A stretch of DNA of 64,000 nucleotides from Nitrospirota bacterium (lineage in GTDB: Bacteria; Nitrospirota; JACRHJ01). The DNA is taken from contig JAJYHX010000001.1 in assembly GCA_021784575.1 (NCBI GenBank), positions 23,280 to 87,279 on the forward strand. Direction: 5' to 3'. The notes below the pieces were generated by a model. It worked only from the letters and a program-made list of their open reading frames with translations, did no database searches and was not told where the DNA came from. The translations under genes and the position numbers were made by a program. How positions within the stretch are numbered: the first letter of the stretch is position 1; the number at the start of each line of letters is the position of its first letter. Below are positions 1 through 64,000 of the stretch, one piece after another.

Positions 1-708
1 CAGGCGGAAATTCCCGCCGATTATTTTGTGAAAGTATTTCGGGCTGCTCCCGTGCGCGCGCAGCATGGCCAGTTTTTCCTTTAAGTCGTCCCTGCTCGTT
101 ACGACCATCCCGCCGTCCCCGAGCGCGCCAAGGTTCTTGCTTGGAAAAAACGAAAAACACCCTGCGTCTCCGACGCTTCCGGCCGGCCGGTCTTTGCCGT
201 CCCTCGCTCCTATGGCCTGGGCGGCGTCCTCGACTACCGCCGCGCCGAGCTCGCCGGCTATATCCATAACCGCGTCCATGTCGCAGCATTGGCCGTAGAG
301 ATGCACCGGTATAATAGCCTTGAGCCTTCCCTTCGGTATCTTTTTCGCCGCGCCGGCTATTTTATCCGTGTCTATGTTATACGTCCTGGGGTCTATATCC
401 GCGAACACCGGGGTTGCGCCGAGCCTTGCGACCGCGCCCGCCGTGGCAAAAAAGGTATAAGGAGTCGTGATGACATAATCTCCCTTCCCGACGTCAAGCG
501 CCATAAGCGATACGAGGAGCGCGTCTGAGCCGGAGGACACCCCTATTCCCCATTTCGCCTCCGAATAGCGGGCCACCTGCTCCTCAAGCTCCGCCACTTT
601 CGGCCCGAGGATAAAGCGCTGGGCCTCCAGCACCTCCATGACGGCCCCGATAATCTCCTCTCTTATCGGGCCATATTGCGCCCTTAAATCAAGCAACGGT
701 ACTTTCAA
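1..708 (-). CDS. DegT/DnrJ/EryC1/StrS-family aminotransferase (WbpE-like UDP-sugar aminotransferase); partial, C-terminus lies beyond the window edge.
   Basis: Not in the ORF track. Manual reverse-strand translation gives '[36 protein letters not shown]...SGSDAL...[12 protein letters not shown]...EDAAQAIGA...[18 protein letters not shown]'. These are classic PLP sugar-aminotransferase motifs. The TTG start at 708 (or 696) sits behind a GGAGG RBS and overlaps the upstream gene's stop. Confidence 0.85.
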
Positions 709-2296
709 TGTCCTGCCTCCTCCCGATTTTGCCGCCCCTCTTTTCATACGGCATGCCGCATGACGGGCATGCCGCTTCGTCTCCGTTGATTTCGAGCCGC
801 GCCCCGCACTCGCACATGTATCCGGCCACCCGCGCCGGGTTCCCCACCACCAATGCGTAATCCGGCACGTCCTTTGTCACCACCGCGCCGGCGCCCACGA
901 ACGCGTGCCTGCCTATCGTATGACCGCAGACCACGGTGCAGTTGGCTCCAAGCGTCGCGCCCTCCTTTACAATTGTCGGCCTGTACTCATGGCGCCGGGA
1001 TATGCGGCTCCGCGGGTTCATTACGTTGGTAAACACCATCGACGGCCCGCAGAAAACGCCGTCCTCCAGCGTTACGCCCGTGTATACGGAGACATTGTTC
1101 TGTATCTTCACGTTGTCGCCTATCTTCACCCCTTGGGAGATTACGACGTTCTGGCCGATGTTGCAGCCGCGGCCTATTTCCGAGTCCTTCATCACGTGCG
1201 AAAAGTGCCAGATGGACGTGCCTTCGCCTATATGCGCGGGCTGGTCTATGACGGCGCTCTGATGGGCGAAAAATTTTCTTTTCGCGCCGGACAGTGATAT
1301 TTTTTCTCCATCTTCAAGAGACCTCTGGCAGGCCTGGAGCACCCTAAGCACCCGCAAGCCCTCCGCGCCGTCCGTCACGGGAGATTTCCTCTCCCTTACG
1401 CATTGCAGGAAGTGGGAGAGCTCGTTTAAAAGCGGCTCCGTCCCCGGAAGCTCGACGACCTCCGCGTCTTTTTTATCCGGCACGGGGATTTTCCCTTTCC
1501 AGATTATCTCGTGCGGATAGACAAGGAGCTTTCTGTCTTTCTGCGTGTCGTCGAATACCGCCATTTTACGGCTCCCGACCACCACGAGCTTCTGTTCTTT
1601 GAAGGGGTTCAGCCAGCTTACGAAAATGTGCGCCTTCGTGCCGGACGGGAAGCTCAAAAGCGCGCACGCGCTGTCGTGGACGCCGCTTTGCAGGAAGGCC
1701 CCGCCTCCGCAGAATACGTTCGACGGCATCTCCCCGGCCAGGCCGAGCGCAACAGAGACGTCGTGCGGCGCAAAGCTCCATAGCGCGTTCTCTTCGCCGC
1801 GGAACCTTCCCATGTTCAGGCGGTTCGAGTATATGTAATATATCTTTCCAAGCTCTCCACGGTTAATCATCTCGCGAAGCCTTGCCGTCGCGTCGTGGTA
1901 TTGCAGGAGGTGCCCGACCATCAGCACGCGGCCAAGAGCCGCCGCCATGGATACCAGAGTCTCGCCTTCCGGTTCCGAAAGACATAGCGGCTTCTCAACG
2001 AAGACGTCCTTGCCGGCCTCGAGCGCCTGCCGTATCATCGCCGCGTGGGCTACCGCAGGGGAGGCTATTGCCACGGCGGCGATTCCCTTGTCGCCCAGCA
2101 CGGCCCTGTAGTCGGTCTCCGTGCGCACTCCCACGTAAGTCTCTCTCTGCTCTTCGAGCGCTTTCTCGTCCGTGTCGCAGACGCACGAGAGCGCGCAAAG
2201 CCTGTGCAGCGTCCTGATGATGTTTCTGCCCCAGCATCCCGCGCCTATGGCCGCCACCGTCACAGGTCTCCCTGCCGCCGGATTTCTCATTTTCAT
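689..2296 (-). CDS. Bifunctional fusion of a Gfo/Idh/MocA NAD-dependent oxidoreductase (WbpB-like) and a left-handed beta-helix hexapeptide acetyltransferase (WbpD-like), with a C-terminal CxC...CxxC tail.
   Basis: N-terminal Rossmann motif '[12 protein letters not shown]'. C-terminal half has hexapeptide repeats ('[32 protein letters not shown]') and ends '[20 protein letters not shown]'. Confidence 0.75.
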
Positions 2297-2302
2297 GCCT
2301 CC

Positions 2303-3670
2303 CTATGCCTTGAATACTTTCTTTTTGGTGTCCCTTACCGCCGCCATGGCGTTCCTGGTGTCTATTATCATGTTCGAGTTCTCGTATATGAATTCGTAGT
2401 CGAAGTCGTTGTGATCTGTAAGTATCAACACCGCGTCGTACCTGGAGAGGTTCCTTTCGTTCAAAACGACGGAGGTCATGTCGAGCCTGTATTTCCTGAG
2501 CTTCGGTATCTTCGGGACGTACGGGTCGGAGTAATCCACCTTCGCTTCCCTGGCCATCAGGAGTTCGACAACCTTCAGCGCCGGGGACTCGCGCATGTCG
2601 TCCACGTTCTTTTTGTACGCCACCCCCAGAACCAGCACCTTTGCGCCTTTCAGCGCCTTGCCCTGGCGGTTTAAAGCCTGTGCGGTCTTCTCTATAACGT
2701 AGTAGGGCATGTAGGTTATTATCTCGCCCGCAAGCTCGATGAAGCGGGTATGGAAGTCGTACTTGCGGGCCTTCCACGTGAGGTAGAACGGGTCAATGGG
2801 GATGCAGTGCCCGCCAAGGCCCGGCCCCGGATAAAACGGCATGTAGCCGAAGGGTTTCGTGGAGGCGGCGGATATTACCTCCCAGACGTCGATGTCCATC
2901 CTGTCGAAGAGCACCTTCAGTTCGTTTACCAGCGCAATGTTTACGCTCCGGAATATGTTCTCAAGCAGTTTCGTCGCCTCGGCCACGCGGGTCGAGGATA
3001 CGGGGACGGTTCTCTTGATGATGCTTCCGTAGAGGGCGTTCGCGGCCTTCAGGCACCTGCCGGTATATCCGCCGACGACCTTGGGTATGGTGGAGGTATT
3101 GAAGCTCCCGTTATTGGGGTCCTCGCGCTCCGGGGAAAACGCCAGGAAAAAGTCCCGGCCCGCATAAAGCCCCGTCTTTTCAAGGACGGCGCGCATCTCC
3201 TCGTCCGTTGTGCCGGGATACGTGGTGGATTCGAGTATCACGAGCTGTCCCTCTCTTAGTGTCCGTGCCGCCGCCTCGGCGGAGTTCAGGACGTATGAGA
3301 GGTCCGGTTCCCTGTATTCGTTCAACGGCGTGGGGACACAGATGATAACGCAGTCCACCTCGCCGAGCCTTTCAAAATCTGCGGTTGCGGAAAACCTTCC
3401 TGAGGCGGCAATACCGGCGACGGAGGCGTCGGAGATATGTTTTATGTAGCTTTTCCCGGCCGCGAGGCGGTCTATTTTTTCCATGTCGTTGTCAAAACCC
3501 ATTACCGGGAACCCCGCCCCGGCAAAGGCCTGGACAAGCGGCAGGCCGACGTATCCCAGACCGATTACACCCACCTTTGCGCGGCGTGTCTCGATTTTTT
3601 CAAGCAGGGTCTCGAAAATATCCGCCGTTTTAAGCTTCCCGCTCTCGTTATTTTCTGTAAGAGTTTCCAT
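2303..3670 (-). CDS. UDP-N-acetyl-D-glucosamine/UDP-sugar 6-dehydrogenase (nucleotide-sugar dehydrogenase family, WbpA/WecC-like).
   Basis: 'KVGVIGLGYVGLPLVQAFAGAGF' Rossmann motif and catalytic 'GGHCIPIDP'. The start was moved to METLTENN (ATG at 3670), because the 76-aa N-terminal extension in the ORF track has no counterpart in this enzyme family. Confidence 0.85.
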   Translation of the reverse strand: METLTENNESGKLKTADIFETLLEKIETRRAKVGVIGLGYVGLPLVQAFAGAGFPVMGFDNDMEKIDRLAAGKSYIKHISDASVAGIAASGRFSATADFERLGEVDCVIICVPTPLNEYREPDLSYVLNSAEAAARTLREGQLVILESTTYPGTTDEEMRAVLEKTGLYAGRDFFLAFSPEREDPNNGSFNTSTIPKVVGGYTGRCLKAANALYGSIIKRTVPVSSTRVAEATKLLENIFRSVNIALVNELKVLFDRMDIDVWEVISAASTKPFGYMPFYPGPGLGGHCIPIDPFYLTWKARKYDFHTRFIELAGEIITYMPYYVIEKTAQALNRQGKALKGAKVLVLGVAYKKNVDDMRESPALKVVELLMAREAKVDYSDPYVPKIPKLRKYRLDMTSVVLNERNLSRYDAVLILTDHNDFDYEFIYENSNMIIDTRNAMAAVRDTKKKVFKA

Positions 3671-3943
3671 TTTGACCCCCAAGGTAAATTTAAATCGTTT
3701 TCCCGGGCCGAGCCTCTCTTTTTTCCCGACAAGCGCAATCCTCGAAAGACAAGGAGCCGGAGGGACAGGGCCATGAGCATAGGCGTCAGACATGGGACGG
3801 TGTCGGGCACCCGGTACAAATTGCCTTCCCCTCCAGCTTCTCCTCTCCGTCCGCGGTAAAGACGATTTCCTGCCCGCCCCGCGAACGGATTTTTTCAAGC
3901 AGGCCTCCGCGCATGTTTTTGACCGCCTCTCCCTGCCGCCGCG

Positions 3944-4903
3944 TCATGTTCGCAAAACCAGACGCGCCGCGTTCTCACCGGAGACGCTCCGCATGACGTC
4001 CGCCGGGAGCCTGAGCCTCTCAAGGAGCTTCCTTTGGCCAAGGAAGAAGTTGTCCGTCCCGTAAAGTATCCTTTCGGAGTGCCTTGTAATGAACTCCCGC
4101 GCAAAGGCCGGGTCTCTCGTCATGGCGCGAAAACCCGATACGCCGGATAAATCGGCATGAAGGTTTTTATATTCCTCCATCAGCCGGACGGTTATTCCTC
4201 CCGCGATAACCGTGCCGCGCGGCAGGAGGCCGTCCACGCCGCCTTCAAGGGAAATGCCCTCCCAGAAAAGCGGCCCATGCCCTATGAACTTTATGTTCGG
4301 GAACTGCTGAAGACGGCTCTCAAGCGCCGCGAAATCCGTCATGTATCCAGGAAACTGGCGGCGCATTTTTTCTTTTTTCTCCCTCATGGGCGCATAGATT
4401 TTTCCCAGGAACGAGACCGCCTTCCTGGGATAGCCGCGGTATCTCGGGGTGTTCAGCATCTTCGCCATAAGCTTCTCGAAATTATCAGCGCCTGCCGCGG
4501 CATAACGCTCGCCCGCGCTTTCCATGTGAAACACAAGCGGCATACCCAGGGCGTTTACCTTCTCCAGCAGCCGGTCGAGTTTCGGCGAATCCCAGGGGAG
4601 TTTTGTTTTCAGCTCTCCGCAGCCGCATATTCCCTTGTCCACCCATGCCATGAACCTCTCCGCCGCATCGTCCGCCTCAGGGTCAGGCGCATACATCGGG
4701 CATACCCTTTCAGGGTGTTTCCGGTATGCCTCAAACACGTCCTCCACCGGCAGGCGAAGGTATACCGGGGTTGCCGGGTTTGACTCTTCCCAGGTCAAAA
4801 GCCAGCACTTGCCGAGCCGCTCCCTGTTCAGGTAGGAAATTATACCCTCGGCGTCCAGGCCCCTGAAATTCACGTGCATGTGCGAATCGATGTCCAAGCG
4901 CAA
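3944..4903 (-). CDS. Amidohydrolase-2 family (TIM-barrel metal-dependent hydrolase).
   Basis: N-terminal 'LDIDSHMHV' (DxHxH metal motif) and overall length and architecture. Confidence 0.55.
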   Translation of the reverse strand: MRLDIDSHMHVNFRGLDAEGIISYLNRERLGKCWLLTWEESNPATPVYLRLPVEDVFEAYRKHPERVCPMYAPDPEADDAAERFMAWVDKGICGCGELKTKLPWDSPKLDRLLEKVNALGMPLVFHMESAGERYAAAGADNFEKLMAKMLNTPRYRGYPRKAVSFLGKIYAPMREKKEKMRRQFPGYMTDFAALESRLQQFPNIKFIGHGPLFWEGISLEGGVDGLLPRGTVIAGGITVRLMEEYKNLHADLSGVSGFRAMTRDPAFAREFITRHSERILYGTDNFFLGQRKLLERLRLPADVMRSVSGENAARLVLRT

Positions 4904-4998
4904 ACCTCTCCCCTTTGCGGGTAACGTATCTCCCGCCTGTGTCGCCGATATTAAGTTTAAAAACCAATGACTCTTGGCCGGGAAACGGGCCGGAAAGG

Positions 4999-7113
4999 CT
5001 AAGCGCCGGACTTTGTCCTCTTTGTGCCGATATAGTCGGAATAGTTGTAGTGATAGTAGTAATCCACGGATCGGATAGCCATATCGTTCAGGACCACGCC
5101 CAGTATTTCCGCCTTTATGGTATCCATGTTCTTTTTTATTTTATGCACGGCGTCCTTTATCGTCTTGCCGCTCCGGACGACAAGCACGACTCCGTCCGAA
5201 AGCGGCGTGAGGAGCGAGGCGTCCGCGATGCCGAGATAAGGCGGGCAGTCGATAAGCACCCTGTCGAACTGCTCCCTCAGGCCCGTCATCAGGTTGAACA
5301 TGGCCGTTGAACCCAGCATCTCTCCGGGATTTGAGTAAAGCGGCCCGGAAGGGATGAAGCTCAGGTTTGGTATCTTCGTCTTCCTCAAGACATCCGCCAG
5401 ATCCGCCTTTTTTGTAATGAGACTCGACAGGCCCCTTGTGTTCGGCACTTCAAAGGCCTTGTGCAGTCTGGGTCTGCGCATGTCGCCGTCTATGAGAAGT
5501 ATCCTCTCCCCGGCGGCGGCCATTATCGAGGCGAGGTTCACGGAGACCGTTGATTTTCCCTCTCCGTGCATCGCGCTGCATACCTGGATGACACGGGGAC
5601 TGCGGTTCTGTCTTGAGAGCAGGATGTTGCTTCTTATCGTTCTGAATGATTCCGCCATCGGGGATATCGGGTCGATCACCGCGTCGATATTCTCAGGCTT
5701 TTTGTCGTCCTGCCGGGAAGACTTCGGGACAACTCCAAGCATCGGCACGCCAAGATTTTCTTCAAGCTCCTCAGGCGACGTGTAGGTATTGTCCATGTGT
5801 TCGCTTACCAGGGCAAAACCAATCCCGGTAAACAGCCCCAGAGCTACTCCCAGCAGCATGTTAAGGACTTTTTTCGGCCTTGCCGGGATTTTGGGCGGCG
5901 TGGCGCCGTCTATCAGCTGCACGCTGCTGACGTTGATGGTGCCCATGATATTTGTTTCCTGGGCCTTCTTGAGCACCTGCCCATAGATTTCTTTTGCGCC
6001 CTCGACGTCCTGTTTTCTGAGATCGTATTCCGCAGAGCTTCTGTCGTAGCTCATCGCCTCCGATTTCTGGCGGTTGAAGGCGCCCCTGAGACTTTGCTCT
6101 TCGCGGCGGGCCTCGTCGTAGTCGTTTTTTATCCCGTCGGCCACCAGCTTCACCTCGCCGTTTATCTGTTTCTTTATCTGCTTCATCTCGTTCGCAAGGC
6201 GTATCATTACCGGATGTTTATCGCCGTATTTTTTAGATTTTTCCGCCATGTCCTTGGAGATCATGGTCTCCTGGGACTGGAGGTCCTGTATCACCTTGTT
6301 GTTTAATACGTCCGGAAGACTCATCAATCCGTCGGGCACGGACGAAAGCTTCATTACCTGCTGGTATTTTATTTCCGCCTGGTATCGTCTCGCCTCTGCG
6401 GACAGGACTTTCGCGTTGAGGTCGTTCAATGCGGCGAGGGTTACATTTGAACTGCGGTCCCCGCCTATAATCCTCTCCGAGCGCTTGAAATTCTCCAGCG
6501 AATAGGCGCTTTCGTCCATCCGCGCCTTTATCTTATCCAACTCGCCGTCCAGCCACGCCATGTAGCTCCTGGCTGGAGCCGTCCTCATGTCTATGTTCTG
6601 CTCTATGAATGCCTGCACGGTCTCGTTGGCGACCCGGGCGGCAAGTTCAGGGTTTTTCGCCTCGTAACTTACATTGACCAAGTCGCTGTTCTTCACCGTC
6701 TCCACGGTAAGACGCTTCTCGAAAGCCTTTATCGCGTTTCCCATCGACGGGACTTTGCCGGAATTTCCTTTCCACGGCAGGCCAAGGGAAAAAAAGGATT
6801 TTCCCCTACGCTCAGGCCTGTCCAGATGGAGTTTTTCAATAACCTTCCTGGCTATGACTTCGCTTTTTATTATGTTCACCTGCGTCTGGAGATATGACGC
6901 CATGTCCATCTGGTTCTCTATCTGCTGGTTCTGGATATTGAACTGCAAGTTCGGCGGCTCTATATAGACCTGGGCAGTCGCCTTGTATACCGGCGTCATT
7001 GTGAAAGTTACCGCCGCAACCGCAAGAACAAACAACGCGAAGACGGCCGCGACGGAAATCCGCCGCTTGCTCAGTATCATCAGGTAATCTCGAACGCCCA
7101 AGTCTTCCCTCAT
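4999..7113 (-). CDS. Polysaccharide co-polymerase and tyrosine autokinase (Wzc/BY-kinase-like).
   Basis: N-terminal transmembrane segment, long coiled-coil periplasmic region, Walker A 'HGEGKSTVSVNLA', 'LLIDGDMRRPRLH' and a C-terminal tyrosine cluster 'VDYYYHYNYSDYIG'. Confidence 0.85.
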   Translation of the reverse strand: MREDLGVRDYLMILSKRRISVAAVFALFVLAVAAVTFTMTPVYKATAQVYIEPPNLQFNIQNQQIENQMDMASYLQTQVNIIKSEVIARKVIEKLHLDRPERRGKSFFSLGLPWKGNSGKVPSMGNAIKAFEKRLTVETVKNSDLVNVSYEAKNPELAARVANETVQAFIEQNIDMRTAPARSYMAWLDGELDKIKARMDESAYSLENFKRSERIIGGDRSSNVTLAALNDLNAKVLSAEARRYQAEIKYQQVMKLSSVPDGLMSLPDVLNNKVIQDLQSQETMISKDMAEKSKKYGDKHPVMIRLANEMKQIKKQINGEVKLVADGIKNDYDEARREEQSLRGAFNRQKSEAMSYDRSSAEYDLRKQDVEGAKEIYGQVLKKAQETNIMGTINVSSVQLIDGATPPKIPARPKKVLNMLLGVALGLFTGIGFALVSEHMDNTYTSPEELEENLGVPMLGVVPKSSRQDDKKPENIDAVIDPISPMAESFRTIRSNILLSRQNRSPRVIQVCSAMHGEGKSTVSVNLASIMAAAGERILLIDGDMRRPRLHKAFEVPNTRGLSSLITKKADLADVLRKTKIPNLSFIPSGPLYSNPGEMLGSTAMFNLMTGLREQFDRVLIDCPPYLGIADASLLTPLSDGVVLVVRSGKTIKDAVHKIKKNMDTIKAEILGVVLNDMAIRSVDYYYHYNYSDYIGTKRTKSGA

Positions 7114-7135
7114 AATGTGTCCCCTTCCGGTTTGA

Positions 7136-8044
7136 TTAAAAGAAGCTCTCAGGCACCGATACCACGTCGTCCGGCTGTAGCTGGAAATCCATTCCGACCT
7201 TTATTTTTTTGTCTTTGCCGTCTATTTTTCTTATCAATGTCGTCCTGCCTGGGGCGGCCTTGTCGGTAAGCCCCTGTGCCATGGCTATCGCCTGAATCAC
7301 GGTGGTTCCTTCTTTAAATTTATATGCGCCGGGCATCTTTACCTCTCCTGTCACGTAAATTAGTCCGCTCTTTGTAACGAATATGTTATCGCCGTCCTTA
7401 ACGTAGAGGTTTTCGGCCATGTTCCCTTTTTCCATCAGCTCTTTCAGGTTCAGCGTAATGTATGTGCTGCCCGGGCCGGGCCCTGATGCCTTTGCTCCAT
7501 TCGCCGTCTCCGGCCCTGCAATGGGCGCGGTTTCGCCCTTTTGGCTTGCGGCGGGGAGCGCATCCGGCGCGCCGGCGTCCGTGGCGGTATTTTTTGTTTT
7601 CCTTTTTATGACTATGCGGTTTCCGGCCTTGTCTGTAAGCCCGCCCGCCTTGGAGATTATGTCGAGGACCGTCGCATTCGAGGTCAGCGTATATACCCCG
7701 GGTCTTGCTACCTCGCCCAGGATGGTAACCTGCTTGCTTTTATATTCCTTGACAAAAACGGTGACGTGCGGGTCGATAATATATCCTTGGGCAAGCTTTT
7801 GGTCTATTCTCTGTTCCGCCTCGCCGGGCGTCATTCCCGCCACTTTTATTTTGCCTATCAACGGCACGCTGATTATCCCGTTGCCGCTTATCCTGGCCGT
7901 CGTCGTAAGGTCGTCGTTTTCGTATACCGTAATTTTAAGCAGATCGCCCGGGCCCAACATGTAATCCTGGGCCATTGCATAGTTCCCGGCCGTTAGCACT
8001 CCCGCCAGGGCAGCAAAGACGAATAAGACATATATCCTCTTCAT
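7136..8044 (-). CDS. Outer-membrane polysaccharide export protein (Wza-like; Poly_export plus SLBB domains).
   Basis: Signal peptide 'MKRIYVLFVFAALAGVLTAGNYAMA', 'GPGDLLKITVYE', and the repeated SLBB-like 'GEVARPGVYTL...' / 'GEVKMPGAYKF...' segments. The start was moved to ATG at 8044, dropping a 74-aa extension. Confidence 0.8.
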   Translation of the reverse strand: MKRIYVLFVFAALAGVLTAGNYAMAQDYMLGPGDLLKITVYENDDLTTTARISGNGIISVPLIGKIKVAGMTPGEAEQRIDQKLAQGYIIDPHVTVFVKEYKSKQVTILGEVARPGVYTLTSNATVLDIISKAGGLTDKAGNRIVIKRKTKNTATDAGAPDALPAASQKGETAPIAGPETANGAKASGPGPGSTYITLNLKELMEKGNMAENLYVKDGDNIFVTKSGLIYVTGEVKMPGAYKFKEGTTVIQAIAMAQGLTDKAAPGRTTLIRKIDGKDKKIKVGMDFQLQPDDVVSVPESFF

Positions 8045-8499
8045 AATATCGCCCCTCTCTGTGATGGAAGGCCGCGTTTTCCGGCGCGCACATTGCCGCG
8101 TAACCCAGCTTTGACACAACAAGTTATTGGGAAATCCGGCCCCGAGACAGCTTTGATTTGGAGATCCGATGGGAGTGTTTTGCAGTATCAGGTTTTGGCG
8201 GCTTTGGCCAACGCCTCTCCTTTTTCTCTTCAATCCTGCTGCACCCCCGCCGTCCCGCAGGGCCATGGCATACCTCGAGTGTTCGGATAATCTGCTTTTC
8301 CGCCAAACAAAAAGAATCGTTTTTTATGGAAGACTTCTCGGTAAGAATGCGCGCTCTTGAAGTGAATTTCTATTCTGGAGAGACGTCTTGCTTCAGCCAG
8401 TATTGCAATGAACTATATTTTAATTACTTAAATATAGCACTTAAGCGGGAGTTGTCAAACTGTGCGGGGCCTTGGGTTCCTGGCAGGGCAGAGGTGCCT

Positions 8500-9159
8500 T
8501 TATTTCCTTCTCCGTTTCAGTTCCTCATAAACCTCGGAAGGAGCGACGCCGGCCTCCGCAAGGGCGATAAGCGAATGAAACCACAGGTCGGCGGTCTCGT
8601 ATACAAGCTCTTCCTTGGACCGGTTCTTGGACGCTATTACAACCTCCGCCGCCTCCTCGCCCACCTTTTTTAAAATAACATCCTTCCCTTTGGCAAAAAG
8701 GCCGCTTACATAAGAACCCTCGGCGGGGTTGGATTTCCTCTCATTGATTACAACGTAGAGCTTGTCGAGAATATCGCTTCCCGAATATACGTCCGAGGCG
8801 TCGAATTTTTTTTCGCCGACGTCTTTTGTGCCGTCCGCCTCTATCCTGGTATAAAAACAGCTCCTGTTTCCCGTATGGCAGGCTGCGGTATTCTGCTCGA
8901 CCTTGAACAGCAGACAGTCCGCGTCGCAGTCGTAATAAGCTTCTTTGACTTTCTGCGTATGTCCTGAGGTCTCGCCCTTCAGCCAGAGTTTCTGGCGAGA
9001 GCGGCTCCAGTAATGGCACAGCCCCGTCTGAAGCGTCTTCTCCAGCGAGAGCCTGTTCATAAACGCCATCATCAGGACGGCGCCGTCCTCATGGTCCTGC
9101 ACAATCGCCGGGATGAGCCCGTCCTTGTCAAATTTTAACCGCGATATGTCGAACATCAT
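8500..9159 (-). CDS. hisI: Bifunctional phosphoribosyl-AMP cyclohydrolase / phosphoribosyl-ATP pyrophosphatase.
   Basis: '[22 protein letters not shown]' PRA-CH motif, plus the C-terminal PRA-PH helix region 'LFAKG...[13 protein letters not shown]'. Confidence 0.9.
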
Positions 9160-9638
9160 AATTTATATCCTATCATACGCAGGAACTCTTTTCGTTTTAT
9201 TACATCTTCCGGCCCCTCGACGCCCTTCGGCGGGAATCCGTCGATGACGCCCATTATCCCCCGGCCCAAATCCGTCTGCGCGACTATAACCTCTACCGGA
9301 TTCGCCGTCGCGCAGAAGATATTCACGACCTCGCGGCAGTTCTTTATGGCGTTCAGGACGTTCACCGGGAAGCAGTCCTTCAGCATGATGCAGAACGAGT
9401 GCCCGCAGGCGATGTTTTTCATGTTTTCCACAGCCGCGGCCTTCATGTCATCGTCCGTGCCCTCGACCCTTATCAGGCACGGCCCGGAGGCCTCCGCGAA
9501 CGCTACCCCGAACTTCGGCCCCGGCATCGCGTTCACCATTATTTCGTATAAGTCCTCCACAGTCTTTATAAAATGGCTCTGCCCGATGATTACGTTGCAG
9601 TTCTCAGGGATATTGATTTTTACGGAATGGAATTCCAT
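9156..9638 (-). CDS. Conserved 160-aa protein inserted in the his operon. Tentatively adenosine-specific-kinase-family-like (PF04008-type).
   Basis: The '[18 protein letters not shown]...[28 protein letters not shown]' pattern recalls the archaeal/bacterial adenosine-specific kinase family. This is from memory only. Confidence 0.35.
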
Positions 9639-9659
9639 ATACGCTCCTCTTTTAAGACC

Positions 9660-9692
9660 GTTACTTTATCTTTCAGGTGAAAGAAAAGTAAC
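9660..9692. repeat. Palindromic hairpin repeat (same family), between the extra his-operon gene and hisF.
   Basis: GTTACTTTATCTTTC-aggt-GAAAGAAAAGTAAC, with a one-nucleotide bulge. Confidence 0.75.
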
Positions 9693-9712
9693 CAAAAGAA
9701 AGCCAGACAAGT

Positions 9713-10582
9713 TTAAAGCCTCACCGGCACGCCGCGTTCTTTCAGGTATTCTTTCGCCTCTTTAATGGTATATTCCTTGTAATGGAATATGGAGGCCGCG
9801 AGAGCCGCGTCGGCGCGTCCTTCTGTCAGGCCCTCGTAGATATGATCAAGGTTGCCCACGCCGCCGGATGCGATTACGGGTATGCTCACCGCGTCGGATA
9901 CCGCGCGAGTGAGCTCTATGTCGTAGCCCGTCTTCTGGCCGTCCTGGTCCATCGATGTAAGGAGTATCTCGCCCGCGCCGAGCTCTTCCATCTTTACCGC
10001 CCATGCGACGGCGTCGATATACTTCGGCTGCCTCCCGCCGTGCGTGAAGACCTCCCAGTGCAGACCGTTTTTGTCAACGCCCTGGAAAAACAGGCTGCGG
10101 AATTCGTCGTCTTGTACCCAGGGAAGCTTTTCGCTTACCTCCGTAATCTGTCTTGCGCGCCCGGCGTCGGGCACGGGGACTGTCCTCTTCGCGTCGATTG
10201 CGACGACTATGCACTGGCTTCCAAACCGCTCCGCCGCGGCCTTTATGAAGCGCGGATCATATACCGCGGAGGTGTTTATCGATACCTTATCGCACCCGGC
10301 CTTCAGGAGCGCCCTTATGTCGTCGATGCTTTTTATCCCGCCGCCGACGGTAAGCGGCATAAAGACCTGTTCCGACGTCCTTTTCACGACATCGATGATT
10401 ATACCGCGCTTCTCGTGCGAGGCGGTTATGTCGAGAAAGGTAAGTTCATCCGCGCCTTGAGCGTCGTACGCCTTGGCTATCTCGACGGGGTCGCCGGCGT
10501 CCCGCAGGTTGACGAAGCTCACGCCTTTTACAACGCGCCCGTCTTTTACGTCCAGGCATGGGATTATTCTTCTTGCAAGCAT
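9713..10582 (-). CDS. hisF: Imidazole glycerol phosphate synthase cyclase subunit.
   Basis: '[15 protein letters not shown]', 'LTVGGGI', 'VIASGGVG'. The protein is 289 aa and carries an extra ~30-aa segment near '[31 protein letters not shown]'. Confidence 0.9.
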
Positions 10583-10605
10583 AAAACTGTCCCGCTTTTC
10601 TTTGC

Positions 10606-10637
10606 GTTACTTTCTTTTCGCGTGAAAAGAAAGTAAC
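10606..10637. repeat. Palindromic hairpin repeat (same family), between hisF and hisA.
   Basis: GTTACTTTCTTTTC-gcgt-GAAAAGAAAGTAAC, a perfect 14-bp stem. Confidence 0.8.
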
Positions 10638-10640
10638 GGT

Positions 10641-11366
10641 TTAGCTTCTCGTTATTTCTATAGCTTTTTTCAGATCCAGCGCGCCGGAGTATACCGCCTT
10701 GCCGGTTATTACGCCTTCCACTCCGAGTTTTTCTATCTCCATCAGGGCCTTTATGTCGCTTAAATCCTTGACGCCGCCGGAGGCGATAATAGGGGTTTTG
10801 ACCAGATCCGCGAGGTGTTTCGTTGCGGCGACGTTATGGCCTTTCATCATCCCGTCGCGGCTTATGTCCGTGTAGATAATCGCCCGCACGCACGCGTCCT
10901 CCATGCGTCTTGCCAGCTCGTCCGCCGTAACGTCCGATACCTCTCCCCAGCCGCGCACGGCAACCCTGCCGTCTCTGGCGTCTATGCCGGCAATTATCCT
11001 GCCCGGATATTTCTTGCAGGCCAGCATAAGAAGACCCGGCACCTCCAGCGCGGCCGTGCCCAATACCACGCGGCTCACACCAAGCCCAAGGAGGAAGTCT
11101 ATGGTGTCCATGTTTCGGATTCCGCCGCCGACCTCAACAGGAATCTTTACGGCGGATAAAATATCCTTTATGGACGAGAGGTTCTTTTGTCTGCCCGCAA
11201 ACGCGCCTTCAAGGTCAACAACGTGTATAAGCTCCGCCCCCAGGGACTCGAAATGCGCCGCCGTCCCCATAGGGTCCTCCGAATATACGGTCGCGTCCTC
11301 CATCCGTCCCTGGAGGAGCCTGACGCATCTGCCCTCCTTCAAATCTATCGCGGGTATTACTATCAT
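10641..11366 (-). CDS. hisA: ProFAR isomerase.
   Basis: 'MIVIPAIDLKEGRCVRL', 'EVGGGIR', 'IASGGV'. Confidence 0.9.
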   Translation of the reverse strand: MIVIPAIDLKEGRCVRLLQGRMEDATVYSEDPMGTAAHFESLGAELIHVVDLEGAFAGRQKNLSSIKDILSAVKIPVEVGGGIRNMDTIDFLLGLGVSRVVLGTAALEVPGLLMLACKKYPGRIIAGIDARDGRVAVRGWGEVSDVTADELARRMEDACVRAIIYTDISRDGMMKGHNVAATKHLADLVKTPIIASGGVKDLSDIKALMEIEKLGVEGVITGKAVYSGALDLKKAIEITRS

Positions 11367-11989
11367 TCTATTTCTCCGAATGCCTTCAGTATTTTTAGTC
11401 CCTGCTCCTGGCTCTTTTCAGGATGGAACTGCGCGGCGAAAATATTGTCCTTCCAGACGCTGGAGACAAATTCCAGGCCGTACTCCGTCGTCGTAGCCGC
11501 AATAGAGCCGTCCTGCGGGACGACATAATACGAATGGACGAAGTAAAAAAATCCGCCGTCTTCCACGCCCTTCAGGTGCGGCGGGCGGTTCCTGATTTTT
11601 ATCCTGTTCCAGCCCATATGCGGTATTTTATATATCTGTTCATTGTTTCCGGGAAGTTCCGCGGGGAAGCGCACAACCCGGCCCTTTAATATCCCCAGGC
11701 CCTTGTGTACGCCGAATTCCTCGCCCTCCTCGAAGAGAAGCTGAAGCCCCAGGCATATGCCCATGAACGGTCTGCCGGAGGCGATTACCTTCCTTACCGT
11801 ATCGGCGAGGCCGAGCCTGTCCAGGTTGTTCATGCAGTCCGCGAATGCGCCGACGCCGGGCAGGACTACCTTGTCCGCGTCCAGTATCTTTTGTCTGTCG
11901 GACGTTACCCCCGCCTTGTGCCCGACCTTCTCGAAACCTTTCTGCACACTGCGGAGGTTGCCCATCCCGTAATCGATTATTGCAATCAT
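11363..11989 (-). CDS. hisH: Imidazole glycerol phosphate synthase glutamine amidotransferase subunit.
   Basis: 'MIAIIDYGMGNLRSV', 'LPGVGAF', 'GICLGLQLL', '..HSY'. Start set at the internal ATG at 11989. Confidence 0.9.
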   Translation of the reverse strand: MIAIIDYGMGNLRSVQKGFEKVGHKAGVTSDRQKILDADKVVLPGVGAFADCMNNLDRLGLADTVRKVIASGRPFMGICLGLQLLFEEGEEFGVHKGLGILKGRVVRFPAELPGNNEQIYKIPHMGWNRIKIRNRPPHLKGVEDGGFFYFVHSYYVVPQDGSIAATTTEYGLEFVSSVWKDNIFAAQFHPEKSQEQGLKILKAFGEIE

Positions 11990-11999
11990 TTTGACCCGC

Positions 12000-12611
12000 C
12001 TACAGCTTCCCCTTTGTGGACGGTATGCCCCTGGTCCTTGCGTCAAGGACTGTTGCGTTATCCATCGCCCTGCCGAAGGATTTAAAAATCGCCTCTATGA
12101 TATGGTGCAGATTGATGCCGTACGGGACGTTTATGTGAATCGTTGTCCCGGCATGGTCGGAGAGCGCCTTGAAGAAATCGTATACAAGCTCCACGTCGAA
12201 ATCCCCTACCTTGCCCTTCGGGAGCTTGACGTTATACACCAATCCCGGCCTTCCGGAAATATCCACCACCATCTCCGCGAGCGCCTCGTCCATCGGCACC
12301 TTTGCAAAGCCATACCGCGCCATGCCCTTCATGTCCCCCAGCGCCTGCCGGAACGCGCCTCCCAGGACAATCCCCACGTCCTCGACCGTGTGGTGATAGT
12401 CCACATGCGTGTCGCCCCTGGCCTGCAACGTAAGGTCGAAATGCCCGTGCCGCGCCATGAGCGAGAGCATGTGGTCGAGGAACGGGACGGAGGAATCGAT
12501 TTTATATTTCCCCGCACCGTCCAGATTAAGCGAGAGCTTTATATCGGTCTCGGTCGTCTTTCTCTCAACCTTTGCCCTGCGGGCCATAAAAACCTCCTTA
12601 AGGCGGGACAA
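12000..12611 (-). CDS. hisB: Imidazoleglycerol-phosphate dehydratase.
   Basis: 'RKTTETDI', 'FLDHML', '[16 protein letters not shown]', 'HHIIEA'. Confidence 0.9.
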
Positions 12612-12619
12612 AATATCAG

Positions 12620-13687
12620 CTATTTTTCCAATAAAAGCTCTTTTAAGTTAGCCAAAAAATCTTCGTTTTCCGGCGGCGTGCCGATAGTCACCCTCAGGCA
12701 GTCCTTCATCGGCCCCGGCGAGTCCATGTTTCGCACCAGTATTCCGCGCGCCTTCAGTTCCTTGTGGATTTTGCCCGCGCCTCTTACGCGGAAAAGGATG
12801 AAGTTCGTCTTCGACGGCCATGCGGCAATGCCGTCCATGCCGCTTAATATTTCGTACATCCGCTCGCGCTCGGCAGTTATTTTTGATACCTGTTCGCTTA
12901 CCGCCGCACGGTTTTTCAGCAGATACTCCGCCGCAGCCTGGGAGAGAGCGTTTATGTTGTACGGCAGGCGGACCTTGTTTACCTCGCGGACGATGTCCCT
13001 GCCAGCCGCCATAACACCGAGGCGAAGGCCGGCCATGCCTATCTTTGAGAGAGTCCTTAGCACTGCGAGGTTCGGGAGTTCGTTTATTTTGTCAATGAAG
13101 CTCTCTCCGGAGAAGCTGAAATACGCCTCGTCCACAACGACGATGGAAAAGCAACCCTCGATAAGGCGCCGTATCCTGTCGGGGTCGAAGAGGTTCCCCG
13201 TCGGGTTATTGGGGTAGCTGATGAATATGACCTTCGGGCGGCGCACCGAGAAGAGCCTCAGCCAGCCGTCGAAATTAATCTGGAAATCAGCCGTGAGGGG
13301 AAGCTCCATGACCTCCTGCCCCATCGAGCGGGCGACGATGCCATACATGGAGAATGTCGGGGTCGGGTATGAAATTATTCCCGGCGAGCCTCCGAATGCC
13401 TGGATTATCATCCCTATAAGCTCGTCGGAGCCGTTCCCCAGGACGAGGTTCTCCGCGCCGACGCCGAGGTATTCCGAAAGAACGCCTTTCAGGCGCATCG
13501 CCTCCGGGTCGGGATAGCGGTTCAGGGAAACTTCCGCCAGTGCGCCTGCGAGCCCTGCCCTCAGCCCTTCGGGGAGCGGATACGGGTTCTCCATCGCGTC
13601 GAGCTTTATGCGCACGCCGTCGTAGTCCTCCGGCTCGTACGCCGAAAGCGATACCACTTCTCTTCTTACGAGGGGCTTGATGTCCAA
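12620..13687 (-). CDS. hisC: Histidinol-phosphate aminotransferase.
   Basis: '[13 protein letters not shown]', 'YPNNPTGN', '[15 protein letters not shown]'. The track ORF carries a 66-aa extension that overlaps hisG. The likely start is the TTG at 13687, directly after the hisG stop. Confidence 0.85.
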
Positions 13688-13689
13688 GT

Positions 13690-14562
13690 TTACGGTATCA
13701 CCTTGTTCAGAGGATATTCGACTATCCCGGAAGCGCCGGCGCGCTTGAGTTCCGGGATAAGGTCGCGCACCTTCTTCTCGTCGATTATCACTTCGAGGCT
13801 CACCCAGTCCGGGTCGGCGTGGCGGGAGATGGTCGGCGAGTGCATCGCGGGCAGGACGGACGTTACCTTGTCCAGCTTCGCGCACGGGACATTCATCTTG
13901 AGGCCCACTTTTTCCTCCGCTGCGATTGCCCCCTGAAGGAGTATATTCAAGTTCTCAAGCTTCTTTCTCTTTCCCGGGTCCTTCCACGCCTCCCTGTTCG
14001 CAATCAGGCGCGTGGTGGAAGTCAGCATCACTTCGATTATGCGGAGCTTGTTCGCCCGAAGAGAGTTCCCGGTCTCGGTCAAGTCCACTATCGCGTCGGC
14101 GAGCCCGGCGCCGGGCTTTACCTCCGTCGCGCCCCAGGAAAACTCCACCTCCGCGTTTACGCCATGCTGCCTAAGGAACTTCTTCGTGTATCCCAGAAGC
14201 TCAGTCGCAATGCGCTTCCCGTTCAAGTCCTTTACGGCCTTTATTTTAGAGTCTTCCGGCACGGCTATTACCCAGCGCACGGGACGCAGGCCCTCCTTGG
14301 CGTAATTCAGCTCGGCAACTTCCACGACCTTCGCGCCCTGCTCCATTATCCAGTCGTATCCGGTAAGGCCGGCGTCGAGCACGCCGTCCTCGACATAACG
14401 CGGCACCTCCTGCGCGCGCACCATCATGCACTCTATCTCCGGGTCGTCTATGGAGGGGTAATACGAGCGGCTTCCGACGGTGATGTTGTAGCCGGCCTTT
14501 CGGAAGATTTTAAGGGTTGAGTCCTGCAAGCTGCCTTTGGGGATTCCAAGACGCAAAACCAT
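13690..14562 (-). CDS. hisG: ATP phosphoribosyltransferase (long form with C-terminal regulatory domain).
   Basis: '[10 protein letters not shown]', '[24 protein letters not shown]', plus a C-terminal regulatory domain. Start at ATG 14562 behind an AAAGGAG RBS. Confidence 0.9.
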
Positions 14563-14607
14563 TTTGAAGAAAACTCCTTTCGTGTCCAATGCGTGGAATA
14601 ACGGCTT

Positions 14608-15903
14608 CTATTCGCGGCCCTGCATCCGTTTTTCCACCATTCTCGCGTGGGCGTCGAGACCTTCCATTTTTGCTATCCGGATGACCGCAGGTGCAAGCTC
14701 TTCAAGCGCTTCCTTCGTATACATCAGGAAGCTCGACTTCTTCACGAAGTCGTCCGTGGAAAGCGGCGAGAAAAATCTCGCCGTCCCGCCCGTGGGAAGG
14801 ACGTGGTTCGGCCCGGCGCAGTAATCCCCGACGGCCTCCGGCGTGAAGTGTCCCATGAATATCGCGCCCGCGTTTTTTATCTTCGGCAGAAGCTCCATCG
14901 GCCTGTCCACGGCAAGCTCCAGGTGCTCGGGCGCGATGCGGTTCGCTATGTCCGCCGCCTCGCCCAAGTCCCGCGCCAGTATAATCGCGCCGTAACTTTT
15001 AAGAGACTTTCCCGCAACCGCCCGGCGCGGGAGAACCGAGATCTGCGCCTTAAGCTCAGTCTCGACGTTCTTTGCCAGCTCCGGCGAGTCCGTAACAAGT
15101 ATTGCCGAAGCCATCTCGTCGTGTTCCGCCTGGGAGAGCAGGTCTGCCGCAATGAAGGCAGGGCTTGCGGTGTTGTCCGCAACCACCAGTATCTCGGAAG
15201 GCCCGGCCACCATGTCTATGTCAACAGCGCCGAAGACGAGCCTCTTTGCCGTGGCCACGTATATGTTGCCGGGGCCGACTATTTTATCGACCCTGGGGAT
15301 TGTCTTCGTGCCGTATGCCATTGCCGCGACGGCCTGCGCCCCGCCTATCTTGTATATCTCATCCACGCCCGCCATGTCCGCCGCCACGAGGACTCCGGGG
15401 CTTAGCTTCCCGACCGGAGCGGGCACGCACATCACGACCCTCGGCACTCCGGCTGCCTTCGCCGGGATTGCGTTCATAAGCACGGACGACGGGTATGACG
15501 CCTTGCCGCCGGGCACGTATATCCCGACGCATTCAAGCGGCATTACCCTCTGGCCCAGCATCGCGCCCGATTCTTCCTGCAGGAACCACGACTGGGTTTT
15601 CTGACGTTCGTGGAAGTCGGAAATCCGCCGTGCCGCAAGACGGAGCGCGTCCACGTCCTCCTCCGGCGTTTCCCTGTATGCCCGCTCTATCTCCTTTTCC
15701 GTCACCCGGAATCTTTTCGGAATTAATTTTACGCCGTCGAATTTTTCTGTGTAGGAAACGAGCGCGGCGTCTCCCGTCTTCCGGACATCTTCGATTATTC
15801 TACGGACGGTCTTCTCGACCGACGCGGGGACTTCGCCCGCCCGGCCTTCAATCTTCCTGAAGAATTTCTCGAACCCCGGCTGCCCGAACTTAAGAAAATT
15901 CAT
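14608..15903 (-). CDS. hisD: Histidinol dehydrogenase.
   Basis: 'GGAQAVAAMAYGT', 'VDKIVGPGNIYVATAK', 'AGPSEILV', 'LSQAEHD'. Confidence 0.9.
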   Translation of the reverse strand: MNFLKFGQPGFEKFFRKIEGRAGEVPASVEKTVRRIIEDVRKTGDAALVSYTEKFDGVKLIPKRFRVTEKEIERAYRETPEEDVDALRLAARRISDFHERQKTQSWFLQEESGAMLGQRVMPLECVGIYVPGGKASYPSSVLMNAIPAKAAGVPRVVMCVPAPVGKLSPGVLVAADMAGVDEIYKIGGAQAVAAMAYGTKTIPRVDKIVGPGNIYVATAKRLVFGAVDIDMVAGPSEILVVADNTASPAFIAADLLSQAEHDEMASAILVTDSPELAKNVETELKAQISVLPRRAVAGKSLKSYGAIILARDLGEAADIANRIAPEHLELAVDRPMELLPKIKNAGAIFMGHFTPEAVGDYCAGPNHVLPTGGTARFFSPLSTDDFVKKSSFLMYTKEALEELAPAVIRIAKMEGLDAHARMVEKRMQGRE

Positions 15904-15993
15904 GAAACCTCGAAGAGAAAAGTCCCTGGATTCCCGCTTTCGCGGGAATAACGGCTTTAAACCTTTACCCGTTTCAAATTAACAGGCTGTCTT

Positions 15994-17244
15994 TCATCCG
16001 ACTCTTTTTATGCGCGCCCCGATGCCCCGGAGCTTCTCTTCCATTCTCTCGTAGCCGCGGTCAAGGTGATATACGCGGGAAATCTCGGAGCTTCCCTTTG
16101 CCGCCAGCGCCGCGATAACAAGCGACGCGCTCGCCCGCAGGTCCGTCGCCATCACCGGCGCGCCGAAAATGTTCTCCGCCCCCTGCACGACCGCCGCGTT
16201 CCCCTGCACCTTTATGTCCGCGCCCATCCTCTTCAGCTCCGCAATGTGCATGAACCGGTTCTCGAACACCGTCTCCGTAATCACGGAGAGGCCGTCCGCC
16301 ACGCACATGAGCGCCATGAACTGCGCCTGCATGTCCGTGGGGAAACCGGGGTACGGCAGGGTTTTTATGTCCACGGCGCGGGGCCTGTCGCAGCCCTTGA
16401 GCCTTATCCAGCCGGGGCCTTTCTCGATTTCGAAGCCGCATTCCCGGAGCTTCGTGAGCAATGCCGCCGAGTGCGCCGGCTCGCATCCGGTAATCCTCAC
16501 ATCTCCGCCGGTAATCGCGCCTGCGGCAAGGTATGTCCCGGTCTCTATCCTGTCCGGCATGACGGAATATTTCATGGGCCGAAGTTCGCTTACCCCTTCT
16601 ATCCTGACGGTGTCCGTGCCCGCGCCCGTTATCTTCGCGCCCATGCTCGACAGGCAGGCGGCAAGGTCGGTAACTTCCGGCTCGCAAGCCGCGTTTTCCA
16701 GCACCGTCCTGCCCTCCGCCAGCGTCGCGGCCATCATGAGGTTTTCGGTCCCGGTAACCGTCGGGGTGTCGAGATAAATCCTTGCGCCCTTCAGGCGTTT
16801 TGCCTTTGCCACGACATAGCCGTGTTCAATCTCGACTTCCGCGCCCATATCGCGCAGGCCGGCAAGATGCAGGTTTATCGGACGCGCGCCTATGGCGCAG
16901 CCGCCGGGAAGGGATACTCTGGCCGAGCCGAGCCGAGCCACGAGCGGCCCAAGCACAAGCACCGAGGCGCGCATGGTCTTCACAAGCTCGTACGGCGCTT
17001 CATCCTTTGCCAGGTTCTCCGTGTCGATATGGAAAACCCCGTCCGAGGACTGGACCCCGGCTCCAAGGTTCTCAAGGAGCCTGCCCATCGTTATGACGTC
17101 CTGCAACTCCGGCACGTTGCTTACGACATGTTCGCCCGGCGCCAGCAGGCTTGCGCAGAGTATCGGCAGCGCGGAATTTTTCGCGCCGCTTATCTTCACA
17201 TCGCCGCTTAAACGCTTGCCGCCTTCAATTACTATGGACTGCAT
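15994..17244 (-). CDS. murA: UDP-N-acetylglucosamine 1-carboxyvinyltransferase.
   Basis: '[10 protein letters not shown]', '[13 protein letters not shown]', and length. Confidence 0.9.
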
Positions 17245-17461
17245 GAAAACCTCGACAATCTAAAAATCGCATCAGAGCGAGCGGATATATGTATGAGCGA
17301 GCTGGAAATTCTTGGCGAAGCGAAGCGGCCATGGCAGAAACTGTCCGACGAACAAAGTGAGGAGTTTTTCTGCCATAACGGTGCAAGCCGTAGAACTTCC
17401 CGAGCGAATCCTCATGAAGCGAGCCTGGTGTGATTTTAGTTCACCAGATCCCTTGTCCCGG

Positions 17462-18346
17462 CTAATCCTTTACTGCTGATATTATGCGCTCGATGCCCGC
17501 AAAATCAAGGATAATTTTCTCAAATCCAAGGCCCGGCGCATCGTTTATCATCTCCCGGACGGCCCCGGCCTGGCCGAAGCCAATCTCAAGCATAAGCCTC
17601 CCGCCGGGCTTTAAATACGCAGGCGCCTCACGGATAAGCCGCCTTATCGCATCCAGGCCGTCCGGCCCTCCGTCCAGGGCGGTTTTCGGCTCGAAAAGCA
17701 CCTCCGGCTGAAGACCTTGCATGTCGTCCGTCGGGATATACGGCGGGTTGGAGATTACGAGAGCGAGCCTGCCGCCAAGGCCCCTGTCCGAAAGAGGCCG
17801 CAACATGTCCCCTTCCAGAAATTCCACGCTCCCCGCCGCGCCGTTTTGTTCCGCGTTTGCCGCCGCCGTCTGAAGCGCGGCCCCGGACATGTCCACCGCA
17901 TAAACAAACGCCCCCGGCGCCTCCAGCGCAAGCGTAACCGCAATACAGCCGGAGCCCGTCCCTATATCCGCCGCAAGGGGGGAATCAAGCCCCTTCAGGA
18001 AATCCGCCCCTTCTCGCGCGAGTATCTCCGTCTCCGGCCTCGGAACGAGCGTTGCCGGGTTTACCTTGAACATCCTGCCCGAAAACTCCTGCCGGCCCAG
18101 GATATATTGCAGGGGTTCCCGCGCCGCCCGGCGTTCCACGAAGCGGATAAACCGCCCCCTGGCCGCCTGTCCGGGCTCTTCCCGGAGCCTCATAAACACA
18201 CCGGAGCGGCTGGTTCCCAATGCCTCCGCCATGAGGATCTCGGCTTCAATTTGCGGGTTTTCAACGCCCGAAAGCGAGAGAACATCGCCCGCCAGGGCTG
18301 CAAGGGATGCGATTTCCACGCAATCGGAGAGGCGTTTTTCTACCAA
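17462..18346 (-). CDS. prmC: Release-factor glutamine N5-methyltransferase.
   Basis: '[11 protein letters not shown]' SAM motif and 'VISNPPYIP'. Confidence 0.85.
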
Positions 18347-19410
18347 GATTCCTTCAGCCTCTCGGCGTTGTAGTAAGTCGTCAGGGCGTCGATGACTTCG
18401 TCGAGGACGCCTTCCACTATCTGGTCCAGCTTGTAAAGCGTAAGGTTTATGCGGTGGTCCGTCAGCCGGTTCTGCGGGAAGTTATACGTCCTGATGCGCT
18501 CGCTCCTGTCGCCCGTTCCGACCTGTGATTTCCTGTCCTGGGCGCGCTCCGCGTCCTGCTCCTCGCGTATCCTCTCCGCGAGCCGCGCCTGGAGCACCTT
18601 CATGGCTTTGGCCTTGTTCTTGAGCTGGCTCCTCTCGTCCTGGCAGGAGACAACCAATCCCGTCGGCAGGTGTGTAATACGCACCGCTGAATAAGTTGTG
18701 TTCACGCACTGGCCGCCGGGGCCGCTCGCGCAGAAAATGTCAATCCTTAAGTCCTTCTGGTCTATATTTACTTCGGCCTCTTCGGCCTCGGGCAGTATGG
18801 CGACGGTCGCGGCCGAGGTATGTATCCTGCCGGAGGCCTCCGTTTCCGGGACGCGCTGGACCCTGTGGACGCCGCTTTCGTACTTCAGCCTGCTGTAAAC
18901 GGCCTTCCCGCTTATCATGGCTATTATTTCTTTTATGCCCCCGCCGCCGGTCACGCTGGAAGATATTACCTCCACTTTCCAGCGCCGTTTCTCGGCATAT
19001 TTAGAATACATGCGGAAGAGATCCGCCCCGAAGAGCGCGGCCTCGTCCCCGCCCGTTCCCGCCCTTATCTCAAGGAATATGTTTTTTTCGTCGTTAGGGT
19101 CCTTCGGGACAAGCAGGGACTTCATATCCTGCTCCAGGGCGGCCTTTTTCGCCTTCAAGCTCTCAAGCTCGGCCTGGGCAAGTTCTCTGAAGTCCGGGTC
19201 GGATTTCTTGTCGTTTATTATCTCTTCGGCCTCGGCTATTGCCTTCTCGACGTCCTGGTATTCGCGGTATTTCTCGACCACCGGGGACAGTTCCGCCTGC
19301 TCCTTTGAATACTTCAGCATATCTGCCTGGTTCCCGTAGACGTTCGGGTCGGAGAGCAGTCTCTGGAGCTCGTCGTATTTTTCCACTACGGATTTTAACT
19401 TGCCAAACAA
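18340..19410 (-). CDS. prfA: Peptide chain release factor 1.
   Basis: '[22 protein letters not shown]' GGQ motif and the PxT-type decoding region. Confidence 0.95.
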
Positions 19411-20354
19411 TTTACGGCCTCCGTCCCTTTATCCTCTCCGTCCAGGGCCTCCGTCAAGGCCCTTAACGCGACCTCAAGCTGGTCGTCCGAAGGCTCCCTC
19501 GTGGTAAGTCTCTGCAACCAAAGCCCCGGCGCAACCATTATCTTCATAACCGCGTTATTCTTCCTCTTGGACGAAAACTTTATAAACTCGTACGAGAACC
19601 CGGCGATAAACGGTATAAGCACCACCCGTGATAGCGCCTTCATGTAAAACGGCGCGGACTTCGGCACAAACGAGAACACCAGGATGGAGAACACCATTAC
19701 AATAAGCAGAAAGCTCGTCCCGCAGCGCGGGTGCAGCGTCGAATACTTTCTGGCGTTATCGACCGTCAGGGCCTCGCCCGATTCATATGCGTATATCGCC
19801 TTGTGTTCCGCGCCGTGGTATTCGAATACGCGCCTTATGTCCTTCATCCGGGAGATCGCGAAAATGTAAAGCAGAAACAGCGCTATGCGTATTATTCCAT
19901 CGACCAGGTTGAACATCAAAGACGAGGACTGTGTAACCGGCATGACGTTCTTAAGCCCCTGGGTAATAAATAGCGGCAGGTAGAAAAACAGCGCAAGGCC
20001 AAGCCCAATCGAGAGCGTCATGGTGAGCCCAACCGCAAGGTCCGTCATTGGTTTACCGGTAGACCGGCCTCCCGACCCCTGCCCTCCGGCCCCCGACCCC
20101 TGCCCTTCCAAGGCGCAATTCGCTGAAAAATTAAGGGCTTTCAGGCCCAAGGCGAGGGAGGAAAACAGCGCTGCCGTTCCCCTAAGTATCGGCCATTTCA
20201 GGAATTTCCACTTATCGGCCATGAGCCGCAGGGGGTCTTTTTTAAGCAGAATCTCGCCCGAAGGCACTCTCACAGCCACGGTCATAGTCCGGGGCGCGCG
20301 CATCATCACGCCCTCGATTACCGCCTGCCCGCCGACACTGATTTGATTCTGCAT
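19395..20354 (-). CDS. DUF1385-domain membrane-associated protein.
   Basis: '[13 protein letters not shown]', '[13 protein letters not shown]'. The gene sits directly upstream of prfA, which is where DUF1385 genes are commonly found. Confidence 0.7.
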
Positions 20355-20412
20355 AACACCTCTGTTTACCTCAACCCCTCGCCCTCCGGGAGAGGGGACG
20401 GGGGTGAGGGCT

Positions 20413-20452
20413 AAAAAAACAATAGGAAACCAGCGTATGCCGCGGGTTTCCT
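20413..20452 (-). terminator. Putative rho-independent terminator after rpmE.
   Basis: On the minus strand, an 8-bp stem (AGGAAACC / GGTTTCCT, 20424-20452) is followed by ATTGTTTTTTTAG. Confidence 0.4.
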
Positions 20453-20478
20453 ATCGTGTATTGCAAGACTGAGAGTAG

Positions 20479-20682
20479 CTAAGCCTTTTTCGCGTATTTT
20501 TTGTTGAACCGCTCGACCCGTCCCTCGGTGTCCATGAGCTTCTGCTTGCCCGTGAAGAACGGGTGGCAGGCGGAGCAGACCTCGACGGAGACGCTCTTCC
20601 TGGTGGAGCGGGTTTCCATCACGTTCCCGCATGCGCATTTTATCTTGACCGGCTCGTATTTCGGATGTATGCCTTCCTTCAT
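20479..20682 (-). CDS. rpmE: 50S ribosomal protein L31.
   Basis: 'MKEGIHPKY...CACG...[13 protein letters not shown]'. Confidence 0.9.
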
Positions 20683-20890
20683 CTTTCCAATCTCCCTTTC
20701 GTTATTTTATCGATACTTATACCGAAGTTGCAATTATATCAGGGTTTCGGGGAATTTCAACTACTATTTTACTCTCAAGTGGCAGGCCAGTTTTCAGTTT
20801 AAAAACAAACGGTCTTTAATTAAGGGCGTAAAAGGAAAAATACGGCGGGTTCACTAAGGCAATATTAGATATTGTTACTTATCTATCTAA

Positions 20891-21298
20891 TTACCCGAGG
20901 AAGCGCCTGAGCCGGTTGGCTAACTTTAATTTGTTTTTCGTTTCGCATTCCCATACTACAAGCGCCTTCCAGCCGTTCGCCTTTAGGCTTCGCATTTGTT
21001 CGGCATCGCGCTCCACGTTACGTGCTAGCTTGCTCTGCCAAAAAGATACGTTCGATTGCGGCATGGTCGCTCGTTTGCATCCTTTGTGTTGATGCCAAAA
21101 ACAGCCGTGCACAAATATCGCCTTTCGTTTGCCGATGAAAACTATATCGGGTTCCCCCGGCAATTCTTCCCGATGAAGCCGGTACCGATAGCCTAATTCA
21201 TACACAATTTTGCGCACAGATATTTCCGGTTGTGTATCACGGCTGTGAACTGCACGCATGTTGGCGCTGCGGCGTTCGCTGGAGATTGTGTCCGTCAT
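20891..21298 (-). CDS. vsr: Very-short-patch-repair endonuclease.
   Basis: 'RDTQPEI..R...LGYRYRLH...LPGEPDIVF...KAIFVHGCFWHQH..C......P..N..FW..K...N..RD......LKANGWKALVVWECE'. The start was set to the ATG at 21298, which overlaps the upstream stop as ATGA. Confidence 0.85.
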   Translation of the reverse strand: MTDTISSERRSANMRAVHSRDTQPEISVRKIVYELGYRYRLHREELPGEPDIVFIGKRKAIFVHGCFWHQHKGCKRATMPQSNVSFWQSKLARNVERDAEQMRSLKANGWKALVVWECETKNKLKLANRLRRFLG

Positions 21299-21864
21299 TC
21301 CGCGAATTTTTTCCGCAGCCACTCGAAGACTGCCCTTTGTTCATCTTGTCCGGCACGCCTGACTTGCGACAGCAGCCAAATGCCCGTCGGTTTCTCGCCC
21401 GTGATGTTCTTCGCGCCTTGATTGCAGGTCGAACAAAGCGTCCGAAGATTTGACAGATCATCTAGGCCGCCAAGGCTTTTGTCTTTGACATGGCCGACAT
21501 GGAGCCTTACCTTGCGATTGGTAGCCGGGTCAATATCGCCCGGCGTGAGTCCGCACATTTGACAAGTGAAACCGTTACGGTCAAGAACTTCTGCGCGAAG
21601 CTTAGCAGATATGCCGCGCATAAACTTCACGTCCGGCTTTTCAGGCGGCTTTTCCTTCAGAATATATTCGCCCGGTTTAAGCGCCGTACTGTCATTGTGC
21701 GTGATTATCGGCCAACCCTCTTCATCACGTAATTCACGCACTCGACGTGCCCATTCACTTACGCCCGTACCTGCGGCGTTGCGAAGCTGAATTGATGTAA
21801 CTACCTGTCCGATATGAGCAAGCAGAAATTGTCTGATTAACTCCTTTGATCCGGGCTTACGCAT
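21295..21864 (-). CDS. HNH-family endonuclease with a ~100-aa N-terminal domain. Putative restriction endonuclease of the adjacent methyltransferase.
   Basis: 'CQMCG...HVGHVKDKSLGGLDDLSNLRTLCSTCN' HNH/His-Me finger. The gene overlaps the methyltransferase end by 8 nt and is overlapped by the vsr start. Confidence 0.7.
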   Translation of the reverse strand: MRKPGSKELIRQFLLAHIGQVVTSIQLRNAAGTGVSEWARRVRELRDEEGWPIITHNDSTALKPGEYILKEKPPEKPDVKFMRGISAKLRAEVLDRNGFTCQMCGLTPGDIDPATNRKVRLHVGHVKDKSLGGLDDLSNLRTLCSTCNQGAKNITGEKPTGIWLLSQVRRAGQDEQRAVFEWLRKKFAE

Positions 21865-22600
21865 TTAAGCGCCGCATCGCTGATTCTTGTTCCAAGTCCG
21901 ACATATATTGTAACAACTGCAACAATTGTTCTCCGATGAGTCGTGTATAGGCGGGCGGGATGGCTTCATTAATTTCGTTCTTGCTCATCCAGTCTATGCC
22001 CATCGCCTCTCGCGCAGCAGCGACTGTGCAGTTGCCGCCGCCTGTGACCTGAACAAAATCAACCCATTCGTTCGTCTTGCCGTAATGCGATTTTCGCTTA
22101 TCAAAAGTATGCACCTTCGGGTGCTTGCCGTGCGGCGGCGTTATTATTGAAAAATTTGCCTCAAACAGCCGATGCCGAAGCACGCGAAGACCGGGGAACA
22201 TTGTCCCGCATAAAACGACAGGCTCAGTTAAGGGTGCGCCTTCAACATTTTCTATTATATAAGGAAGTCCCGATTGAATAAGCAAGTCCCGCACTGGCTC
22301 AATTAGGCGCGGCCACTCATCGGCATTGCCGTTTCGTTTGGCAAGGTCTGAGTACGATTGACAAGGCGGTGATGCATGAACGGCGTCGAAAGAGGCTATG
22401 AATTTCGGATCAAGCGTGAGTGCGTCCGCCTGTATGAAAGCGAAAGGATAATTCGGTTGCGGATCAATATCGACTCCAACTACTTCAAAGCCTGCTTGGC
22501 TGTAACCTTTTCCGGCACCTCCAGCACAGCAAAAAAGATCAAGGAGCCGAAACCTCTTCTGTTTAGGTATTTTTTTCTTCGGTCTAAATATCAGGCTCAT
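21857..22600 (-). CDS. DNA (cytosine-5)-methyltransferase, unusually short at 247 aa.
   Basis: Motif I 'LDLFCCAGGAGKGY', motif IV 'ASPPCQSYS', motif VI 'YIIENV', motif VIII 'LRHRLF' and motif X-like 'EINEAIPPAYTRLIGEQL'. There is almost no target-recognition region between motifs VIII and IX/X. Confidence 0.8.
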   Translation of the reverse strand: MSLIFRPKKKIPKQKRFRLLDLFCCAGGAGKGYSQAGFEVVGVDIDPQPNYPFAFIQADALTLDPKFIASFDAVHASPPCQSYSDLAKRNGNADEWPRLIEPVRDLLIQSGLPYIIENVEGAPLTEPVVLCGTMFPGLRVLRHRLFEANFSIITPPHGKHPKVHTFDKRKSHYGKTNEWVDFVQVTGGGNCTVAAAREAMGIDWMSKNEINEAIPPAYTRLIGEQLLQLLQYMSDLEQESAMRRLNA

Positions 22601-22650
22601 TTTGTACTCTATCGAAAATTTAACACAAATATCTTTTCAATTCAATATGT

Positions 22651-25140
22651 TTATTCGGCCTCCCCGCCTTCCGCCTCCGGGAGCGCGCCGCCCCCGTTCT
22701 CATCTTTTTCCGCGAGCTTGGCGATGCTAACCACCTTGTCGCCTTCGCCCACGTCGAGGAACTTCACGCCCTTTGTGTTGCGACCAATGACGGAGACGCC
22801 CTTGACGGGCATACGGAGGATTTTGCCGTTCGTCGTAACCATCATCACTTCGTCGGAGTCGTCCACGGCGGCGATGCCTATGACGTTGCCGTTCCTGCCG
22901 CCGGTCTTGATATTGATAAGCCCCATGCCGCCCCTGGCCTGGGTGCGGTATTCGCTGGCCTTCGTGCGCTTGCCGAAGCCCGTCTCCGTGGCGCATAGGA
23001 TGGTCTCGTTCTCGCTTACGATAAGCTCCATCCCGACCACTTCGTCGTCTTTTTTAAGCTTAATCCCGCGCACGCCCGTTGCGCCCCGGCCCATGTCCCG
23101 CACGTCCGATTCCGCGAAGCGTATCGCCATGCCCGCTTTTGTCGCCAGCAGGACTTCGTCCTTCCCGCTTGTCTGCCGAACGTCTATTAGCCTGTCGCCT
23201 TCTTTCAGGTTAATGGCGATAATCCCTGCCGCGCGCGGGTTGCCGTATGCGGAGAGCGCGGTCTTCTTGACCGTCCCGCCGGACGTGGCCATGACAAGGA
23301 ACGCGTCGTCCGTAAATTCCCTCACCGGCAGGACAGCCGTCACCTGCTCGTCCGAGGACTTGTTGATGAGGTTTACCATAGCCTTGCCGCGTGCCGTTCT
23401 TCCGGCCTCCGGCACCTGGTATACCTTCATCCAGTAGACCCGGCCCTTGTCCGTGAAGAACAGGAGGTAGTCGTGCGTGGAGGCGGTAAAAAGCCTTTCG
23501 ACGAAGTCCTCTTCCTTCGTCTCCATGCCTATCTTTCCCTTGCCGCCTCTCCTCTGGCTTCTGTAGAGTGTAAGCGGGTTTCTCTTTATGTAGCCCGTGT
23601 GCGAGATGGTAATGACCATCTCCTCTTCGGCGATAAGGTCTTCGACGGTCAGTTCCGTGGACTCTTCCGCAATCTCCGTCCTGCGGTTGTCCCCGTAGGC
23701 CTCTTTTATCTTGAGGATTTCCTCCCTGATTATCTCCATAACCATCCTGTCGGAGGCAAGAACGGATTTCAGATATTCGATTAGCTTCAGGGTTTCTTTG
23801 TAGTCCGCGATTATCTTGTCGCGCTCAAGGCCCGTGAGGCGCTGGAGCTTCATATCGAGGATGGCCTGGGCCTGGATCTCGCTGAGGCCGAACTTCACCG
23901 TCAGGCCGTTCCTGGCCTCCTCCGGGCTGGCCGCGGCGCGGATAAGCTTGATTACGGCATCAAGGTTATCGAGCGCTATTTTGAGGCCTTCCAGTATGTG
24001 GGCCTTCTCTTCGGCCTTCCTAAGCTCGAAGCGCGTCCGGCGTATAACAATCTCCTTCCGGTGCGCGATGAAGAGCGTCAGCATCTGGCGGAGGTCGAGG
24101 ACGCGCGGCTGGTTGTTCACGAGCGCCAGCATGATTACGCCGAAGGTGGACTGCATCGCCGTGAACTTGTACAGCTGGTTCAGTATAACGGACGCGATTT
24201 CGCCGCGTTTAAGCTCCAGGACGATTCTCATGCCGTCCCTGTCGGACTCGTCCCTGATGTCGGAGACGCCGGAGATCTTCTTATCCCGCACGAGCTCGGC
24301 TATTTTCTCAATCAGCCGCGCCTTGTTCACCTGATAGGGAAGCTCGGTGATTATTATCGCCTCCCTGTCTCCCTTGTCCATCGGGACAATCTCGGCGCGC
24401 GCGCGCACCTGTATCGACCCGCGCCCGTGCATGTAGGCTTCTTCGATCCCGCGCCTGCCGTAGATTATGCCCGCGGTCGGGAAGTCCGGGCCTTTTATCG
24501 CCTTCATAAGCTCGAAGACGGTCGCCTTCGGGTTGTCGATGAGCATCAGGACGCCGTCGGACACCTCGCGCAGGTTGTGCGGCGGGATGTTCGTGGCCAT
24601 GCCGACCGCGATGCCCGTGGAGCCGTTTATCAGCAGGTTCGGGATGCGCGCGGGGAGCACCGTCGGCTCAAACATGGATTCGTCGTAGTTCGGCGCGAAG
24701 TCCACCGTCTCTTTTTCGATGTCGGAGAGCATCTCGTCCGTTATGCGCTCCATCCGCACCTCGGTATACCTCATCGCGGCGGGCGGGTCTCCGTCCACGG
24801 AGCCGAAGTTCCCCTGGCCGTCCACGAGCGGATAGCGCATGGAGAAGTCCTGCGCGAGCCGGACAATCGTGTCGTATACCGCGGCATCGCCGTGCGGGTG
24901 GTATTTGCCTATCACGTCGCCGACGACGCGGGCGGATTTCTTGTAAGGCTTGCCGCGCGTGAGGCCAAGCTCGTGCATGGCATAGAGCACGCGCCTGTGG
25001 ACGGGTTTTAAGCCGTCGCGCACGTCGGGGAGCGCACGTCCCACGATTACGCTCATCGCGTAGTCGAGGTAGGAGGTCTTCATCTCCTCTTCGATGTTTA
25101 CGGTCGGGACAAGTGATTTATTTTCGTCGAGTGGAGTCAT
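22651..25140 (-). CDS. gyrA: DNA gyrase subunit A.
   Basis: 'HPHGD', 'AMRYTE' active-site Tyr region, and the C-terminal beta-pinwheel repeats. Confidence 0.95.
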
Positions 25141-25403
25141 TAAATTCCTCTGTATGCTTCTTTCCGATAGGCTATTCTATAAATAGTTATTTCTTTAATA
25201 TCCTCGTCTATCGAATACAATATCCTGAGGCGGCCAATCCTTATCCGCCAATCATTTTCATATCCCTTTAATTTGCGGGAACCTATTGGCCGGGGATGGA
25301 CCGAAAGAGTTCCAATGGCCGTCGAAACTCGCTCATAATCGGCGTTGCTTAATAATGCTATCTCTTTCTCCGCCTTTTTCGTGAGTCTTATCCTATAGCT
25401 CAC
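25140..25403 (-). CDS. RelE/ParE-superfamily type II toxin.
   Basis: 87 aa. '[14 protein letters not shown]...[50 protein letters not shown]'. Its TAA stop overlaps the gyrA ATG as TAATG. Confidence 0.75.
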
Positions 25404-25603
25404 TTCTTCAGGCCCCGCCGCCTGTCCTCTCTCTTCTTTACTTCTTCCCAGGAAACCGTCGGCTCGTTTCTCACTTCGTCAATCAGCTTCGCATCAATTA
25501 CGTCCTGCGCGAGTTCAATCAATTCCTGATAATCTTTATACGGCAGGAGCACGCTTTTCTTCCGGCCTTTTTTATCGACAACAAATTGCGGACGCATTGT
25601 CAT
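25400..25603 (-). CDS. Phd/YefM-like antitoxin.
   Basis: 'MTMRPQFVVDKKGRKKSVLLPYKDYQELIELAQDVIDAKLIDEVRNEP'. It overlaps the toxin start by 4 nt. The chosen ATG at 25603 lies 14 nt inside the gyrB 3' end. Confidence 0.55.
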   Translation of the reverse strand: MTMRPQFVVDKKGRKKSVLLPYKDYQELIELAQDVIDAKLIDEVRNEPTVSWEEVKKREDRRRGLKK

Positions 25604-25616
25604 TTTGTTACCTCTT

Positions 25617-28040
<2,424 letters not shown>

Positions 28041-28081
28041 TTATATCTCCTTAAAATCAAAATCCAAACCGTCTTTTTCTT

Positions 28082-28636
28082 TCACGAGCGGTCTATCTTC
28101 CGTTCCGGAAGGAGAACTTCCTTCAGTATCTCCTCCGCCTGCTCCCGGACGCCGCCTTTTCCGAGATTTTCCTTGCCGGCCATCTCCTCCACGTCAATCC
28201 TGACAATCTCCGTTCTTGCAAGCTTCTCCGGCAAATAACCGCCAAAGCCGCCTTCCGGCTGGTATTTCTCCATCAGAAGGCCAAAAGCGGCCATCCGTTC
28301 CGTCTCGTCCCACACTATCCGCGCCCGCCCTTTTGCGACGACGCTCCGGTATAGGTACCCGGCCTGGCACGGCTGATCCTTTGCGCGCTGAAAAGCCACC
28401 GGCAGGTCCGCTTCGAAGCAGACCCGACCATCTCTTTTTATGTCGTCTATCTTTTCGCCATCCCTTGCGGAGTGGAAGTATATCCGGCCCGCGCTGTAAG
28501 CGAAATTCAACGGTTTTATCATCGGCCTGCCGTCTTTGGCTATCGTGCCCAGGCGGCCAACCCTGCAACCTGCCGGAAGAGACTCGGCTGCCTCTTTTGA
28601 TATTTCTTTTTCCTTGCGTCTCATCTCTATCCGCAC
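28082..28636 (-). CDS. Pyridoxamine-5'-phosphate-oxidase-like FMN-binding family protein.
   Basis: Split-barrel-like pattern 'GRLGTIAKDGRPMIKPLNFAY..GRIYFHSA..GEKIDDIKRDGRVCFEAD' and length. Confidence 0.5.
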   Translation of the reverse strand: MRIEMRRKEKEISKEAAESLPAGCRVGRLGTIAKDGRPMIKPLNFAYSAGRIYFHSARDGEKIDDIKRDGRVCFEADLPVAFQRAKDQPCQAGYLYRSVVAKGRARIVWDETERMAAFGLLMEKYQPEGGFGGYLPEKLARTEIVRIDVEEMAGKENLGKGGVREQAEEILKEVLLPERKIDRS

Positions 28637-28642
28637 TGAAGG

Positions 28643-29758
28643 CTATACCCGCATCGGCATCACGACGCACTTATACGACTCGCCGCCGGCCTGGCTTATT
28701 ATGCAGGGAGATAGGTTGTCCTTTAAGAGCAGGCTTACCTTGTCCTGGTCCATAACGGAGAGCGCGTCGAGCAGGTATTTCGCGTTGAAGCCGACTTCCA
28801 GCTCCTGTCCGCCGTATTCCACCGGAAGCTCCTCCCTTGCCTCGCCTATCTCCGGGTTCTGGGAGGTAAGGGCCGCCTTTTCCTTCGACAGGACAAACTT
28901 CACGGCGTTCGTGCGCTCGCGGGAGAGAAGCGAGACGCGCCTCAGGGCCGCCGTAAGGAGCGTCTTCTCGACGGATACGGATTTGTCGTTCGACGTCGGT
29001 ATGACCTGCTCGTAGTTGGGGTAGTTGCCCTCTATCAGGCGCGTAACGAGGTAGAGCGAGCCCAGGCGGAATACGACATGGTTCTTGGAGAGCGCCATCA
29101 TAAGCTCCGTCTCTCCCTCGTCGAGGAGTTTTTTTAGTTCCGAGGCGGATTTTTTGGGTATTATGGCCGTCCCGGGGGCGGCCTTGGCGGAGATCCTGCG
29201 CTTCAGGACGGCCAGGCGATGGCCGTCCGTGCCCACCATTTCTATCTGTGAGCCGCCATCCTGCGAGGTTATGGCCATATAGATGCCGTTTAGGACATAT
29301 CTCGTGTCGTTGTCTCCGGCGGCGAAGATGGTCTTCCGTATAAGTTCGTGCATCAGGAGCGGGTCTATCGGAACAAACTCGGCCCCTTCCATCTCCGGAA
29401 GCGTCGGGAATTCCTCCCTGGCCAGACCTGTAAACCTGAATGTCGCCTTCCCGCTCTTTATCGTGGCCCAGTTGTTCTCCGCGCTCTCCACGGAGACCTC
29501 TTCCTCCGGCAGTTCCCGGACAATCTCGAAGAGCTTCCTGGCCGAAAGCGTCACCCCGCCAGGCTCCGCCACCTCCGCCTGATAGACGCCCTTAAGGCCT
29601 ATTTCGAGGTCCGTCGCGGTAATGGCGATGCCCCCGCCGCCATCGACGGTCTCTATCAGGGCATTGCTCAAAACCGGCATTGTATTGCGCCTGTCCGCCA
29701 CGGACTGCACCCTCGACAGGCCCTTGAGGAACTCTTCCTTTTTGATCAGAAATTTCAT
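28643..29758 (-). CDS. dnaN: DNA polymerase III beta sliding clamp.
   Basis: 'MKFLIKKEEFLKGLSRVQ', three-domain length, and the C-terminal 'CVVMPMRV'. Start at ATG 29758 behind an AAAGGGG RBS. Confidence 0.9.
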   Translation of the reverse strand: MKFLIKKEEFLKGLSRVQSVADRRNTMPVLSNALIETVDGGGGIAITATDLEIGLKGVYQAEVAEPGGVTLSARKLFEIVRELPEEEVSVESAENNWATIKSGKATFRFTGLAREEFPTLPEMEGAEFVPIDPLLMHELIRKTIFAAGDNDTRYVLNGIYMAITSQDGGSQIEMVGTDGHRLAVLKRRISAKAAPGTAIIPKKSASELKKLLDEGETELMMALSKNHVVFRLGSLYLVTRLIEGNYPNYEQVIPTSNDKSVSVEKTLLTAALRRVSLLSRERTNAVKFVLSKEKAALTSQNPEIGEAREELPVEYGGQELEVGFNAKYLLDALSVMDQDKVSLLLKDNLSPCIISQAGGESYKCVVMPMRV

Positions 29759-29784
29759 TGGAGCCCCTTTCTCAGATAATTTAT

Positions 29785-29882
29785 TAACCCTTTGCTTTTC
29801 TTTCACGAGAAAGAAAAGTAAAACAAAAGAAAGCAAAACCTTATGTCCGGACTTTCCTTTGTTACTTTCTTTTCTCCCGAAA
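29785..29882. repeat. Composite palindromic repeat element in the dnaN-dnaA spacer, consisting of two hairpins.
   Basis: Hairpin 1 is CTTTTCTTTC-acga-GAAAGAAAAG (29785-29808). A spacer then contains CAAAAGAAAGC. Hairpin 2 is GTTACTTTCTTTTC-tccc-GAAAAGAAAGTAAC (29851-29882), a perfect 14-bp stem. Confidence 0.8.
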
Positions 29883-29896
29883 AGAAAGTAACGACT

Positions 29897-31288
29897 TTAT
29901 CCCTTAACCGCTTTTGCCAGAGCCTCGACCTCCGCGTCGAATTTTATGTCGTTTGCGCGCCGCTCGTCCACCTGGCGGCAAGCATGGAGAACCGTGGTGT
30001 GGTCCTTGCCGCCGAACGCCTTCCCGACCTCCGGGAACGAGCCGCCTGCGACAGTCCTGCAAAGATACATCGCCACCTGCCGGGGCTGGACGAGGTTCCT
30101 GGTGCGCTTCTTGGACTTTATCTCGGATATTTTTATCTGGAAGTGGTCCGCCACGAGCTTTATTATCTCGTCGAGGCCGATTACCCGCTCCTTTTCGGCG
30201 ATGATGTCCCTTAGCACCACCCTCGCAAGCTCCAGGGTTATCTGGCGGCCCGTAAGGGATGCATATGCTCCAAGGCGAATAAGCGAACCTTCCAGTTCCC
30301 TGATATTAGACTTTATGTTGTTTGCCAGGAACATAGACACGTCATCCGGGACGGTTATCCCATCCTGCTCCGCCTTCTTGGCTACGATTGCCGCCTTTGT
30401 CTCCATGTCCGGGGGCTGAATATCCGCTATAAGACCCCACTCAAAGCGCGACCGTAGGCGTTCCTCCATGTCCGGCATCTCCTTCGGGAAGCGGTCGGAG
30501 GACAGGACAATCTGTCTGCCATATTCGTGTAACGTATTGAAAGTATGAAAAAATTCCTCCTGCGTGCGCTCCTTTCCGGCAATGAACTGTATGTCGTCTA
30601 TAACCAGAAGGTCGGTATTTCTGTATTTATTGCGAAACTCCGTCATGCGGTTATAGTGAATGGCGGTGATAAGCTCGTTCGTGAACTCCTCGGAGGTAAG
30701 AAATGTTATCCTGGTCTTTGGGGAGTGTTCCTTTATATACGCGCAGATGGCCGAAAGGAGGTGGGTCTTGCCAAGACCCACGCCCCCGTATACAAACAGG
30801 GGGTTATAGGCCCTGGCGGGGTTTTCCGCAACGGCCTTTGCCGCGGCATGGGCGAACTCGTTGGACTTGCCGACGACAAAATTACTGAATGTATATTTCG
30901 GGTTGAAACCGTGTGGTTTCCTGGCCTTCTGCTGCTCGGCCCCAGGCGCGTCACGGAGGAGAGCCGGCGGGGTTTCGTCCTTTCCGTCTCCGGCCTCCGC
31001 CCCTTCTTTGCCGTAATTCCCGCCATGGCCAAAACCCTTTGATATGTGAAACGAAAGGGCTATCTCGTCCCTTTCGAGGACCTCCTTTAAGACTCGCGTC
31101 AGAATATCGAAATAATGTTCAAGCAGCCACTCCTTGAAGAACTTGTTCGGGACGTTTAAGGCGACCCCTGTCGCGTCAATGGACTTCAGTCTTACCGGGC
31201 GAATCCAGGTATCGAAGTTCTGACGGCTTACCTCCCTCGAGATAAGCTCCTGCGCCTCAGACCAGATATCCTTTGCAACTTCCTGCAT
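29897..31288 (-). CDS. dnaA: Chromosomal replication initiator DnaA.
   Basis: 'GGVGLGKTHLL' Walker A, 'LLVIDDIQF', and the C-terminal DNA-binding 'VAMYLCR..'. Confidence 0.95.
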   Translation of the reverse strand: MQEVAKDIWSEAQELISREVSRQNFDTWIRPVRLKSIDATGVALNVPNKFFKEWLLEHYFDILTRVLKEVLERDEIALSFHISKGFGHGGNYGKEGAEAGDGKDETPPALLRDAPGAEQQKARKPHGFNPKYTFSNFVVGKSNEFAHAAAKAVAENPARAYNPLFVYGGVGLGKTHLLSAICAYIKEHSPKTRITFLTSEEFTNELITAIHYNRMTEFRNKYRNTDLLVIDDIQFIAGKERTQEEFFHTFNTLHEYGRQIVLSSDRFPKEMPDMEERLRSRFEWGLIADIQPPDMETKAAIVAKKAEQDGITVPDDVSMFLANNIKSNIRELEGSLIRLGAYASLTGRQITLELARVVLRDIIAEKERVIGLDEIIKLVADHFQIKISEIKSKKRTRNLVQPRQVAMYLCRTVAGGSFPEVGKAFGGKDHTTVLHACRQVDERRANDIKFDAEVEALAKAVKG

Positions 31289-32009
31289 AATCTTTCCTGA
31301 TAAACCAAGAAAACGTTGAGAGTCAAAAGATTTTTGGATTAAAACCGCAGGTTTAAGTTACTCACACCGTTTTCCACACCTGTTGATAAACCTGATATTA
31401 TTTTATTTTTCAATAACTTTAACCCCATAAACCTGCGTTTGGGGCGTTATTTTTCACAGGATTTAAGTCCTCGTTTTTTCATCGTTTTATAAGTTTAAAA
31501 AATGGCATCCAGCTGCTGCTTTTAATGCCTTGCTTCGTCTGCTTCGGCAAGAATGGCAGAATACGCCATATTAACAGAAGCGGGGTGTCTTAATCAAGAT
31601 ATTTCTATTATGGCCTGGAAAGTTTAAGAACCTGTTAATTCAAGAATTTTCAAAACCTTAAACGACAGTTTGAGGCCGCGCGGGAATACATAAACAACAT
31701 GTTTCCACACAGGAATTTCACGTGGTCTCCCGTTGTTTTTTTAAGGGCTTACTCTCTGTTTTCACATCTTCACAACTAATGACTATTAGTGTTACTATTT
31801 CTCTAAACTTTAAATAGGGGGATAAGGAACGAATTTTTAGCCTGAATGGTAGTGTCCTAATTTGAATTCCTTAGATAAAAAGGCCGTATTTTGACGGCAT
31901 TTTTCATTTTATGCCTTGACAAATGTAATTATTATAATTAATATAGTTTTTTAGAAGAAAATAAAAAACCCACGGATAAAGTGGGGAGCGGAGCTGCAAG
32001 TTTTTAGCC
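31289..32009. other. Putative oriC region / dnaA promoter region.
   Basis: AT-rich non-coding stretch next to dnaA. Degenerate DnaA-box-like 9-mers include TTTTCCACA (31370-31378), TGTTGATAA (31381-31389) and GTTTCCACA (31701-31709). An AT-rich DUE-like run lies at 31921-31970. Confidence 0.5.
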
Positions 32010-32132
32010 TACCTGCCGCACTTGGGGCCGATAGGCTTGGGGTTGGAGCGTGTATGGGCCTTGACCTTTACGGCGTTCTTTGCCCCGGTCTTCTTCACCC
32101 TTTCGGGACGACAGATGACCTTGGTTGCCATG
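32010..32132 (-). CDS. Candidate small basic protein (40 aa) of unknown function.
   Basis: Not in the ORF track. The ATG is preceded by GAAAGGAGAAAGAC, a strong SD 6 nt upstream. The product is 'MATKVICRPERVKKTGAKNAVKVKAHTRSNPKPIGPKCGR', and no family was recognised. Confidence 0.3.
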
Positions 32133-32185
32133 TCTTTCTCCTTTCTCGACGGCTATGGGAACCGCCGTGCCACTATACAGCGGTT

Positions 32186-32231
32186 GCCGTTAGAAAAGAA
32201 AAAGGACTCCGCCCCCCGCTATATCGGTGGG
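32186..32231 (-). terminator. Putative terminator downstream of the defence operon (possibly bidirectional).
   Basis: A GCCCCCC-gctatatc-GGTGGGC hairpin (32209-32231) is flanked by a T-run on both strands: TTTATTTTG on the plus strand and TTTTTCTTTTC on the minus strand. Confidence 0.35.
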
Positions 32232-32233
32232 CT

Positions 32234-32548
32234 TTATTTTGCCTTATATTCCTGAATAATTGCGGCCTTAACAGCATCCTGGGCCGACTTTATAGGGGGA
32301 GTATGAAGGACGGCGAAAAACCGCCTTTTTGAACTTCCCTCAATAGGCGAAGACCAAGCATAGCATTTCTTGGCAAGCGGATTGCCCTTGATATTAAACA
32401 CGTGGACAATCCCTTGCCATACAACCTTATCTTGAAAGGTTTCTGAGACGTAAACCGTATCTGCCAGCTTCGCAGTGCATCCGTGCATCCGCTCAACGGC
32501 TTCTTTTAACTGGTCTATGTTTTCGGTCATTTTGGGAATATAGGCCAA
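32234..32548 (-). CDS. Hypothetical protein (104 aa), last gene of the RHH / DUF262-DUF1524 operon.
   Basis: The ORF overlaps the end of the upstream nuclease gene. No recognisable motif, and low-GC codon usage like its neighbours. Confidence 0.4.
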   Translation of the reverse strand: MAYIPKMTENIDQLKEAVERMHGCTAKLADTVYVSETFQDKVVWQGIVHVFNIKGNPLAKKCYAWSSPIEGSSKRRFFAVLHTPPIKSAQDAVKAAIIQEYKAK

Positions 32549-34236
32549 GTTTCAATCGCCAATTTTGCCAAGTTTTTTTGCCTGTCTGTTATTTGTTCAA
32601 CGTCCCACTTATCGTAACTTGCCACCTCGGACGTGAGTAGAAAGGCTGACTCTTTTAAGACCTTTTTCTTTTCCGTAAAGGGACTATTGCCAATCATTGA
32701 GTTCTTTTTCGCCTGGAGAATAACCATATTTCCGATTCTGTTGTAATATGCCCCTGCTGTTTCAGGGTCAATTCCGGGCCATTCGTTCTTAGGGTTTTCC
32801 GGCAAAATATGCTCAAGGTTTATTACGTTTTCTTCATCGGACGGCACAAACTCAGGCTCAGGGTCGTTTTTCTTTTTTAATTCCAAGGCGCGGAGATAAT
32901 AACGTGCCCGGAACACCTGGGAAATGCGAGCATCGGCAAAGGCTGCCTCAAACATTGCATCACTCGGTACGACCTCAGACATAGCATTAGCAAGTTGTTT
33001 TGCGGTCTTTACCGTACCGCTCGCTACTTCTTGTGCCCGAAGAGCATAGTTGCGGTCAAGCAATCCACCACGCCCTCCGACAAAAAGAAATCTGACAGAC
33101 CAAAATAGAAGCATCCGAAAAGCCAGGCGTCCTTCCTCTACGGAAAAATGGCGCGATACCGCAAACAACAACGGGATAATCTGTAATACCCGAATATCCC
33201 GGTTTAAAGTGGAAATGTTTTTCCGTGTAGTTGTGCCGTATTCGTTCCATTTCTTATGGTCAGAGTTGAAAAGCGCAGCATAATCATTCGCTCCCTCCGC
33301 AAGCTCTTCCAAAAATTCGAGAGAACGGTTTTGATTGTTTACAAGCTGCTTGATTTTATCGAAAATCTCGCGTTCCTTTGTAGGCCCATATTTTGTAATT
33401 AAAAGGTGATGTAAATATGAAACCGTAGTGTCTTCTCTTTCTAAGGATTCCAGTATACCCATCATTTGGGCCCATTTTTGCTGAGCTTCTCTTATGCGGT
33501 CACCGGAATAACCGAGAAGATGATTTTTAAGCAAATCCGCCTGGGATGCTTTAAGCCCTCTATCGTTAAGAGTTTCAAACATTAAAAAAGCGTTTAAATG
33601 GTCGGGCACTCGCAATAAAATTACCTGTGCGCCAGAACGAATAAAGCGAATCCATTCAAGAAGTCGTGCGGTCTTGAGGGGTTCTTTTTGGCCAAAAGGA
33701 TCAAGAAGCTCCTGAATATATTTTGCCGCAATGTCAGATGCGGTTGTTATTCTCTTATGGGAATCCTTGGTTGGTTTTACTTTTCTGTCGGGACTGTCGG
33801 GAGAGGAGAGAATAAATTTTCGGAAAAAATCGTTATCGTCAACATTCAAGCGAAGCTGCGGGACAATATCTGTCGTTTCAATATCGGTTTTCAGCAGAAA
33901 CTCCTGTTCAATAGGAGTGGCCCTTAACTTATCTCCACTATTGAAAAAATAATCTCGGATTGCCGCTATAAGTATAGCGGTTGTAGCAAGGCGTTGTTGG
34001 CCGTCGGAAACTTCCGGTATATCCCCTTCGCCTCTCGTCAATACGATAGTTCCTAAAAAATAACTTCCCTTGTTGGCCGCTATAGCGTTAGCAAAATCGG
34101 TGAATAAATCCCTGACATGCCCTTCTTCCCACGAATATTCTCTTTGGTTAAGCGGCACGGCAAGACGGTTTTGTGCCAACACATCACCAATTCCCCTGTG
34201 TTCAAACCCGATTTCTTCAGCTGGCTGTTTTGCCAT
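32527..34236 (-). CDS. DUF262 (ParB-like, DGQQR) plus DUF1524 (His-Me/HNH-like) two-domain nuclease, i.e. GmrSD-family type IV restriction-like enzyme.
   Basis: N-terminal 'VSDGQQRLATTAILIAAI' (DUF262 DGQQR motif). C-terminal 'NLEHILPENPKNEWPG...YYNRIGNMVILQAKKNSMIGNSPF' (DUF1524-type His-Me finger). The gene is about 45% GC against a much higher GC in the surrounding genome. Confidence 0.8.
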   Translation of the reverse strand: MAKQPAEEIGFEHRGIGDVLAQNRLAVPLNQREYSWEEGHVRDLFTDFANAIAANKGSYFLGTIVLTRGEGDIPEVSDGQQRLATTAILIAAIRDYFFNSGDKLRATPIEQEFLLKTDIETTDIVPQLRLNVDDNDFFRKFILSSPDSPDRKVKPTKDSHKRITTASDIAAKYIQELLDPFGQKEPLKTARLLEWIRFIRSGAQVILLRVPDHLNAFLMFETLNDRGLKASQADLLKNHLLGYSGDRIREAQQKWAQMMGILESLEREDTTVSYLHHLLITKYGPTKEREIFDKIKQLVNNQNRSLEFLEELAEGANDYAALFNSDHKKWNEYGTTTRKNISTLNRDIRVLQIIPLLFAVSRHFSVEEGRLAFRMLLFWSVRFLFVGGRGGLLDRNYALRAQEVASGTVKTAKQLANAMSEVVPSDAMFEAAFADARISQVFRARYYLRALELKKKNDPEPEFVPSDEENVINLEHILPENPKNEWPGIDPETAGAYYNRIGNMVILQAKKNSMIGNSPFTEKKKVLKESAFLLTSEVASYDKWDVEQITDRQKNLAKLAIETWPIFPK

Positions 34237-34237
34237 T

Positions 34238-34423
34238 TTAGTCTCTCTTCGTTTGCAGGAAGGCCACTGGAATAGATGCCTCTTCCAACTCTTTTACGGC
34301 TGCCCGTCGTAACCGCTCTCTCGCCCACATAGACAAGGGTAGCCCTGTTATCTTCGCGGCTTGCTGGAAAGCTTCTTTTTCCTCTGGTTCAAGCATTATT
34401 AAAAAGGATTTCGTTTTTGCCAT
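34238..34423 (-). CDS. Ribbon-helix-helix (CopG/antitoxin-like) small DNA-binding protein, first gene of the operon.
   Basis: 'MAKTKSFLIMLEPEEKEAFQQAAKITGLPLSMWARERLRRAA' has the typical RHH antitoxin/regulator pattern. Its stop abuts the nuclease start. Confidence 0.5.
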   Translation of the reverse strand: MAKTKSFLIMLEPEEKEAFQQAAKITGLPLSMWARERLRRAAVKELEEASIPVAFLQTKRD

Positions 34424-34429
34424 TAGATA

Positions 34430-35470
34430 TATCTCTCCTTCCTGTTTTTGAAAATATATATCAAGTCTAATTAAATGTCAACCCCTATTTTAAAAAATAC
34501 ATCTATTAGATATATAAAAATCATTTTCTTATTGACATATATATCGACTCAATATATACTTTAAACAATCGAAAGGAGAAATCACGATGAACAGGTTATC
34601 TACCGAGAGGCAGGCACAGATTATAGGCGGTTTAGTGGAGGGTAATTCTATCCGCTCCATTGAACGCATGACGGGCACTCACCGCGATACAATAATGCGG
34701 CTCACGCTTAACGTCGGGGAAAAGTGCTCACGGATTATGGATGAACAAATGCGTAACTTGAATTGTGATAGGATTCAGGTTGACGAGATATGGACATACG
34801 TCCAGAAGAAGCAGAGGCGAGTTATTCCCGGTCTCGACGACCCAGGCCGTGTAGGAGACCAGTGGACGTTTGTTGCGCTCGACCCCGACACAAAGCTTGT
34901 GCCGACATATCTAATCGGCAAGAGGGATTTGGAGACGGCAACGGCTTTCATGGTTGACCTTTCAGAGCGATTAGCTAACAGGGTGCAAATATCTTCTGAT
35001 GCGCTCAGGGCATATATTGAAGCAACGGAAAGGGCCTTTGGTGCGGATGTTGATTACGGCCAAATAGTTAAAGTCTATGAAGCTGAACCAGCGGGAGCCG
35101 GAAGGTATAGCCCGCCCGAAGTTATTAAGACCGAGAAGTCAACCATCATCGGCAGACCCGACAAGGGCCATATATCTACAAGCCTTGTTGAACGGCAGAA
35201 TTTGACGATGAGAATGAGCATGAGAAGATTCACTCGTCTAACTAATGCTTTCAGCAAGAAGATAGAGAATTTGCGCGCGGCGGTCGCACTCCACTTTGCC
35301 TATTATAATTTCGTCAGGGTGCATCGGGCGTTGAGGATTACCCCTGCTATGGCGGCTGGCGTTACAAATCAAATCTGGTGCGTGGAGGACTTATTAGCAA
35401 ATTAGGACACTACCGCCTGAATACTATTCTTGACTTTTCCCGTTTTTTGGAAGATAATACTTTTTTTGCA
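34430..35470 (+). mobile_element. IS1-family-like insertion sequence (ends not defined) in a strongly AT-rich patch.
   Basis: The transposase CDS at 34587-35405 is flanked by AT-rich sequence of roughly 25-30% GC. A sigma70-like promoter (TTGACA-N17-TATACT) lies at about 34541-34569. Inverted repeats could not be assigned confidently. Confidence 0.55.
34587..35405 (+). CDS. IS1-family transposase (single ORF with an N-terminal HTH and a DDE domain).
   Basis: 'IQVDEIWTYV', 'WTFVALDPDTKLVPTYLIGKRD', and a C-terminal 'LVERQNLTMRMSMRRFTRLTNAFSKKIENL' resembling the IS1 InsB '[25 protein letters not shown]'. Confidence 0.7.
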   Translation: MNRLSTERQAQIIGGLVEGNSIRSIERMTGTHRDTIMRLTLNVGEKCSRIMDEQMRNLNCDRIQVDEIWTYVQKKQRRVIPGLDDPGRVGDQWTFVALDPDTKLVPTYLIGKRDLETATAFMVDLSERLANRVQISSDALRAYIEATERAFGADVDYGQIVKVYEAEPAGAGRYSPPEVIKTEKSTIIGRPDKGHISTSLVERQNLTMRMSMRRFTRLTNAFSKKIENLRAAVALHFAYYNFVRVHRALRITPAMAAGVTNQIWCVEDLLAN

Positions 35471-35498
35471 AATCTAACAAACAATAACGGAGAATACC

Positions 35499-35633
35499 AT
35501 GAGCATAACATATCAGCCAAGCAAGCTCAAAATGAAACACACCCACGGGTTCAGGAGCAGAATAGCCACCGCCGCCGGGAGACTCGTCCTGAAGCGCAGG
35601 CGCGCCAAGGGCCGCAAAAAGCTGACACCGTAG
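35499..35633 (+). CDS. rpmH: 50S ribosomal protein L34.
   Basis: Not in the ORF track because it is only 44 aa. '[44 protein letters not shown]'. Confidence 0.9.
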
Positions 35634-35653
35634 GGATCCCCCTTTCTTCCTGG

Positions 35654-35685
35654 TTACTTTTCTTTTCTCACGGAAAAAAAGTAAC
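35654..35685. repeat. Degenerate copy of the palindromic hairpin repeat, between rpmH and rnpA.
   Basis: GTTACTTTTCTTTTC-tcac-GAAAAAAAGTAAC. Confidence 0.6.
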
Positions 35686-35694
35686 GGTTTAATT

Positions 35695-36198
35695 ATGCCT
35701 TTTTCTTTAGACAAATCCTGCCGGATAAGAAGAAGCTCCGATTACAAGCGGGTGTATGATGAAGGCGTCAGGGTTTCCGGTAAATTTGTCATAGCGGTAA
35801 TCAGGCTGTCGGGAGAGCCTTTAAGGGTTGGTATAACCGTCAGCCGCAAGGTTGGAGGAGCATGTGTCCGGAATCTTGTCAAGCGCAGGATACGCGAGGC
35901 GGTGCGCTTGGAGTTTGACCCGGCCCTGTCCGGCTGGGACGTGGTCCTTGTCGCAAGAGGGCGGGTTGGACAAAAGGGGCAGGAGAAGCCGGGTAGTTTA
36001 AACGGGCCGGGAGGGAGAAAAAGGCCCGGCGGCGCTGCCGGGCCGGACGCGGCGATAAAATCGAGAGGCATAAAGAAGACAGCGTCCAATTTTCCTTCAT
36101 TTTCCGGGATAGTAGAGGATATAAGGCGGGTGACCGGGAGACTCTCCGGGATACAAGGTAAGCGGCCCGCGTGCGATTTCGGGATAAAAGGCAAGTGA
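35695..36198 (+). CDS. rnpA: RNase P protein component with an unusually long low-complexity C-terminus.
   Basis: '[15 protein letters not shown]', '[26 protein letters not shown]', 'WDVVLVAR'. The stop overlaps the yidD ATG as TGATG. Confidence 0.75.
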
Positions 36199-36410
36199 TG
36201 ATGAAGTGGATATTTATCGGTTTAATAAAGCTCTATCAGGCGGTAGTATCGCCGATAATCCCTCCGCGTTGCCGTTTCTATCCGTCGTGCTCCGAATACT
36301 CTCTTGCCGCGCTTAAAAAACACGGTCTTTTCAAAGGCTTGTTCCTGACAGTAAAAAGACTGCTTAAATGCCATCCGCTCCATCCGGGCGGATATGACCC
36401 AGTGCCGTAA
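36198..36410 (+). CDS. yidD: Membrane protein insertion efficiency factor YidD.
   Basis: '[62 protein letters not shown]'. Confidence 0.85.
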
Positions 36411-36417
36411 GACCGCC

Positions 36418-36511
36418 GCTTTCTTTTCTCGTGAAAAGAAAGCAACACAAAGAAAAGCGAAACTGCCGGATTTTTTTTGGTTACTTTTCTTTCTCCCGAA
36501 AGAAAAGCGAC
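36418..36511. repeat. Composite palindromic repeat element in the yidD-yidC spacer, consisting of two hairpins.
   Basis: Hairpin 1 is GCTTTCTTTTC-tcgt-GAAAAGAAAGC (a perfect 11-bp stem). A spacer then contains CAAAGAAAAGC. Hairpin 2 is GTTACTTTTCTTTC-tccc-GAAAGAAAAGCGAC. The architecture matches the dnaN-dnaA copy. Confidence 0.75.
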
Positions 36512-36522
36512 AAAGGATTTAA

Positions 36523-38130
36523 ATGGAAAAGAATGTAATAATAGCGATAATACTCTCCGCGGTTGTGCTTATAGGGTATAGTTATATTTTCCCGCCATTC
36601 AAGGCCGCGCCACAGGCAAAGACGCCGTTAACCGCGCAAACCGGGCCCAGGGCAATAAAAACAGGGCAGGCCGCCCCGCCACCGGCTGCCGCCCCGCCCG
36701 TGGTCTCTCTCCTAAAGGTCTCGGGCGCGCCGATAAAAGACATAACCATCAATACATCCCTTTATTCCGCCGTCATAACCACCGAAGGCGGAACCATAAA
36801 AAGCTTCAAGCTGAAAAAATACCCGGACGCAGAGGGAAAGCCGCTTGAGATGGTCCAGCCGGGCGAGAATATCATGCCGCTTACGCTCGTGCCCGCGGGA
36901 GCCACGCCTGCCCAGGCCGAGGGCGTGATTTATTCCGCCGACAAGGATACGCTCACCCTTGCAAACGGCGCAAGCGGCACGCTTACTCTTACGGCCCGGG
37001 GGCAGGACGGAAAGAGCCTGTCAAAGACGCTTACCTTTAAGGATGGAACCTACCTTATAGACGGCTCGTTTGAGCTTGACGGCTATCCTTCCGCAGTCAT
37101 GTATATGGGGAGCGGCTTCGGGAATCCGGAGGAAGGCCCGTCTGAGAGCAAGGTCGGGAAGAGATACGGCTATGCCGGGCCTATGGCGCTGGTGGACGGC
37201 AACCGATACCCGAAGACGGGCCTTTTCCACTGGCTCGGAATAAAGCTTGGACTGGAGAAACCGGAAGGACCGGTTAAAGAATACGCGGGCAAAAAAGGCT
37301 GGGCGGCGGTGATGAACACGTATTTCATGGCAGCCGTCGTGCCTGCGGGGCCGATAAAGGCAATACTTGGCCAGGGGGCGTCGGAGAAGGACATAGCCGG
37401 CATACAGTCCGCGGGGCCGTTGGAGAAGTTCACGCTTTACATAGGGCCGAAAGAGTATGACCGCCTGAAGGCCGCGGATAACGGGCTTGAGCGGGCGATA
37501 GATTACGGCTGGTTCGCCTTTATCGCGAAACCGCTCTTCGTCGCGCTTAAGTTCTTCTACAAGATAGTTGGCAACTGGGGTTGGGCCATTGTCGTGCTTA
37601 CGGTGGTCATAAAACTCTTCTTCGCGCCGCTTACGCACAAGAGCCAGAAGTCCATAAAGCGTATGCAGAAGCTCCAGCCGCTTTTCGCGGAGCTTAAGGA
37701 GAAATACAAGGGAGACCCTGCAAAGCTCAACAAGGAAATGATGGAGCTATACAAGAAGCACAAGGTTAACCCTATGAGCGGGTGTCTTCCCATGCTCATC
37801 CAGATACCCGTCTTCATAGCGCTGTACAGGGTGCTTGGCAACGCAATCGAGCTTCGGCACGCGCCGTTTATTTTCTGGCTGCACGACCTCTCCGCGAAAG
37901 ACCCCTACTACGTGCTCCCGATAGTCATGGGATTATCGATGCTGGCGATGCAGAAGATGACCCCGACATCCATGGACCCGAAACAGAACATGATCATGAT
38001 GCTAATGCCGGTTATGATGACGTTCTTTTTCATCAACCTGCCGTCGGGGCTTGTGCTCTATTTCACCGTGAGCAACCTGCTCTCCATGGCGCAGCAGTTC
38101 TACATAAACAGATATTCGAGCGATAACTGA
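36523..38130 (+). CDS. yidC: Membrane protein insertase YidC.
   Basis: N-terminal transmembrane segment, a large periplasmic domain, and the conserved C-terminal 5-TM core 'WGWAIVVLTVVIKLFFAPLT', 'MQKLQP...KEK', 'NPMSGCLPMLIQIPVFIALY'. Confidence 0.9.
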   Translation: MEKNVIIAIILSAVVLIGYSYIFPPFKAAPQAKTPLTAQTGPRAIKTGQAAPPPAAAPPVVSLLKVSGAPIKDITINTSLYSAVITTEGGTIKSFKLKKYPDAEGKPLEMVQPGENIMPLTLVPAGATPAQAEGVIYSADKDTLTLANGASGTLTLTARGQDGKSLSKTLTFKDGTYLIDGSFELDGYPSAVMYMGSGFGNPEEGPSESKVGKRYGYAGPMALVDGNRYPKTGLFHWLGIKLGLEKPEGPVKEYAGKKGWAAVMNTYFMAAVVPAGPIKAILGQGASEKDIAGIQSAGPLEKFTLYIGPKEYDRLKAADNGLERAIDYGWFAFIAKPLFVALKFFYKIVGNWGWAIVVLTVVIKLFFAPLTHKSQKSIKRMQKLQPLFAELKEKYKGDPAKLNKEMMELYKKHKVNPMSGCLPMLIQIPVFIALYRVLGNAIELRHAPFIFWLHDLSAKDPYYVLPIVMGLSMLAMQKMTPTSMDPKQNMIMMLMPVMMTFFFINLPSGLVLYFTVSNLLSMAQQFYINRYSSDN

Positions 38131-38183
38131 GGATTTGGTTTTCGGCTCGCTTCAATATTCGCGGTTTTCCAGGAATAAAATCT

Positions 38184-39710
38184 ATGGACCGGACAAGCCT
38201 GCCCGAAGCCTGTCAGGGATGGCAGCAGATACAGGATGCTCTCTCCCGCCTGACGGGGCTGGAATTCGCGCTGTATAACGGCGAGGGCATGCCGGTCGGG
38301 ATGGCGAGCGGGGAGTCACCGTTCTGCCGCAGCATCAGGAGGGGCGGGACGGACGGAACCTTCTGCGAATCCCGGTGTGGAAGGCGCATCAGAGAGGCCG
38401 CCGGAGGAGAAGACGTCGTCAGCTTCAAGTGCGATTCCGGCCAGAACATATTCCTTATACCCGTGAGCCAGGGAGATTCAAGGCTTGTGATTTCCGGCGG
38501 GAAGACCTTTTCCGGCCGCGATGACTACAAAAAGGCGATACGAATGATAAAGGCCGCCGGCGGCAAGGTGTCCCTTACCGGCAGGCACCGGTATCGCTTC
38601 ATCGGCAAAAGAAGGCTTGCGGATGTGGTGGAGCTGGTGAGGAACACTGCACGCCAGCATTTCAATTTATCCCTTCAAAAATCCGCCTATCAGCTAAGGT
38701 ATAGCCGCCAGGCCGCACTTCTCGAAAGCGCGGGCCTGCTATACGGAGAACACGTCCTGTCGGATATTGCCGGGACGCTTCTGCGTTCCGTGGTTACGCT
38801 CTTCGACGCCGATACCGCCTCGCTGATATTTTACGGCGAGGAGGACGCCTTTCCGCAGGCGCATTATATCGCGGGCGAGCAGGCCGAAGCCGTCCGAAAG
38901 GCCGGCGAGACGCTCGAAAAGGGAGTCCTGGCCGTCCTCGGCGATTCCGGGGGCGAACATGTGCCTGTAAAGCAGGCGGGGAAGGTTGCCGCCCTGGGGC
39001 TGCCTGGCGAGATGGCGCCCATTCTGATTGTGCCCCTGAGGCGTTCCAGACATGTCCTGGGCGCCCTTTGCCTTTACGGCGCGGACCTCAGGGTGGAAGA
39101 TCTCCCGGCGCTCAGGACATACGTCGCCCAGTGCGCGGCCGTAATGGAGAATCAGAGGCTTCGGGTGCGGCTTGAGGATAAGGTCGAAAAGCTGCGGACG
39201 CTCGTCGGCATAGGCGCGCGTATGAACGAACTCAAGGACCGGGGCGAGCTTGTAAACTTCATATTCGAGCAGTCCGCGGAGCTTCTTCAGGCGGAACGCG
39301 GCTCCCTCATGCTGCTAAACCACAAGACGGACGAGCTGATTGTTGAGGTCTCGCGCGGCCTGTCGGAAGAGATGGGCAGGAATCTTAGGATAAAACCGGG
39401 GCAGGGGATAGCGGGCAGGGTGGCAAAAGACGGCGCGCCGATGGTCGTGGACGATCTCGAAAAGACGCTCGCCATTTCCAAGCGGCCCGATTACCGCACA
39501 AAGTCCTTCATAAGCCTGCCGCTTAAGTCGGAAGGCCGGGTGATAGGGGTAATAAACCTGTCGGACAAGTTTTCCGGGAACGTCTTCTCGCATGAAGACC
39601 TGGAGCTTATAGCCGGGCTTATCTCGCAGGCGTCCGCCGCCCTCGAGAAGGCGCGTCTTGCGCTGTCGCTGGAGGAGCTTAAAAAGGCGCTGGAGAGCCG
39701 GGGAACGTGA
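38184..39710 (+). CDS. Sensor-domain protein: PocR-like N-terminal domain plus two GAF domains, with no recognisable output domain.
   Basis: PocR-like 'FCRSIR...GTFCESRC....FKCDSGQNIFLIPVSQGDSRLVISGGK'. GAF-like segments, e.g. 'LQAERGSLMLLNHKTDELIVEVSRGL....IKPGQGIAGRVAKDGAPMVVDDL'. Confidence 0.55.
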   Translation: MDRTSLPEACQGWQQIQDALSRLTGLEFALYNGEGMPVGMASGESPFCRSIRRGGTDGTFCESRCGRRIREAAGGEDVVSFKCDSGQNIFLIPVSQGDSRLVISGGKTFSGRDDYKKAIRMIKAAGGKVSLTGRHRYRFIGKRRLADVVELVRNTARQHFNLSLQKSAYQLRYSRQAALLESAGLLYGEHVLSDIAGTLLRSVVTLFDADTASLIFYGEEDAFPQAHYIAGEQAEAVRKAGETLEKGVLAVLGDSGGEHVPVKQAGKVAALGLPGEMAPILIVPLRRSRHVLGALCLYGADLRVEDLPALRTYVAQCAAVMENQRLRVRLEDKVEKLRTLVGIGARMNELKDRGELVNFIFEQSAELLQAERGSLMLLNHKTDELIVEVSRGLSEEMGRNLRIKPGQGIAGRVAKDGAPMVVDDLEKTLAISKRPDYRTKSFISLPLKSEGRVIGVINLSDKFSGNVFSHEDLELIAGLISQASAALEKARLALSLEELKKALESRGT

Positions 39711-39746
39711 AGGCGGATTTTCCGCCCCGCCGCCGGCCAGATTTTT

Positions 39747-41147
39747 ATGTTAAACGAAAAAGACACAATAGCCGCCATCTCCACGCCGCCGGGTTTCGGC
39801 GGGATAGGGATAATCCGTATCTCCGGAACCGGTGCGGTGGGGATATTGGGTAAAATATTCCTGTCAAATGCGGGAGAAGTGGCGAATAATTTCCAGCCGC
39901 ACCGCCTTTATTACGGTAAAGTGGTAAATCCTGAAACCGGCGGGCAGGTGGACGAGGCCCTGGCCGTAATAATGCGGGCGCCGAAGACTTACACCCGAGA
40001 GGATGTGGCCGAGATTAACTGTCACGGCGGCCCCGCGGCGGTAAGGAAGACGCTGGAGCTTGCCGTCCGGGCGGGAGCGCGCATAGCCGCGCCGGGCGAG
40101 TTTACGAAGCGGGCGTTTTTAAACGGCAGGATAGACCTCACCCAGGCCGAGGCGGTTATGGACATAATATCCGCGCAGACGGAGCTTGGCCGCCAGGCGG
40201 CGGTAAAGCAGCTCTCCGGGGGGCTGCGGGATAAAATCGTGGACATCCGGGCCGCCCTGACGGAGCTTCTCGCCCTGACGGAGCTGTCCATAGACTTTCC
40301 GGAGGAAGAGGTGGACTATATCCCCGCCGAAGGACTGAGAGACAGGGGAGTCCGCATCCGGGAGAGCATAAAACAACTCCTTTCGACGTTCGACGAGGGG
40401 CGTATCCTCCGGGAAGGCTTAAGGCTCGCCATCGTGGGCGCGCCGAACGTGGGGAAGTCAAGCCTTTTGAATGCCCTTTCCGGGAGCGAGCGAGCGATTG
40501 TCACGGAGGTTCCCGGCACGACACGCGATACCGTGGAGGAGACGATAAACATGGGCGGCGTGCCCGTCCGGGTAATCGACACCGCCGGGATACGCAAGAG
40601 CGACTGCCCGGTGGAAAAAGAAGGGATCCGGCGCTCGAAGACCGCGATGGAGGAGGCGGACATAGTCCTTCATGTCTATGACGGAAGCAGAAAAATCGAA
40701 GAGCAAGACCCCTTTTCTTTTGGGGAAAAGAAAGGGAGCAAAGAAAACCGTGCTATTTTTGTAATCAACAAGATAGACCTGCCTCAGGAGTTAGAGTCCA
40801 AAGTTATTTGGAGCAGCCTTTCTTTCAAGAAAGGCTGCGAAGTCAGGGTTTCCGCCAGGACCGGCGAAGGCTTGGATGTTTTGACTTCCCGCATCCGGGA
40901 GATGGTTTTCGGGCCGGGGCGGGAGCGAGTGCCGGAGACGGCGATAAACCTCCGGCACAAGACGGCGCTTGAAGAGGCGGACGCCGCGCTTGCGAGGTTC
41001 CAGGACGGCTGCGGCGGGAACCTGTCCTCCGAGTTCCTCGCGCTTGAGCTTCGGGAGGCCCTGGACGCTGTCGGCGAGGTTGTGGGCCGCACAACTCCCG
41101 AAGACGTGCTGAACCTAATATTCAGCAGGTTCTGCATAGGGAAATAA
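39747..41147 (+). CDS. mnmE: tRNA uridine-5-carboxymethylaminomethyl modification GTPase.
   Basis: 'GAPNVGKSSLLNAL', 'DTAGIR', 'NKIDL', and the C-terminal 'CIGK'. Confidence 0.9.
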   Translation: MLNEKDTIAAISTPPGFGGIGIIRISGTGAVGILGKIFLSNAGEVANNFQPHRLYYGKVVNPETGGQVDEALAVIMRAPKTYTREDVAEINCHGGPAAVRKTLELAVRAGARIAAPGEFTKRAFLNGRIDLTQAEAVMDIISAQTELGRQAAVKQLSGGLRDKIVDIRAALTELLALTELSIDFPEEEVDYIPAEGLRDRGVRIRESIKQLLSTFDEGRILREGLRLAIVGAPNVGKSSLLNALSGSERAIVTEVPGTTRDTVEETINMGGVPVRVIDTAGIRKSDCPVEKEGIRRSKTAMEEADIVLHVYDGSRKIEEQDPFSFGEKKGSKENRAIFVINKIDLPQELESKVIWSSLSFKKGCEVRVSARTGEGLDVLTSRIREMVFGPGRERVPETAINLRHKTALEEADAALARFQDGCGGNLSSEFLALELREALDAVGEVVGRTTPEDVLNLIFSRFCIGK

Positions 41148-41295
41148 AACACCTGCCTTAAAGACCTTTCCGCAAACATACCCCACTCGGGCAAGAAACC
41201 GCGCATGATGCCCGGTTTGACGCATTTTGACTTCCGGTTATACTTTTATGTTGATTACCTTCTTTCGGAAATAAACGGCTCGGAGGCCAAAATTT

Positions 41296-42372
41296 ATGCG
41301 TATTGCCCAGGTTTCGCCGCTTTACGAGAGCGTGCCGCCGAAGTTGTACGGGGGGACGGAGCGGGTCGTATCTTATCTTACGGAGGAACTGGTCAGGGAA
41401 GGACACGACGTAACCCTTTTCGCAAGCGGAGATTCCGTTACCAAGGCGAGGCTCGTCTCGCCTTGCCGGAAATCCCTGAGGCTTGACAAGTCCTGCAAGG
41501 ACTATATCTCTCACCACGTGCTGATGCTTGAGCAGGCGGCGGCCATGCAGGACGAGTTCGACATAATACATTTCCATATCGACTATATACACTATCCCAT
41601 AGTCCGGAGGAGCTCCGTGCCGATTGTCACAACCCTGCACGGAAGGCAGGACCTGCCGGATTTGAAGGCGCTCTACGACGAATTCGACGACGTGCCGCTC
41701 ATATCCATATCGAACTCCCAGCGAAGCCCTTTGCCGCATGTTAACTGGCAGGGCACGGTGCATCACGGCCTGCCGCTTTCGCTTTACTCCCACAGCGCCG
41801 GGCCGGGGAACTACCTTGCCTTCCTGGGCAGAATATCCCCCGAGAAGCGTCTCGACAGGGCGATAGAGATTGCCAGGCGCTCGGGTGTTCCGCTCCGCAT
41901 CGCGGCCAAGGTTGACAAGGCCGACGAGGATTACTTCCACAGGGAGATAAAGCCGAGGCTTAACCACCGGGACGTCATATTCCTTGGCGAGATAGGCGAG
42001 GACCAGAAGGAGCACTTCCTTGGGAACGCCCTGGCGCTTCTCTTTCCCATAGGCTGGCCGGAGCCGTTCGGACTTGTGATGATAGAGGCCTTCGCATGCG
42101 GCACGCCCGTAATCGCTTACCCGGAAGGTTCTGTCCCGGAGATAATCGACGAAGGCGTGACGGGGTTTGTATGCGGGGACATCGGCCAGGCGGTGGAGTC
42201 CGTGCGCAAGGCCTCGACCCTGGACAGGCTCGCGTGCAGGAGGCGCTTTGAGGAGCGTTTCTCCGCAGAGAGAATGGCGCAGGATTACCTGGGCATCTAC
42301 CGGCGGCTTGTCTTTGGCGCAATGCGCGGACGGCTCGCGGGCAGGCGCAGACCCTTAAGGGCGGCTTCATGA
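41296..42372 (+). CDS. Family 4 glycosyltransferase (GT4).
   Basis: 'GGTERVVSYLTEEL...GHDVTLF' and the E-X7-E region 'EPFGLVMIEAFACGTPVIAYPEGSVPEII'. Confidence 0.8.
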   Translation: MRIAQVSPLYESVPPKLYGGTERVVSYLTEELVREGHDVTLFASGDSVTKARLVSPCRKSLRLDKSCKDYISHHVLMLEQAAAMQDEFDIIHFHIDYIHYPIVRRSSVPIVTTLHGRQDLPDLKALYDEFDDVPLISISNSQRSPLPHVNWQGTVHHGLPLSLYSHSAGPGNYLAFLGRISPEKRLDRAIEIARRSGVPLRIAAKVDKADEDYFHREIKPRLNHRDVIFLGEIGEDQKEHFLGNALALLFPIGWPEPFGLVMIEAFACGTPVIAYPEGSVPEIIDEGVTGFVCGDIGQAVESVRKASTLDRLACRRRFEERFSAERMAQDYLGIYRRLVFGAMRGRLAGRRRPLRAAS

Positions 42373-44534
42373 AGGACCTTATCCGGGTCGGGGATCAGTT
42401 CTATGTGCTGGCCACCTCCGCCCTGGCGGACGACCGCACGCTTGTCCTGAAGGACGGGGAAACGTTCGCCGTATTCGACCGTTACGGCGACATATCTCCG
42501 CTTGGCCGCGGCGAGCAGGGCCTCTACCACGAAAGCACGCGTTTCCTGAGCCGCCTCGAGCTCCGTCTCGGGGCCTCCCGTCCGCTCCTGCTCGAATCCA
42601 CCGTGCACTCGGACAACAGCCAGCTCACGGCGGACATGACCAACCCCGACATCAACATAAACGAGGGGTTTATTCTGAAGCGAGGCATGATACACCTCTT
42701 CCGGCAGAAGTTCCTCCTGAAGGGGACGTGTTTCGAGCGTTTCCGGCTCTTAAACCACGGCATGGACGAGGTGGAGCTGCCTTTTATTCTCTATTTCGGC
42801 GCGGACTTCTCCGACCTCTTCGAGGTGCGCGGCATGAGGCGCGAGGGCCGGGGCGAAATATTCCCGCCGGAGGTGGACAACGGGAGCGTCCGCCTCGCGT
42901 ATTCCGGCGTGGACGGCGTTACAAGGACGCTGCGTGTCGAGCCGTCTTTCAGGCCGGAGGGACTGACCGGCTCGCAGCTCTCGCTTCAGGTAAGGCTTGC
43001 CCCGCAGGAGCAGACGGAGATGACGGTTGCGTATCGGTGCGAGACGGGCGGGCGGATTTTTCCGCGCACCACCTTCGGCCACGCCTTCAGGGAGGTCGAG
43101 GAGCAGGCGGCGGCGATGAAGTCCAGCTTCTGCGGCGTCGAGACGTCGAACGGGCAGTTCAACGACCTCCTGCGGCGCTCGGTTGCGGACATCCGGATGC
43201 TCATTACCGATACCCCGCACGGGCCGTATCCATACGCCGGCGTCCCGTGGTTTTCCACGGTATTCGGCAGGGACGGCATAATCACGGCCCTGGAATGCCT
43301 CTGGATAAACCCGCATATCGCCCGGGGGGTTCTGGGATACCTTGCCGATACGCAGTCCTGGACGGACGACCCGGACAGGGATGCGGAACCCGGCAAGATA
43401 CTCCACGAAACGCGGATTGGCGAGATGGCCGCGTCGGGCGAGATACCCTTCGGCAGGTATTACGGGAGCGTGGATTCGACCCCGCTGTTTGTCATGCTGG
43501 CCGGGGCCTGCTGCCAGCGCACCGGGGACAGGGATTTCATATCGGGTATATGGCCGAATATCGAGCGGGCGCTTGAGTGGATGGATTCCTGCGGCGACAG
43601 GGACGGCGACGGGTTTGTCGAATATCTTCAGCGCTCGAAGCAGGGGCTTTCAAACCAGGGCTGGAAGGACTCCACGGACAGCGTAATGCATTCGGACGGG
43701 AAAAAGGCCGAAGGGCCGATTGCGCTCTGCGAGGTGCAGGGATATGTCTACGCAGCGAAACGCGCGGCGGCGGAGATTGCGTCGCTCCTTGGTTTTGCTT
43801 CCCGCGCGGAGCTTCTCCGGAGGCAGGCAAAGGCCCTGAAGCGCCGTTTCGCAAAGAGCTTCTGGGTGCCGGGTTTGAATACCTATGCGATTGCCCTGGA
43901 CGGCAAAAAGAACCAGTGCCGGGTGAAATCCTCCAACGCCGGACACTGCCTGTATTCGAAAATTGCGGAGCCGGAACACGCAAAAAAGATAGTGGAAGGG
44001 ATGCTTTCCGACGATATGTTCACCGGCTGGGGCATACGGACTCTCTCGTCTTCCGAGACGCGCTATAACCCGATGTCCTATCACAACGGCTCAATCTGGC
44101 CGCACGACAACGCCATAGCGGGCGCGGGGTTTGCTTATTACGGTTTCAGGGAGCAGGCGGCGGCGGCGCTTTCGAGCCTGTTTGAGGTCAGCCGGTTTAC
44201 GGAGCTTTCCCGCCTGCCGGAGCTATTCTGCGGGTTTCACAAAAGGCCCGGCCAGGGGCCTGTGCGTTATCCGGTCGCCTGTTCGCCCCAGGCATGGGCC
44301 GCAGGGGCCGTATTTCTGCTCCTTCAGGCCTGCCTCGGCATGACAATAGACGCCCAGAGGGAGCGTATCCGGTTTGAAAACCCGTTCCTCCCGCAGTGGA
44401 TAGAGAATATGCGGGTGAGCGGCCTGAAGGTCGGCTCAGGCGCGCTCGATTTGATGTTCGTCAGGCGCGGCATGGATGTCTCGGTTGACGTAATCTCCCG
44501 CAAAAGCCCGGTGGAAGTCGTCGTGGTGAAATAG
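42369..44534 (+). CDS. Amylo-alpha-1,6-glucosidase / glycogen-debranching-enzyme-like (alpha/alpha)6-barrel glycoside hydrolase (GDE_N_bis plus GDE_C type).
   Basis: About 720 aa. 'GVPWFSTVFGRDGIITAL', 'LSNQGWKDSTDSVMHSDG', 'YHNGSIWPHDNA'. The start overlaps the GT4 stop as ATGA. Confidence 0.65.
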   Translation: MKDLIRVGDQFYVLATSALADDRTLVLKDGETFAVFDRYGDISPLGRGEQGLYHESTRFLSRLELRLGASRPLLLESTVHSDNSQLTADMTNPDININEGFILKRGMIHLFRQKFLLKGTCFERFRLLNHGMDEVELPFILYFGADFSDLFEVRGMRREGRGEIFPPEVDNGSVRLAYSGVDGVTRTLRVEPSFRPEGLTGSQLSLQVRLAPQEQTEMTVAYRCETGGRIFPRTTFGHAFREVEEQAAAMKSSFCGVETSNGQFNDLLRRSVADIRMLITDTPHGPYPYAGVPWFSTVFGRDGIITALECLWINPHIARGVLGYLADTQSWTDDPDRDAEPGKILHETRIGEMAASGEIPFGRYYGSVDSTPLFVMLAGACCQRTGDRDFISGIWPNIERALEWMDSCGDRDGDGFVEYLQRSKQGLSNQGWKDSTDSVMHSDGKKAEGPIALCEVQGYVYAAKRAAAEIASLLGFASRAELLRRQAKALKRRFAKSFWVPGLNTYAIALDGKKNQCRVKSSNAGHCLYSKIAEPEHAKKIVEGMLSDDMFTGWGIRTLSSSETRYNPMSYHNGSIWPHDNAIAGAGFAYYGFREQAAAALSSLFEVSRFTELSRLPELFCGFHKRPGQGPVRYPVACSPQAWAAGAVFLLLQACLGMTIDAQRERIRFENPFLPQWIENMRVSGLKVGSGALDLMFVRRGMDVSVDVISRKSPVEVVVVK

Positions 44535-44682
44535 GCTGCATAGGCGTTTTTTTCGGCGAGGACGATTTTATACTTGACAACCACGGTTATTTTAATTATC
44601 TTTCTTTTATGACTAAGTTGTCCGGGTTTGTCGTTCTCGCGCCAATATGGTAACCTGAATTACCGGGAAGGGAGGAAAGATC

Positions 44683-45669
44683 ATGGAATTATCCGTAGCC
44701 GGGGGGAGGACAATGGGGATTTATGCCGACAACGCGCTTACAATTGGCAATACTCCGCTCGTGGAGCTGAACAGGATAGTATCCGGCTGCAAGGCGAGGA
44801 TACTCGGCAAGATTGAGGCCCGAAACCCGTCCTTTTCGGTCAAGTGCCGCATCGGGGCGGCCATGATATGGGACGCCGAGGAGCGCGGGATATTGAAGCC
44901 GGGCGTCGAGATACTCGAGCCTACATCCGGCAATACCGGCATCGCGCTGGCGTTTGTCGCCGCCGTGCGGGGCTATAAGCTGAGCCTGATGATGCCCGAG
45001 ACGATGAGCGTCGAGAGGCGGCGTGTGCTGGCGGCATTCGGCGCGAACCTTATACTTACCCCCGGCGCGGAGGGCATGTCCGGCGCCGTGCGGCGGGCCG
45101 AGGAGATGGCGGAGAGCGATCCTGTGCGGTGGTTTCTGCCCCATCAGTTCAAGAACCCGGCGAACCCCGCAATCCACGAGAGGACGACAGGCCCCGAGAT
45201 ATGGGAAGATACCGGGGGCGCGGTGGATGTTTTGGTGTCCGGAGTGGGGACGGGCGGCACGATTACGGGGGTATCGAGGTATATAAAAGGCGCGAAAGGG
45301 AAAAAGATTCTCTCCGTCGCCGTTGAGCCTGCGGCCAGCCAGGTGATAACACAGAAGCTCTCCGGGCGGGAGCTTAAGCCCGGCCCGCACAAGATACAGG
45401 GAATAGGCGCGGGGTTTATCCCGGAGACGCTCGACTTAAGCGTCGTGGACAGGGTGGAGACGGTCGAGGACGCCGAGGCTGTCGAATACGCCAGGAGGCT
45501 GATGAAGCAGGAAGGGATACTGTGCGGCATATCCTCCGGCGCGGCTGCGGCTGTCGCGGTGCGGCTTGGCCGGATGGACGAGTTCGAGGGCAGGACGATT
45601 GTCGCGGTGCTCCCGGACGCCGGGGAGCGGTATTTATCGACGATGCTCTTCGAGGGAATGGGAGCATAG
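44683..45669 (+). CDS. cysK: Cysteine synthase A (O-acetylserine sulfhydrylase).
   Basis: '[10 protein letters not shown]', the PLP-lysine region '[20 protein letters not shown]', and '[10 protein letters not shown]'. Alternative start at 44713. Confidence 0.9.
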
Positions 45670-45676
45670 AGGAGGC

Positions 45677-45717
45677 AAAAACAAAGGGCCGACACATGTG
45701 TCGGCCCTTGTTTTTAT
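45677..45717. terminator. Bidirectional rho-independent terminator between convergent cysK and the cytochrome operon.
   Basis: Perfect palindrome GGGCCGACACATGTGTCGGCCC (45686-45707), flanked by AAAAACAAA upstream and TTGTTTTTAT downstream. Confidence 0.6.
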
Positions 45718-45823
45718 CGCCCCGGCCGCCCAGCCTCGCCGCCCAACGTTGGACGTGATACGACGGGTCGCCGTGCTGCTCCGCCTGCAATAAACTAATG
45801 TCGCCGGTTACCCGGCCCCCCGC

Positions 45824-47122
45824 CTACCTGTTCTTGACAGGATTGACCCTGTCGAAGCCCCTCGGCACATGGCAGCCGACCACGCAGTGGCCGCCGTTCT
45901 TCGTCTCCGTGAAGTGTATCGGATAGCTGAGCTTGCCGAACGGAACACGCTCGCGGATATGGAACGGCTGTTTGCCGGCATGAACTTCGTGGCAGGCGCG
46001 GCATGTGCGGCCCTTGGGGCTTCTGTTGACATGCACGTAGTGCAGGTTCACGTCGCCGTTCCTGAAGCCCGTGAGGGTGGTGGTGAACTGCTCCACCGCA
46101 AGGTCTTTGTTGTGGCATTTGAAGCAGAGGCCGTACTTGGCCGTCGAGTAGGAGGTGTAGAAGTCCCTCGGGAACCGGCCGCGAAGGATCCTGAAGTGGT
46201 TGGAGCCGTGCGGGTTATGACAGGCGGTGCAGTCCCCTTTCCTGACCGGCCCGTGCTTGTCGGGGTTGGCATCCAGCCACGCCTTCATGTTTATGAGGTT
46301 GCCGAGCTGCTTGTCGTGGCACATCAGGCAGAGGTCCGCCCCGCCCTTCTTCAGGAGCGGTTCGAAGTTCGAGCCGTGCGGGTCGTGGCAGTTCACGCAT
46401 GACCACTTCATCTCGATAGGCTTGTGCTGCACCTTCACCTTGCTTATGTATTCCTTCTTGTCCTTGTGGCACTTGAAGCACAAATCCGGCGGCGGCAGCA
46501 GGAGCTGGTATTTGTACGGCGAGCCGTGCGGGCTGTGGCAGTTCGTGCAACGGTCGGCCACGGGAGGGTGAATCTCCTTTACCTTCGCCAGTTCGGCTTT
46601 CTTGTCCACGTGGCATGTAAAGCAAAGCGCGTTTCCCGCGGCGATGAGCTGGTACTTGTTCGGGGACGTATGCGGGTCGTGGCAGGCGATGCATTCGCCC
46701 GCAGCCGCCGGGCCGTGGACGTATTTCTGCTTTATCTTGTTGTCGTCGTGGCACTGGAAGCAGAGGTCGGAGCCTTCCGCCCGGAGCTGAAACTTGAAGG
46801 GAGAGCTGTGCGGACTGTGGCAGGCCGTGCAGTCCCCCGAAGCGACCGGCCCGTGCACGTGCGCCATCGTGTTTTTCTTGCTGTGGCACTGGTAACAGAG
46901 GTCGGCGCCCTTGGCGACCAGGCTGAACTTGTGTTTCTTGCCCTTGATTGCCGTATGGCAGTCCTCGCACTCGAACGCGGCGGTAGGGCCGTGCACGAAC
47001 TTGTTCGCTATGATTTTTGCGTGACAATTCGCCGCAACACAGCTCTGGTCGGCATGCGCCGCGTATGCCATCCCGAAAAACATTGCGGCGGACAGGGCAA
47101 GGACGGCCAGTTTTCCCTTCAT
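45824..47122 (-). CDS. Secreted multiheme c-type cytochrome (13 CXXCH, plus one CX3CH and one CX4CH candidate).
   Basis: Signal peptide 'MKGKLAVLALSAAMFFGMAYAAHA' and repeated 'HGP.....C..CH' modules (CEDCH, CYQCH, CTACH, CFQCH, CIACH, CFTCH, CTNCH, CFKCH, CVNCH, CLMCH, CTACH, CFKCH, CRACH, CVVGCH, CVAANCH). Confidence 0.85.
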   Translation of the reverse strand: MKGKLAVLALSAAMFFGMAYAAHADQSCVAANCHAKIIANKFVHGPTAAFECEDCHTAIKGKKHKFSLVAKGADLCYQCHSKKNTMAHVHGPVASGDCTACHSPHSSPFKFQLRAEGSDLCFQCHDDNKIKQKYVHGPAAAGECIACHDPHTSPNKYQLIAAGNALCFTCHVDKKAELAKVKEIHPPVADRCTNCHSPHGSPYKYQLLLPPPDLCFKCHKDKKEYISKVKVQHKPIEMKWSCVNCHDPHGSNFEPLLKKGGADLCLMCHDKQLGNLINMKAWLDANPDKHGPVRKGDCTACHNPHGSNHFRILRGRFPRDFYTSYSTAKYGLCFKCHNKDLAVEQFTTTLTGFRNGDVNLHYVHVNRSPKGRTCRACHEVHAGKQPFHIRERVPFGKLSYPIHFTETKNGGHCVVGCHVPRGFDRVNPVKNR

Positions 47123-47193
47123 TTTGATACCCCCTTTTTAACCAAAGGAAAAGCCCGGAAACAAGACTCGGGCCAAAGGCATTGTAAAGTAAA

Positions 47194-48393
47194 TTATTTC
47201 TCGCTGGCCACCTGATGGCCTGCGGATTTCCTGGAGCCTGCGTCGAGGATCCAGCACACTCCGACATACGCGGCGAAAAAGGCCGCAAATATCAAAAGGA
47301 ACGGTATCGCGGTCTTGTCTATCTGTCCGCCCGTCGAGCCGTAGGAGTGGAGCCCGGACAGGAGGAGATTGACGCCCAGGTATGTAAATATGACGGAGAA
47401 GAACCCGAAGACAGACAGCACGGAGGCCCGTCTGCCGCGCCAGCCGAGGGTAAGGCGGGCGTGAAGGTACGCGGCATAGACAAGCCACGTGATGAGAGAC
47501 CATGTCTCCTTCGGGTCCCAGCCCCAGTAAGTGCCCCACGCCTTGTTGGCCCATACCGCTCCGGTAATTATGCCCACCGTAAGAAGCGGGAAACCCATCG
47601 CGACCGTCTTGTAGCCTACTTCGTCGAGCAGGTCCGAGGAGGTCTGGAACTTGCCGAGCGCGGACTTCAGCCTTATGCCGAACATGTAAATCAAAAAGAG
47701 TATAACGGCGTATCCCGCCCAGCTTAAGGCCTGCACGCCGGCAGAGGGGTTCCTGAACGTGGCTTCGAGCATGTGTTTCCCCTGTATGTCGGGGAGGGTT
47801 GCCCAGTCCGCGGCGATGGCCAGGACTATTACCGAGAGCGCGCCCAGACATGCCGTCCAGAAGCCGTAAAACGAGTCCTTTCTCTGCGTGTTGATTATAA
47901 GATACATCAAACTCACGCCGAAGGAAACCGCGAACGCCGCGTAGCCCAGGAAGGAGGTAAGGACGTGGATGTAGAGCCAGTAGCTCTTCAGGGCCGGGAC
48001 GAGCGGCTCGATGTCCTTCGAGACGTCCGGCGCGACGAATATGTATGTCATGGCCAGAAACGTCACCGGCATGACAAAGGCGCCGAATGTCCTGTTTTTA
48101 TAGCGCCATTCGACGATTATGTATATGAGGACGATTGTCCAGGCCCCCAGCGACATGGACTCGAATAGGTTCGTGATGGGGACGTGGCCTATGCCCGCGC
48201 CCATCTGGTAGGACTCCCACCACCTCGTGCCGATGGATGCGGTGTGGCACAGGAAGCCGAGGTAGGTTATCCCGGAGGCGATCTTGCCCACCGCCTGGTT
48301 CCGGAATGCCAGGTAGCCAAGATAGAATACCATTGCGAAGAGGTAGGTCAGGGTCGCAATCTTGAAAAAAGTGATATTCAGTTCGTAATTCAT
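47194..48393 (-). CDS. ccsA: Cytochrome c biogenesis protein CcsA/ResC (system II haem-handling protein with a WWD domain).
   Basis: 'AWGTYWGWDPKETWSLITWLVY' tryptophan-rich WWD motif, and a polytopic membrane protein. Confidence 0.8.
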   Translation of the reverse strand: MNYELNITFFKIATLTYLFAMVFYLGYLAFRNQAVGKIASGITYLGFLCHTASIGTRWWESYQMGAGIGHVPITNLFESMSLGAWTIVLIYIIVEWRYKNRTFGAFVMPVTFLAMTYIFVAPDVSKDIEPLVPALKSYWLYIHVLTSFLGYAAFAVSFGVSLMYLIINTQRKDSFYGFWTACLGALSVIVLAIAADWATLPDIQGKHMLEATFRNPSAGVQALSWAGYAVILFLIYMFGIRLKSALGKFQTSSDLLDEVGYKTVAMGFPLLTVGIITGAVWANKAWGTYWGWDPKETWSLITWLVYAAYLHARLTLGWRGRRASVLSVFGFFSVIFTYLGVNLLLSGLHSYGSTGGQIDKTAIPFLLIFAAFFAAYVGVCWILDAGSRKSAGHQVASEK

Positions 48394-48439
48394 TTTAATG
48401 CTCCTTAAGACTTCTCACAATAAAATGACGCCCCGTATC

Positions 48440-49936
48440 CTATTGCCTGGTTTCCAGCTTGTCGATAAGCCGCCCGAACTCGGCCTCGAATACGCTCCGG
48501 TTCTTGTTTATGCTCCCGGCGGCGGTCAGGATAACCTGGCCCTTGTCGGACCGGACAATGCGTATCCATACCCTTTTGTGGAATATGAAGAAGGCTATCA
48601 GTATGCCGAGGACGAGCATGGTGCAGCCAAGCCAGACGATGGAGACGCCGGGGTCGTGCGTGACCTGAAGCCCCGTGTAGTACGGGCCGTTATAGCCTGT
48701 TATGCTGAAGGTGAAGGGCACGTTTTTCGGCTGGGACTGCGGCTCCTGGCTGAGTATCATCGCCTGCTCGATGGGCTTTCCGCCCGGGGCGGAAAAGTTG
48801 AGCAGCGCGGCGGCGTTGCCCCTGAACTGGTCGCTTCGGCCCACGACCTGGTTGTTCGGCCCTATCGCCACATCCGGCGAGAAATCCGAGAGGGTCATGG
48901 TTATGTTGCTGCCTTCAAGGGTGGTTGTTTCGCCTCTTTTCAGGGTATAGTCGTGGACGTTGAAAACAGGCCCTGTCGCTATCGCGCGGATTGTCATGGA
49001 GGCCTCGGAAGGCGATATGCCGTAGGAGGATTGGAAGAACCGGATTCCCTTGTATTCCAGCGGGTCGTTTACCCGGATGGTCTTCGTAAGGACGTTATTG
49101 CCGTGGTCGATGATTGTCAGGGTGCTTAAGTAGGCCGAAGGCATCTCGGTGCCCTGGTATAGCTTCAGCGTGAACTTGTCGCACCGCACCTGAAACGGGA
49201 GCGGCATTTCGGAGCCGACGTGCATGAGGAGCGGCTTGCCGGTAAGCCCTATCTTGTCGATTGTATTGCCCTCGGTAATCTGGGCATAGCCCTTGTATCC
49301 CCAGAAAGAGCCGATAAGCGCGCCGGCGAATATTATAAGAACGCTTATGTGCGCGACGTAGACGCCCAGGCGCGAGAACTTGCCCTTCTCCGCGAAATAC
49401 TGTATCTCGCCGTCAGCCCTGTATTCGTTCGGAGAATAGCCCATGGACTTCATGGCGGCTGCGGCTTTCAGGGCCGCGGCGTCCATATCGCCCTTTATCT
49501 TTATCTCCTTTCGGAGCGCCATGTTTTTGATTGTGGCGTCCGTCAAGGGCTCCTGTTTTTTCATTACCATGTGGATGACGCGCGGGAGCCTCTCGATGGT
49601 GCAGATGATGATGTTCAGGGAAAGCATCAGGAGGAGAAAAACAAACCACGGGGAGTGGTACATGTCGGTCAGCTTCAGGGCTACCATGAGCTTGAGGGCC
49701 GCAGGGGCGCCTGACTGCCCGAAGATGCTCGTCAGCATGTCCATGTTCTTCATGGGATCGTCCTGCGCGACGATTGTGCCGATGATGGATACCAGTGCGA
49801 GGATTATAAGGAGAACAACGGTAAGCTTAAGCGAACTGAAGAAATGCCATACGGATTTAAAGGGCCCTCCATCGGCCTTGGCCGCCTGATGCCGGTCGAT
49901 AGGCGCTTTTGTCCCGGCGTCCTTTTGCTCTTCCAA
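48440..49936 (-). CDS. ccsB: Cytochrome c biogenesis protein ResB/Ccs1 (CcsB).
   Basis: N-terminal TM 'LKLTVVLLIILALVSIIG', a large soluble domain, a C-terminal TM, and the position upstream of ccsA. Confidence 0.7.
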   Translation of the reverse strand: MEEQKDAGTKAPIDRHQAAKADGGPFKSVWHFFSSLKLTVVLLIILALVSIIGTIVAQDDPMKNMDMLTSIFGQSGAPAALKLMVALKLTDMYHSPWFVFLLLMLSLNIIICTIERLPRVIHMVMKKQEPLTDATIKNMALRKEIKIKGDMDAAALKAAAAMKSMGYSPNEYRADGEIQYFAEKGKFSRLGVYVAHISVLIIFAGALIGSFWGYKGYAQITEGNTIDKIGLTGKPLLMHVGSEMPLPFQVRCDKFTLKLYQGTEMPSAYLSTLTIIDHGNNVLTKTIRVNDPLEYKGIRFFQSSYGISPSEASMTIRAIATGPVFNVHDYTLKRGETTTLEGSNITMTLSDFSPDVAIGPNNQVVGRSDQFRGNAAALLNFSAPGGKPIEQAMILSQEPQSQPKNVPFTFSITGYNGPYYTGLQVTHDPGVSIVWLGCTMLVLGILIAFFIFHKRVWIRIVRSDKGQVILTAAGSINKNRSVFEAEFGRLIDKLETRQ

Positions 49937-50059
49937 TTATGCTACCTCTTTATGTTTCCGATTTTAAAATTCCCCCTTAAAGCGAAAGGGATAAACCAAG
50001 AATTTATAGCATTTATGCGGAGTTTGTGTCAAGATAATAATACTTGGGAATAACCCGCT

Positions 50060-50689
50060 TTAAATCTCCGGAAAAACCCGCCTTATCGCATCCTTCGAGA
50101 GCGCCCCTTCCCGGACGATACGCGGCGGAGATACCGTCGTGTCGAGGATTGTCGAGACCGGAGGCCCCGGAGTTACTCCGCCGTCCAACACCATGAAAAT
50201 ATTAGGAAACCAGGCTGCGACCCCTTCCGGATCCGTAAGTCCGGGGAGGCCGGAAATATTTGCGGAAGTGGCGGTTACGGCCCCGCCGAAAGCGAGCGCC
50301 AGCCGGGACGCAACCCCTGGTAAAGGCACGCGAATCGCGATTTTTCCCGTGCCCGCCGTAAGCGCGGAAGGGGCCTCCCCGGAGGCATGAAATATCAGCG
50401 TGACAGGCCCCGGGAACAGCTCTTTTACGGCCTTTCCCGCCCCTTCGGAAATCCCGGCGGCAAACCTCCCGATTAAGCCCGTGTCGCCTACAATTACCGG
50501 CAGGGGCTTCCCCGGATCCCGTTTTTTCGCCGCGAAGACCGCCCGGACGGCGTCCTCGTTCATCGCGTCCGCGCCGATGGCGTAGAAAGACTCGGCGGGA
50601 TACGCCACCAGCTTCCCTTCGCGCAAGGCGCGGGCGGCCTCCAGTGTCGCTTTTTCCGGGTCTTCTTTTTTCAGGTCGATGATGCGCAT
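50060..50689 (-). CDS. tsaC: L-threonylcarbamoyladenylate synthase (YrdC/TsaC family).
   Basis: 'GKLVAYPAESFYAIGADA', 'KKRDPGKPLPVIV', 'PGPVTLI'. Confidence 0.8.
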   Translation of the reverse strand: MRIIDLKKEDPEKATLEAARALREGKLVAYPAESFYAIGADAMNEDAVRAVFAAKKRDPGKPLPVIVGDTGLIGRFAAGISEGAGKAVKELFPGPVTLIFHASGEAPSALTAGTGKIAIRVPLPGVASRLALAFGGAVTATSANISGLPGLTDPEGVAAWFPNIFMVLDGGVTPGPPVSTILDTTVSPPRIVREGALSKDAIRRVFPEI

Positions 50690-50690
50690 G

Positions 50691-51614
50691 TTATTGGTTC
50701 AGAAGCCCGCATATATTGCTCCCGCTTCTCTGGAAGCGGCAGTGCGGGCAGTCGTAGTCGCACGGCTCCGGATGTATGGTCACGTCCGTGCCCGGGAGCT
50801 CCTTATCAAGCTCGGACTCAATCGCCGTGCATATTTCGTGCGCCTGGGACAGGAGTATGTCTCCCGGCATCACGAGGTGCAGGTCGATAAACCTCCTGGG
50901 GCCGCTCTTCCTGGCCCGGAGGCCGTGGTACCCCACGAACTGCCCCCCGTGCCGCGCGATGGCGTCCCGGATTTTCCCGACCTCTCTGTCCGGGAGCGAG
51001 ACATCGACGAGGTTCGAGAAGGCATCCTTCGTAATCTCCCAGCCGGCCTTCAATATAAAGGCCGCGACGACGAGCGCAAGGATGGGGTCGAATATCGCCA
51101 TGCCGGTCGCTTTTATGAGCAGGATGCCGCCCAGGACGCCGGCGGAGGTAAAGACGTCGGTGCGCAGGTGCCAGCCGTCCGCGGCCAGGGCTGGGGAGCC
51201 GGTCTCGTCCGCCACCCTGAAGAGCTTGCGGGAGACGAGCCAGTTTGTGGCTGCGGAGAGCGCCATCACGCCCGCGCCCCAGGAGAGCCTCTCCACGGCG
51301 TGCCCGCCGAAGAGGAGCTTCGGCATGGCCTCCTTCACGATTACGGCGGCCCCGGCTATTATCAAAAGCCCTTCGATTACCGACGCCGCGTTCTCGAACT
51401 TCCCGTGGCCGTAGAGGTGTTTTCTGTCGGGCGCTTTCGCGGCTATGCGGACGGACAGGAACGTGATTACCGAGGCGGCCAGGTCTACCGCCGAGTGCAG
51501 GCCCTCGGCCAGGACGCTGACGGAGCCGGAGGCAAGGCCGACGGCGACTTTCAGGCAGACCAAAAGCGCGTTTGAAACGATGGACAGCCTTGCCCACCGG
51601 ACGCTTGAATCCAT
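50691..51614 (-). CDS. Cation diffusion facilitator family transporter (CzcD/FieF-like).
   Basis: 'VAVGLASGSVSVLAEGLHSAVDLAASV', 'HLRTDVFTSAGVLGGILL', and a C-terminal cytoplasmic domain. Confidence 0.85.
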   Translation of the reverse strand: MDSSVRWARLSIVSNALLVCLKVAVGLASGSVSVLAEGLHSAVDLAASVITFLSVRIAAKAPDRKHLYGHGKFENAASVIEGLLIIAGAAVIVKEAMPKLLFGGHAVERLSWGAGVMALSAATNWLVSRKLFRVADETGSPALAADGWHLRTDVFTSAGVLGGILLIKATGMAIFDPILALVVAAFILKAGWEITKDAFSNLVDVSLPDREVGKIRDAIARHGGQFVGYHGLRARKSGPRRFIDLHLVMPGDILLSQAHEICTAIESELDKELPGTDVTIHPEPCDYDCPHCRFQRSGSNICGLLNQ

Positions 51615-51619
51615 AGGGT

Positions 51620-51714
51620 TATTTTTTCCTCATGCTCCCCAGCACCCTGCCTCCGAAGAGGAATATCACGATAAGGAAGACGATGAGCAGTATCTCGGAC
51701 GGCGCAATATCCAT
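51620..51714 (-). CDS. Candidate 31-aa single-TM peptide with a TatA-like N-terminus.
   Basis: Not in the ORF track. 'MDIAPSEILLIVFLIVIFLFGGRVLGSMRKK'. Its ATG lies 5 nt downstream of the queC stop. The 'LLFG..KLGS' TatA hinge motif is only partly matched. Confidence 0.25.
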
Positions 51715-51718
51715 GAAG

Positions 51719-52399
51719 TTATTCCTTGCCTCTTTCGGCCTCTCTGAACCCTTTTTCCCTCAACAGGCAACTGTCGCACCTGCCGCAGGGCGTCCCGTCC
51801 GGCGCGGGGTCGTAGCAGGAATGGGTAAGCGAGTAGTCCACTTTAAGTTTCCTTCCGAGCCTGACAATCTCCGCCTTGGTCATCTTTATGAGCGGCGCGC
51901 GTATTTTGAATTTCGCCCCTTCGACGCCCGCCTTCGTGCCGAGGTTCGCCGTCCTCTCAAACGCGCGTATGAACTCCGGGCGGCAGTCCGGATAGCCGGA
52001 GTAGTCGAGCGCGTTAACGCCGATGAATATGTCGTGCGCGCCCGAGGCTTCCGCGAACGCGAGGGCAAGCGAGAGGAATACCGTGTTCCTGGCCGGGACG
52101 TATGTGACGGGGATGCCGGAGCCGATTTCTTTGGCCTTTCGGCCCTTCGGGACCGATATGTCCGACGTGAGCGCGGAGCCGCCGAATTTCCGCAGGTCTA
52201 TTTTTATCACCAGGTGTTCCTTCGCGCCAAGGGCCTTTGCGACCTTCCTTGCGGCCTTTATCTCGAAGCGGTGCCTCTGCCCGTAATCGAACGTGACGGC
52301 GTGGCATTCGTAACCCTTCGAGATTGCATAAGCGAGCGTTGTCGCGGAGTCAAGCCCGCCGGAGAGAAGGACGACGGATTTTTTAATATCTTTAACCAC
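51719..52399 (-). CDS. queC: 7-cyano-7-deazaguanine synthase.
   Basis: '[12 protein letters not shown]' PP-loop, and a C-terminal zinc motif 'CGRCDSC'. Confidence 0.9.
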
Positions 52400-52468
52400 G
52401 TGAGTTTTGCATCGCCCAAAAGCTAAGAAAAATTATAAGCCCTAAACTTGGCAACACTATTCGCCCTT

Positions 52469-53899
52469 CTATGAAAGAGGGGCCGGGGGAGATGGTGGTT
52501 TTTTCTTTCTCCGCCTATTGCGCTTTTTTGCCTGCTCGCCTGGCTGCCCCGCGCCGGGATTTGCGGCAGGCGGCTGTCCGCCTTCTTTCTTTGCGCCTCC
52601 TCGCCGTCCGCCGCTGGCAGCAGACCGGCCCCGGCCCCGCCTTCTCTCCTCCAGGGCGGCCCGTTCTTCGCGCCTTTGCCTATCGCGCTCAAGGGCGGCC
52701 TTTATTTCCTCCGGAGTCCGCTTTTTTTCGCGTATGAACAGTCCTTCGTCCGGCCAGACGACGGGTATCTTCATCCCGATGTATTTTTCTATCGGCTCCA
52801 GGCCGAATACGTATTCCTCGTCGGCGAACGAGAACGCCTTGCCCGTCGCGCCCGCGCGGGCCGTCCTGCCTATCCTGTGGACGTAGTCCTCCGGGTCCTG
52901 CGGGAGGTCGTAGTTGAAGACATGCGTTACGCCCTCTATGTGCAGACCGCGGGAGGCCACGTCCGTCCCGATGAGTATCGGAAGCTCTCCCGCCTTGAAT
53001 TCGCTTAATATCCTGAGGCGCTTCTTCTGCGGGATGTCGCCGGAGATCATGTTCGCGGGATAGCCGTTCCGGTTCAGGCGTTCGACGAGCTTCTCGGCCT
53101 CGCGCTTCGTGTTCACGAACATCATCGAGCGCGGGGGCGCCTCCTTTTTCAGAAGCCCCAGGAGCAGGCTGAATTTCTCGTGCCGCCCGACGTGGAAGAG
53201 CGACTGTTCCACCTTCTCCACCGTGACCTGCTCCGGGTTTATCTCGATCTTGCCGGGGTTGTTCATGTGCTCGTACGCAAGCTCCATGACCCGGAAGGAA
53301 AGCGTCGCGGAAAACAGCATCGCCTGCCGCCTGTCGAACGGGGGCATACGCCTTAGCATGTAGCGGATGTCGGCGATGAAGCCCATATCGAACATTCTAT
53401 CGGCCTCGTCCACGACGGCAATCTCGATATGTTTAAGCGAGAGGTGTTTCTGCTTGAAGTAGTCTATGAGCCTGCCCGGAGTCCCGACCAGGAGGTCTAC
53501 GCCCTTGTCCAGCTCGTCCTTCTGTTTTTGGTAATCGACGCCGCCATAGACGGCGAGCATCCTGAGGCCCGTGTGCGCGCCGAGGATTTTTGCGTCTTCG
53601 AGTATCTGGACGGCAAGCTCGCGCGTAGGCGCGATGACGATGGCGCGCGGCGCGCGCGCCGAGGCCGGTTGACCTGCCTGGACGGCGGCGGACGGGGACG
53701 AAGGCGGGCCAAGCCTGTTGAAGATTGTAATAAGGAATGCCGCGGTCTTGCCCGTGCCGGTCTGGGCCTGGACGGCGGCGTCCTTGCCCCCGAGCGTTAC
53801 GGGCAGCGCGGCCTCCTGCACGGAGGTGAGGGATGTGAACCCGGCGTCCTTTATGCCAAAGAGCACTTCGGGCCGGAGGTTTAGTTGGTCGAATTCCAT
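52469..53899 (-). CDS. DEAD-box ATP-dependent RNA helicase (RhlE-like, with a basic C-terminal tail).
   Basis: Q-motif 'FTSLTSVQ', 'AQTGTGKT', 'DEAD', 'SAT', 'HRIGRTARAG', and an Arg/Lys-rich C-terminus. Confidence 0.9.
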   Translation of the reverse strand: MEFDQLNLRPEVLFGIKDAGFTSLTSVQEAALPVTLGGKDAAVQAQTGTGKTAAFLITIFNRLGPPSSPSAAVQAGQPASARAPRAIVIAPTRELAVQILEDAKILGAHTGLRMLAVYGGVDYQKQKDELDKGVDLLVGTPGRLIDYFKQKHLSLKHIEIAVVDEADRMFDMGFIADIRYMLRRMPPFDRRQAMLFSATLSFRVMELAYEHMNNPGKIEINPEQVTVEKVEQSLFHVGRHEKFSLLLGLLKKEAPPRSMMFVNTKREAEKLVERLNRNGYPANMISGDIPQKKRLRILSEFKAGELPILIGTDVASRGLHIEGVTHVFNYDLPQDPEDYVHRIGRTARAGATGKAFSFADEEYVFGLEPIEKYIGMKIPVVWPDEGLFIREKKRTPEEIKAALERDRQRREERAALEERRRGRGRSAASGGRRGGAKKEGGQPPAANPGAGQPGEQAKKRNRRRKKKPPSPPAPLS

Positions 53900-54077
53900 A
53901 AGCAGGAATACATTTTACACGAATAGGAGATTATTGCAAGCATACCTTGAAAAAACGCCGGTTTGACCGGTATCGGGAAGCCTGATATTATATTTTATTA
54001 TCTTTGGCGGGAGAAGCTGCCGGCCCCTTGCGCGTGTCGGGGCCCCTGAATCTTTGCGCTAACCACGGAATAGAATA

Positions 54078-55400
54078 ATGTATCCCATAGGCCATTCCGC
54101 TACGGCTTTGATACTCAAAGAGAAGTTTCAGCTTTCGAGGACATGGCTGCTGTTGCTCGCGGTTCAGTTGCCCGGGTTTCTGTGGGTTGCCATGCAGTTT
54201 GCCGGGATGGAGCGCCGCGTCGGGTATCCGCGTTTCGCCCTTGCCGTGTTGGCGCTTGGTGTTGTGTCGTGGGCGGTTCTGAAGATGGCGTTTAAGAGGC
54301 CCGTGATGAGCCGGGCCTTCGGCATAGGGATAGTCTCGTATGTCGTCCTTGATTTTGTCACCGGCGTGCCGTATACGCGCATGGCGTCTTTTGGCGGGGC
54401 GGGGACAGGCCTGTATTCAGTGCCGGTTCTGGCCGCTGCCGCGGAAACGGGATACGGCGTAATATGCTGGCGTATTTGCAGGGGCCGAAAAGCCCTGCTC
54501 GCGGTGGTTATAATATTCAATCTGCTCGACATGCCGCTTGTTTTCCGCCTCCCGGCAGTTACGTCTTTCTTTGCGGTGCATCCCCTGGCGGCGCCGTCGG
54601 CGATGTTTTTGCAGATACTGGCATCGTCCTTCTTCGTGTGGCTGTTTTCCGGAAAGCCGCTCTCGAAAATGACCGCCTCGGAAATAAAGCAGGAGGTATC
54701 CAAACGCTACGGAAATGTGGCGTCGGCCCCGTCGCTGGGCTATAACTTCCCCCTGGGCCGCAAGTTCGCCGAGAGCCTGGGCTATCCACCCGAGCTTCTG
54801 GACAGCCTTCCGCCCGGCCTCTGGAAGTCCTTCACCGGCGCAGGCAATCCGCATGGGTTCGTGCGGGTAAAGCCGGGCGAGACGATTCTCGACATGGGTT
54901 GCGGTGCGGGACTCGACCTCTACATCTACTCGTGCGGTGCGGGGCCTTCCGGCAAGGTTTACGGTCTCGACATCTCCGGCAACATGATAAGGAAGGCCGG
55001 TTTGAACATGGCGGCGGTCGGTGCGTCGAACGTGGAGCTTCTGCACGCCCCGTCGGACAAAATACCTCTTCCGAACTGCTCTGTCGATATAGTCACGGCG
55101 AACGGCATATACAACCTCTCGCCGGACAAGGACGCCGTGATGCGCGAGGTATACCGGGTGCTTAAGCCGGGCGGCAGGACGACCTTCGCGGAGATAATGC
55201 TTACCGCGCCTTTCGCGCCGGGCGAGCAGAGGAGCCTTGACGACTGGTTCAAGTGCATCGGCGGCGCGTTGACGAAAGAGGAGTTTCTCCTGCGGATGTC
55301 GGGACACGGGTTCAGGGATGTCAAGCCGCTCTGGGCCGGCAGGAACGCCCGCACGGGCCACAGGCTCGCGGTATCCGCCGTTATAACAGCGGTCAAGTAG
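54078..55400 (+). CDS. Fusion protein: N-terminal polytopic membrane domain (~230 aa) plus a C-terminal class I SAM methyltransferase resembling arsenite methyltransferase ArsM.
   Basis: Motif I '[20 protein letters not shown]', '[14 protein letters not shown]', '[15 protein letters not shown]', '[10 protein letters not shown]', and 'WFKCIGGAL'. The three cysteines sit at positions matching ArsM As(III)-binding cysteines. Confidence 0.55.
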
Positions 55401-55464
55401 CCGCCTCGGCCCGCCGTTAAATCTCTGTTTGAAAAATGAGCCGGTTTCGTGTTATTTTGGCGTT

Positions 55465-56118
55465 ATGACAGACTCCGGCCTCCCGAAGGCAATCACCCTC
55501 ATAAAAAAGGCCGTCTCCAAATGGAAGACGCCCGCGGTAACGGAGATTGCAAAAGAGAAAGACCCGTACCGCGTCCTTGTCTCCTGCATCCTGAGCCTAA
55601 GGACGCAGGACAGGACGACCGAAGCGGCGTCCGCAAGGCTGTTTTCTCTTGCAGGCTCGCCGCTTGATATGTCGAAGCTCACGGAAGACGAGATTATGCG
55701 CGCGATATATCCCGTCGGATTTTACAGGACGAAGGCCGGGACAATACGAATGATAAGCGAGAGGCTCCTTAAGGATTACGGCGGGCGCGTCCCGGATACG
55801 ATGGATGAGCTTCTCGGTCTTCCCGGGGTGGGCAGAAAGACCGCGAACCTTGTGGTTACAATGGGCTATGGGCTGCCCGGCATTTGCGTGGACACGCACG
55901 TCCACCGCATAACCAACCGGTGGGGATACGTCAAGACAAAGACGCCGGAGGAGACGGAAAAGGCGCTCCGAAAGAAGCTTCCGAAGAGGTATTGGCTGGA
56001 AATCAACGACCTGCTCGTAACCTTCGGGCAGAACCAGTGCAGGCCCGTCTCGCCCTTTTGCTCCACATGCCCGGTGAAGGCGTTTTGCGGGCGTGTCGGC
56101 GTGACGGTATCGAGGTGA
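55465..56118 (+). CDS. nth: Endonuclease III.
   Basis: HhH-GPD '[13 protein letters not shown]', 'DTHVHRI', and the [4Fe-4S] cluster '[17 protein letters not shown]'. Confidence 0.85.
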
Positions 56119-56174
56119 AGGGCCTGGTGTGCAGGGGGGAGCGGCAGGCGGATGGATGTCGGGCGCGCGGCGCC

Positions 56175-56552
56175 TTACATTTCCAGGGCTATGGGGCCTT
56201 CGGCCTCTTTGGAATCCTTGAGGCGGCCAAGCTCCCTGTCGTGGTGCGGGAAAACAAGAACCCTCTCCATGGAGTGCCGGACGGCCATCTCGATTAAAAT
56301 CCAGGGAGAGCCGAGCTCCTTGTCCTGCTTGTTGTCCGGGCTGACAAGATGGTAATGCGGGGGAAGGGTGTTCAGGGCGAGCGCCGCAGCATCCAGCCGG
56401 CATTGCCGGCACCGGCAGAACCTGCCGTCCTCCGCCAGGACCTTGTCTATGAAGTGCATGACCCTGCCGTAGTTGGCGTTCTCTATCATCTCGGCGGTAT
56501 CGCCTTTCATGCCCATGTTTGCGGGTTCCCGGCTTTTTAAACGGTAAGTCAT
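56175..56552 (-). CDS. ComFB-family protein.
   Basis: 'FCRCRQCRLDAAALALNTLPPHY' (C-x-C-xx-C plus the ALN.LPP.Y signature). The true start may be the internal Met at about 56516. Confidence 0.55.
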   Translation of the reverse strand: MTYRLKSREPANMGMKGDTAEMIENANYGRVMHFIDKVLAEDGRFCRCRQCRLDAAALALNTLPPHYHLVSPDNKQDKELGSPWILIEMAVRHSMERVLVFPHHDRELGRLKDSKEAEGPIALEM

Positions 56553-56776
56553 GGTGTTCTCGTTTCTTGCCTTTTGATATTAGCAAAAAGCATACCAGGT
56601 ATTAAATCCGAATTAAATTTGATTTATCCGCTTGTATTTATAAAGATTATTGAAAAACAAGCCGAAATCGGGCAAGTTTGGCATGAGCGAAAGCGCGCAC
56701 CGATACGTGGTGAGGCTGGAAGTTTTCCATCAAGGAAATTATGATATGGCTATTGCCATGCGCGTTATGATAAGAT

Positions 56777-57556
56777 TTGTCTTTGGCAATTTTAGAGACA
56801 TCGGGGGAAAACATGGACAGGCCGGAGAAGGACAGGGCGATGGACGGGCTGGCGGAATTCATGGAGAGGAAGTTCGGCGAGAACCTTATTGCGCTCTACG
56901 AGTTCGGCGAGGGCGCCTGCGTGGACTGGGAGGGCAGCGGGCTGAAGATACTCGCCGTATTAAAGACCCTCGGGACGCGGGAGCTCCGGGTTCTCTCGGA
57001 GGACAGGCGCAAATGGGAAAAGAACGGCCTGCCCGCGCCGCTCATGCTCACAAAGGAGACGCTTCTCTCCTCCACGGACGTATTCCCGATGGAGTTCCTG
57101 GAGATGAAGGAGGCGAACAGGCTCGTATACGGGAAGGAGGACGTCCTATCCGGTCTTGACATCCCTCTTTCGAACCTGCGGCTTCAGCTTGAGACGCAGG
57201 CGACCGGCAAGCTCATCCATCTCCGGCAGTCCTATATCGACGCCGCCGGGGACAAGAAAAGGCTCGCCCATCTCATCGCCGTGTCCATAGAGCCGTTCAC
57301 GGAGGTTATGAGAAACGCGCTCCGGCTTCTGGGAAAGCCCGCGCCCGTGGACAAGGGCGAGATTATACGGTCTTTCTGCGCCGAGTCGGGTATCGACCCG
57401 GTGCCTTTCAACCAGGCCCTGGAGATCAGGCGGGAGATGGGGCGGTCGGGCGGCGGGAAGGTAAATCTCGACCTTGACGGCCTTGAGGAGCTGTTTTCGG
57501 GCTACATGGGGGAGATAGGCAGGATGGCGGAAAAAATTGACAGGAACTTCAGTTGA
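56777..57556 (+). CDS. Hypothetical protein (259 aa). No family recognised.
   Basis: A long ORF with GC-typical codon usage, in a divergent promoter arrangement with the ComFB-like gene. Confidence 0.4.
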   Translation: MSLAILETSGENMDRPEKDRAMDGLAEFMERKFGENLIALYEFGEGACVDWEGSGLKILAVLKTLGTRELRVLSEDRRKWEKNGLPAPLMLTKETLLSSTDVFPMEFLEMKEANRLVYGKEDVLSGLDIPLSNLRLQLETQATGKLIHLRQSYIDAAGDKKRLAHLIAVSIEPFTEVMRNALRLLGKPAPVDKGEIIRSFCAESGIDPVPFNQALEIRREMGRSGGGKVNLDLDGLEELFSGYMGEIGRMAEKIDRNFS

Positions 57557-57591
57557 GCATAAATTACCAAAAAGATAACGGTCTATATCTT

Positions 57592-58362
57592 ATGTTTAAA
57601 TTAATAAAATATCTTCTATTCCTTCTGTTGTTTCTTCTGCCCATCACGGCGAACGCCGCCGTCGTGGGGCAGTTCCCGAAGCCCGTGGGCTTTGTGAACG
57701 ACTTCGCAAACGTTATTCCTCCCGCGCAGTCGCAGTCGATGGAGCAGTATCTCCGGGCGCTCAATCAGCGCACCGGCGCGCAGGTCGCGGTCGTAACCGT
57801 CCCGAACATAAAGGGCTATGCCGGGCCGGAGGAATACGCGGTCGATCTGTTCTCGGCCTGGAAGATAGGCCGGAAGGGGAAGGACAACGGCCTGCTCGTC
57901 CTCCTCGCCATGAAGGAGAAGAAGGTCAAGATTGAGGTCGGATACGGTCTTGAGGGCGCGATAACCGACGGCGACTGCGGGATTATAATCCGGCAGGTGA
58001 TGGTGCCGTATTTCCGGGCCGGCCGGTTCGGGGACGGGCTTATGGCCGGTGTCCAGGCCCTGGCCGCGAAGATTCCGCCCGGCGGGGCAAAGCCTCCTCC
58101 GCACAGGGATGCGAGGAAGATGTTTTCAGGCGTTTTGTTCCTCGCGTTCGTTCTCTTTATCGCCGTCCAGTTCCTGCTCCCCGGCGGAGGCTTCTGGGGC
58201 CGGTCGGGCGGCAGCGGGTTTACCGGCAGGCGCGGCGGCGGGGGCTTCGGCGGGCCTTTCATAGGCGGCTTTGGAGGCGGCGGCGGAGGGGGTTTCGGAG
58301 GCGGATTCGGAGGCTTTGGCGGCGGCATGTCCGGCGGCGGCGGGGCGAGCGGGGGATGGTAA
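57592..58362 (+). CDS. TPM-domain (YgcG-like) protein with a signal/TM segment and a Gly-rich C-terminal tail.
   Basis: 'VNDFANVI', 'QYL..L...TGAQVAVVTV', 'LLVLLAMKEKKVKIEVGYGLEGAITD', and a tail of GGFGGG repeats. Start set at the ATG at 57592 (MFKLIKYLLFLL...). Confidence 0.7.
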   Translation: MFKLIKYLLFLLLFLLPITANAAVVGQFPKPVGFVNDFANVIPPAQSQSMEQYLRALNQRTGAQVAVVTVPNIKGYAGPEEYAVDLFSAWKIGRKGKDNGLLVLLAMKEKKVKIEVGYGLEGAITDGDCGIIIRQVMVPYFRAGRFGDGLMAGVQALAAKIPPGGAKPPPHRDARKMFSGVLFLAFVLFIAVQFLLPGGGFWGRSGGSGFTGRRGGGGFGGPFIGGFGGGGGGGFGGGFGGFGGGMSGGGGASGGW

Positions 58363-58385
58363 AACACATGAAAGGAAATTAACTC

Positions 58386-59264
58386 TTGGACGACAAGAAA
58401 TCAGCCGAACTGAAAAAGAAAATCGAAGAGGGGCACGAGCTCCTGATGAAGCGGGAATACAGGAAGGCAAGGCAGGCGTTCGACGAGGCGATACGCATCG
58501 ACGACAAGAACGCCCGCGCGCACGCGGGGAAGGCCAACGCGCTCTTCGGCCTTGAGGAGCTTGAGAAGGCCGTAGGCGAGATGGAGAAGGCGCTCGCGCT
58601 CGACCCGGAAGACCACGAGATACTCGACAACTACGGCGCGTATCTCTTCAACATGGGAAAGCACAAGGAGGCCCTTGGCGTCGCGGAGCGGCTTGTGCAG
58701 ATGGCCCCGGACGACCCGGACGCCTGGTATAAGCTGGCTTCCGTCCGCGAGGAGCTTGGCGAGATGGACGCGGCGCTTGAGGCGTATAACAAGACATTGT
58801 CGCTTTCGCCTGATTTCCTCGACGCGCTGAAGGACAAGGCCGGTCTGCTTGAGAAGGCCGGTAGGCTAAAAGAGGCGGCTGAAGCGTTTACGGCGGCTTC
58901 GGAGATAGCCCCCGGCGAGCCATATTTCTTAAACTGCGTCGGCCAGATAATGGGGAGGCTCGGGAATTACGACGAGGCGCTTTCCGCCTTTGAAAAGGCG
59001 CAGGCCGCGGACCCTGAGGATGAATACGCAAAGAACGGCTTCGCCGCCGCCCTTGCGAAACTCGGACGGCTTGAGGAGGCCCTTGCCGCCTTCGAGAAGA
59101 ACATAGCGTCCAACAAGGACGACCCGTTCGCGTGGGACGGAAAGAGTTTTGTGCTGAAGATTATGGGGCGGGTCGAGGAGTCCGAAAAGGCCGATGCGGA
59201 GGCCAGGAAGCTTTTCCGCATACAGGATAGTTTGGAGAAGGGCACGTTCGGCGGCAACGCGTAA
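58386..59264 (+). CDS. Tetratricopeptide-repeat protein.
   Basis: Multiple 34-aa TPR-like units ('AR.AF..A...D..NA.A..G.A....L...EKA'). TTG start. Confidence 0.7.
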   Translation: MDDKKSAELKKKIEEGHELLMKREYRKARQAFDEAIRIDDKNARAHAGKANALFGLEELEKAVGEMEKALALDPEDHEILDNYGAYLFNMGKHKEALGVAERLVQMAPDDPDAWYKLASVREELGEMDAALEAYNKTLSLSPDFLDALKDKAGLLEKAGRLKEAAEAFTAASEIAPGEPYFLNCVGQIMGRLGNYDEALSAFEKAQAADPEDEYAKNGFAAALAKLGRLEEALAAFEKNIASNKDDPFAWDGKSFVLKIMGRVEESEKADAEARKLFRIQDSLEKGTFGGNA

Positions 59265-59276
59265 GGAGAACTCGAG

Positions 59277-59852
59277 ATGAACAAGACCTTGATTGCGGTA
59301 TTGGCCGTCCTGGGCGCGATAGTCCTGACGGCCTTGATTGCCGGCGGGAGCGTAATTTCCACGCGCAACCGGCTTGTAACGATGAACGAGGCCATAAACG
59401 CCCAGTGGAGCCAGGTGGAGAACCAGCTCCAGAGGCGAAACGACCTGATACCGAACCTGGTGAATACCGTAAAGGGCTATGCCGGCCACGAGAAGTCGAT
59501 ATTCGAGGACATCGCGGCGGCGAGGGCTAAGATGGCCGGGGCCGCGACAAGACAGGACAAAATGGACGGCTCCAACCAGATGACCGGGGCGCTCTCAAGG
59601 CTCCTGATGGTGGTGGAGAATTACCCGAACCTTAAGGCCGACCGGAACTTCTCCCAGCTCATGGACGAGCTTGCCGGGACGGAGAATAGGATTGCCGTGG
59701 AGCGGATGCGCTATAATAACCTTGTGCGGGACTATAACGCCTCGCTTCGGCGTTTCCCGGACAACATGATCGCCTCGATGTTCAACCTTCAGCCGGCGGC
59801 ATACTTCAAGGTGCCGGCATCGGCGGCGGCGGTGCCTAAGGTGCAGTTCTGA
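59277..59852 (+). CDS. LemA-family protein.
   Basis: N-terminal TM, 'NEAINAQWSQVENQLQRRNDLIPNLV', 'RRFPDNMIA'. Confidence 0.85.
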   Translation: MNKTLIAVLAVLGAIVLTALIAGGSVISTRNRLVTMNEAINAQWSQVENQLQRRNDLIPNLVNTVKGYAGHEKSIFEDIAAARAKMAGAATRQDKMDGSNQMTGALSRLLMVVENYPNLKADRNFSQLMDELAGTENRIAVERMRYNNLVRDYNASLRRFPDNMIASMFNLQPAAYFKVPASAAAVPKVQF

Positions 59853-60352
59853 TGAAGAAGATTGCGGTATATCCCGGCACGTTCGACCCTATAACCAACG
59901 GGCACGTGGACCTTGTCAAGCGCTCCCTGACGCTCTTTGACAAGGTCATCGTCTCCGTCGCCCCGAACGCCCGGAAAGAGCCGCTCTTCTCCGCGGAGGA
60001 GCGCGTGAAGATGATACGGGAGGCGACCGCGGGCATGAGCGGGCGGGTGGAGGTGGAGATATTCGAGGGCCTGCTTGTGGAGCACGTGAAGCGGAAGGGC
60101 GCGAGCGTAGTCGTCCGGGGCCTTCGGGCGGTGTCGGATTTCGAGTTCGAGCTTCAGATGGCGCTGATGAACAGGCACTTAAGCCACGAGGTCGAGACGG
60201 TTTTCATGATGCCGTCCGAGGAATATTCATACACGTCCTCTACGGTCATAAAGGAAGTCGCCGCCCTGGGCGGAGACGTCTCCGGGCTCGTCCCGGACTG
60301 CATAATCCCATACCTCAGGAAGTCCCTCGGCCCGAAACGCCGGGTGAAGTAG
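59852..60352 (+). CDS. coaD: Phosphopantetheine adenylyltransferase.
   Basis: 'AVYPGTFDPITNGHVDL', 'FMMPSEEYSYTSSTVIKE'. Confidence 0.9.
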   Translation: MKKIAVYPGTFDPITNGHVDLVKRSLTLFDKVIVSVAPNARKEPLFSAEERVKMIREATAGMSGRVEVEIFEGLLVEHVKRKGASVVVRGLRAVSDFEFELQMALMNRHLSHEVETVFMMPSEEYSYTSSTVIKEVAALGGDVSGLVPDCIIPYLRKSLGPKRRVK

Positions 60353-60468
60353 CGCTGGCGTCGGCAATCGCAGGGGCTTAAGTTTATTATTACGCCCGCG
60401 CGCCCCATTGCTTCATGCAGGGCGCGGCTCCCCGGGCCCTCCGAAGTCCCTGGGTTTGCCCCGCCGCG

Positions 60469-60846
60469 TCACTTCATGGAATGAAGCCCCAGTCGGTTGC
60501 CCTCGCTGTCCTGGAAGTGCGCGATGAAGCCGTAATCCCCAATGGATGTCTTCGGCATGAGCGTCCTGCCGCCGTTCGATTCCACCCTGTCGAGCGTGTC
60601 CTCTATGTCCTCCACGGACAGGTATATCAGAATGCCCCTGTGCGAGGGCGCGTGGGACTCTCCCTTCACCAGCGCCCCGGAGGCCCCGTAAGCGTTTGAG
60701 GCCATCGGGAAGAAGGCCATTTTAATCCTCTCGAAATCGTTTACAGACAGTTCGACATTCAAGACCGATTCATAAAAAAGCCTGGCCCTGTCGAGATCGT
60801 GCACCGGTATCTCGAACCAGCCGGCAATATTTGTTTCGCCAGCCAT
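60469..60846 (-). CDS. VOC (glyoxalase/bleomycin-resistance) family protein.
   Basis: 'WFEIPVHDLDRARLFYESVL' and 'DSEGNRLGLH'. Confidence 0.7.
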   Translation of the reverse strand: MAGETNIAGWFEIPVHDLDRARLFYESVLNVELSVNDFERIKMAFFPMASNAYGASGALVKGESHAPSHRGILIYLSVEDIEDTLDRVESNGGRTLMPKTSIGDYGFIAHFQDSEGNRLGLHSMK

Positions 60847-61056
60847 TTCATAACCCTCCGCATTTATGTCCTGATTTATATTGTAATCCCTGGAGCGGGT
60901 TTAGGGCAAGGGGCGTCAGGCCGGGAAACCCACCGCCTCGCGCGCGCATTTGGCGGCACAACCCGCGCGGCCGTGTTGACGTTTTCTCATATCTGTTATA
61001 AATTAATTGCAGTAGTTCGGCCCGTTTTGAATCCACTCTATTCCGGAGGCGGCAAA

Positions 61057-61455
61057 ATGGAACACGAGCGTAACATGAGACATTTTCTGTTTATTTTCTT
61101 TGCGGCTGCGGCGATAGTGCTCACCTCCTGCGCGCACGAGGAGATGGCGGCGGGGCCGGTAAACGCGAACGTGGTTGCGAAGACGGGCGACAAGGTGCTG
61201 CTGTTTCACGGCGGGACGGTGGAGGCGAAGAAGGTCTTCTGCCCCGGCGAGATAATCACCGCATACCGGTATACGACCCCGTATGCGCCTCAATATAGCG
61301 CGACGGAGGCGGCGACAAAGCCGGTCGGCAAGGTTCAGCTCGGCAGTTATATCGGAGAGCATTACATCGACGCGAAGGTTGTCGATGGGGACGTGAAGAC
61401 GGGCGACATCGTGGAGAAGGGCTCCGCGGCCTGCCTCGTGATGCCGGAAAGATAA
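61057..61455 (+). CDS. Putative lipoprotein (132 aa).
   Basis: Signal peptide plus lipobox 'FLFIFFAAAAIVLTSC'. GGAGG RBS 8 nt upstream. The longer track ORF from 60799 is an upstream extension overlapping the VOC gene. Confidence 0.5.
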   Translation: MEHERNMRHFLFIFFAAAAIVLTSCAHEEMAAGPVNANVVAKTGDKVLLFHGGTVEAKKVFCPGEIITAYRYTTPYAPQYSATEAATKPVGKVQLGSYIGEHYIDAKVVDGDVKTGDIVEKGSAACLVMPER

Positions 61456-61472
61456 CGGGACTCAGCGGTTAA

Positions 61473-62648
61473 TCAACCTTTCCGTATTATGCCGCCGCCG
61501 AGGACGGTGTCGCCGTGGTAAAAGACGGCGGACTGTCCCGGCACGACGCCCGTGGTCGGCTCGTCGAAGACTATGCGCACGCAGTCCGGTGTCGGCGGGC
61601 TGCCGCCTGTCTGCCCGACGCGGCCTAAGCCGCTGTCTGCCGCCGGCCTTACGGCCTCCGGAAAGAGGGTGCATTTTACGGGTGTTGAGCGGTGCCGGAG
61701 CCGGACTTCGCAGGGCATGGGGCCGTTTATTCCGTTTGAGAATATCCAGTTCGTCTGTGCCGCCATGCACTCGCCCCGGAGCAGGTCGTCCCGGCTCCCG
61801 AGCGTAATCCTGTTCGTCTCCCGGTCCCGGTTTACGACGTAGCTCCTGCCTCCGGGCGAGGAGTAGTTCAGCCCGCGCCTCTGGCCTTCGGTATAGAACG
61901 CAATCCCCCTGTGCCGCCCGACGATATTGCCCGCGGCGTCGACGAAGTCGCCTTCCTTTACGGCCTCCGGCCTTTCGGATTCTATAAGCCCGCGATAGTC
62001 GTTGTCCGGGATAAAACATACCTCCTGGCTCTCCTCGCGGTCGGCTGACGGAAGCCCCATCCTGCGCGCCGTCTCGATTGTCTCGCTTTTGCGCATATCT
62101 CCGAGCGGGAAGACCGCGTGCGCAAGCTGGTACTGGTTCAGCCGGTACAGGAAATAGCTCTGGTCCTTCCCTGTATCCGCTCCACGCCGCAGGAGGTATC
62201 TGCCGGAAGCCCCGTCGAGCGTTACGCGCGCGTAATGCCCCGTGGCGAGCCTCTCCGCCCGGAGGAGGTCTACAAGCTTCATGAGCGCGCCGAACTTTAT
62301 CGCCCTGTTGCACATAACGCACGGGTTCGGCGTGAGGCCCCGGCAGTAGCTCTCAAGGAAGTCGTCGATTATTTCTTTTTTGAAGATTTCGCGCAGGTCA
62401 AGGACAGTGTGTTTTATGCCGAGGAGGGCGCATACATCTTTTGCGGACTCTATGGCGGGGCCGGAGTCGACATCCTCGCCCCAGAGGCGCATCGTAACGC
62501 CGATTACCTCTTCGCCCCTGTCTTTGAGGAGCGCCGCGGCGACCGAGCTGTCCACGCCGCCGCTCATTGCGACGGCAACCTTCCGCTTCACGCAGAGGCC
62601 CTCTTTTAATTGGCGAAGGAGGGATGCCTCCTTTGCCCGGTGAATCAA
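61473..62648 (-). CDS. mnmA: tRNA-specific 2-thiouridylase.
   Basis: PP-loop 'VAVAMSGGVDSSVAA', and catalytic Cys regions 'NPCVMCN' / 'DSQEVCF'. Confidence 0.85.
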   Translation of the reverse strand: MIHRAKEASLLRQLKEGLCVKRKVAVAMSGGVDSSVAAALLKDRGEEVIGVTMRLWGEDVDSGPAIESAKDVCALLGIKHTVLDLREIFKKEIIDDFLESYCRGLTPNPCVMCNRAIKFGALMKLVDLLRAERLATGHYARVTLDGASGRYLLRRGADTGKDQSYFLYRLNQYQLAHAVFPLGDMRKSETIETARRMGLPSADREESQEVCFIPDNDYRGLIESERPEAVKEGDFVDAAGNIVGRHRGIAFYTEGQRRGLNYSSPGGRSYVVNRDRETNRITLGSRDDLLRGECMAAQTNWIFSNGINGPMPCEVRLRHRSTPVKCTLFPEAVRPAADSGLGRVGQTGGSPPTPDCVRIVFDEPTTGVVPGQSAVFYHGDTVLGGGIIRKG

Positions 62649-62772
62649 TTCGGGGGAGGGAGTGTCCTCGGAGAAAAATTATCTTGAACGTAAAGCAGAA
62701 CGGCCGCCATCAGAGCGCGATTGTGAATAATAATTTTTCGGAAGAGGATACACCTTCCCCGTAAGGCATGAC

Positions 62773-63171
62773 TTACGCGCCCAGGGATTCCTTTACCGCG
62801 CCGAGCGCCGCGGCCTCCCGTGCCTCGTTCATCGCGCACGCGCCGTTGAACGAAAAGCCTTCCTCCACCTTCAGCTTCGGTGTGTCCACGTTGCCGTCCA
62901 GCCTGCCGGGGGCGATGAAGTGCGCGGCGCGCGCGGCCTTCACATTGCCGGTAATCCTGCCCGAAGAGATGAGCGTCCCGACACTTATCTCCCCCATAAC
63001 CTCCGCCGAATCGCCGATTATCAGCGTGTCCTTGGTATATATCTCGCCTTCGACACGCCCGTCGATGCGTATGGTTCCCTCGAAGTTCAGCGTCCCCTTG
63101 AAGTCCGTCCCCTTCCCCAGGAACGCGACCATCTCCTCCACCTGCGGGTGACCGTTTGCTTTTTTGAACAT
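62773..63171 (-). CDS. Bactofilin (DUF583) cytoskeletal protein.
   Basis: 'FEGTIRIDGRVEGEIYTKDTLIIGDSAEVMGEISVGTLISSGRITGNV' beta-helical repeat pattern. Confidence 0.75.
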   Translation of the reverse strand: MFKKANGHPQVEEMVAFLGKGTDFKGTLNFEGTIRIDGRVEGEIYTKDTLIIGDSAEVMGEISVGTLISSGRITGNVKAARAAHFIAPGRLDGNVDTPKLKVEEGFSFNGACAMNEAREAAALGAVKESLGA

Positions 63172-63187
63172 GCGCCCTCCTTGCTGT

Positions 63188-64000
63188 TTATCCCCTCAGA
63201 AACTCCAGCAATCTTTCCAGTTCGGCGTCGGAATAGAACTCGATATTTATGCTCCCGCGCCTGCCCTTGCGGCGGATTTTAACCTTCGTGCCGAGGTGTT
63301 TTTTAAGCTCGTCTTCGAGCATTGTCATCTGCGCCGAGGGGCTGTCGGCCTCTTTTTTCTTGACTATGCGCCCCGGCGCCTTCAGCTTCTTTGCGGCGGC
63401 TTCCGCCTCCCGGACGGAAAGCCCGCGCGATAATATCTCGCGCCTTAACGCCATTTGTTTCGCCGCGCCGTCGAGCGAAAGTATCGCCTTTGCATGTCCC
63501 ATGCTGAGCGCGCCTTCGGCAATGTCTCGCTTCACGTCCGCCGGGAGCGTCAGGAGCCTGAGGAAGTTCGCAACCGTCGGGCGCTCCTTGCCCACGCGGG
63601 CGGAGAGGTCTTCCTGCGTGAGCCGGAACTCGCTCATAAGCCGGTCGAACGCCTCGGCGGTCTCGATGGGGTTTAAGTCTTCTCTCTGAATGTTCTCGAC
63701 GAGCGCCATCTCAAGGACTTCCGCAGGCGACACGTCCTTCACGATTGCGGGGATTTTAGCAAGGCCCGCGAGCGCCGCCGCGCGGAACCTCCTCTCGCCC
63801 GCGATCAGCTGGTAGCCGCCGCCGGAGCGTTTCCGGAGGATTACCGGCTGTATGACCCCGACGGATTTGATGGATTCGGCCAAAGCGGCGATGGTGTCGT
63901 CCTTGAAGTTCTTCCTGGGCTGGTATTCGTTTGCCGATATGCGGATAAGCTCGACCTCGGTAACTCCCGCCTCGCCCATTATAAAAGTGCCCGGCGCCCC
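63188..64000 (-). CDS. ParB/Spo0J-family protein. Its N-terminus probably lies beyond the window edge.
   Basis: 'GERRFRAAALAGL' (ParB box II) and an HTH region. The reading frame stays open to the window edge upstream of the annotated Met. Confidence 0.8.
   Translation of the reverse strand, partial: GAPGTFIMGEAGVTEVELIRISANEYQPRKNFKDDTIAALAESIKSVGVIQPVILRKRSGGGYQLIAGERRFRAAALAGLAKIPAIVKDVSPAEVLEMALVENIQREDLNPIETAEAFDRLMSEFRLTQEDLSARVGKERPTVANFLRLLTLPADVKRDIAEGALSMGHAKAILSLDGAAKQMALRREILSRGLSVREAEAAAKKLKAPGRIVKKKEADSPSAQMTMLEDELKKHLGTKVKIRRKGRRGSINIEFYSDAELERLLEFLRG

Follow-up and report, generated by a model that had tools for sequence, protein, structure and literature searches.

What is the palindrome that recurs between the genes of this uncultured Nitrospirota bacterium, and for what property has it been kept? 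The window analysed here, a stretch of 64,000 nt, had been described in an initial annotation as carrying near-perfect hairpins in five intergenic spacers. They had been taken for a genome-specific REP- or MITE-like element or else for a shared attenuator, processing site or operator.

Occurrence of the repeat in the window

Palindromic hairpins were present at all five reported spacers, each of which does separate co-directional genes (the flanking genes being hisIE, a PF04008 gene, hisF, hisA, dnaN, dnaA, rnpA and yidC). The frequency of the motif was far above chance and it was not confined to these sites: the half-site GAAAAGAAAGTAAC, searched with up to two mismatches, gave 10 matches against 0.41 expected, a number reached by none of 100 shuffles. 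An nhmmer profile built from copies outside the window only recovered exactly eight three-block units, corresponding to the seven hairpins of the five spacers and to one hairpin inside mnmE (E 1.7e-14 to 1.4e-5), and no further window match with E < 1 (Table 1). The dispersed REP/MITE-like family of intergenic spacers proposed at the outset is supported, and the statement that it is not a CRISPR array holds. The dnaN-dnaA composite exists as reported, its coordinates being approximately 29790-29892 and not 29785-29882. The CCGGA(C) motif of its spacer recurred in the corresponding part of related composites, and the gyrB-recF spacer orthologous to the probable remnant contained a full composite in the related genomes L125, L126 and L127.

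Table 1. Units, composite spacers and partial copies of the repeat in the window.
Feature	Position	Strand	nhmmer E	Parts and remarks
Single unit, subtype II, hisF / PF04008 gene spacer	9653..9712	+	1.2e-12	outer flank TAAGACC 9653-9659; hairpin 9660-9692, one-base bulge; third (mirror) block CAAAAGAAAGC 9693-9703; inner tail CAGACAAGT 9704-9712; DNA fold -8.8 kcal/mol, z -4.4
Single unit, subtype I, hisA / hisF spacer	10583..10640	-	1.7e-14	inner tail 10583-10593; third block 10594-10604, GCTTTTCTTTG on + strand = CAAAGAAAAGC on - strand, unpaired; 15-bp perfect hairpin 10605-10638; DNA fold -15.4 kcal/mol, z -6.0
Probable remnant upstream of gyrB start (low confidence)	28066..28084	+	1.5	outer flank, left arm, loop only: AAACCGTC TTTTTCTTTC ACGA
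dnaA-dnaN composite, subtype II half	29786..29834	+	5.1e-12	hairpin 29790-29823, perfect 10-bp stem 29795-29818; third block CAAAAGAAAGC 29824-29834
dnaA-dnaN composite, spacer	29835..29851	.		AAAACCTTATGTCCGGA, with CCGGA(C) motif
dnaA-dnaN composite, subtype I half	29852..29896	-	4.2e-14	imperfect third block CTTTCCTTT (+ strand, 29852-29860); 14-bp perfect hairpin 29861-29892; directly after dnaA stop codon
Degenerate single unit, rpmH / rnpA spacer	35641..35694	-	3.2e-6	decayed third block CCTTTCTTCCTGG (+ strand); imperfect hairpin 35654-35685
yidD-yidC composite, subtype I half	36411..36458	+	4.6e-10	hairpin 36418-36443, perfect 11-bp stem; third block CAAAGAAAAGC 36448-36458
yidD-yidC composite, spacer	36459..36470	.		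GAAACTGCCGGA
yidD-yidC composite, subtype II half	36471..36522	-	2.2e-11	decayed third block TTTTTTTTG (+ strand); hairpin 36480-36511, perfect 10-bp stem 36484-36507; outer flank AAAGGATTTAA 36512-36522, Shine-Dalgarno-like AAGGA just 5' of yidC start codon
Unit within mnmE coding sequence	40709..40751	+	1.4e-5	in frame, encodes ..PFSFGEKKGSKEN..; hairpin CCCCTTTTCTTTT-GGGG-AAAAGAAAGGG; third block CAAAGAAAAC
Partner hairpin within mnmE	40813..40838	.		GCAGCCTTTCT-TTCA-AGAAAGGCTGC

Three-block anatomy and the mirror relation

The non-coding unit measures ~50-70 bp. Its elements are, in order, a pyrimidine arm, which is CTTTCTTTTC in subtype I and CTTTTCTTTC in subtype II, a 4-nt loop of variable sequence, a purine arm complementary to the first arm, the flank pairs and a third purine block. 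This block starts 4-6 nt in all from the purine arm and is its mirror image; on the complementary strand, a pyrimidine block mirrors the pyrimidine arm. The sequence CAAAAGAAAGC had been noted for both composites, but described as part of the spacer joining two hairpins, whereas it is the third block. In its place, the yidD-yidC composite has CAAAGAAAAGC at 36448, as has, on the other strand, the unit with its third block at 10594; this exchange, which is what makes the block informative, follows the hairpin subtype. Three covarying flank base pairs lengthen the stem to 13 bp. They are exactly three, paired in 97, 90 and 90% of units versus 41, 74 and 34% for shuffled partners, with at least nine different covarying versions of the triplet. 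The loop sequence varies while the arms stay perfect, and the folding energies of the hairpins range from -15 to -21 kcal/mol (z -4 to -6). The hairpin is under selection, as seen from the flank covariation, the perfect arms with varying loops and the compensatory double substitutions in mnmE described below.

The mirror rule was evaluated on at least 141 hairpins from at least 39 genomes and at least five phylum-level groups, with a search pattern in which the arm sequences were fixed. Of the 141 listed subtype I/II hairpins, 100 had an exactly mirrored third block within 17 nt and one had an exact direct repeat; because the arms are asymmetric, the two arrangements can be distinguished. Among the matches listed, both subtypes obeyed the rule in Nitrospirota and in Clostridia, and one Verrucomicrobia genome had a longer-spaced version of the three-block unit. 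Other variants were also mirrored (T8/A8 with CAAAAAAAAGC; CTTTTCTTTT with CAAAAGAAAAC). The identical layout in Nitrospirota, Clostridia, other Bacillota, Lentisphaeria and Hydrogenedentota shows that the repeat had wrongly been called genome-specific.

As a mirror of the purine arm, the third block CAAAAGAAAGC assigns the element to the intrastrand-triplex motifs: the layout is the one needed for a three-stranded helix, previously known from E. coli BoxC. The mirror relation meets the purine-motif triads on one strand (A.A-T, G.G-C), and the complement meets those of the pyrimidine motif (T.A-T, C+.G-C). The type III hairpin of relatives (GTTACCTTTTT..AAAAAGGTAAC + CCAAAAAC) fits only a one-strand T.A-T/G.G-C scheme. 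In single units, the third block is left unpaired in Watson-Crick folding. The three conserved flank pairs overlap the second loop that a triplex requires, so that formation of the 13-bp hairpin would exclude the mirror-register triplex and vice versa.

Gain and loss of copies, and the unit inside mnmE

Units stood alone or were paired head to head, the third blocks then lying on the inner side. All 13 listed composites combined two different subtypes, as did the further composites seen; since pair members always differ in this way, no long perfect palindrome is formed. In 164 kb of related genomes not chosen by motif, 47 hairpins were counted, the density ranging from one in 17 kb (L123) to 16 in 21.6 kb (L126). 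Copies were present or absent at orthologous spacers, a comparison already called for in the initial annotation. At dnaA-dnaN, L122 and L123 had an empty spacer of 17-19 nt; the window, L125 and L126 had a filled one. Between yidD and yidC, L123 carried no copy (TAA GTAAAAA ATG); six genomes did, with the subtypes arranged as (I,II), (II,I) or (II,T). At rpmH-rnpA, intact orthologous copies belonged to subtype II in L012 and to subtype I in L122. No target-site duplication was resolvable in the comparison of orthologous spacers, and no transposase adjoined the copies or recurred near them in the ~0.4 Mb searched (gene calls at motif-seeded loci were crude longest-ORF calls). To our knowledge, the three-block repeat has no parent insertion sequence.

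Such behaviour recalls REP/REPIN elements. The hairpin would then be the structure recognised on single-stranded DNA by a domesticated HUH (Y1) transposase (RAYT), the head-to-head pair would be the replicative unit, and the third block would serve protein/DNA recognition instead of forming a triplex. This would suit palindromic units of ~33 bp in intergenic spacers, single or in inverted pairs 30-40 nt apart, the presence, absence and inversion of copies at orthologous sites, the resemblance of single units to half composites including half the spacer, and the many copies in some genomes with few in close relatives. Furthermore, TnpA of IS200/IS605 recognises its cleavage site via DNA-DNA contacts beside a hairpin. 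We nevertheless regard this explanation as unlikely. No Y1 transposase was found among the window proteins tested, and none recurred near copies in ~0.4 Mb; the conserved GT[AG]G head is absent; and a mirror relation of 9-10 nt kept across phyla is not predicted by protein recognition and speaks against it, since a sequence and its mirror image are not equivalent to a protein. The two explanations, REP/REPIN-type and triplex repeat, are partly compatible.

The mnmE unit was kept in L122, L123, L125 and L126, and was perfect in L122 and L123. Its partner hairpin is type-III-like in relatives, with AAAGTTTTTGG just before, and shows compensatory changes: GCA/TGC in the window, GCG/CGC in L122 and L123, GCT/AGC in L125 and L126. 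Compensatory changes therefore maintain the hairpins even inside mnmE. Both hairpins occupy variable loops flanking the G4 motif. As the region is only ~6 aa longer than in a relative devoid of hairpins, a simple insertion into mnmE is not established.

A palindrome recurring in front of several genes might also be the operator of a DNA-binding regulator, or a shared attenuator, co-regulating the flanking operons. We hold this to be highly improbable, as the neighbours are functionally unrelated (his, dnaN, rnpA, yidC, gyrB, recF, parAB, tRNAs), dozens of copies exist per 100 kb, some of them between convergent genes and within mnmE, the compensatory stem changes keep pairing rather than sequence, and a mirror block would be meaningless for a dimeric protein. 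For the his, dnaA-dnaN and rnpA-yidC operons, the repeat is probably no dedicated regulator.

An RNA-level cis element, with hairpins protecting cistron ends or marking processing sites in operon mRNAs, is a further reading. The window copies all lie in transcribed co-directional spacers, and hairpins adjoin stop codons (3-8 nt) and come before Shine-Dalgarno sequences. Folding as RNA gave stable structures (-20 to -41 kcal/mol, z -3.7 to -4.7), the hairpin at 35654-35685 folding no better than shuffles (z = -0.9), and in three related genomes type III-containing composites were oriented 13 versus 1-2 relative to the genes. A triple helix (U.A-U, C+.G-C) could be built on the strand in which the pyrimidine third block is followed by the pyrimidine arm and then by the purine arm. 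Pyrimidine-motif intrastrand triplexes can indeed form in RNA, which favours this reading, whereas the purine-motif orientation cannot, which counts against it (PMC4666352). True single units had both orientations (5 versus 2 in Nitrospirota), other phyla mostly showed the opposite one (22 versus 7 among the matches listed), I/II composites were found in both orders, G-U was not preferred over A-C on the sense strand (8 versus 11) and some copies lay between convergent genes. No terminator-like score was obtained among the copies tested, and no Rfam family matched the repeat. With these results an RNA-level role appears quite improbable, and the attenuator, terminator and operator readings offered earlier are left unsupported by the unrelated neighbours, the free orientation and the lack of terminator score, Rfam match or G-U preference.

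Proposed explanation and comparison with known systems

We propose that the hairpins are probably a dispersed REP/MITE-like DNA repeat, an A/T-rich counterpart of E. coli BoxC/PIT/TM_ECO, its triplex formation in cells and its mode of spread being deduced from the sequences. When the DNA becomes single-stranded or negatively supercoiled, during replication, transcription or recombination, the unit would fold into a hairpin or cruciform or, alternatively, into a triplex/H-DNA of 9-10 triads, which may thus form in the cell. Either selection or the propagation of the element itself would preserve this ability to fold; selection is best read as acting on the hairpin and on triplex potential. Spread would be REP- or MITE-like, via a putative trans-acting activity, with copies settling right after TAA/TAG stops and just before ribosome-binding sites, where operons would stay unbroken. 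The conservation and compensation in mnmE and the grouping of copies close to replication-origin genes point tentatively to some host function beyond a purely selfish model.

Like the Rickettsia palindromic elements, which are in-frame MITEs, the small palindromic repeat is found both between genes and in frame in a conserved protein gene, here mnmE; unlike in those elements, terminal inverted repeats with target duplication are not demonstrable. It shares with the REP/BIME/REPIN elements of Proteobacteria short imperfect palindromes in transcribed intergenic spacers, singlets and inverted doublets with a short spacer, up to hundreds of copies and gain or loss between relatives. It differs by the missing GT[AG]G head and RAYT (none found), by the mirror third block, absent from the REP definition, and by one core shared across phyla, REP sequences being species-specific.

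The closest parallel is the E. coli BoxC repeat, reportedly named PIT element by Hoyne, Maher and co-workers in 2000. BoxC, or PIT, is also the TM_ECO intrastrand triplex motif of Holder et al. 2015, a strictly intergenic Y9-N3-6-R9-N3-R9 whose inverted head-to-head pairs always join type A with type B (PMC4666352). Both repeats have the same one-strand order (pyrimidine arm, loop, purine arm, short loop, second purine block) with purine-motif triads, a complement meeting the pyrimidine motif, blocks of 9-10 nt and a first loop of 3-6 nt. Both are multi-copy and intergenic, often right after a stop codon (an E. coli BoxC pair directly follows that of hrpB), single or in head-to-head pairs of always two different subtypes with third blocks inside, differ in presence between related strains and show no promoter or terminator features. 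Triplex formation by TM_ECO was demonstrated in vitro by CD and NMR, and was seen neither in duplex DNA in vitro nor by in vivo DMS footprinting in E. coli (PMC4666352); for the window repeat, the triplex is predicted from sequence rules alone. The sequences are unrelated, A/T-rich here (CTTTCTTTTC) and G/C-rich in BoxC (CCCTCNCCC). BoxC arms such as GGGAGAGGG are their own mirror, which makes the mirror test impossible there, whereas the window-repeat arms are asymmetric. The three extra covarying stem pairs were absent from the one BoxC pair examined. Finally, TM_ECO was reported in Proteobacteria, whereas window-type units occur in at least five phylum-level groups and also within a coding sequence.

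Hairpin repeats in the window and their gene setting

The hairpins of the initial annotation were present in the window at all five of the spacers named there. Perfect stems of up to 15 bp were recovered by an exhaustive hairpin scan, and two copies were imperfect (see the table). The motif was commoner than chance, the half-site GAAAAGAAAGTAAC giving 10 matches with up to two mismatches compared to 0.41 expected, a number that none of 100 shuffles reached. The window has a G+C content of 56%; by contrast, the elements are A/T-rich homopyrimidine/homopurine tracts. The copies were scattered over 31 kb between genes, in both orientations, and no regular direct repeats with unique spacers were seen, in agreement with the earlier statement that this is not a CRISPR array.

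Pfam matches located hisIE, a PF04008 gene, hisF, hisA, dnaN, dnaA and rnpA, whereas YidC was assigned by homology. Genes lie on the minus strand to the left of approximately 31.3 kb and on the plus strand to the right of approximately 34.5 kb, and therefore the window spans the dnaA/rpmH origin region. A tRNA search found no tRNA in the window. Within the his operon, hisF and hisIE are separated by the inserted PF04008 gene, whose product belongs to the "adenosine specific kinase" family (E 3.6e-76). In the syntenic relative L012, 45 nt take the place of a 3.6-kb segment that separates dnaA from rpmH in the window and that resembles an insertion into the putative oriC region. The segment carries a GmrSD-type restriction endonuclease gene and an ORF of 272 aa that weakly matches an IS1 transposase, and between the two are a pair of near-consensus sigma-70-like promoters pointing apart (TTGACA-17-TATATT on the minus strand and TTGACA-17-TATACT on the plus strand, 11/12 matches each).

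Two partial sequences were also seen. A probable half-unit remnant, made of the outer flank, left arm and loop without the right arm, is located ahead of the gyrB start, past the stop codon of the gene upstream; a full composite is found beside gyrB in the relatives L125, L126 and L127. The second, CCCCCTTTTTAAC-CAAAGGAAAAGC-CCGGAA, is located in the spacer of two minus-strand genes. It resembles a third block followed by an inner tail; no hairpin can be recognised there, and the sequence is possibly one more decayed copy.

Coordinates of repeat units and neighbouring features, in the window unless a compared locus (L number) is named
Feature	Location	Strand	Remark
Hairpin	9660-9692		imperfect
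Hairpin	10605-10638		perfect 15-bp stem
Hairpin, dnaN-dnaA spacer	29795-29818		perfect 10-bp stem
Hairpin, dnaN-dnaA spacer	29861-29892		perfect 14-bp stem
Hairpin, rpmH-rnpA spacer	35654-35685		imperfect
Hairpin, yidD-yidC spacer	36418-36443		perfect 11-bp stem
Hairpin, yidD-yidC spacer	36484-36507		perfect 10-bp stem
mnmE	39747-41147	+	
Subtype I unit in mnmE	40709-40751		
Type-III-like hairpin in mnmE	40813-40838		
mnmE composite in relatives	L122 12175-12300; L123 11928-12060; L125 12791-12930; L126 12802-12940		
Half-unit remnant near gyrB	28066-28084		
Third-block-like sequence	47130-47160		
PF04008 gene	9156-9638	-	
dnaA-rpmH segment	31800-35415		
GmrSD-type gene	32527-34236	-	
Divergent promoters	34453-34560		
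IS1-like ORF	34587-35405	+	
Type III examples (others exist)	L029 6769-6791; L030 3013-3035, 3446-3468; L036 425-447; L090 4717-4739; L092 6806-6828; L094 2729-2751		related Nitrospirota
Origin-region blocks, Clostridia	L009, L018, L031, L064, L072, L096, L109, L113, L118		
Units after tRNA 3' ends	L008 3849-3900, 4217-4270		Clostridium MAG
Composite between tRNA genes	L011 1100-1200		Nitrospirota MAG
Single unit	L085 3214-3260		Stenotrophomonas riyadhensis contig

The three-block unit, its folding and its pairs

The initial annotation was right that these are hairpin repeats but overlooked a third block. Read in one orientation, the unit is organized as a flank, a 10-nt pyrimidine arm (Y1), a 4-nt loop, a purine arm (R1), the second flank and a third purine block (R2). 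Subtype I has the arms CTTTCTTTTC/GAAAAGAAAG and the R2 block CAAAGAAAAGC, subtype II the arms CTTTTCTTTC/GAAAGAAAAG and the R2 block CAAAAGAAAGC. R2 is the mirror image of R1 and not a direct copy; on the opposite strand it reads as a pyrimidine block mirroring Y1. In 141 subtype I/II hairpins from 39 genomes of five phylum-level groups, among the matches listed, an exact mirror was found within 17 nt in 100 cases, compared to a single exact direct repeat. The rule was also obeyed by variants, a T8/A8 hairpin with CAAAAAAAAGC in Victivallaceae and an A4GA4 variant (CTTTTCTTTT/AAAAGAAAAG) with CAAAAGAAAAC. In Verrucomicrobia and some Clostridia the stem continues into a longer extension rich in G+C, with the mirror block lying further out. 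The idea that R2 represents the arm of the other subtype, available for an alternative pairing, was rejected because genomes possessing only subtype I still follow the mirror rule.

Intrastrand triplex motifs of class II/IV are defined by three homopyrimidine/homopurine blocks that follow one another on the same strand, the stems measuring 6–15 nt and the loops 1–6 nt (PMC4666352). The 10-nt blocks, the first loop (4 nt, range 3–5) and the second linker (4–6 nt) are within these limits, and a mirror third block fits triads with the duplex's purine strand, A.A-T and G.G-C, or T.A-T and C+.G-C for the complement. A type III, GTTACCTTTTT-N3-AAAAAGGTAAC followed by GCCAAAAACTTTT, occurs in related Nitrospirota and is absent from the window. 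Its third block keeps the five A/T positions but carries a C in place of the G required by the mirror rule, and therefore a T.A-T/G.G-C scheme on a single strand is the only one it fits.

Structural constraint also acts on the hairpin itself. Beside the pyrimidine/purine tract, pairing extends over exactly three flank positions, in 97, 90 and 90% of units as compared to 41, 74 and 34% with shuffled partners, and at least nine different covarying triplets were observed (TTA/TAA, GTT/AAC, CTT/AAG, CTA/TAG, GTA/TAC and others), while pairing at flank positions 4 and 5 was at background level. Loop sequences vary freely and the arms remain perfect. Both DNA and RNA folds lay well under those of shuffles, single units reaching −15 to −21 kcal/mol (z −4 to −6). 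The third block of single units was unpaired in this folding, performed with tools that consider Watson-Crick pairs only.

The mnmE gene holds an in-frame split composite whose two hairpins, of subtype I and type-III-like, lie on either side of the codons for the G4 (NKxD) motif. Its conservation extends over the window and four relatives (L122, L123, L125 and L126), and both stems are maintained by compensatory double changes that alter amino acids: CCC/GGG, CTT/AAG and CAC/GTG in one, GCA/TGC, GCG/CGC and GCT/AGC in the other. In a further relative, L127, mnmE has neither hairpin, and the protein loses no more than about 6 aa of length in that stretch.

Units occur singly or as composites in which a hairpin and its R2 block, a spacer, and the Y2 block and hairpin of a second unit follow each other, the third blocks facing one another. 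The spacer measures approximately 30–40 nt and is often of the form CCGGRC..TTTAAA..GYCCGG. Single units carry half of it and therefore resemble half composites. The two halves of a composite always belonged to different subtypes, in 13 out of 13 cases in one comparison (among the matches listed) and in further composites elsewhere, with the combinations I/II, I/III, II/III and IV/I, so that a long perfect palindrome never arises. A selection of the facing third blocks for pairing together was considered and rejected, as pairs always mix subtypes and the resulting stem is imperfect.

Spread among genomes and the mobility and RNA readings

One genome per species was scanned with the bare hairpin CTTTYYTTTC-N4-GAAARRAAAG, the third block not being required, and at least 120 blocks were obtained. 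Most of the matches listed have a third block although the pattern did not ask for one. The element had been described as genome-specific, which is wrong: many of the matches listed come from Nitrospirota MAGs, and the others from Clostridia and further Bacillota, from Lentisphaeria and Hydrogenedentota, and from one Verrucomicrobia genome. At loci chosen for a YidC homologue, independently of the motif, 47 hairpins were found in 164 kb, mostly in spacers, the lowest density being 1 in 17 kb (L123) and the highest 16 in 21.6 kb (L126).

Comparison with relatives, proposed at the outset, revealed that orthologous spacers are polymorphic. The dnaA-dnaN spacer, which holds a composite in the window and a broken composite in L125 and L126, is empty in L122 and L123 (17–19 nt) and contains unrelated sequence in L012 and L127. 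The yidD-yidC spacer is empty in L123 (TAA GTAAAAA ATG) and occupied by a composite in six genomes, in the order (I,II) in the window, L125 and L126, (II,I) in L122 and L127, and (II,T) in L012; these different orders imply inversion or re-insertion. Between rpmH and rnpA, the degenerate unit of the window corresponds to a subtype II unit in L012 and a subtype I unit in L122, both in the same orientation, and to no unit in L125–L127. Units begin 3–8 nt past TAA or TAG stop codons, and their outer flank (..GTAAC-(AA)GGTTTTAA) often contributes an AAGG that shortly precedes the following start codon. An avoidance of divergent spacers was considered and dropped, the depletion being weak and judged from crude gene calls. 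In a Clostridium MAG units directly follow tRNA 3' ends (..CCA) twice, and the spacer separating two tRNA genes in a Nitrospirota MAG is taken up by a composite. A high-G+C contig of Stenotrophomonas riyadhensis contains a single unit with Nitrospirota-style GTTA/TAAC flanks and the near-mirror third block CAAAAGAAAC; its presence in a gammaproteobacterial assembly could reflect horizontal transfer or contamination.

In Clostridia, among the matches listed, nine of approximately 45 motif blocks were located in the dnaA-dnaN-recF-gyrBA / yidC-mnmE-parAB region, compared to about 0.5 expected. In the window, four of the six sites are within 15 kb of dnaA (units at 25–45 kb).

A dispersed repeat made of intergenic palindromes of 20–40 bp, occurring as singlets and inverted doublets, agrees in part with the REP- or MITE-like nature initially suggested, and the outer flanks are inverted (TA[AG]AACC-G ... 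C-GGTT[TC]TA) and adjoin TAA. However, the GT[AG]G tetranucleotide typical of the 5' foot of REP elements, which go with a cognate RAYT (Y1 transposase) gene, was not found, the foot being (G)TTA, CTT, GTT or CTA, covarying with the 3' side. The empty orthologous sites resolved no target-site duplication and no parent IS was found, and all-against-all clustering of the ORFs around 120 loci, among the matches listed, disclosed no recurrent transposase. A scan of viral contigs yielded 12 hairpins, only two of them with a mirror block, and the element is therefore not phage-borne. Mobilisation of the REP/RAYT type, which would be compatible with a triplex motif, appears unlikely to us.

A role at the RNA level was also considered. 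No Rfam family matched at the gathering threshold in the whole window, and E-value mode returned only chance-level miRNA and snoRNA matches. A metagenome search with RnpA gave one weak, irrelevant locus. The terminator reading, which calls for a G+C-rich stem and a run of T after it, did not survive, as none of the 14 terminator-like sites in 28500–37500, a count no higher than in shuffles, was a unit; the promoter scan picked out no unit either. An apparent orientation of about 15:1 among singles, in which the pyrimidine third block lay upstream of the start codon, had hinted at an RNA triplex and was withdrawn since most of these were composites with a type III partner; the true single units are oriented 5 versus 2 relative to start codons. 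In other phyla most singles come after stop codons and point the opposite way (22 versus 7, crude gene calls, among the matches listed). Both orders of I/II composites occur, and an orientation bias relative to genes was confined to type III-containing composites (13 versus 1–2, in three related genomes). Mismatches gave no sign of selection on RNA, with no preference for G-U over A-C on the sense strand (8 versus 11). The lack of Rfam or terminator matches and of a recurrent transposase, the rarity on viral contigs, the mixed orientations and the absence of G-U bias together favour a DNA-level element over an RNA motif, and an RNA role seems to us improbable.

Proposed function and comparison with BoxC

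We consider it fairly probable that a triplex-motif type of element is spreading in these genomes with its foldability preserved, the triplex being deduced from the sequence. In this model, the single strand or the supercoiled duplex would adopt either a 13-bp hairpin or cruciform, or a triplex/H-DNA of 9–10 triads, two states that would rule each other out, since the second loop is overlapped by the flank pairs. Foldability would be what is preserved, copies would spread via a trans-acting activity, and heterotypic pairing may reflect selection against long perfect palindromes. A bolder proposal, which we make tentatively and regard as doubtful, is that the unit is a functional bistable DNA module, cruciform or triplex, kept by selection in many phyla and not merely tolerated selfish DNA. 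It draws on the compensatory stem maintenance in the essential gene mnmE despite amino-acid changes, on the heterotypic pairs and on the clustering at the origin. Structure selection, palindrome avoidance and origin clustering would be consistent with a function in replication or in the handling of the chromosome near oriC, for instance where the DNA is single-stranded or supercoiled. If true, this would constitute the first comparative proof of selection on triplex compatibility itself in bacteria. The family offers natural experimental material: units alone and in pairs, orthologous sites with and without a copy, and coding copies with compensatory changes. In practice, such dense palindromes of low complexity are of importance when uncultured genomes are assembled and annotated.

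Knowledge of BoxC/PIT elements goes back to the 1990s. To our knowledge they have no assigned function, and whether selection acts on their triplex potential, or the potential is incidental, has never been clear. Mirror and direct repeats are not separable in BoxC because its G-rich arms are self-mirroring, whereas the two mirror-image subtypes of the A/T-rich family make this test possible. The E. coli element, also named TM_ECO, corresponds to 5'-CCCTCNCCC N3-6 GGGNGAGGG N3 GGGNGAGGG (Holder et al. 2015, PMC4666352, building on Hoyne and Maher 2000). It is an intrastrand triplex of class II with a purine motif, and the complementary strand is a pyrimidine motif. According to the same study (PMC4666352), TM_ECO is strictly intergenic, variable between strains and without promoter or terminator activity, its copies cluster in the origin-proximal half of the K-12 chromosome, and five K-12 sites are inverted pairs, always of a type A and a type B. 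Oligonucleotides formed the triplex in vitro, whereas none was detected in duplex DNA or in vivo (PMC4666352). This was the sole relevant paper in the searchable literature, in which we found no earlier description of the present family. In the one K-12 pair read, located 12 nt after the hrpB stop codon, the units are head to head with the third blocks inside, as in the present composites, but the three flank pairs are lacking. The present A/T-rich sequences are unrelated to the BoxC consensus and do not match it. They share the structural features of intrastrand-triplex motifs, which makes the family an analogue of BoxC and not a member of its sequence family. Judged from their predicted structure, these real dispersed repeats are best placed among the intrastrand-triplex-motif repeats, as a new A/T-rich member.

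Follow-up and report, generated by a model that had tools for sequence, protein, structure and literature searches.

The gap between rpmE and gyrA in the 64,000-nucleotide stretch of DNA that was analyzed (the window) holds three minus-strand genes, encoding a C5-cytosine DNA methyltransferase, an HNH endonuclease, and a Vsr homolog (designated M, R, and V), in a cassette of approximately 2 kb. The question raised by this locus is what the HNH protein does. An earlier note on this DNA had regarded it as the probable restriction component of an M-R-V module. Our comparisons led to the same reading, and we consider it very likely on sequence grounds that this winged-helix/HNH protein is the restriction enzyme of the module. 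Conserved synteny, swapping of methyltransferase partners, matches to PADLOC REase_II profiles, intact motifs in M, and the dN/dS values all supported the assignment.

The ORF coordinates (Table 1) bore out the position of the island and the overlaps described previously. The M and HNH genes overlap by 8 nt, and the HNH stop codon TGA (21297-21295) overlaps the vsr ATG (21298-21296) as ATGA. The longest ORF for vsr begins with a GTG at 21322; alignments of homologs begin at the ATG instead. Both borders were AT-rich, as had been noted. A promoter scan found no promoter above the scan threshold upstream of M; transcription of M may start from a weak promoter in the spacer on that side or continue from gyrA. 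The spacer between vsr and rpmE contains a promoter-like site of rpmE itself, TTGAAA-16-TATAAT with a TG, at 20760..20733.

Table 1. Features of the rpmE-gyrA gap, in positions of the window, listed in the direction of the minus strand.
Feature	Position	Strand	Remarks
gyrA stop (flank)	22651		
AT-rich spacer, gyrA stop to M start	22601..22650	-	50 nt; GC 0.22
M, C5-cytosine DNA methyltransferase	22600..21857	-	247 aa; TAA stop ends at 21857
R, winged-helix + HNH endonuclease	21864..21295	-	189 aa; ATG at 21864; sequence ATGCGTAA
V, Vsr	21298..20891	-	135 aa; ATG overlapping the HNH stop
AT-rich spacer, vsr to rpmE	20683..20890	-	GC 0.35
rpmE start (flank)	20682		

M matched PF00145 with 38.3 bits (cut-off 22) over residues 17-121 only, and its score of 29.1 bits against TIGR00675 (dcm) was below the cut-off of 100.65. 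The motifs of a C5-cytosine methyltransferase (I, IV, VI, VIII, and X, with the catalytic Cys) were all present, and the following were invariant in an alignment of 43 sequences: I, DLFCCAGGAG; IV, SPPCQSYS (Cys80); VI, ENV (Glu117); VIII, RHRLFE; and IX/X, AMGIDWM...NEAIPP. Because every motif was intact and invariant, a catalytically dead methyltransferase, an outcome that the earlier note had set against its own reading, was rejected. The AF2 model of M (pLDDT 85) had M.HaeIII, M.HhaI, and DNMT3B as its best Foldseek matches. The target-recognition region is unusually short, with only some 66 aa between motifs VIII and X.

R begins with a winged-helix DNA-binding domain (residues 1-70) followed by a linker, which replaces the unassigned N-terminal domain of about 100 aa described before. 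Its C-terminal part matched PF01844 with 35.8 bits (cut-off 21.4), and the catalytic residues H125, N139, and N148 and the zinc-binding residues C101, C104, C144, and C147 were invariant, as in an HNH / His-Me finger nuclease. R had no sequence match to 1fiu (NgoMIV) or 1ev7 (NaeI), and the prior proposal that the nuclease is of the HNH rather than the PD-(D/E)xK type was supported. Two PADLOC "Type II restriction enzyme" (REase_II) profiles (approximately 218 aa) matched R across both the winged helix and the HNH domain. A sequence search of the PDB returned motif-level matches only (IscB and group II intron HNH domains), and R had no detectable sequence match to solved HNH restriction enzymes. 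When the HNH alignment was compared by hhalign with a full-length NaeI-family protein, the probability was 0.2%; restricted to the winged helix of R and the C-terminal domain of NaeI, the match was marginal (probability 47%). The HNH-domain part of the R model was of medium confidence (pLDDT 47-77). Phage matches to R were confined to the HNH motif or had less than 34% identity. V aligned with TIGR00632 over its full length (positions 1-119 of 119) at 147.5 bits, above the curated cut-off of 97.85, and scored 99 bits against PF03852.

Relatives of R were found in genomes of at least 540 species, and synteny was determined from the best 80 genomic relatives, 67-86% identical. By their record titles, these 80 span Acidobacteriota, Verrucomicrobiota, Planctomycetes, Actinomycetes, Dehalococcoidia, Spirochaetota, Bacteroidota, and others. 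A C5-methyltransferase gene lay directly upstream of the HNH gene in approximately 76 of the 80 loci, often translationally coupled to it. Since this order recurs in that many unrelated genomes, the M-HNH arrangement is not due to chance. Only three loci had no methyltransferase match; one (L084) starts at the edge of its locus, and in the other two (L043 and L064), where the flanks were readable, the HNH ORFs were truncated at the N-terminus. Wherever the HNH gene was intact among these 80, the methyltransferase gene was its direct upstream neighbor and, with one divergent exception (L038), lay on the same strand. Separate, adjacent methyltransferase and nuclease genes, with a nuclease that is not kept intact without the methyltransferase, are the arrangement of a type II system. 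Across phyla, synonymous sites of the nuclease gene were saturated and non-synonymous differences were only 9-22%. The dN/dS values were 0.12-0.16 for all three genes of the cassette, and M, R, and V are all under purifying selection.

The partner methyltransferases belong to three unrelated families: family A, to which the M of the window belongs, in approximately 52 loci; family B in approximately 27, among them that of Paramagnetospirillum kuznetsovii LBB-42 (L046); and family C in 1 of the 80 (L048) and on a Pandoraea plasmid. Family B is the M.NgoMIV family, being 51-69% identical over the full length to the methyltransferase encoded upstream of R.NgoMIV in N. gonorrhoeae; the gonococcal R.NgoMIV was verified against PDB 1fiu (E 1e-188). 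The roughly 27 HNH proteins with such partners are close relatives of the HNH protein of the window (67-75% identical), although its own M is of a different family. HNH proteins partnered with family A and those partnered with family B were up to 80-81% identical, like many pairs inside family A. The methyltransferase of an Acidithiobacillus M-HNH pair was 83-84% identical to methyltransferases encoded beside "NgoMIV family" nucleases on pAES2 and pNORD58_4, and 68% identical to that of pDSM110277_f, which likewise lies beside an NgoMIV-family nuclease. Family C relatives (45% identical) were paired with an NgoMIV-family nuclease and a Vsr on plasmids of Mycobacterium and Rhodococcus. The HNH gene thus fills the nuclease slot, because two of the three methyltransferase families (B and C) are paired elsewhere with NgoMIV-family nucleases.

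The same swapping suggests a target. Because close relatives of R swap onto M.NgoMIV-family methyltransferases, which serve NgoMIV/NaeI-family nucleases, R is predicted to cut GCCGGC. No characterized relative of family A was found and none of the members observed had an NgoMIV- or NaeI-family nuclease as a neighbor, so the specificity of family A is derived solely through the common nuclease partner; its distant relatives (40-45% identical) were orphan methyltransferases encoded on phage-like plasmids. For GCCGGC, the observed/expected ratio in the window was 0.55 and the pooled ratio, over approximately 0.9 Mb of host loci, was 0.73. By 4- and 6-mer counts this depletion was similar to that of other GC-rich palindromes; it reflects generic avoidance and is uninformative on the site. 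R is not a member of the NgoMIV or NaeI family, but it may work like those enzymes, with the same predicted site. Literature searches found no paper on an HNH isoschizomer of NgoMIV or NaeI.

These data suggest the following mode of action. M would methylate a cytosine in the host copies of the target, and the start of R would be translationally coupled to the end of M. The winged helix of R would then read the unmethylated target, probably as a dimer on the palindrome, and R would cut through its zinc-stabilized HNH (beta-beta-alpha-metal) active site; we infer its cleavage activity, sensitivity to methylation, target sequence, and oligomeric state in this way. V, coupled to R through the ATGA, would nick 5' of the T in T:G mismatches that arise by deamination of 5-methylcytosine, and short-patch repair after the nick would restore the site.

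In another scenario, the HNH protein would act alongside Vsr as an accessory nuclease, either on damage from 5-methylcytosine deamination or as a methylation "addiction" toxin, and the methyltransferase would be effectively solitary. The ATGA coupling of the two genes in the window is consistent with it, as is a natural Vsr-wH-wH-HNH fusion of 452 aa encoded downstream of a C5-methyltransferase on Pandoraea pPO70-1. On Rhodococcus pROB02, an HNH homolog lies beside a genuine NaeI-family nuclease and a Vsr, and because of that nuclease the HNH protein there would be redundant or in another role; however, this homolog is just 32% identical, and its function may have diverged. There is also a precedent in Caulobacter, where a Vsr-like protein damages DNA when the cognate methylation is missing and so stabilizes a solitary methyltransferase (PMC12907096). 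If wH/HNH and Vsr formed such a two-nuclease unit, the cassette would be mainly a self-stabilizing "epigenetic addiction" module with phage restriction secondary; once the methyltransferase was lost, GCCGGC sites in the host DNA, left unmethylated or mismatched, would come under attack by both nucleases, and the conservation of the nuclease across phyla would reflect a dual constraint. The distribution of Vsr argues against this scenario. A Vsr homolog was encoded directly downstream of the HNH gene in approximately 40 of the 80 loci and upstream of M in approximately 8, for a total of about 60%, whereas no Vsr was found within the flanks in about 40%. Vsr is therefore optional in the wH-HNH family, and the constant pair is M-HNH, not V-HNH. 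In addition, the HNH gene occupies the position of the NgoMIV-family nuclease beside the same methyltransferase families, and a tblastn search of the 80 loci with NaeI as the query found no second nuclease apart from a small domain fragment in L080. We consider an accessory role for the HNH protein unlikely, and give the view of the cassette as an addiction module equally little credence.

R could also be a modification-dependent type IV (McrA-like) nuclease directed against foreign methylation, with the methyltransferase merely co-located. Type IV activity that depends on m6A has been demonstrated for stand-alone wH-HNH fusions (PMC11037411), and many members of the present family are annotated "McrA" by JGI, although that label is the generic name of COG1403. 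Foldseek of R against the PDB gave no significant match, the best being EcoKMcrA (E 0.038). Relatives of R also had weak matches to PADLOC mREase_IV (E 4e-4 to 7e-3); the REase_II scores, however, were far better. Fusions of a winged helix and a nuclease with an adjacent methyltransferase have been classified as type II and stand-alone ones as type IV, with type IV genes standing alone in 87% of cases (PMC11037411). The HNH gene of the present family is not stand-alone, given the methyltransferase gene directly upstream in nearly all of the loci, and it is truncated where the methyltransferase is missing. A type IV function is accordingly rated very improbable, and restriction as the partner of M remains the preferred reading.

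The origin of the island was considered together with the possibility of homing. The GC content of the island was 0.48, compared to 0.59 for gyrA, and the GC3 of its genes was 0.49-0.56, compared to 0.69-0.81 for rpmE, gyrA, gyrB, prfA, and DUF1385, in agreement with the previous description of a lower-GC island. At least one relative (L085) has the same insertion between rpmE and gyrA. Relative to a genome with this insertion, dS was 0.14-0.19 for the island and approximately 0.64 for the flanks, so the island is younger than the split of the hosts. Compared to L085, the gyrA-M spacer was 94% identical, and the vsr-rpmE spacer was the least conserved stretch (83.6% identity with 86 gap columns). 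An empty rpmE-gyrA site was not recovered: an exact-protein look-up of the HNH protein of the window had no result, and one with rpmE gave only a 1.4-kb contig. A homing-type nuclease that spreads the cassette by cleaving empty sites, with M and Vsr as passengers, could account for a young island, for borders at which terminal repeats (direct or inverted) and target duplications were sought and only short, chance-level matches were seen, and for a cassette that turns up at many unrelated places on chromosomes without an adjacent integrase or transposase. However, the cassette has no shared insertion target (it lies at rpmE/gyrA here; at rplM-rpsI/DLH in Paracidobacterium, where P. acidisoli 4G-K13 carries a family A M with HNH and Vsr; and at glycoamylase/polysaccharide export in L002), and the strict reliance on an upstream methyltransferase of interchangeable families is a signature of restriction-modification rather than homing. 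Homologous recombination through the flanks would equally explain a younger island at the same locus. A homing endonuclease was rejected as extremely improbable for a chromosomal nuclease in an M-R operon with unrelated insertion contexts. A colicin-type toxin, which the earlier note had named with homing as the identities that would speak against restriction, was likewise considered and rejected. As far as can be judged from these sequences, it is very likely that the three genes are a type II restriction-modification cassette that was acquired by horizontal transfer.

R is from an uncharacterized, very widespread, and very conserved nuclease family, in an ordinary kind of defense system, namely type II restriction-modification with an HNH nuclease. 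The novelty implied previously was overstated, given that HNH-type type II enzymes such as KpnI and Hpy99I are well known and that the island is not confined to this genome. Current understanding is unchanged; the gain lies in a better annotation, in which an "HNH endonuclease / McrA" becomes a predicted type II enzyme whose site can be tested. The nuclease family occurs in hundreds of environmental species and evolves unusually slowly by the standards of restriction enzymes. If the predicted site is correct, three unrelated nuclease architectures act on GCCGGC (the NgoMIV tetramer, NaeI with its effector winged helix, and a 189-aa wH/HNH protein), and nature would offer a clean case of modular replacement in restriction-modification, with partners swapped among three methyltransferase families that are unrelated to each other. 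M, at 247 aa, would then be among the most compact enzymes that read a 6-bp site and would be of interest where small sequence-specific m5C writers are to be engineered.

Among known systems, the NgoMIV (G^CCGGC) system of N. gonorrhoeae and its plasmid relatives resemble the cassette in being two-gene operons, M then R, with overlapping or abutting genes. Methyltransferases of the M.NgoMIV family also serve about one third of the wH-HNH family, and the plasmid systems of the NgoMIV type often have a Vsr attached, as do the wH-HNH loci, with the same predicted target. R.NgoMIV, however, has 286 aa and is a tetramer of the PD-(D/E)xK type, without sequence or fold relation to the R of the window, and the M of the window is of a compact family other than that of M.NgoMIV. 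NaeI (GCC^GGC) is a type IIE enzyme in which a PD-(D/E)xK catalytic domain is followed by a C-terminal CAP-like winged helix that acts as an allosteric effector, whereas the winged helix of R is the sole candidate recognition domain and is fused to HNH. The HNH-type type II enzymes (KpnI, Hpy99I, PacI, MnlI, Eco31I, and the SphI/NlaIII groups) have the beta-beta-alpha-metal fold in common with R, and are likewise small, usually with Cys4 zinc sites, and each with a cognate methyltransferase; R differs in having an N-terminal winged helix, unlike the beta-barrel of Hpy99I, and in its partnership with an m5C methyltransferase and Vsr. The type IV wH-HNH enzymes (PMC11037411) have the same order of domains, but they are m6A-dependent, have 224-283 aa, and mostly lack a neighboring methyltransferase, in contrast to the shorter, C5-methyltransferase-coupled R. 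Finally, Dcm-Vsr and other M-(R)-V modules (EcoRII/Dcm-Vsr, HpaII, XorII, and NaeI clusters) likewise have vsr translationally coupled to an m5C system, and for the Vsr of the cassette, too, the predicted role is to offset m5C-to-T mutation where the site is methylated; unlike in Dcm-Vsr-type modules, the vsr of the window is coupled to the nuclease gene and not to the methyltransferase gene.

The interval from the gyrA stop (22651) to the rpmE start (20682) was filled exactly by three minus-strand open reading frames, whose protein families were assigned with Pfam and NCBIfam. The HNH ATG lay 8 nt ahead of the methyltransferase TAA (ATGCGTAA), and the vsr ATG and HNH TGA overlapped as ATGA; the coordinates agreed in all details with the overlapping genes described in the earlier note. 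The low-GC island with AT-rich borders was likewise borne out (GC of 0.48 for the island, 0.22 and 0.35 for its two spacers). Third-position GC was 0.49-0.56 in the island genes versus 0.69-0.81 in five flanking housekeeping genes, a composition that marks the three cassette genes as foreign.

Cassette genes and neighboring features, in window coordinates
Feature	Position	Strand	Details
Vsr	21298..20891	-	135 aa; TIGR00632, 147.5 bits (cut-off 97.85)
HNH nuclease	21864..21295	-	189 aa; PF01844, 35.8 bits
C5-cytosine methyltransferase	22600..21857	-	247 aa; PF00145, 38.3 bits
ParE-toxin/RelB-like antitoxin pair	25140-25678	-	87 and 92 aa; PF05016, PF18506; between gyrA and gyrB
PNPOx-like gene	28082-28636		
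dnaN	28643-29836	-	
dnaA	29897-31288	-	
GmrSD-type type IV restriction endonuclease	32527-34236	-	PF03235 + PF07510; GC 0.44
IS1-like transposase remnant	34587-35405	+	
rnpA	35695-36198	+	
yidC	36523-38130	+	

The identical gyrA/rpmE site of a metagenomic relative (L085) held the same cassette. Between the two, dS was 0.14-0.19 for the three island genes, 0.29 for rpmE, and 0.63-0.65 for gyrA, DUF1385, and prfA; nucleotide identity across window positions 17500-23100 was 95-96% in the island and 85-89% in the housekeeping flanks. The island genes had dN/dS values of 0.12-0.16, which with their low dS indicate that the cassette is functional and postdates the divergence of the two hosts. Exchange between these hosts through homologous recombination in the flanks is most likely, and the intermediate divergence of rpmE suggests a tract end in or near that gene. 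The border repeat search and cassette gene calls found no terminal repeats, integrase, or transposase accompanying the cassette, and no empty gyrA/rpmE site was recovered.

The replication origin region (approximately 28600-36200) lies within the window, with a GC skew sign switch at about 33-35 kb; the PNPOx-like gene, not recF, separates gyrB from dnaN. The ParE/RelB-like pair has a low GC of 0.45 and is therefore another small insertion, besides the cassette, in this origin-proximal row of genes. The GmrSD-type gene and the IS1-like remnant sit in a low-GC stretch adjoining dnaA and rnpA, so that the host would carry at least two restriction systems less than 15 kb from the origin.

The N-terminal domain of the HNH protein, left unassigned in the earlier note, was modeled as a winged helix (aa 1-70, pLDDT 75-92), followed by a linker, a zinc-bound CxxC...CxxC HNH domain (H125, N139, N148), and two C-terminal helices. 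PDB sequence search and Foldseek returned no solved structure matching the whole protein. Two PADLOC 'Type II restriction enzyme' profiles (1e-12 and 1.5e-11) spanned both domains. The family matched more than 7,450 database proteins, and relatives were encoded by at least 540 of 185,579 species genomes. The best 80 of these were 67-86% identical and came, by record title, from Acidobacteriota, Verrucomicrobiota, Planctomycetes, Armatimonadetes, Lentisphaerae, Kiritimatiellia, alpha-, beta-, gamma-, and delta-proteobacteria, Actinomycetes, Dehalococcoidia, Spirochaetota, and Bacteroidota. Cross-phylum comparisons were synonymously saturated (pS 0.73-0.88) with just 9-22% non-synonymous differences, and third-position GC followed the host in several lineages; together these point to old, strong purifying selection and not a recent sweep. 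Such slow evolution is unusual for a restriction enzyme and, with the breadth of the family, is of moderate interest.

Among the best 80 of at least 540 loci, a C5-methyltransferase nearly always preceded the HNH gene, on the same strand except at one locus (L038) and often close enough for its stop codon to overlap the HNH start codon. These partners fell into three unrelated families: A, the short type found in the window (approximately 52 loci); B, of 320-340 aa with a PCPPFS motif (approximately 27); and C, of approximately 365 aa with a PCQGFS motif (L048, plus a Pandoraea plasmid outside the 80). A nuclease that swaps partners among three families is also of moderate interest. Three loci had no methyltransferase (L043, L064, and L084, the last beginning at the locus edge). 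The HNH genes of L043 (4540-5088) and L064 (6049-6558) were N-terminally truncated or replaced, which would be consistent with inactivation once protection was lost; L064 still kept vsr. Vsr was present in approximately 60% of the 80 loci, usually right after HNH and sometimes ahead of the methyltransferase. On the Pandoraea oxalativorans plasmid pPO70-1 (L088, 2595-3953), one 452-aa open reading frame, annotated just as 'Vsr', joined Vsr, two winged helices, and HNH downstream of the family C gene.

Comparative genomics thus appears to decide the role of the HNH protein. The synteny, partner families, and PADLOC profiles support the earlier proposal of a methyltransferase-restriction-Vsr (M-R-V) module with an HNH nuclease, and the cassette is best read as a type II M-R-V system whose putative nuclease is the winged-helix/HNH protein.

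Pfam PF00145 covered only aa 17-121 of the window's methyltransferase, and the NCBIfam dcm model scored 29 bits, well under its cut-off of 101. The catalytic motifs were nevertheless all invariant among 43 homologues (72-86% identical): DLFCCAGGAG (I), SPPCQSYS with Cys80 (IV), ENV (VI), RHRLFE (VIII), and AMGIDWM...NEAIPP (IX/X). A confident AlphaFold model (pLDDT 85) superposed on M.HaeIII, M.HhaI, and the DNMT3B catalytic domain. The enzyme appears small but complete despite the partial profile match; its target-recognition region is unusual, with only about 66 residues from motif VIII to motif X, a compactness of moderate interest. More remote relatives (40-45% identical) were orphan methylases carried by phage-like Streptomyces and Paenibacillus plasmids. 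The nearest annotated relatives outside the cassette, on Embleya and Paenibacillus larvae plasmids (L095, L096), were solitary genes in phage-like replication modules, a hint that family A may have been recruited from phage anti-restriction methylases.

Family B is, by sequence, the M.NgoMIV family. HNH-partnered members matched the gonococcal methyltransferase upstream of R.NgoMIV (checked against PDB 1fiu, E 1e-188) at 51-69% identity along the entire length, including the recognition region. The HNH-partnered methyltransferase of an Acidithiobacillus plasmid was 83-84% identical to those beside 'NgoMIV family' nucleases on pAES2 and pNORD58_4; its identity to a similarly placed one on pDSM110277_f was 68%. 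Mycobacterium and Rhodococcus plasmids carry family C relatives (45% identical) paired in the same manner with an NgoMIV-family nuclease, along with Vsr. Rhodococcus opacus B4 pROB02 (L090, 1957-5816) encodes a family B methyltransferase, an HNH homologue (32% identical), a true NaeI homologue (E 8e-79 versus 1ev7), and Vsr; apparently one methyltransferase serves two nucleases there. This cluster adjoins DUF262/HEPN genes. Stand-alone open reading frames of approximately 120 aa, homologous to the NaeI C-terminal DNA-binding domain, flank family A M-HNH-Vsr cassettes in two Sphingomonadales genomes (L080, 4683-5057, and L040, ~6385-6738, both minus strand). They share 38% identity with the NaeI-family protein of pROB02 (aa 188-265) and 47% with one another, and could be a regulator or the remnant of a displaced NaeI gene.

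A nuclease whose only safeguard is GCCGGC methylation has to read that sequence or a longer one that includes it. Family A- and family B-partnered HNH proteins were up to 80-81% identical, as close as many pairs within family A, so the window's enzyme is predicted to share this site, a prediction made through the shared nuclease and not the window's own methyltransferase, and one we hold somewhat more probable than its converse.

The HNH protein could instead be an accessory or addiction partner of Vsr, as the Pandoraea fusion and the pROB02 cluster might suggest; this is unlikely, with approximately 40% of loci having no Vsr and the protein occupying the place of NgoMIV. A type IV, McrA-like nuclease would agree with the domain order and generic annotation but is more improbable still, since a stand-alone gene is the criterion for type IV winged-helix/HNH nucleases (PMC11037411) and this gene does not stand alone. 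A homing nuclease is the least probable, as target conservation gave it no support.

HNH-type type II enzymes and M-R-V modules are already known, so the cassette is of a known kind, although this member is uncharacterised. Compared with NgoMIV systems, the HNH protein replaces NgoMIV slot for slot beside the methyltransferase, and the winged-helix/HNH protein is predicted to restrict GCCGGC in a third way, by a nuclease not homologous to NgoMIV or NaeI.

Follow-up and report, generated by a model that had tools for sequence, protein, structure and literature searches.

The closest described relatives of the gene pair reported here are the RelBE modules, among them E. coli RelBE, Mtb RelBE1 and RelBE2 (Rv2865-2866), T. 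thermophilus RelE, P. horikoshii aRelBE, and M. jannaschii RelBE3. A canonical type II toxin-antitoxin (TA) module has a promoter of its own, through which it is autoregulated. The ParDE modules (RK2 ParE, V. cholerae ParE2, and Mtb ParDE1) have toxins of the same superfamily fold, which target gyrase; ParE toxins are not known to have the catalytic basic residues and C-terminal tyrosine of RelE. Two kinds of genomic platform are also relevant, the hotspots in which a fixed slot between conserved genes holds different small defense or selfish cassettes in different lineages and the integrons with their promoterless cassettes.

We analyzed a stretch of 64,000 nt from an uncultured Nitrospirota bacterium (the window) in which a TA pair lies between gyrB and gyrA. 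Like the RelBE modules, the pair has the antitoxin gene first, a 4-nt overlap between the two genes, and an antitoxin with a match to PF18506 and a weak one to M. jannaschii RelB3; its toxin resembles RelE proteins in fold and in PDB sequence matches and has basic residues and a C-terminal tyrosine at the catalytic positions of RelE. Unlike these modules, it has no recognizable promoter or operator of its own, is nested between two essential genes at junctions of 13 nt and −1 nt, holds the ribosome-binding site (RBS) of the next gene in the last toxin codons, and belongs to a subfamily (at least 62% identity) known from a single chromosomal slot only. The gyrB-gyrA slot is fixed, and the small cassettes in it vary between lineages, as in the hotspots, and its cassettes are co-oriented and apparently promoterless, like those of integrons. 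In contrast to integron and hotspot platforms, we found no integrase or attC-like sites for the slot, flanking repeats occur in one lineage (L007) only, and the slot is nested in an essential operon, not next to a tRNA gene or in an integron platform. The RelBE pair is ordinary as a TA module, and its genomic context is unusual and undescribed. The initial annotation of this DNA had called such an arrangement unusual and, as far as it was aware, undescribed. Full-text literature searches found no paper that describes a TA pair in the gyrB-gyrA spacer; the one comparable report they turned up is of a 4.7-kb non-TA insertion between the two genes in Caldalkalibacillus (PMC7561548).

Layout of the gyrB-gyrA junction

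All genes of the unit are on the minus strand. The most upstream, gyrB (25617..28037; 806 aa), ends with a TAA stop codon at 25619-25617; its identity is unambiguous (NCBIfam NF011501, 1195 bits; TIGR01059, 1006 bits), and orthologues are present in lineages L001 to L024. A 13-nt spacer, AAGAGGTAACAAA (25604..25616), holds the Shine-Dalgarno motif AAGAGGT (25616-25610) of the antitoxin gene (25400..25603; 67 aa; ATG start at 25603-25601), which is followed by the toxin gene (25140..25403; 87 aa; GTG start) and, downstream, gyrA (22651..25140; 829 aa; NCBIfam NF004043, 1271 bits). The TGA stop codon of the antitoxin gene overlaps the GTG start codon of the toxin gene in the sequence GTGA (25403-25400), an overlap kept in 9/9 lineages with an intact pair. 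The toxin stop codon TAA (25142-25140) and the gyrA ATG (25140-25138) have one base in common, TAATG, and the segment made up of the terminal 24 nt of the toxin gene and the gyrA ATG (25138..25163) contains AGAGGA (25151-25146), the gyrA Shine-Dalgarno motif. The gyrA product starts with the same residues (MTP...) in all relatives, whether the pair is present or absent. Direct reading thus agrees with the initial annotation that two small co-oriented open reading frames (ORFs) occupy the junction and that the toxin stop overlaps the gyrA start as TAATG. Two small, adjacent, co-oriented, and co-conserved genes with the antitoxin first have the layout of a type II module.

The antitoxin start had been placed 14 nt inside gyrB, which is wrong: the ATG sits 13 nt past the gyrB stop codon, behind the AAGAGGT motif. 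The eight intact orthologous antitoxins from related contigs all begin with M-T-x-[HR]-P and have a GAGG motif ahead of the start, even in contigs in which the end of gyrB is 65 to 424 nt upstream. The sole in-frame alternative start farther upstream, a TTG at 25678, would add 25 residues, and these were found in none of the eight orthologues. We rejected a start within gyrB on the basis of the spacer reading and of this comparison.

Elsewhere in the window, a restriction-modification islet (C5-MTase/HNH/Vsr) is located right after gyrA and a GmrSD gene ahead of dnaA. No second copy of the TA pair was found in the 64,000 nt, and an Rfam scan across the whole window gave no match.

The toxin resembles RelE, and the antitoxin is RelB-like

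In Pfam, the toxin falls in PF05016 with 33.8 bits (E, 5e-8; cut-off, 23 bits), a family that carries the name ParE_toxin and spans the entire RelE/ParE group; clustered at 50% identity, the toxin family has some 14,000 representatives. No NCBIfam family matched the toxin, and a look-up of its exact sequence found no record. The AF2 model (pLDDT, 90.7; elements E-H-H-E-E-E-E-H) has the superfamily fold, an N-terminal helical hairpin on an antiparallel beta-sheet, and the hairpin is short, as in RelE. Family and fold hence uphold the earlier assignment of a RelE/ParE-superfamily type II toxin to this junction.

Is the toxin a ParE-type gyrase poison, whose dosage would be tied to its own target by the embedding between gyrB and gyrA? 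The name of the Pfam family and the location beside the gyrase genes are suggestive, RelE and ParE have a common fold, and the Foldseek list of the model does include ParE structures, but lower down: the first, 5ceg, ranks 19th, and Mtb ParDE1 ranks 48th. The top 10 are all RelE, with TM scores of 0.77 to 0.83 to 2khe, 1wmi, 3g5o, 9g12, and 4fxe (0.75 to 0.83 for the RelBE family), the best being T. thermophilus RelE, P. horikoshii aRelE, Mtb RelBE2 and RelBE1, and E. coli RelE; the E-value of the best ParE (2.5e-4) is approximately 600-fold worse than that of the best RelE (3.9e-7). Sequence searches of all PDB chains gave the same answer. A profile hmmsearch found 1wmi (1.2e-10), 2khe (1.1e-8), 3g5o (1.3e-8), and E. 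coli RelE (2e-3 to 4e-3), all nine profile matches were RelE, and neither phmmer nor the profile search returned a ParE, even at an E-value of ≤1.

The residues point in the same direction. R43, K44, R53, R60, Y63, R76, R80, K81, Y84, and R85 of the toxin are invariant; among eight homologues, R53, R60, R80, and Y84 do not vary, and position 55 is R or K. An hhalign alignment to E. coli RelE paired R53 with K52, R60 with R61, and R80 with R81, and the equivalence of Y84 and Y87 rests on hmmsearch end-points (1-84 versus 1-87). The toxin thereby has basic residues and a C-terminal tyrosine at the positions of K52, K54, R61, R81, and Y87 of E. coli RelE. At 87 aa it is also shorter than ParE toxins. 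A further argument comes from lineage L024, in which an unrelated mRNA interferase pair, HicAB, lies at the same spot, so the position does not select gyrase-directed toxins.

The initial annotation had left the choice between ParE and RelE to profile searches, structure, and the catalytic residue pattern; these were run, and judged by them the predicted protein groups with the RelE mRNA interferases, not with the ParE gyrase poisons. Because sequence, profile, and fold all place the toxin with RelE, the proposed link to gyrase falls. We have rejected the ParE reading and consider a gyrase poison extremely improbable; nothing indicates that the cassette acts on gyrase, and the pair offers no new gyrase regulator or poison.

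The antitoxin was described earlier as Phd/YefM-like. It scores below the cut-offs of PF02604 (Phd/YefM; 22.6 versus 29.8 bits, covering only profile positions 26 to 66) and of TIGR01552 (12.9 versus 20.8 bits) and above the curated cut-off of the RelB-like family PF18506 (33.2 versus 27 bits; profile positions 3 to 55 of 62). The best PDB match, weak, is M. jannaschii RelB3 (3bpq_A), and a single-sequence AF2 model of low confidence (pLDDT, 69.6) has a beta-hairpin and two helices.

The pair is conserved in a variable slot

An intact orthologous pair occupies the same gyrB-gyrA slot in nine related Nitrospirota lineages, in which GyrB is just 77 to 95% identical, and every toxin found at at least 62% identity sits between gyrB and gyrA. 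This comparison of synteny, which the initial annotation had proposed, argues against a recent random insertion. A more distant pair (45% identical) lies 9 nt upstream of a gyrA, and relatives at 32 to 48% identity are located on plasmids and beside a resolvase. With orthologues from independent assemblies (NCBI, JGI, ENA, and Logan), dN/dS was 0.02 to 0.16 for the antitoxin and 0.07 to 0.20 for the toxin, with dS mostly saturated. The pair is preserved beyond chance, with purifying selection on both genes.

In the gyrB tree, carriers of the pair occur in all subclades and noncarriers are nested among them. Three lineages (L014, L019, and L022) have lost the pair or had it replaced, and L024 has lost the toxin; gyrB and gyrA were kept in all. 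L014 is the closest relative by GyrB (95.5%) and lacks the pair, which is thus dispensable. The antitoxins of L007 and L012 are 86 to 90% identical to that of the window and their toxins only 62 to 68%, so that the similarities of the antitoxins and the toxins are incongruent. The GC content of the TA pair is 42 to 49% versus 59%, and across seven lineages it is 42 to 52% versus 58 to 63% for gyrB and gyrA. This low GC content persists despite saturated synonymous divergence between lineages, which is more in keeping with repeated exchange inside the clade than with plain vertical residence.

The slot has other occupants in relatives: HicAB, a kinase that matches PD-T4-6 defense models (E, 1e-36), an Imm32-like gene, and an uncharacterized ORF of 202 to 227 aa. 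With these occupants, the spacer between gyrB and gyrA stands out as a hotspot of cassette exchange in these Nitrospirota. The unrelated cassettes are likewise coupled to gyrA (by ATGA in L014 and TGATG in L007), so the coupling is a property of the slot and not peculiar to the pair. In L007, the end of gyrB is present twice, the second copy being degenerate; we considered whether cassettes insert site-specifically at the 3' end of gyrB and rejected this, since such a copy is present in this lineage only and does not generalize. The statement that the pair belongs to the gyrBA unit and not to a mobile island therefore holds in part: no promoter- or terminator-like site isolates the pair, but its composition is foreign and its slot is shared with selfish and defense cassettes.

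The contents of the slot raise the question of whether it is a small defense hotspot in which RelBE is kept for anti-phage abortive infection rather than as a purely selfish addiction module. The PD-T4-6-matching kinase, HicAB, and the Imm32-like gene speak for such a role, as do the islet and the GmrSD gene in the window neighborhood, whereas no PADLOC model matches the toxin or the antitoxin and sequence alone cannot separate defense from addiction. We regard a phage defense function as possible but unlikely.

A host-co-opted regulator, which might link translation arrest to relaxation-induced gyrase transcription or tune the GyrB:GyrA ratio, would account for the long stay in one slot under purifying selection, for the frozen 3' end and the tightness of the coupling to gyrA, and for the absence of a recognizable promoter. 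However, the pair is lost or replaced in three lineages and its toxin lost in a fourth with gyrB and gyrA intact, the same coupling to gyrA is seen with unrelated cassettes, and the composition is still foreign. Domestication seems to us quite improbable.

Transcription and the start of gyrA

The initial annotation had named a promoter and terminator isolating the pair as evidence that would speak against its membership in the gyrBA unit. Scans of the window and of L002, L007, and L017 found no promoter- or terminator-like sites bracketing the pair, and no sigma-70-like site was found on the minus strand in 25600-25720; such consensus scans are insensitive outside model organisms and are weak evidence either way in Nitrospirota. 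The 13-nt spacer leaves no room for a promoter or operator outside the gyrB coding sequence. Moreover, the stretch conserved ahead of the antitoxin ATG is only about 15 to 20 nt in all lineages, which marks the cassette boundary. Farther upstream the sequence differs wholly by lineage (gyrB 3' end, Cys/His ORF, DUF120 ORF, or repeat hairpin). The shared stretch is too short for a promoter plus operator. The pair thus departs from the autoregulated type II modules and is apparently promoterless, within the gyrBA operon of one clade.

Alternatively, an antitoxin-autoregulated promoter hidden in the gyrB 3' end could drive relBE and gyrA untied from gyrB. This is what the autoregulation of canonical modules would lead one to expect, and the insensitive scans might have overlooked it, but the lack of a sigma-70-like site in 25600-25720 and the lineage-specific upstream sequence argue against it, and we think that independent transcription is rather unlikely.

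At the other end of the pair, the toxin 3' end is almost frozen only where gyrA follows directly. In the five lineages in which the toxin abuts gyrA, the last 24-nt block of the toxin gene has 1 variable site and every other 24-nt block has 6 to 13; where the toxin does not abut gyrA, the last block has 7. Lineage L019, which has no TA pair, keeps ATAGAGGAATTTA immediately before the gyrA ATG, a 13-nt relic of the toxin end. There was no evidence for a sequestering RNA hairpin at the toxin/gyrA junction, where the consensus fold has −1 kcal/mol and no covariation.

Discussion

We consider it likely that the pair is a canonical RelBE type II addiction or defense cassette of low GC content that was acquired horizontally and has long been resident in the gyrB-gyrA spacer of a Nitrospirota clade. 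We predict that the toxin acts as a ribosome-dependent mRNA endonuclease and that the 67-aa RelB-like antitoxin, whose gene lies just upstream, neutralizes it. The cassette would have settled between gyrB and gyrA and been kept through much of the diversification of the clade. In the window it is pared down to coding sequence, with a 13-nt spacer that holds a Shine-Dalgarno motif and with the GTGA and TAATG overlaps, so that the pair would be transcribed by read-through from gyrB and gyrA translated from the RBS in the last codons of the toxin. The pair would be cotranscribed with the gyrase genes and translationally coupled to gyrA, and it presumably hitchhikes in an essential operon as a selfish (addiction) or defense element.

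A stronger version of this reading is that the cassette last in the slot, here a TA pair, has become structurally entangled with the essential operon, the pair having no promoter of its own and being produced only upon gyrB transcription, with the terminal codons of the toxin serving as the gyrA RBS. We put this forward tentatively, as a proposal that is less probable than its negation by some way. If it is true, a RelE toxin would be expressed in step with the gyrase genes, whose transcription is supercoiling sensitive, and the need for gyrA translation would constrain clean loss of the cassette. The pair would then be an "operon-anchored," supercoiling-responsive TA module and illustrate how selfish cassettes persist without autoregulation.

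The long residence of a selfish cassette inside the gyrBA operon of one clade, its apparently read-through-only expression, and the dual role of its 3' end, which also provides the start signal for an essential gene, are each mildly notable. The locus lends itself to the study of how mobile cassettes get locked into housekeeping operons in nature. A metagenome scan with a GyrB insert profile yielded at least two further loci.

Gene order at the gyrB-gyrA junction

A RelB-like antitoxin gene and a predicted RelE-type toxin gene lie between gyrB and gyrA, a position conserved within one clade, and in full-text literature searches no toxin-antitoxin pair turned up at this site. The RelBE module itself belongs to a very well-known family. 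Its setting is unusual, though it can be explained: the cassette is embedded in an operon, apparently lacks a promoter, has a 3' end with two uses and occupies a slot with turnover.

All genes of the region are on the minus strand, in the order dnaA (29897-31288), dnaN (28643-29836), a 184-aa pyridoxamine-5'-phosphate-oxidase-like (PNPOx-like) ORF (28082-28636; PF12900, 82 bits), gyrB (25617-28037), the 67-aa antitoxin gene (25400-25603), the 87-aa toxin gene (25140-25403) and gyrA (22651-25140). The antitoxin ATG at 25603 follows the gyrB stop codon (25619-25617) after a 13-nt spacer, AAGAGGTAACAAA, so the initial annotation, which put this start 14 nt within gyrB, was wrong. Eight intact orthologous pairs share the M-T-x-[HR]-P start preceded by a GAGG motif, even in contigs with the end of gyrB 65-424 nt upstream. 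The antitoxin stop and the toxin start overlap as GTGA (TGA and GTG), and the previously noted overlap of the toxin stop with the gyrA start is borne out, TAA and ATG having one base in common (TAATG).

In the closest relatives, L014-L017, dnaN adjoins gyrB with only 18-284 nt between them; recF takes the place of the PNPOx-like ORF in the more distant L001, L002, L005 and L007.

Identity of the toxin and antitoxin

The antitoxin matches PF18506 (RelB-like) at 33.2 bits (cut-off 27). It had been called Phd/YefM-like, a match that falls under its cut-off. The toxin matches PF05016 at 33.8 bits (cut-off 23), which upholds its assignment to the RelE/ParE superfamily. This model is named ParE_toxin yet spans the whole RelE/ParE group; hence, the RelE and ParE readings were tested separately. 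A phmmer search against all PDB chains returned only RelE (Rv2866, Thermus thermophilus RelE, Pyrococcus horikoshii aRelE, Methanocaldococcus jannaschii RelE3 and Mycobacterium tuberculosis RelE1), and a profile of eight toxin homologues matched nine chains, all RelE and including that of E. coli, with ParE absent even at E<=1. The AlphaFold model is confident (pLDDT 90.7), and the 10 PDB structures that Foldseek ranks highest against it are all RelE (E 4e-7 to 5e-5, TM 0.75-0.83), ParE first appearing at rank 19 and M. tuberculosis ParDE1 at rank 48. R53, R60, R80 and Y84 are invariant among homologues and position 55 is R or K throughout; these are the RelE catalytic positions, and ParE toxins are not known to have the RelE catalytic residues. 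An hhalign comparison with E. coli RelE paired R53 with K52, R60 with R61 and R80 with R81. Because sequence, profile and fold matches agree and the RelE catalytic positions are kept, the protein is predicted to be a RelE-type mRNA interferase. The same results speak against the ParE-like half of the earlier assignment and leave the proposed gyrase poisoning unsupported; nothing indicates an action on gyrase.

The toxin family is very large: searched with a profile, 1.84 billion cluster representatives gave 13,976 matches at E<=1e-3. Relatives at 32-42% identity are found on plasmids, and one at 48% adjoins a resolvase.

Conservation of the position

A toxin search of 5.8 billion proteins gave only eight clusters. 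Every toxin found at >=62% identity is located in the gyrB-gyrA spacer; P0008, a 41%-identical homologue, is outside it. A clade-specific GyrB-insert profile matched nine loci in GTDB species representatives, all in Nitrospirota/Nitrospirae MAGs, and at least two more in a metagenome scan. The slot holds an intact pair in nine lineages with GyrB 77-95% identical to that of the window. Intact pairs are present in the window, L001 (the same contig as L018) and L002-L004; in L016 and L017 after an extra DUF120-like ORF; in L005, L006 and L023 with an extra 63-aa Cys/His-rich ORF; in L013 after a 72-aa Cys/His-rich ORF; and in L007 and L008 (kinase gene) and L012 (Imm32-like ORF) with another gene separating toxin and gyrA. 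L020 has a divergent copy with indels, possibly sequencing errors because gyrB in the same assembly has a frame break, and in L025 a pair with a toxin only 45% identical is separated by 9 nt from a downstream gyrA. Values of dN/dS (antitoxin 0.02-0.16, toxin 0.07-0.20; dS mostly saturated) show purifying selection on both genes. The pair is no recent random insertion.

The conserved Cys/His-rich ORF of 60-72 aa directly follows gyrB in one subclade (L005 5541-5732, L013 297-515, L024 4868-5050, also L006 and L023). This ORF, with the pattern MYI[SA]D[EN]CPKGKG...C.YH.R..C...EC.[YF]HP.HG, has no Pfam match and could encode a small protein that binds zinc.

Probable coupling to gyrA

In the window, L002, L007 and L017, neither a sigma-70-like promoter nor an intrinsic-terminator-like site brackets the pair. 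The lineages share only about 15-20 nt before the antitoxin ATG, too little for a conserved promoter and operator. In the five lineages with the toxin gene abutting gyrA, its last 24 nt (AAAGAAGCATAYAGAGGAATTTAA) contain one variable site, versus 6-13 in each other 24-nt block, and one of eight third codon positions varies, versus three to seven of eight elsewhere; in the lineages without this contact, the last block has seven variable sites. AGAGGA (25151-25146) is spaced from the gyrA ATG as a Shine-Dalgarno sequence would be. We read this near-invariance and spacing as direct evidence for a toxin 3' end that would act as the gyrA translation-initiation region. The toxin/gyrA junction has no conserved RNA hairpin. 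We infer that the pair is co-transcribed with gyrB and translationally coupled; that it forms an operon-anchored, supercoiling-responsive module seems unlikely.

Origin and turnover of the cassette

GC content, measured in seven lineages, is 42-52% for the pair and 58-63% for gyrB and gyrA, and GC3 of the window toxin is 42%, versus about 80% in flanking genes. The pair is a foreign cassette in a variable slot. In a gyrB neighbor-joining tree every subclade has carriers and non-carriers are nested among them, a pattern compatible with a pair that was present ancestrally and was lost or replaced at least three times. The pair may instead have spread by homologous recombination via the conserved flanks, since L007 and L012 share 86-90% identity with the window in the antitoxin and only 62-68% in the toxin, and since two subclades have a 202-227 aa ORF in common. 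The incongruence points to recombination within the pair or to a toxin that evolved faster in that branch.

The 202-227 aa ORF, which is uncharacterized, replaces the pair in L014 (6841-7449, 202 aa), the window's closest relative by GyrB (95.5%), and in L019 (6818-7501). In L014 the ORF runs into gyrA with an ATGA overlap of stop and start, and L019 keeps the last 13 nt of the toxin gene, ATAGAGGAATTTA, directly before the gyrA ATG, a relic of the lost pair. Neither ORF has a Pfam or PADLOC match; by eye, we read their D...E-x-K string PDF..F..(8)..CEVKT as PD-(D/E)xK-nuclease-like. The 820-nt spacer of L022 has no convincing ORF. L024 (5060-6410) has lost the toxin and retains an orphan relB-like antitoxin whose C-terminus is altered. 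After it come an unknown ORF of 173 aa and a HicB-HicA pair that stops one base short of the gyrA ATG; this is a second, unrelated toxin-antitoxin family in the slot. A decayed HicB-like fragment lies upstream of the RelBE pair in L025. The L007 kinase, which has an Arm-DNA-bind_2 N-terminus, matches PD-T4-6 anti-phage models (E 1e-36), and its stop overlaps gyrA as TGATG.

We hypothesize that a low-GC RelBE cassette entered the spacer in the clade ancestor, or spread early within the clade, and would be expressed from the gyrBA transcript. The antitoxin would neutralize the RelE-type toxin, which when free would, judging by its family, cleave translating mRNA. The element has probably been kept as an addiction or defense cassette in a cassette-exchange slot and, in the window lineage, trimmed until both ends touched the gyrase genes.

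Two copies (91% identical) of a G/C-rich palindromic element, CCCCCCT..CCCAT.AAAGGGCGAGGGGGG, flank the L007 pair (3615-3736 and 4257-4359), with a degenerate second gyrB 3' end (31 nt, 77%) after the downstream copy, apparently a scar left when DNA was inserted at the end of gyrB. No such flanking pattern was seen in the other loci; L012 has a related AAAGGGCGAGGGG motif after the toxin. Short repeat-like spacer sequences in L012 (1-40), L019 (6790-6830) and L022 (6799-6906) (TTGTAGGGGCCGTAC..GTGTCGGC; GTCATTCTGAGCGAAGCGAAGAATC) are presumably REP-like intergenic repeats of environmental genomes.

Neighboring genes

Directly after gyrA lies a low-GC (49-52%) restriction-modification islet (20891-22600, minus strand) with genes for a short C5 cytosine methyltransferase (21857-22600), an HNH endonuclease (21295-21864) and a Vsr mismatch endonuclease (20891-21322), followed by rpmE (20479-20682). 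In relatives, gyrA is followed directly by rpmE (L003) or by a DUF3800 gene (L001). Upstream of dnaA is a gene for a GmrSD-type (type IV) restriction endonuclease (32527-34236, minus strand), and the roughly 1.2 kb between the two genes (31289-32526), which lack a long ORF, may contain oriC.
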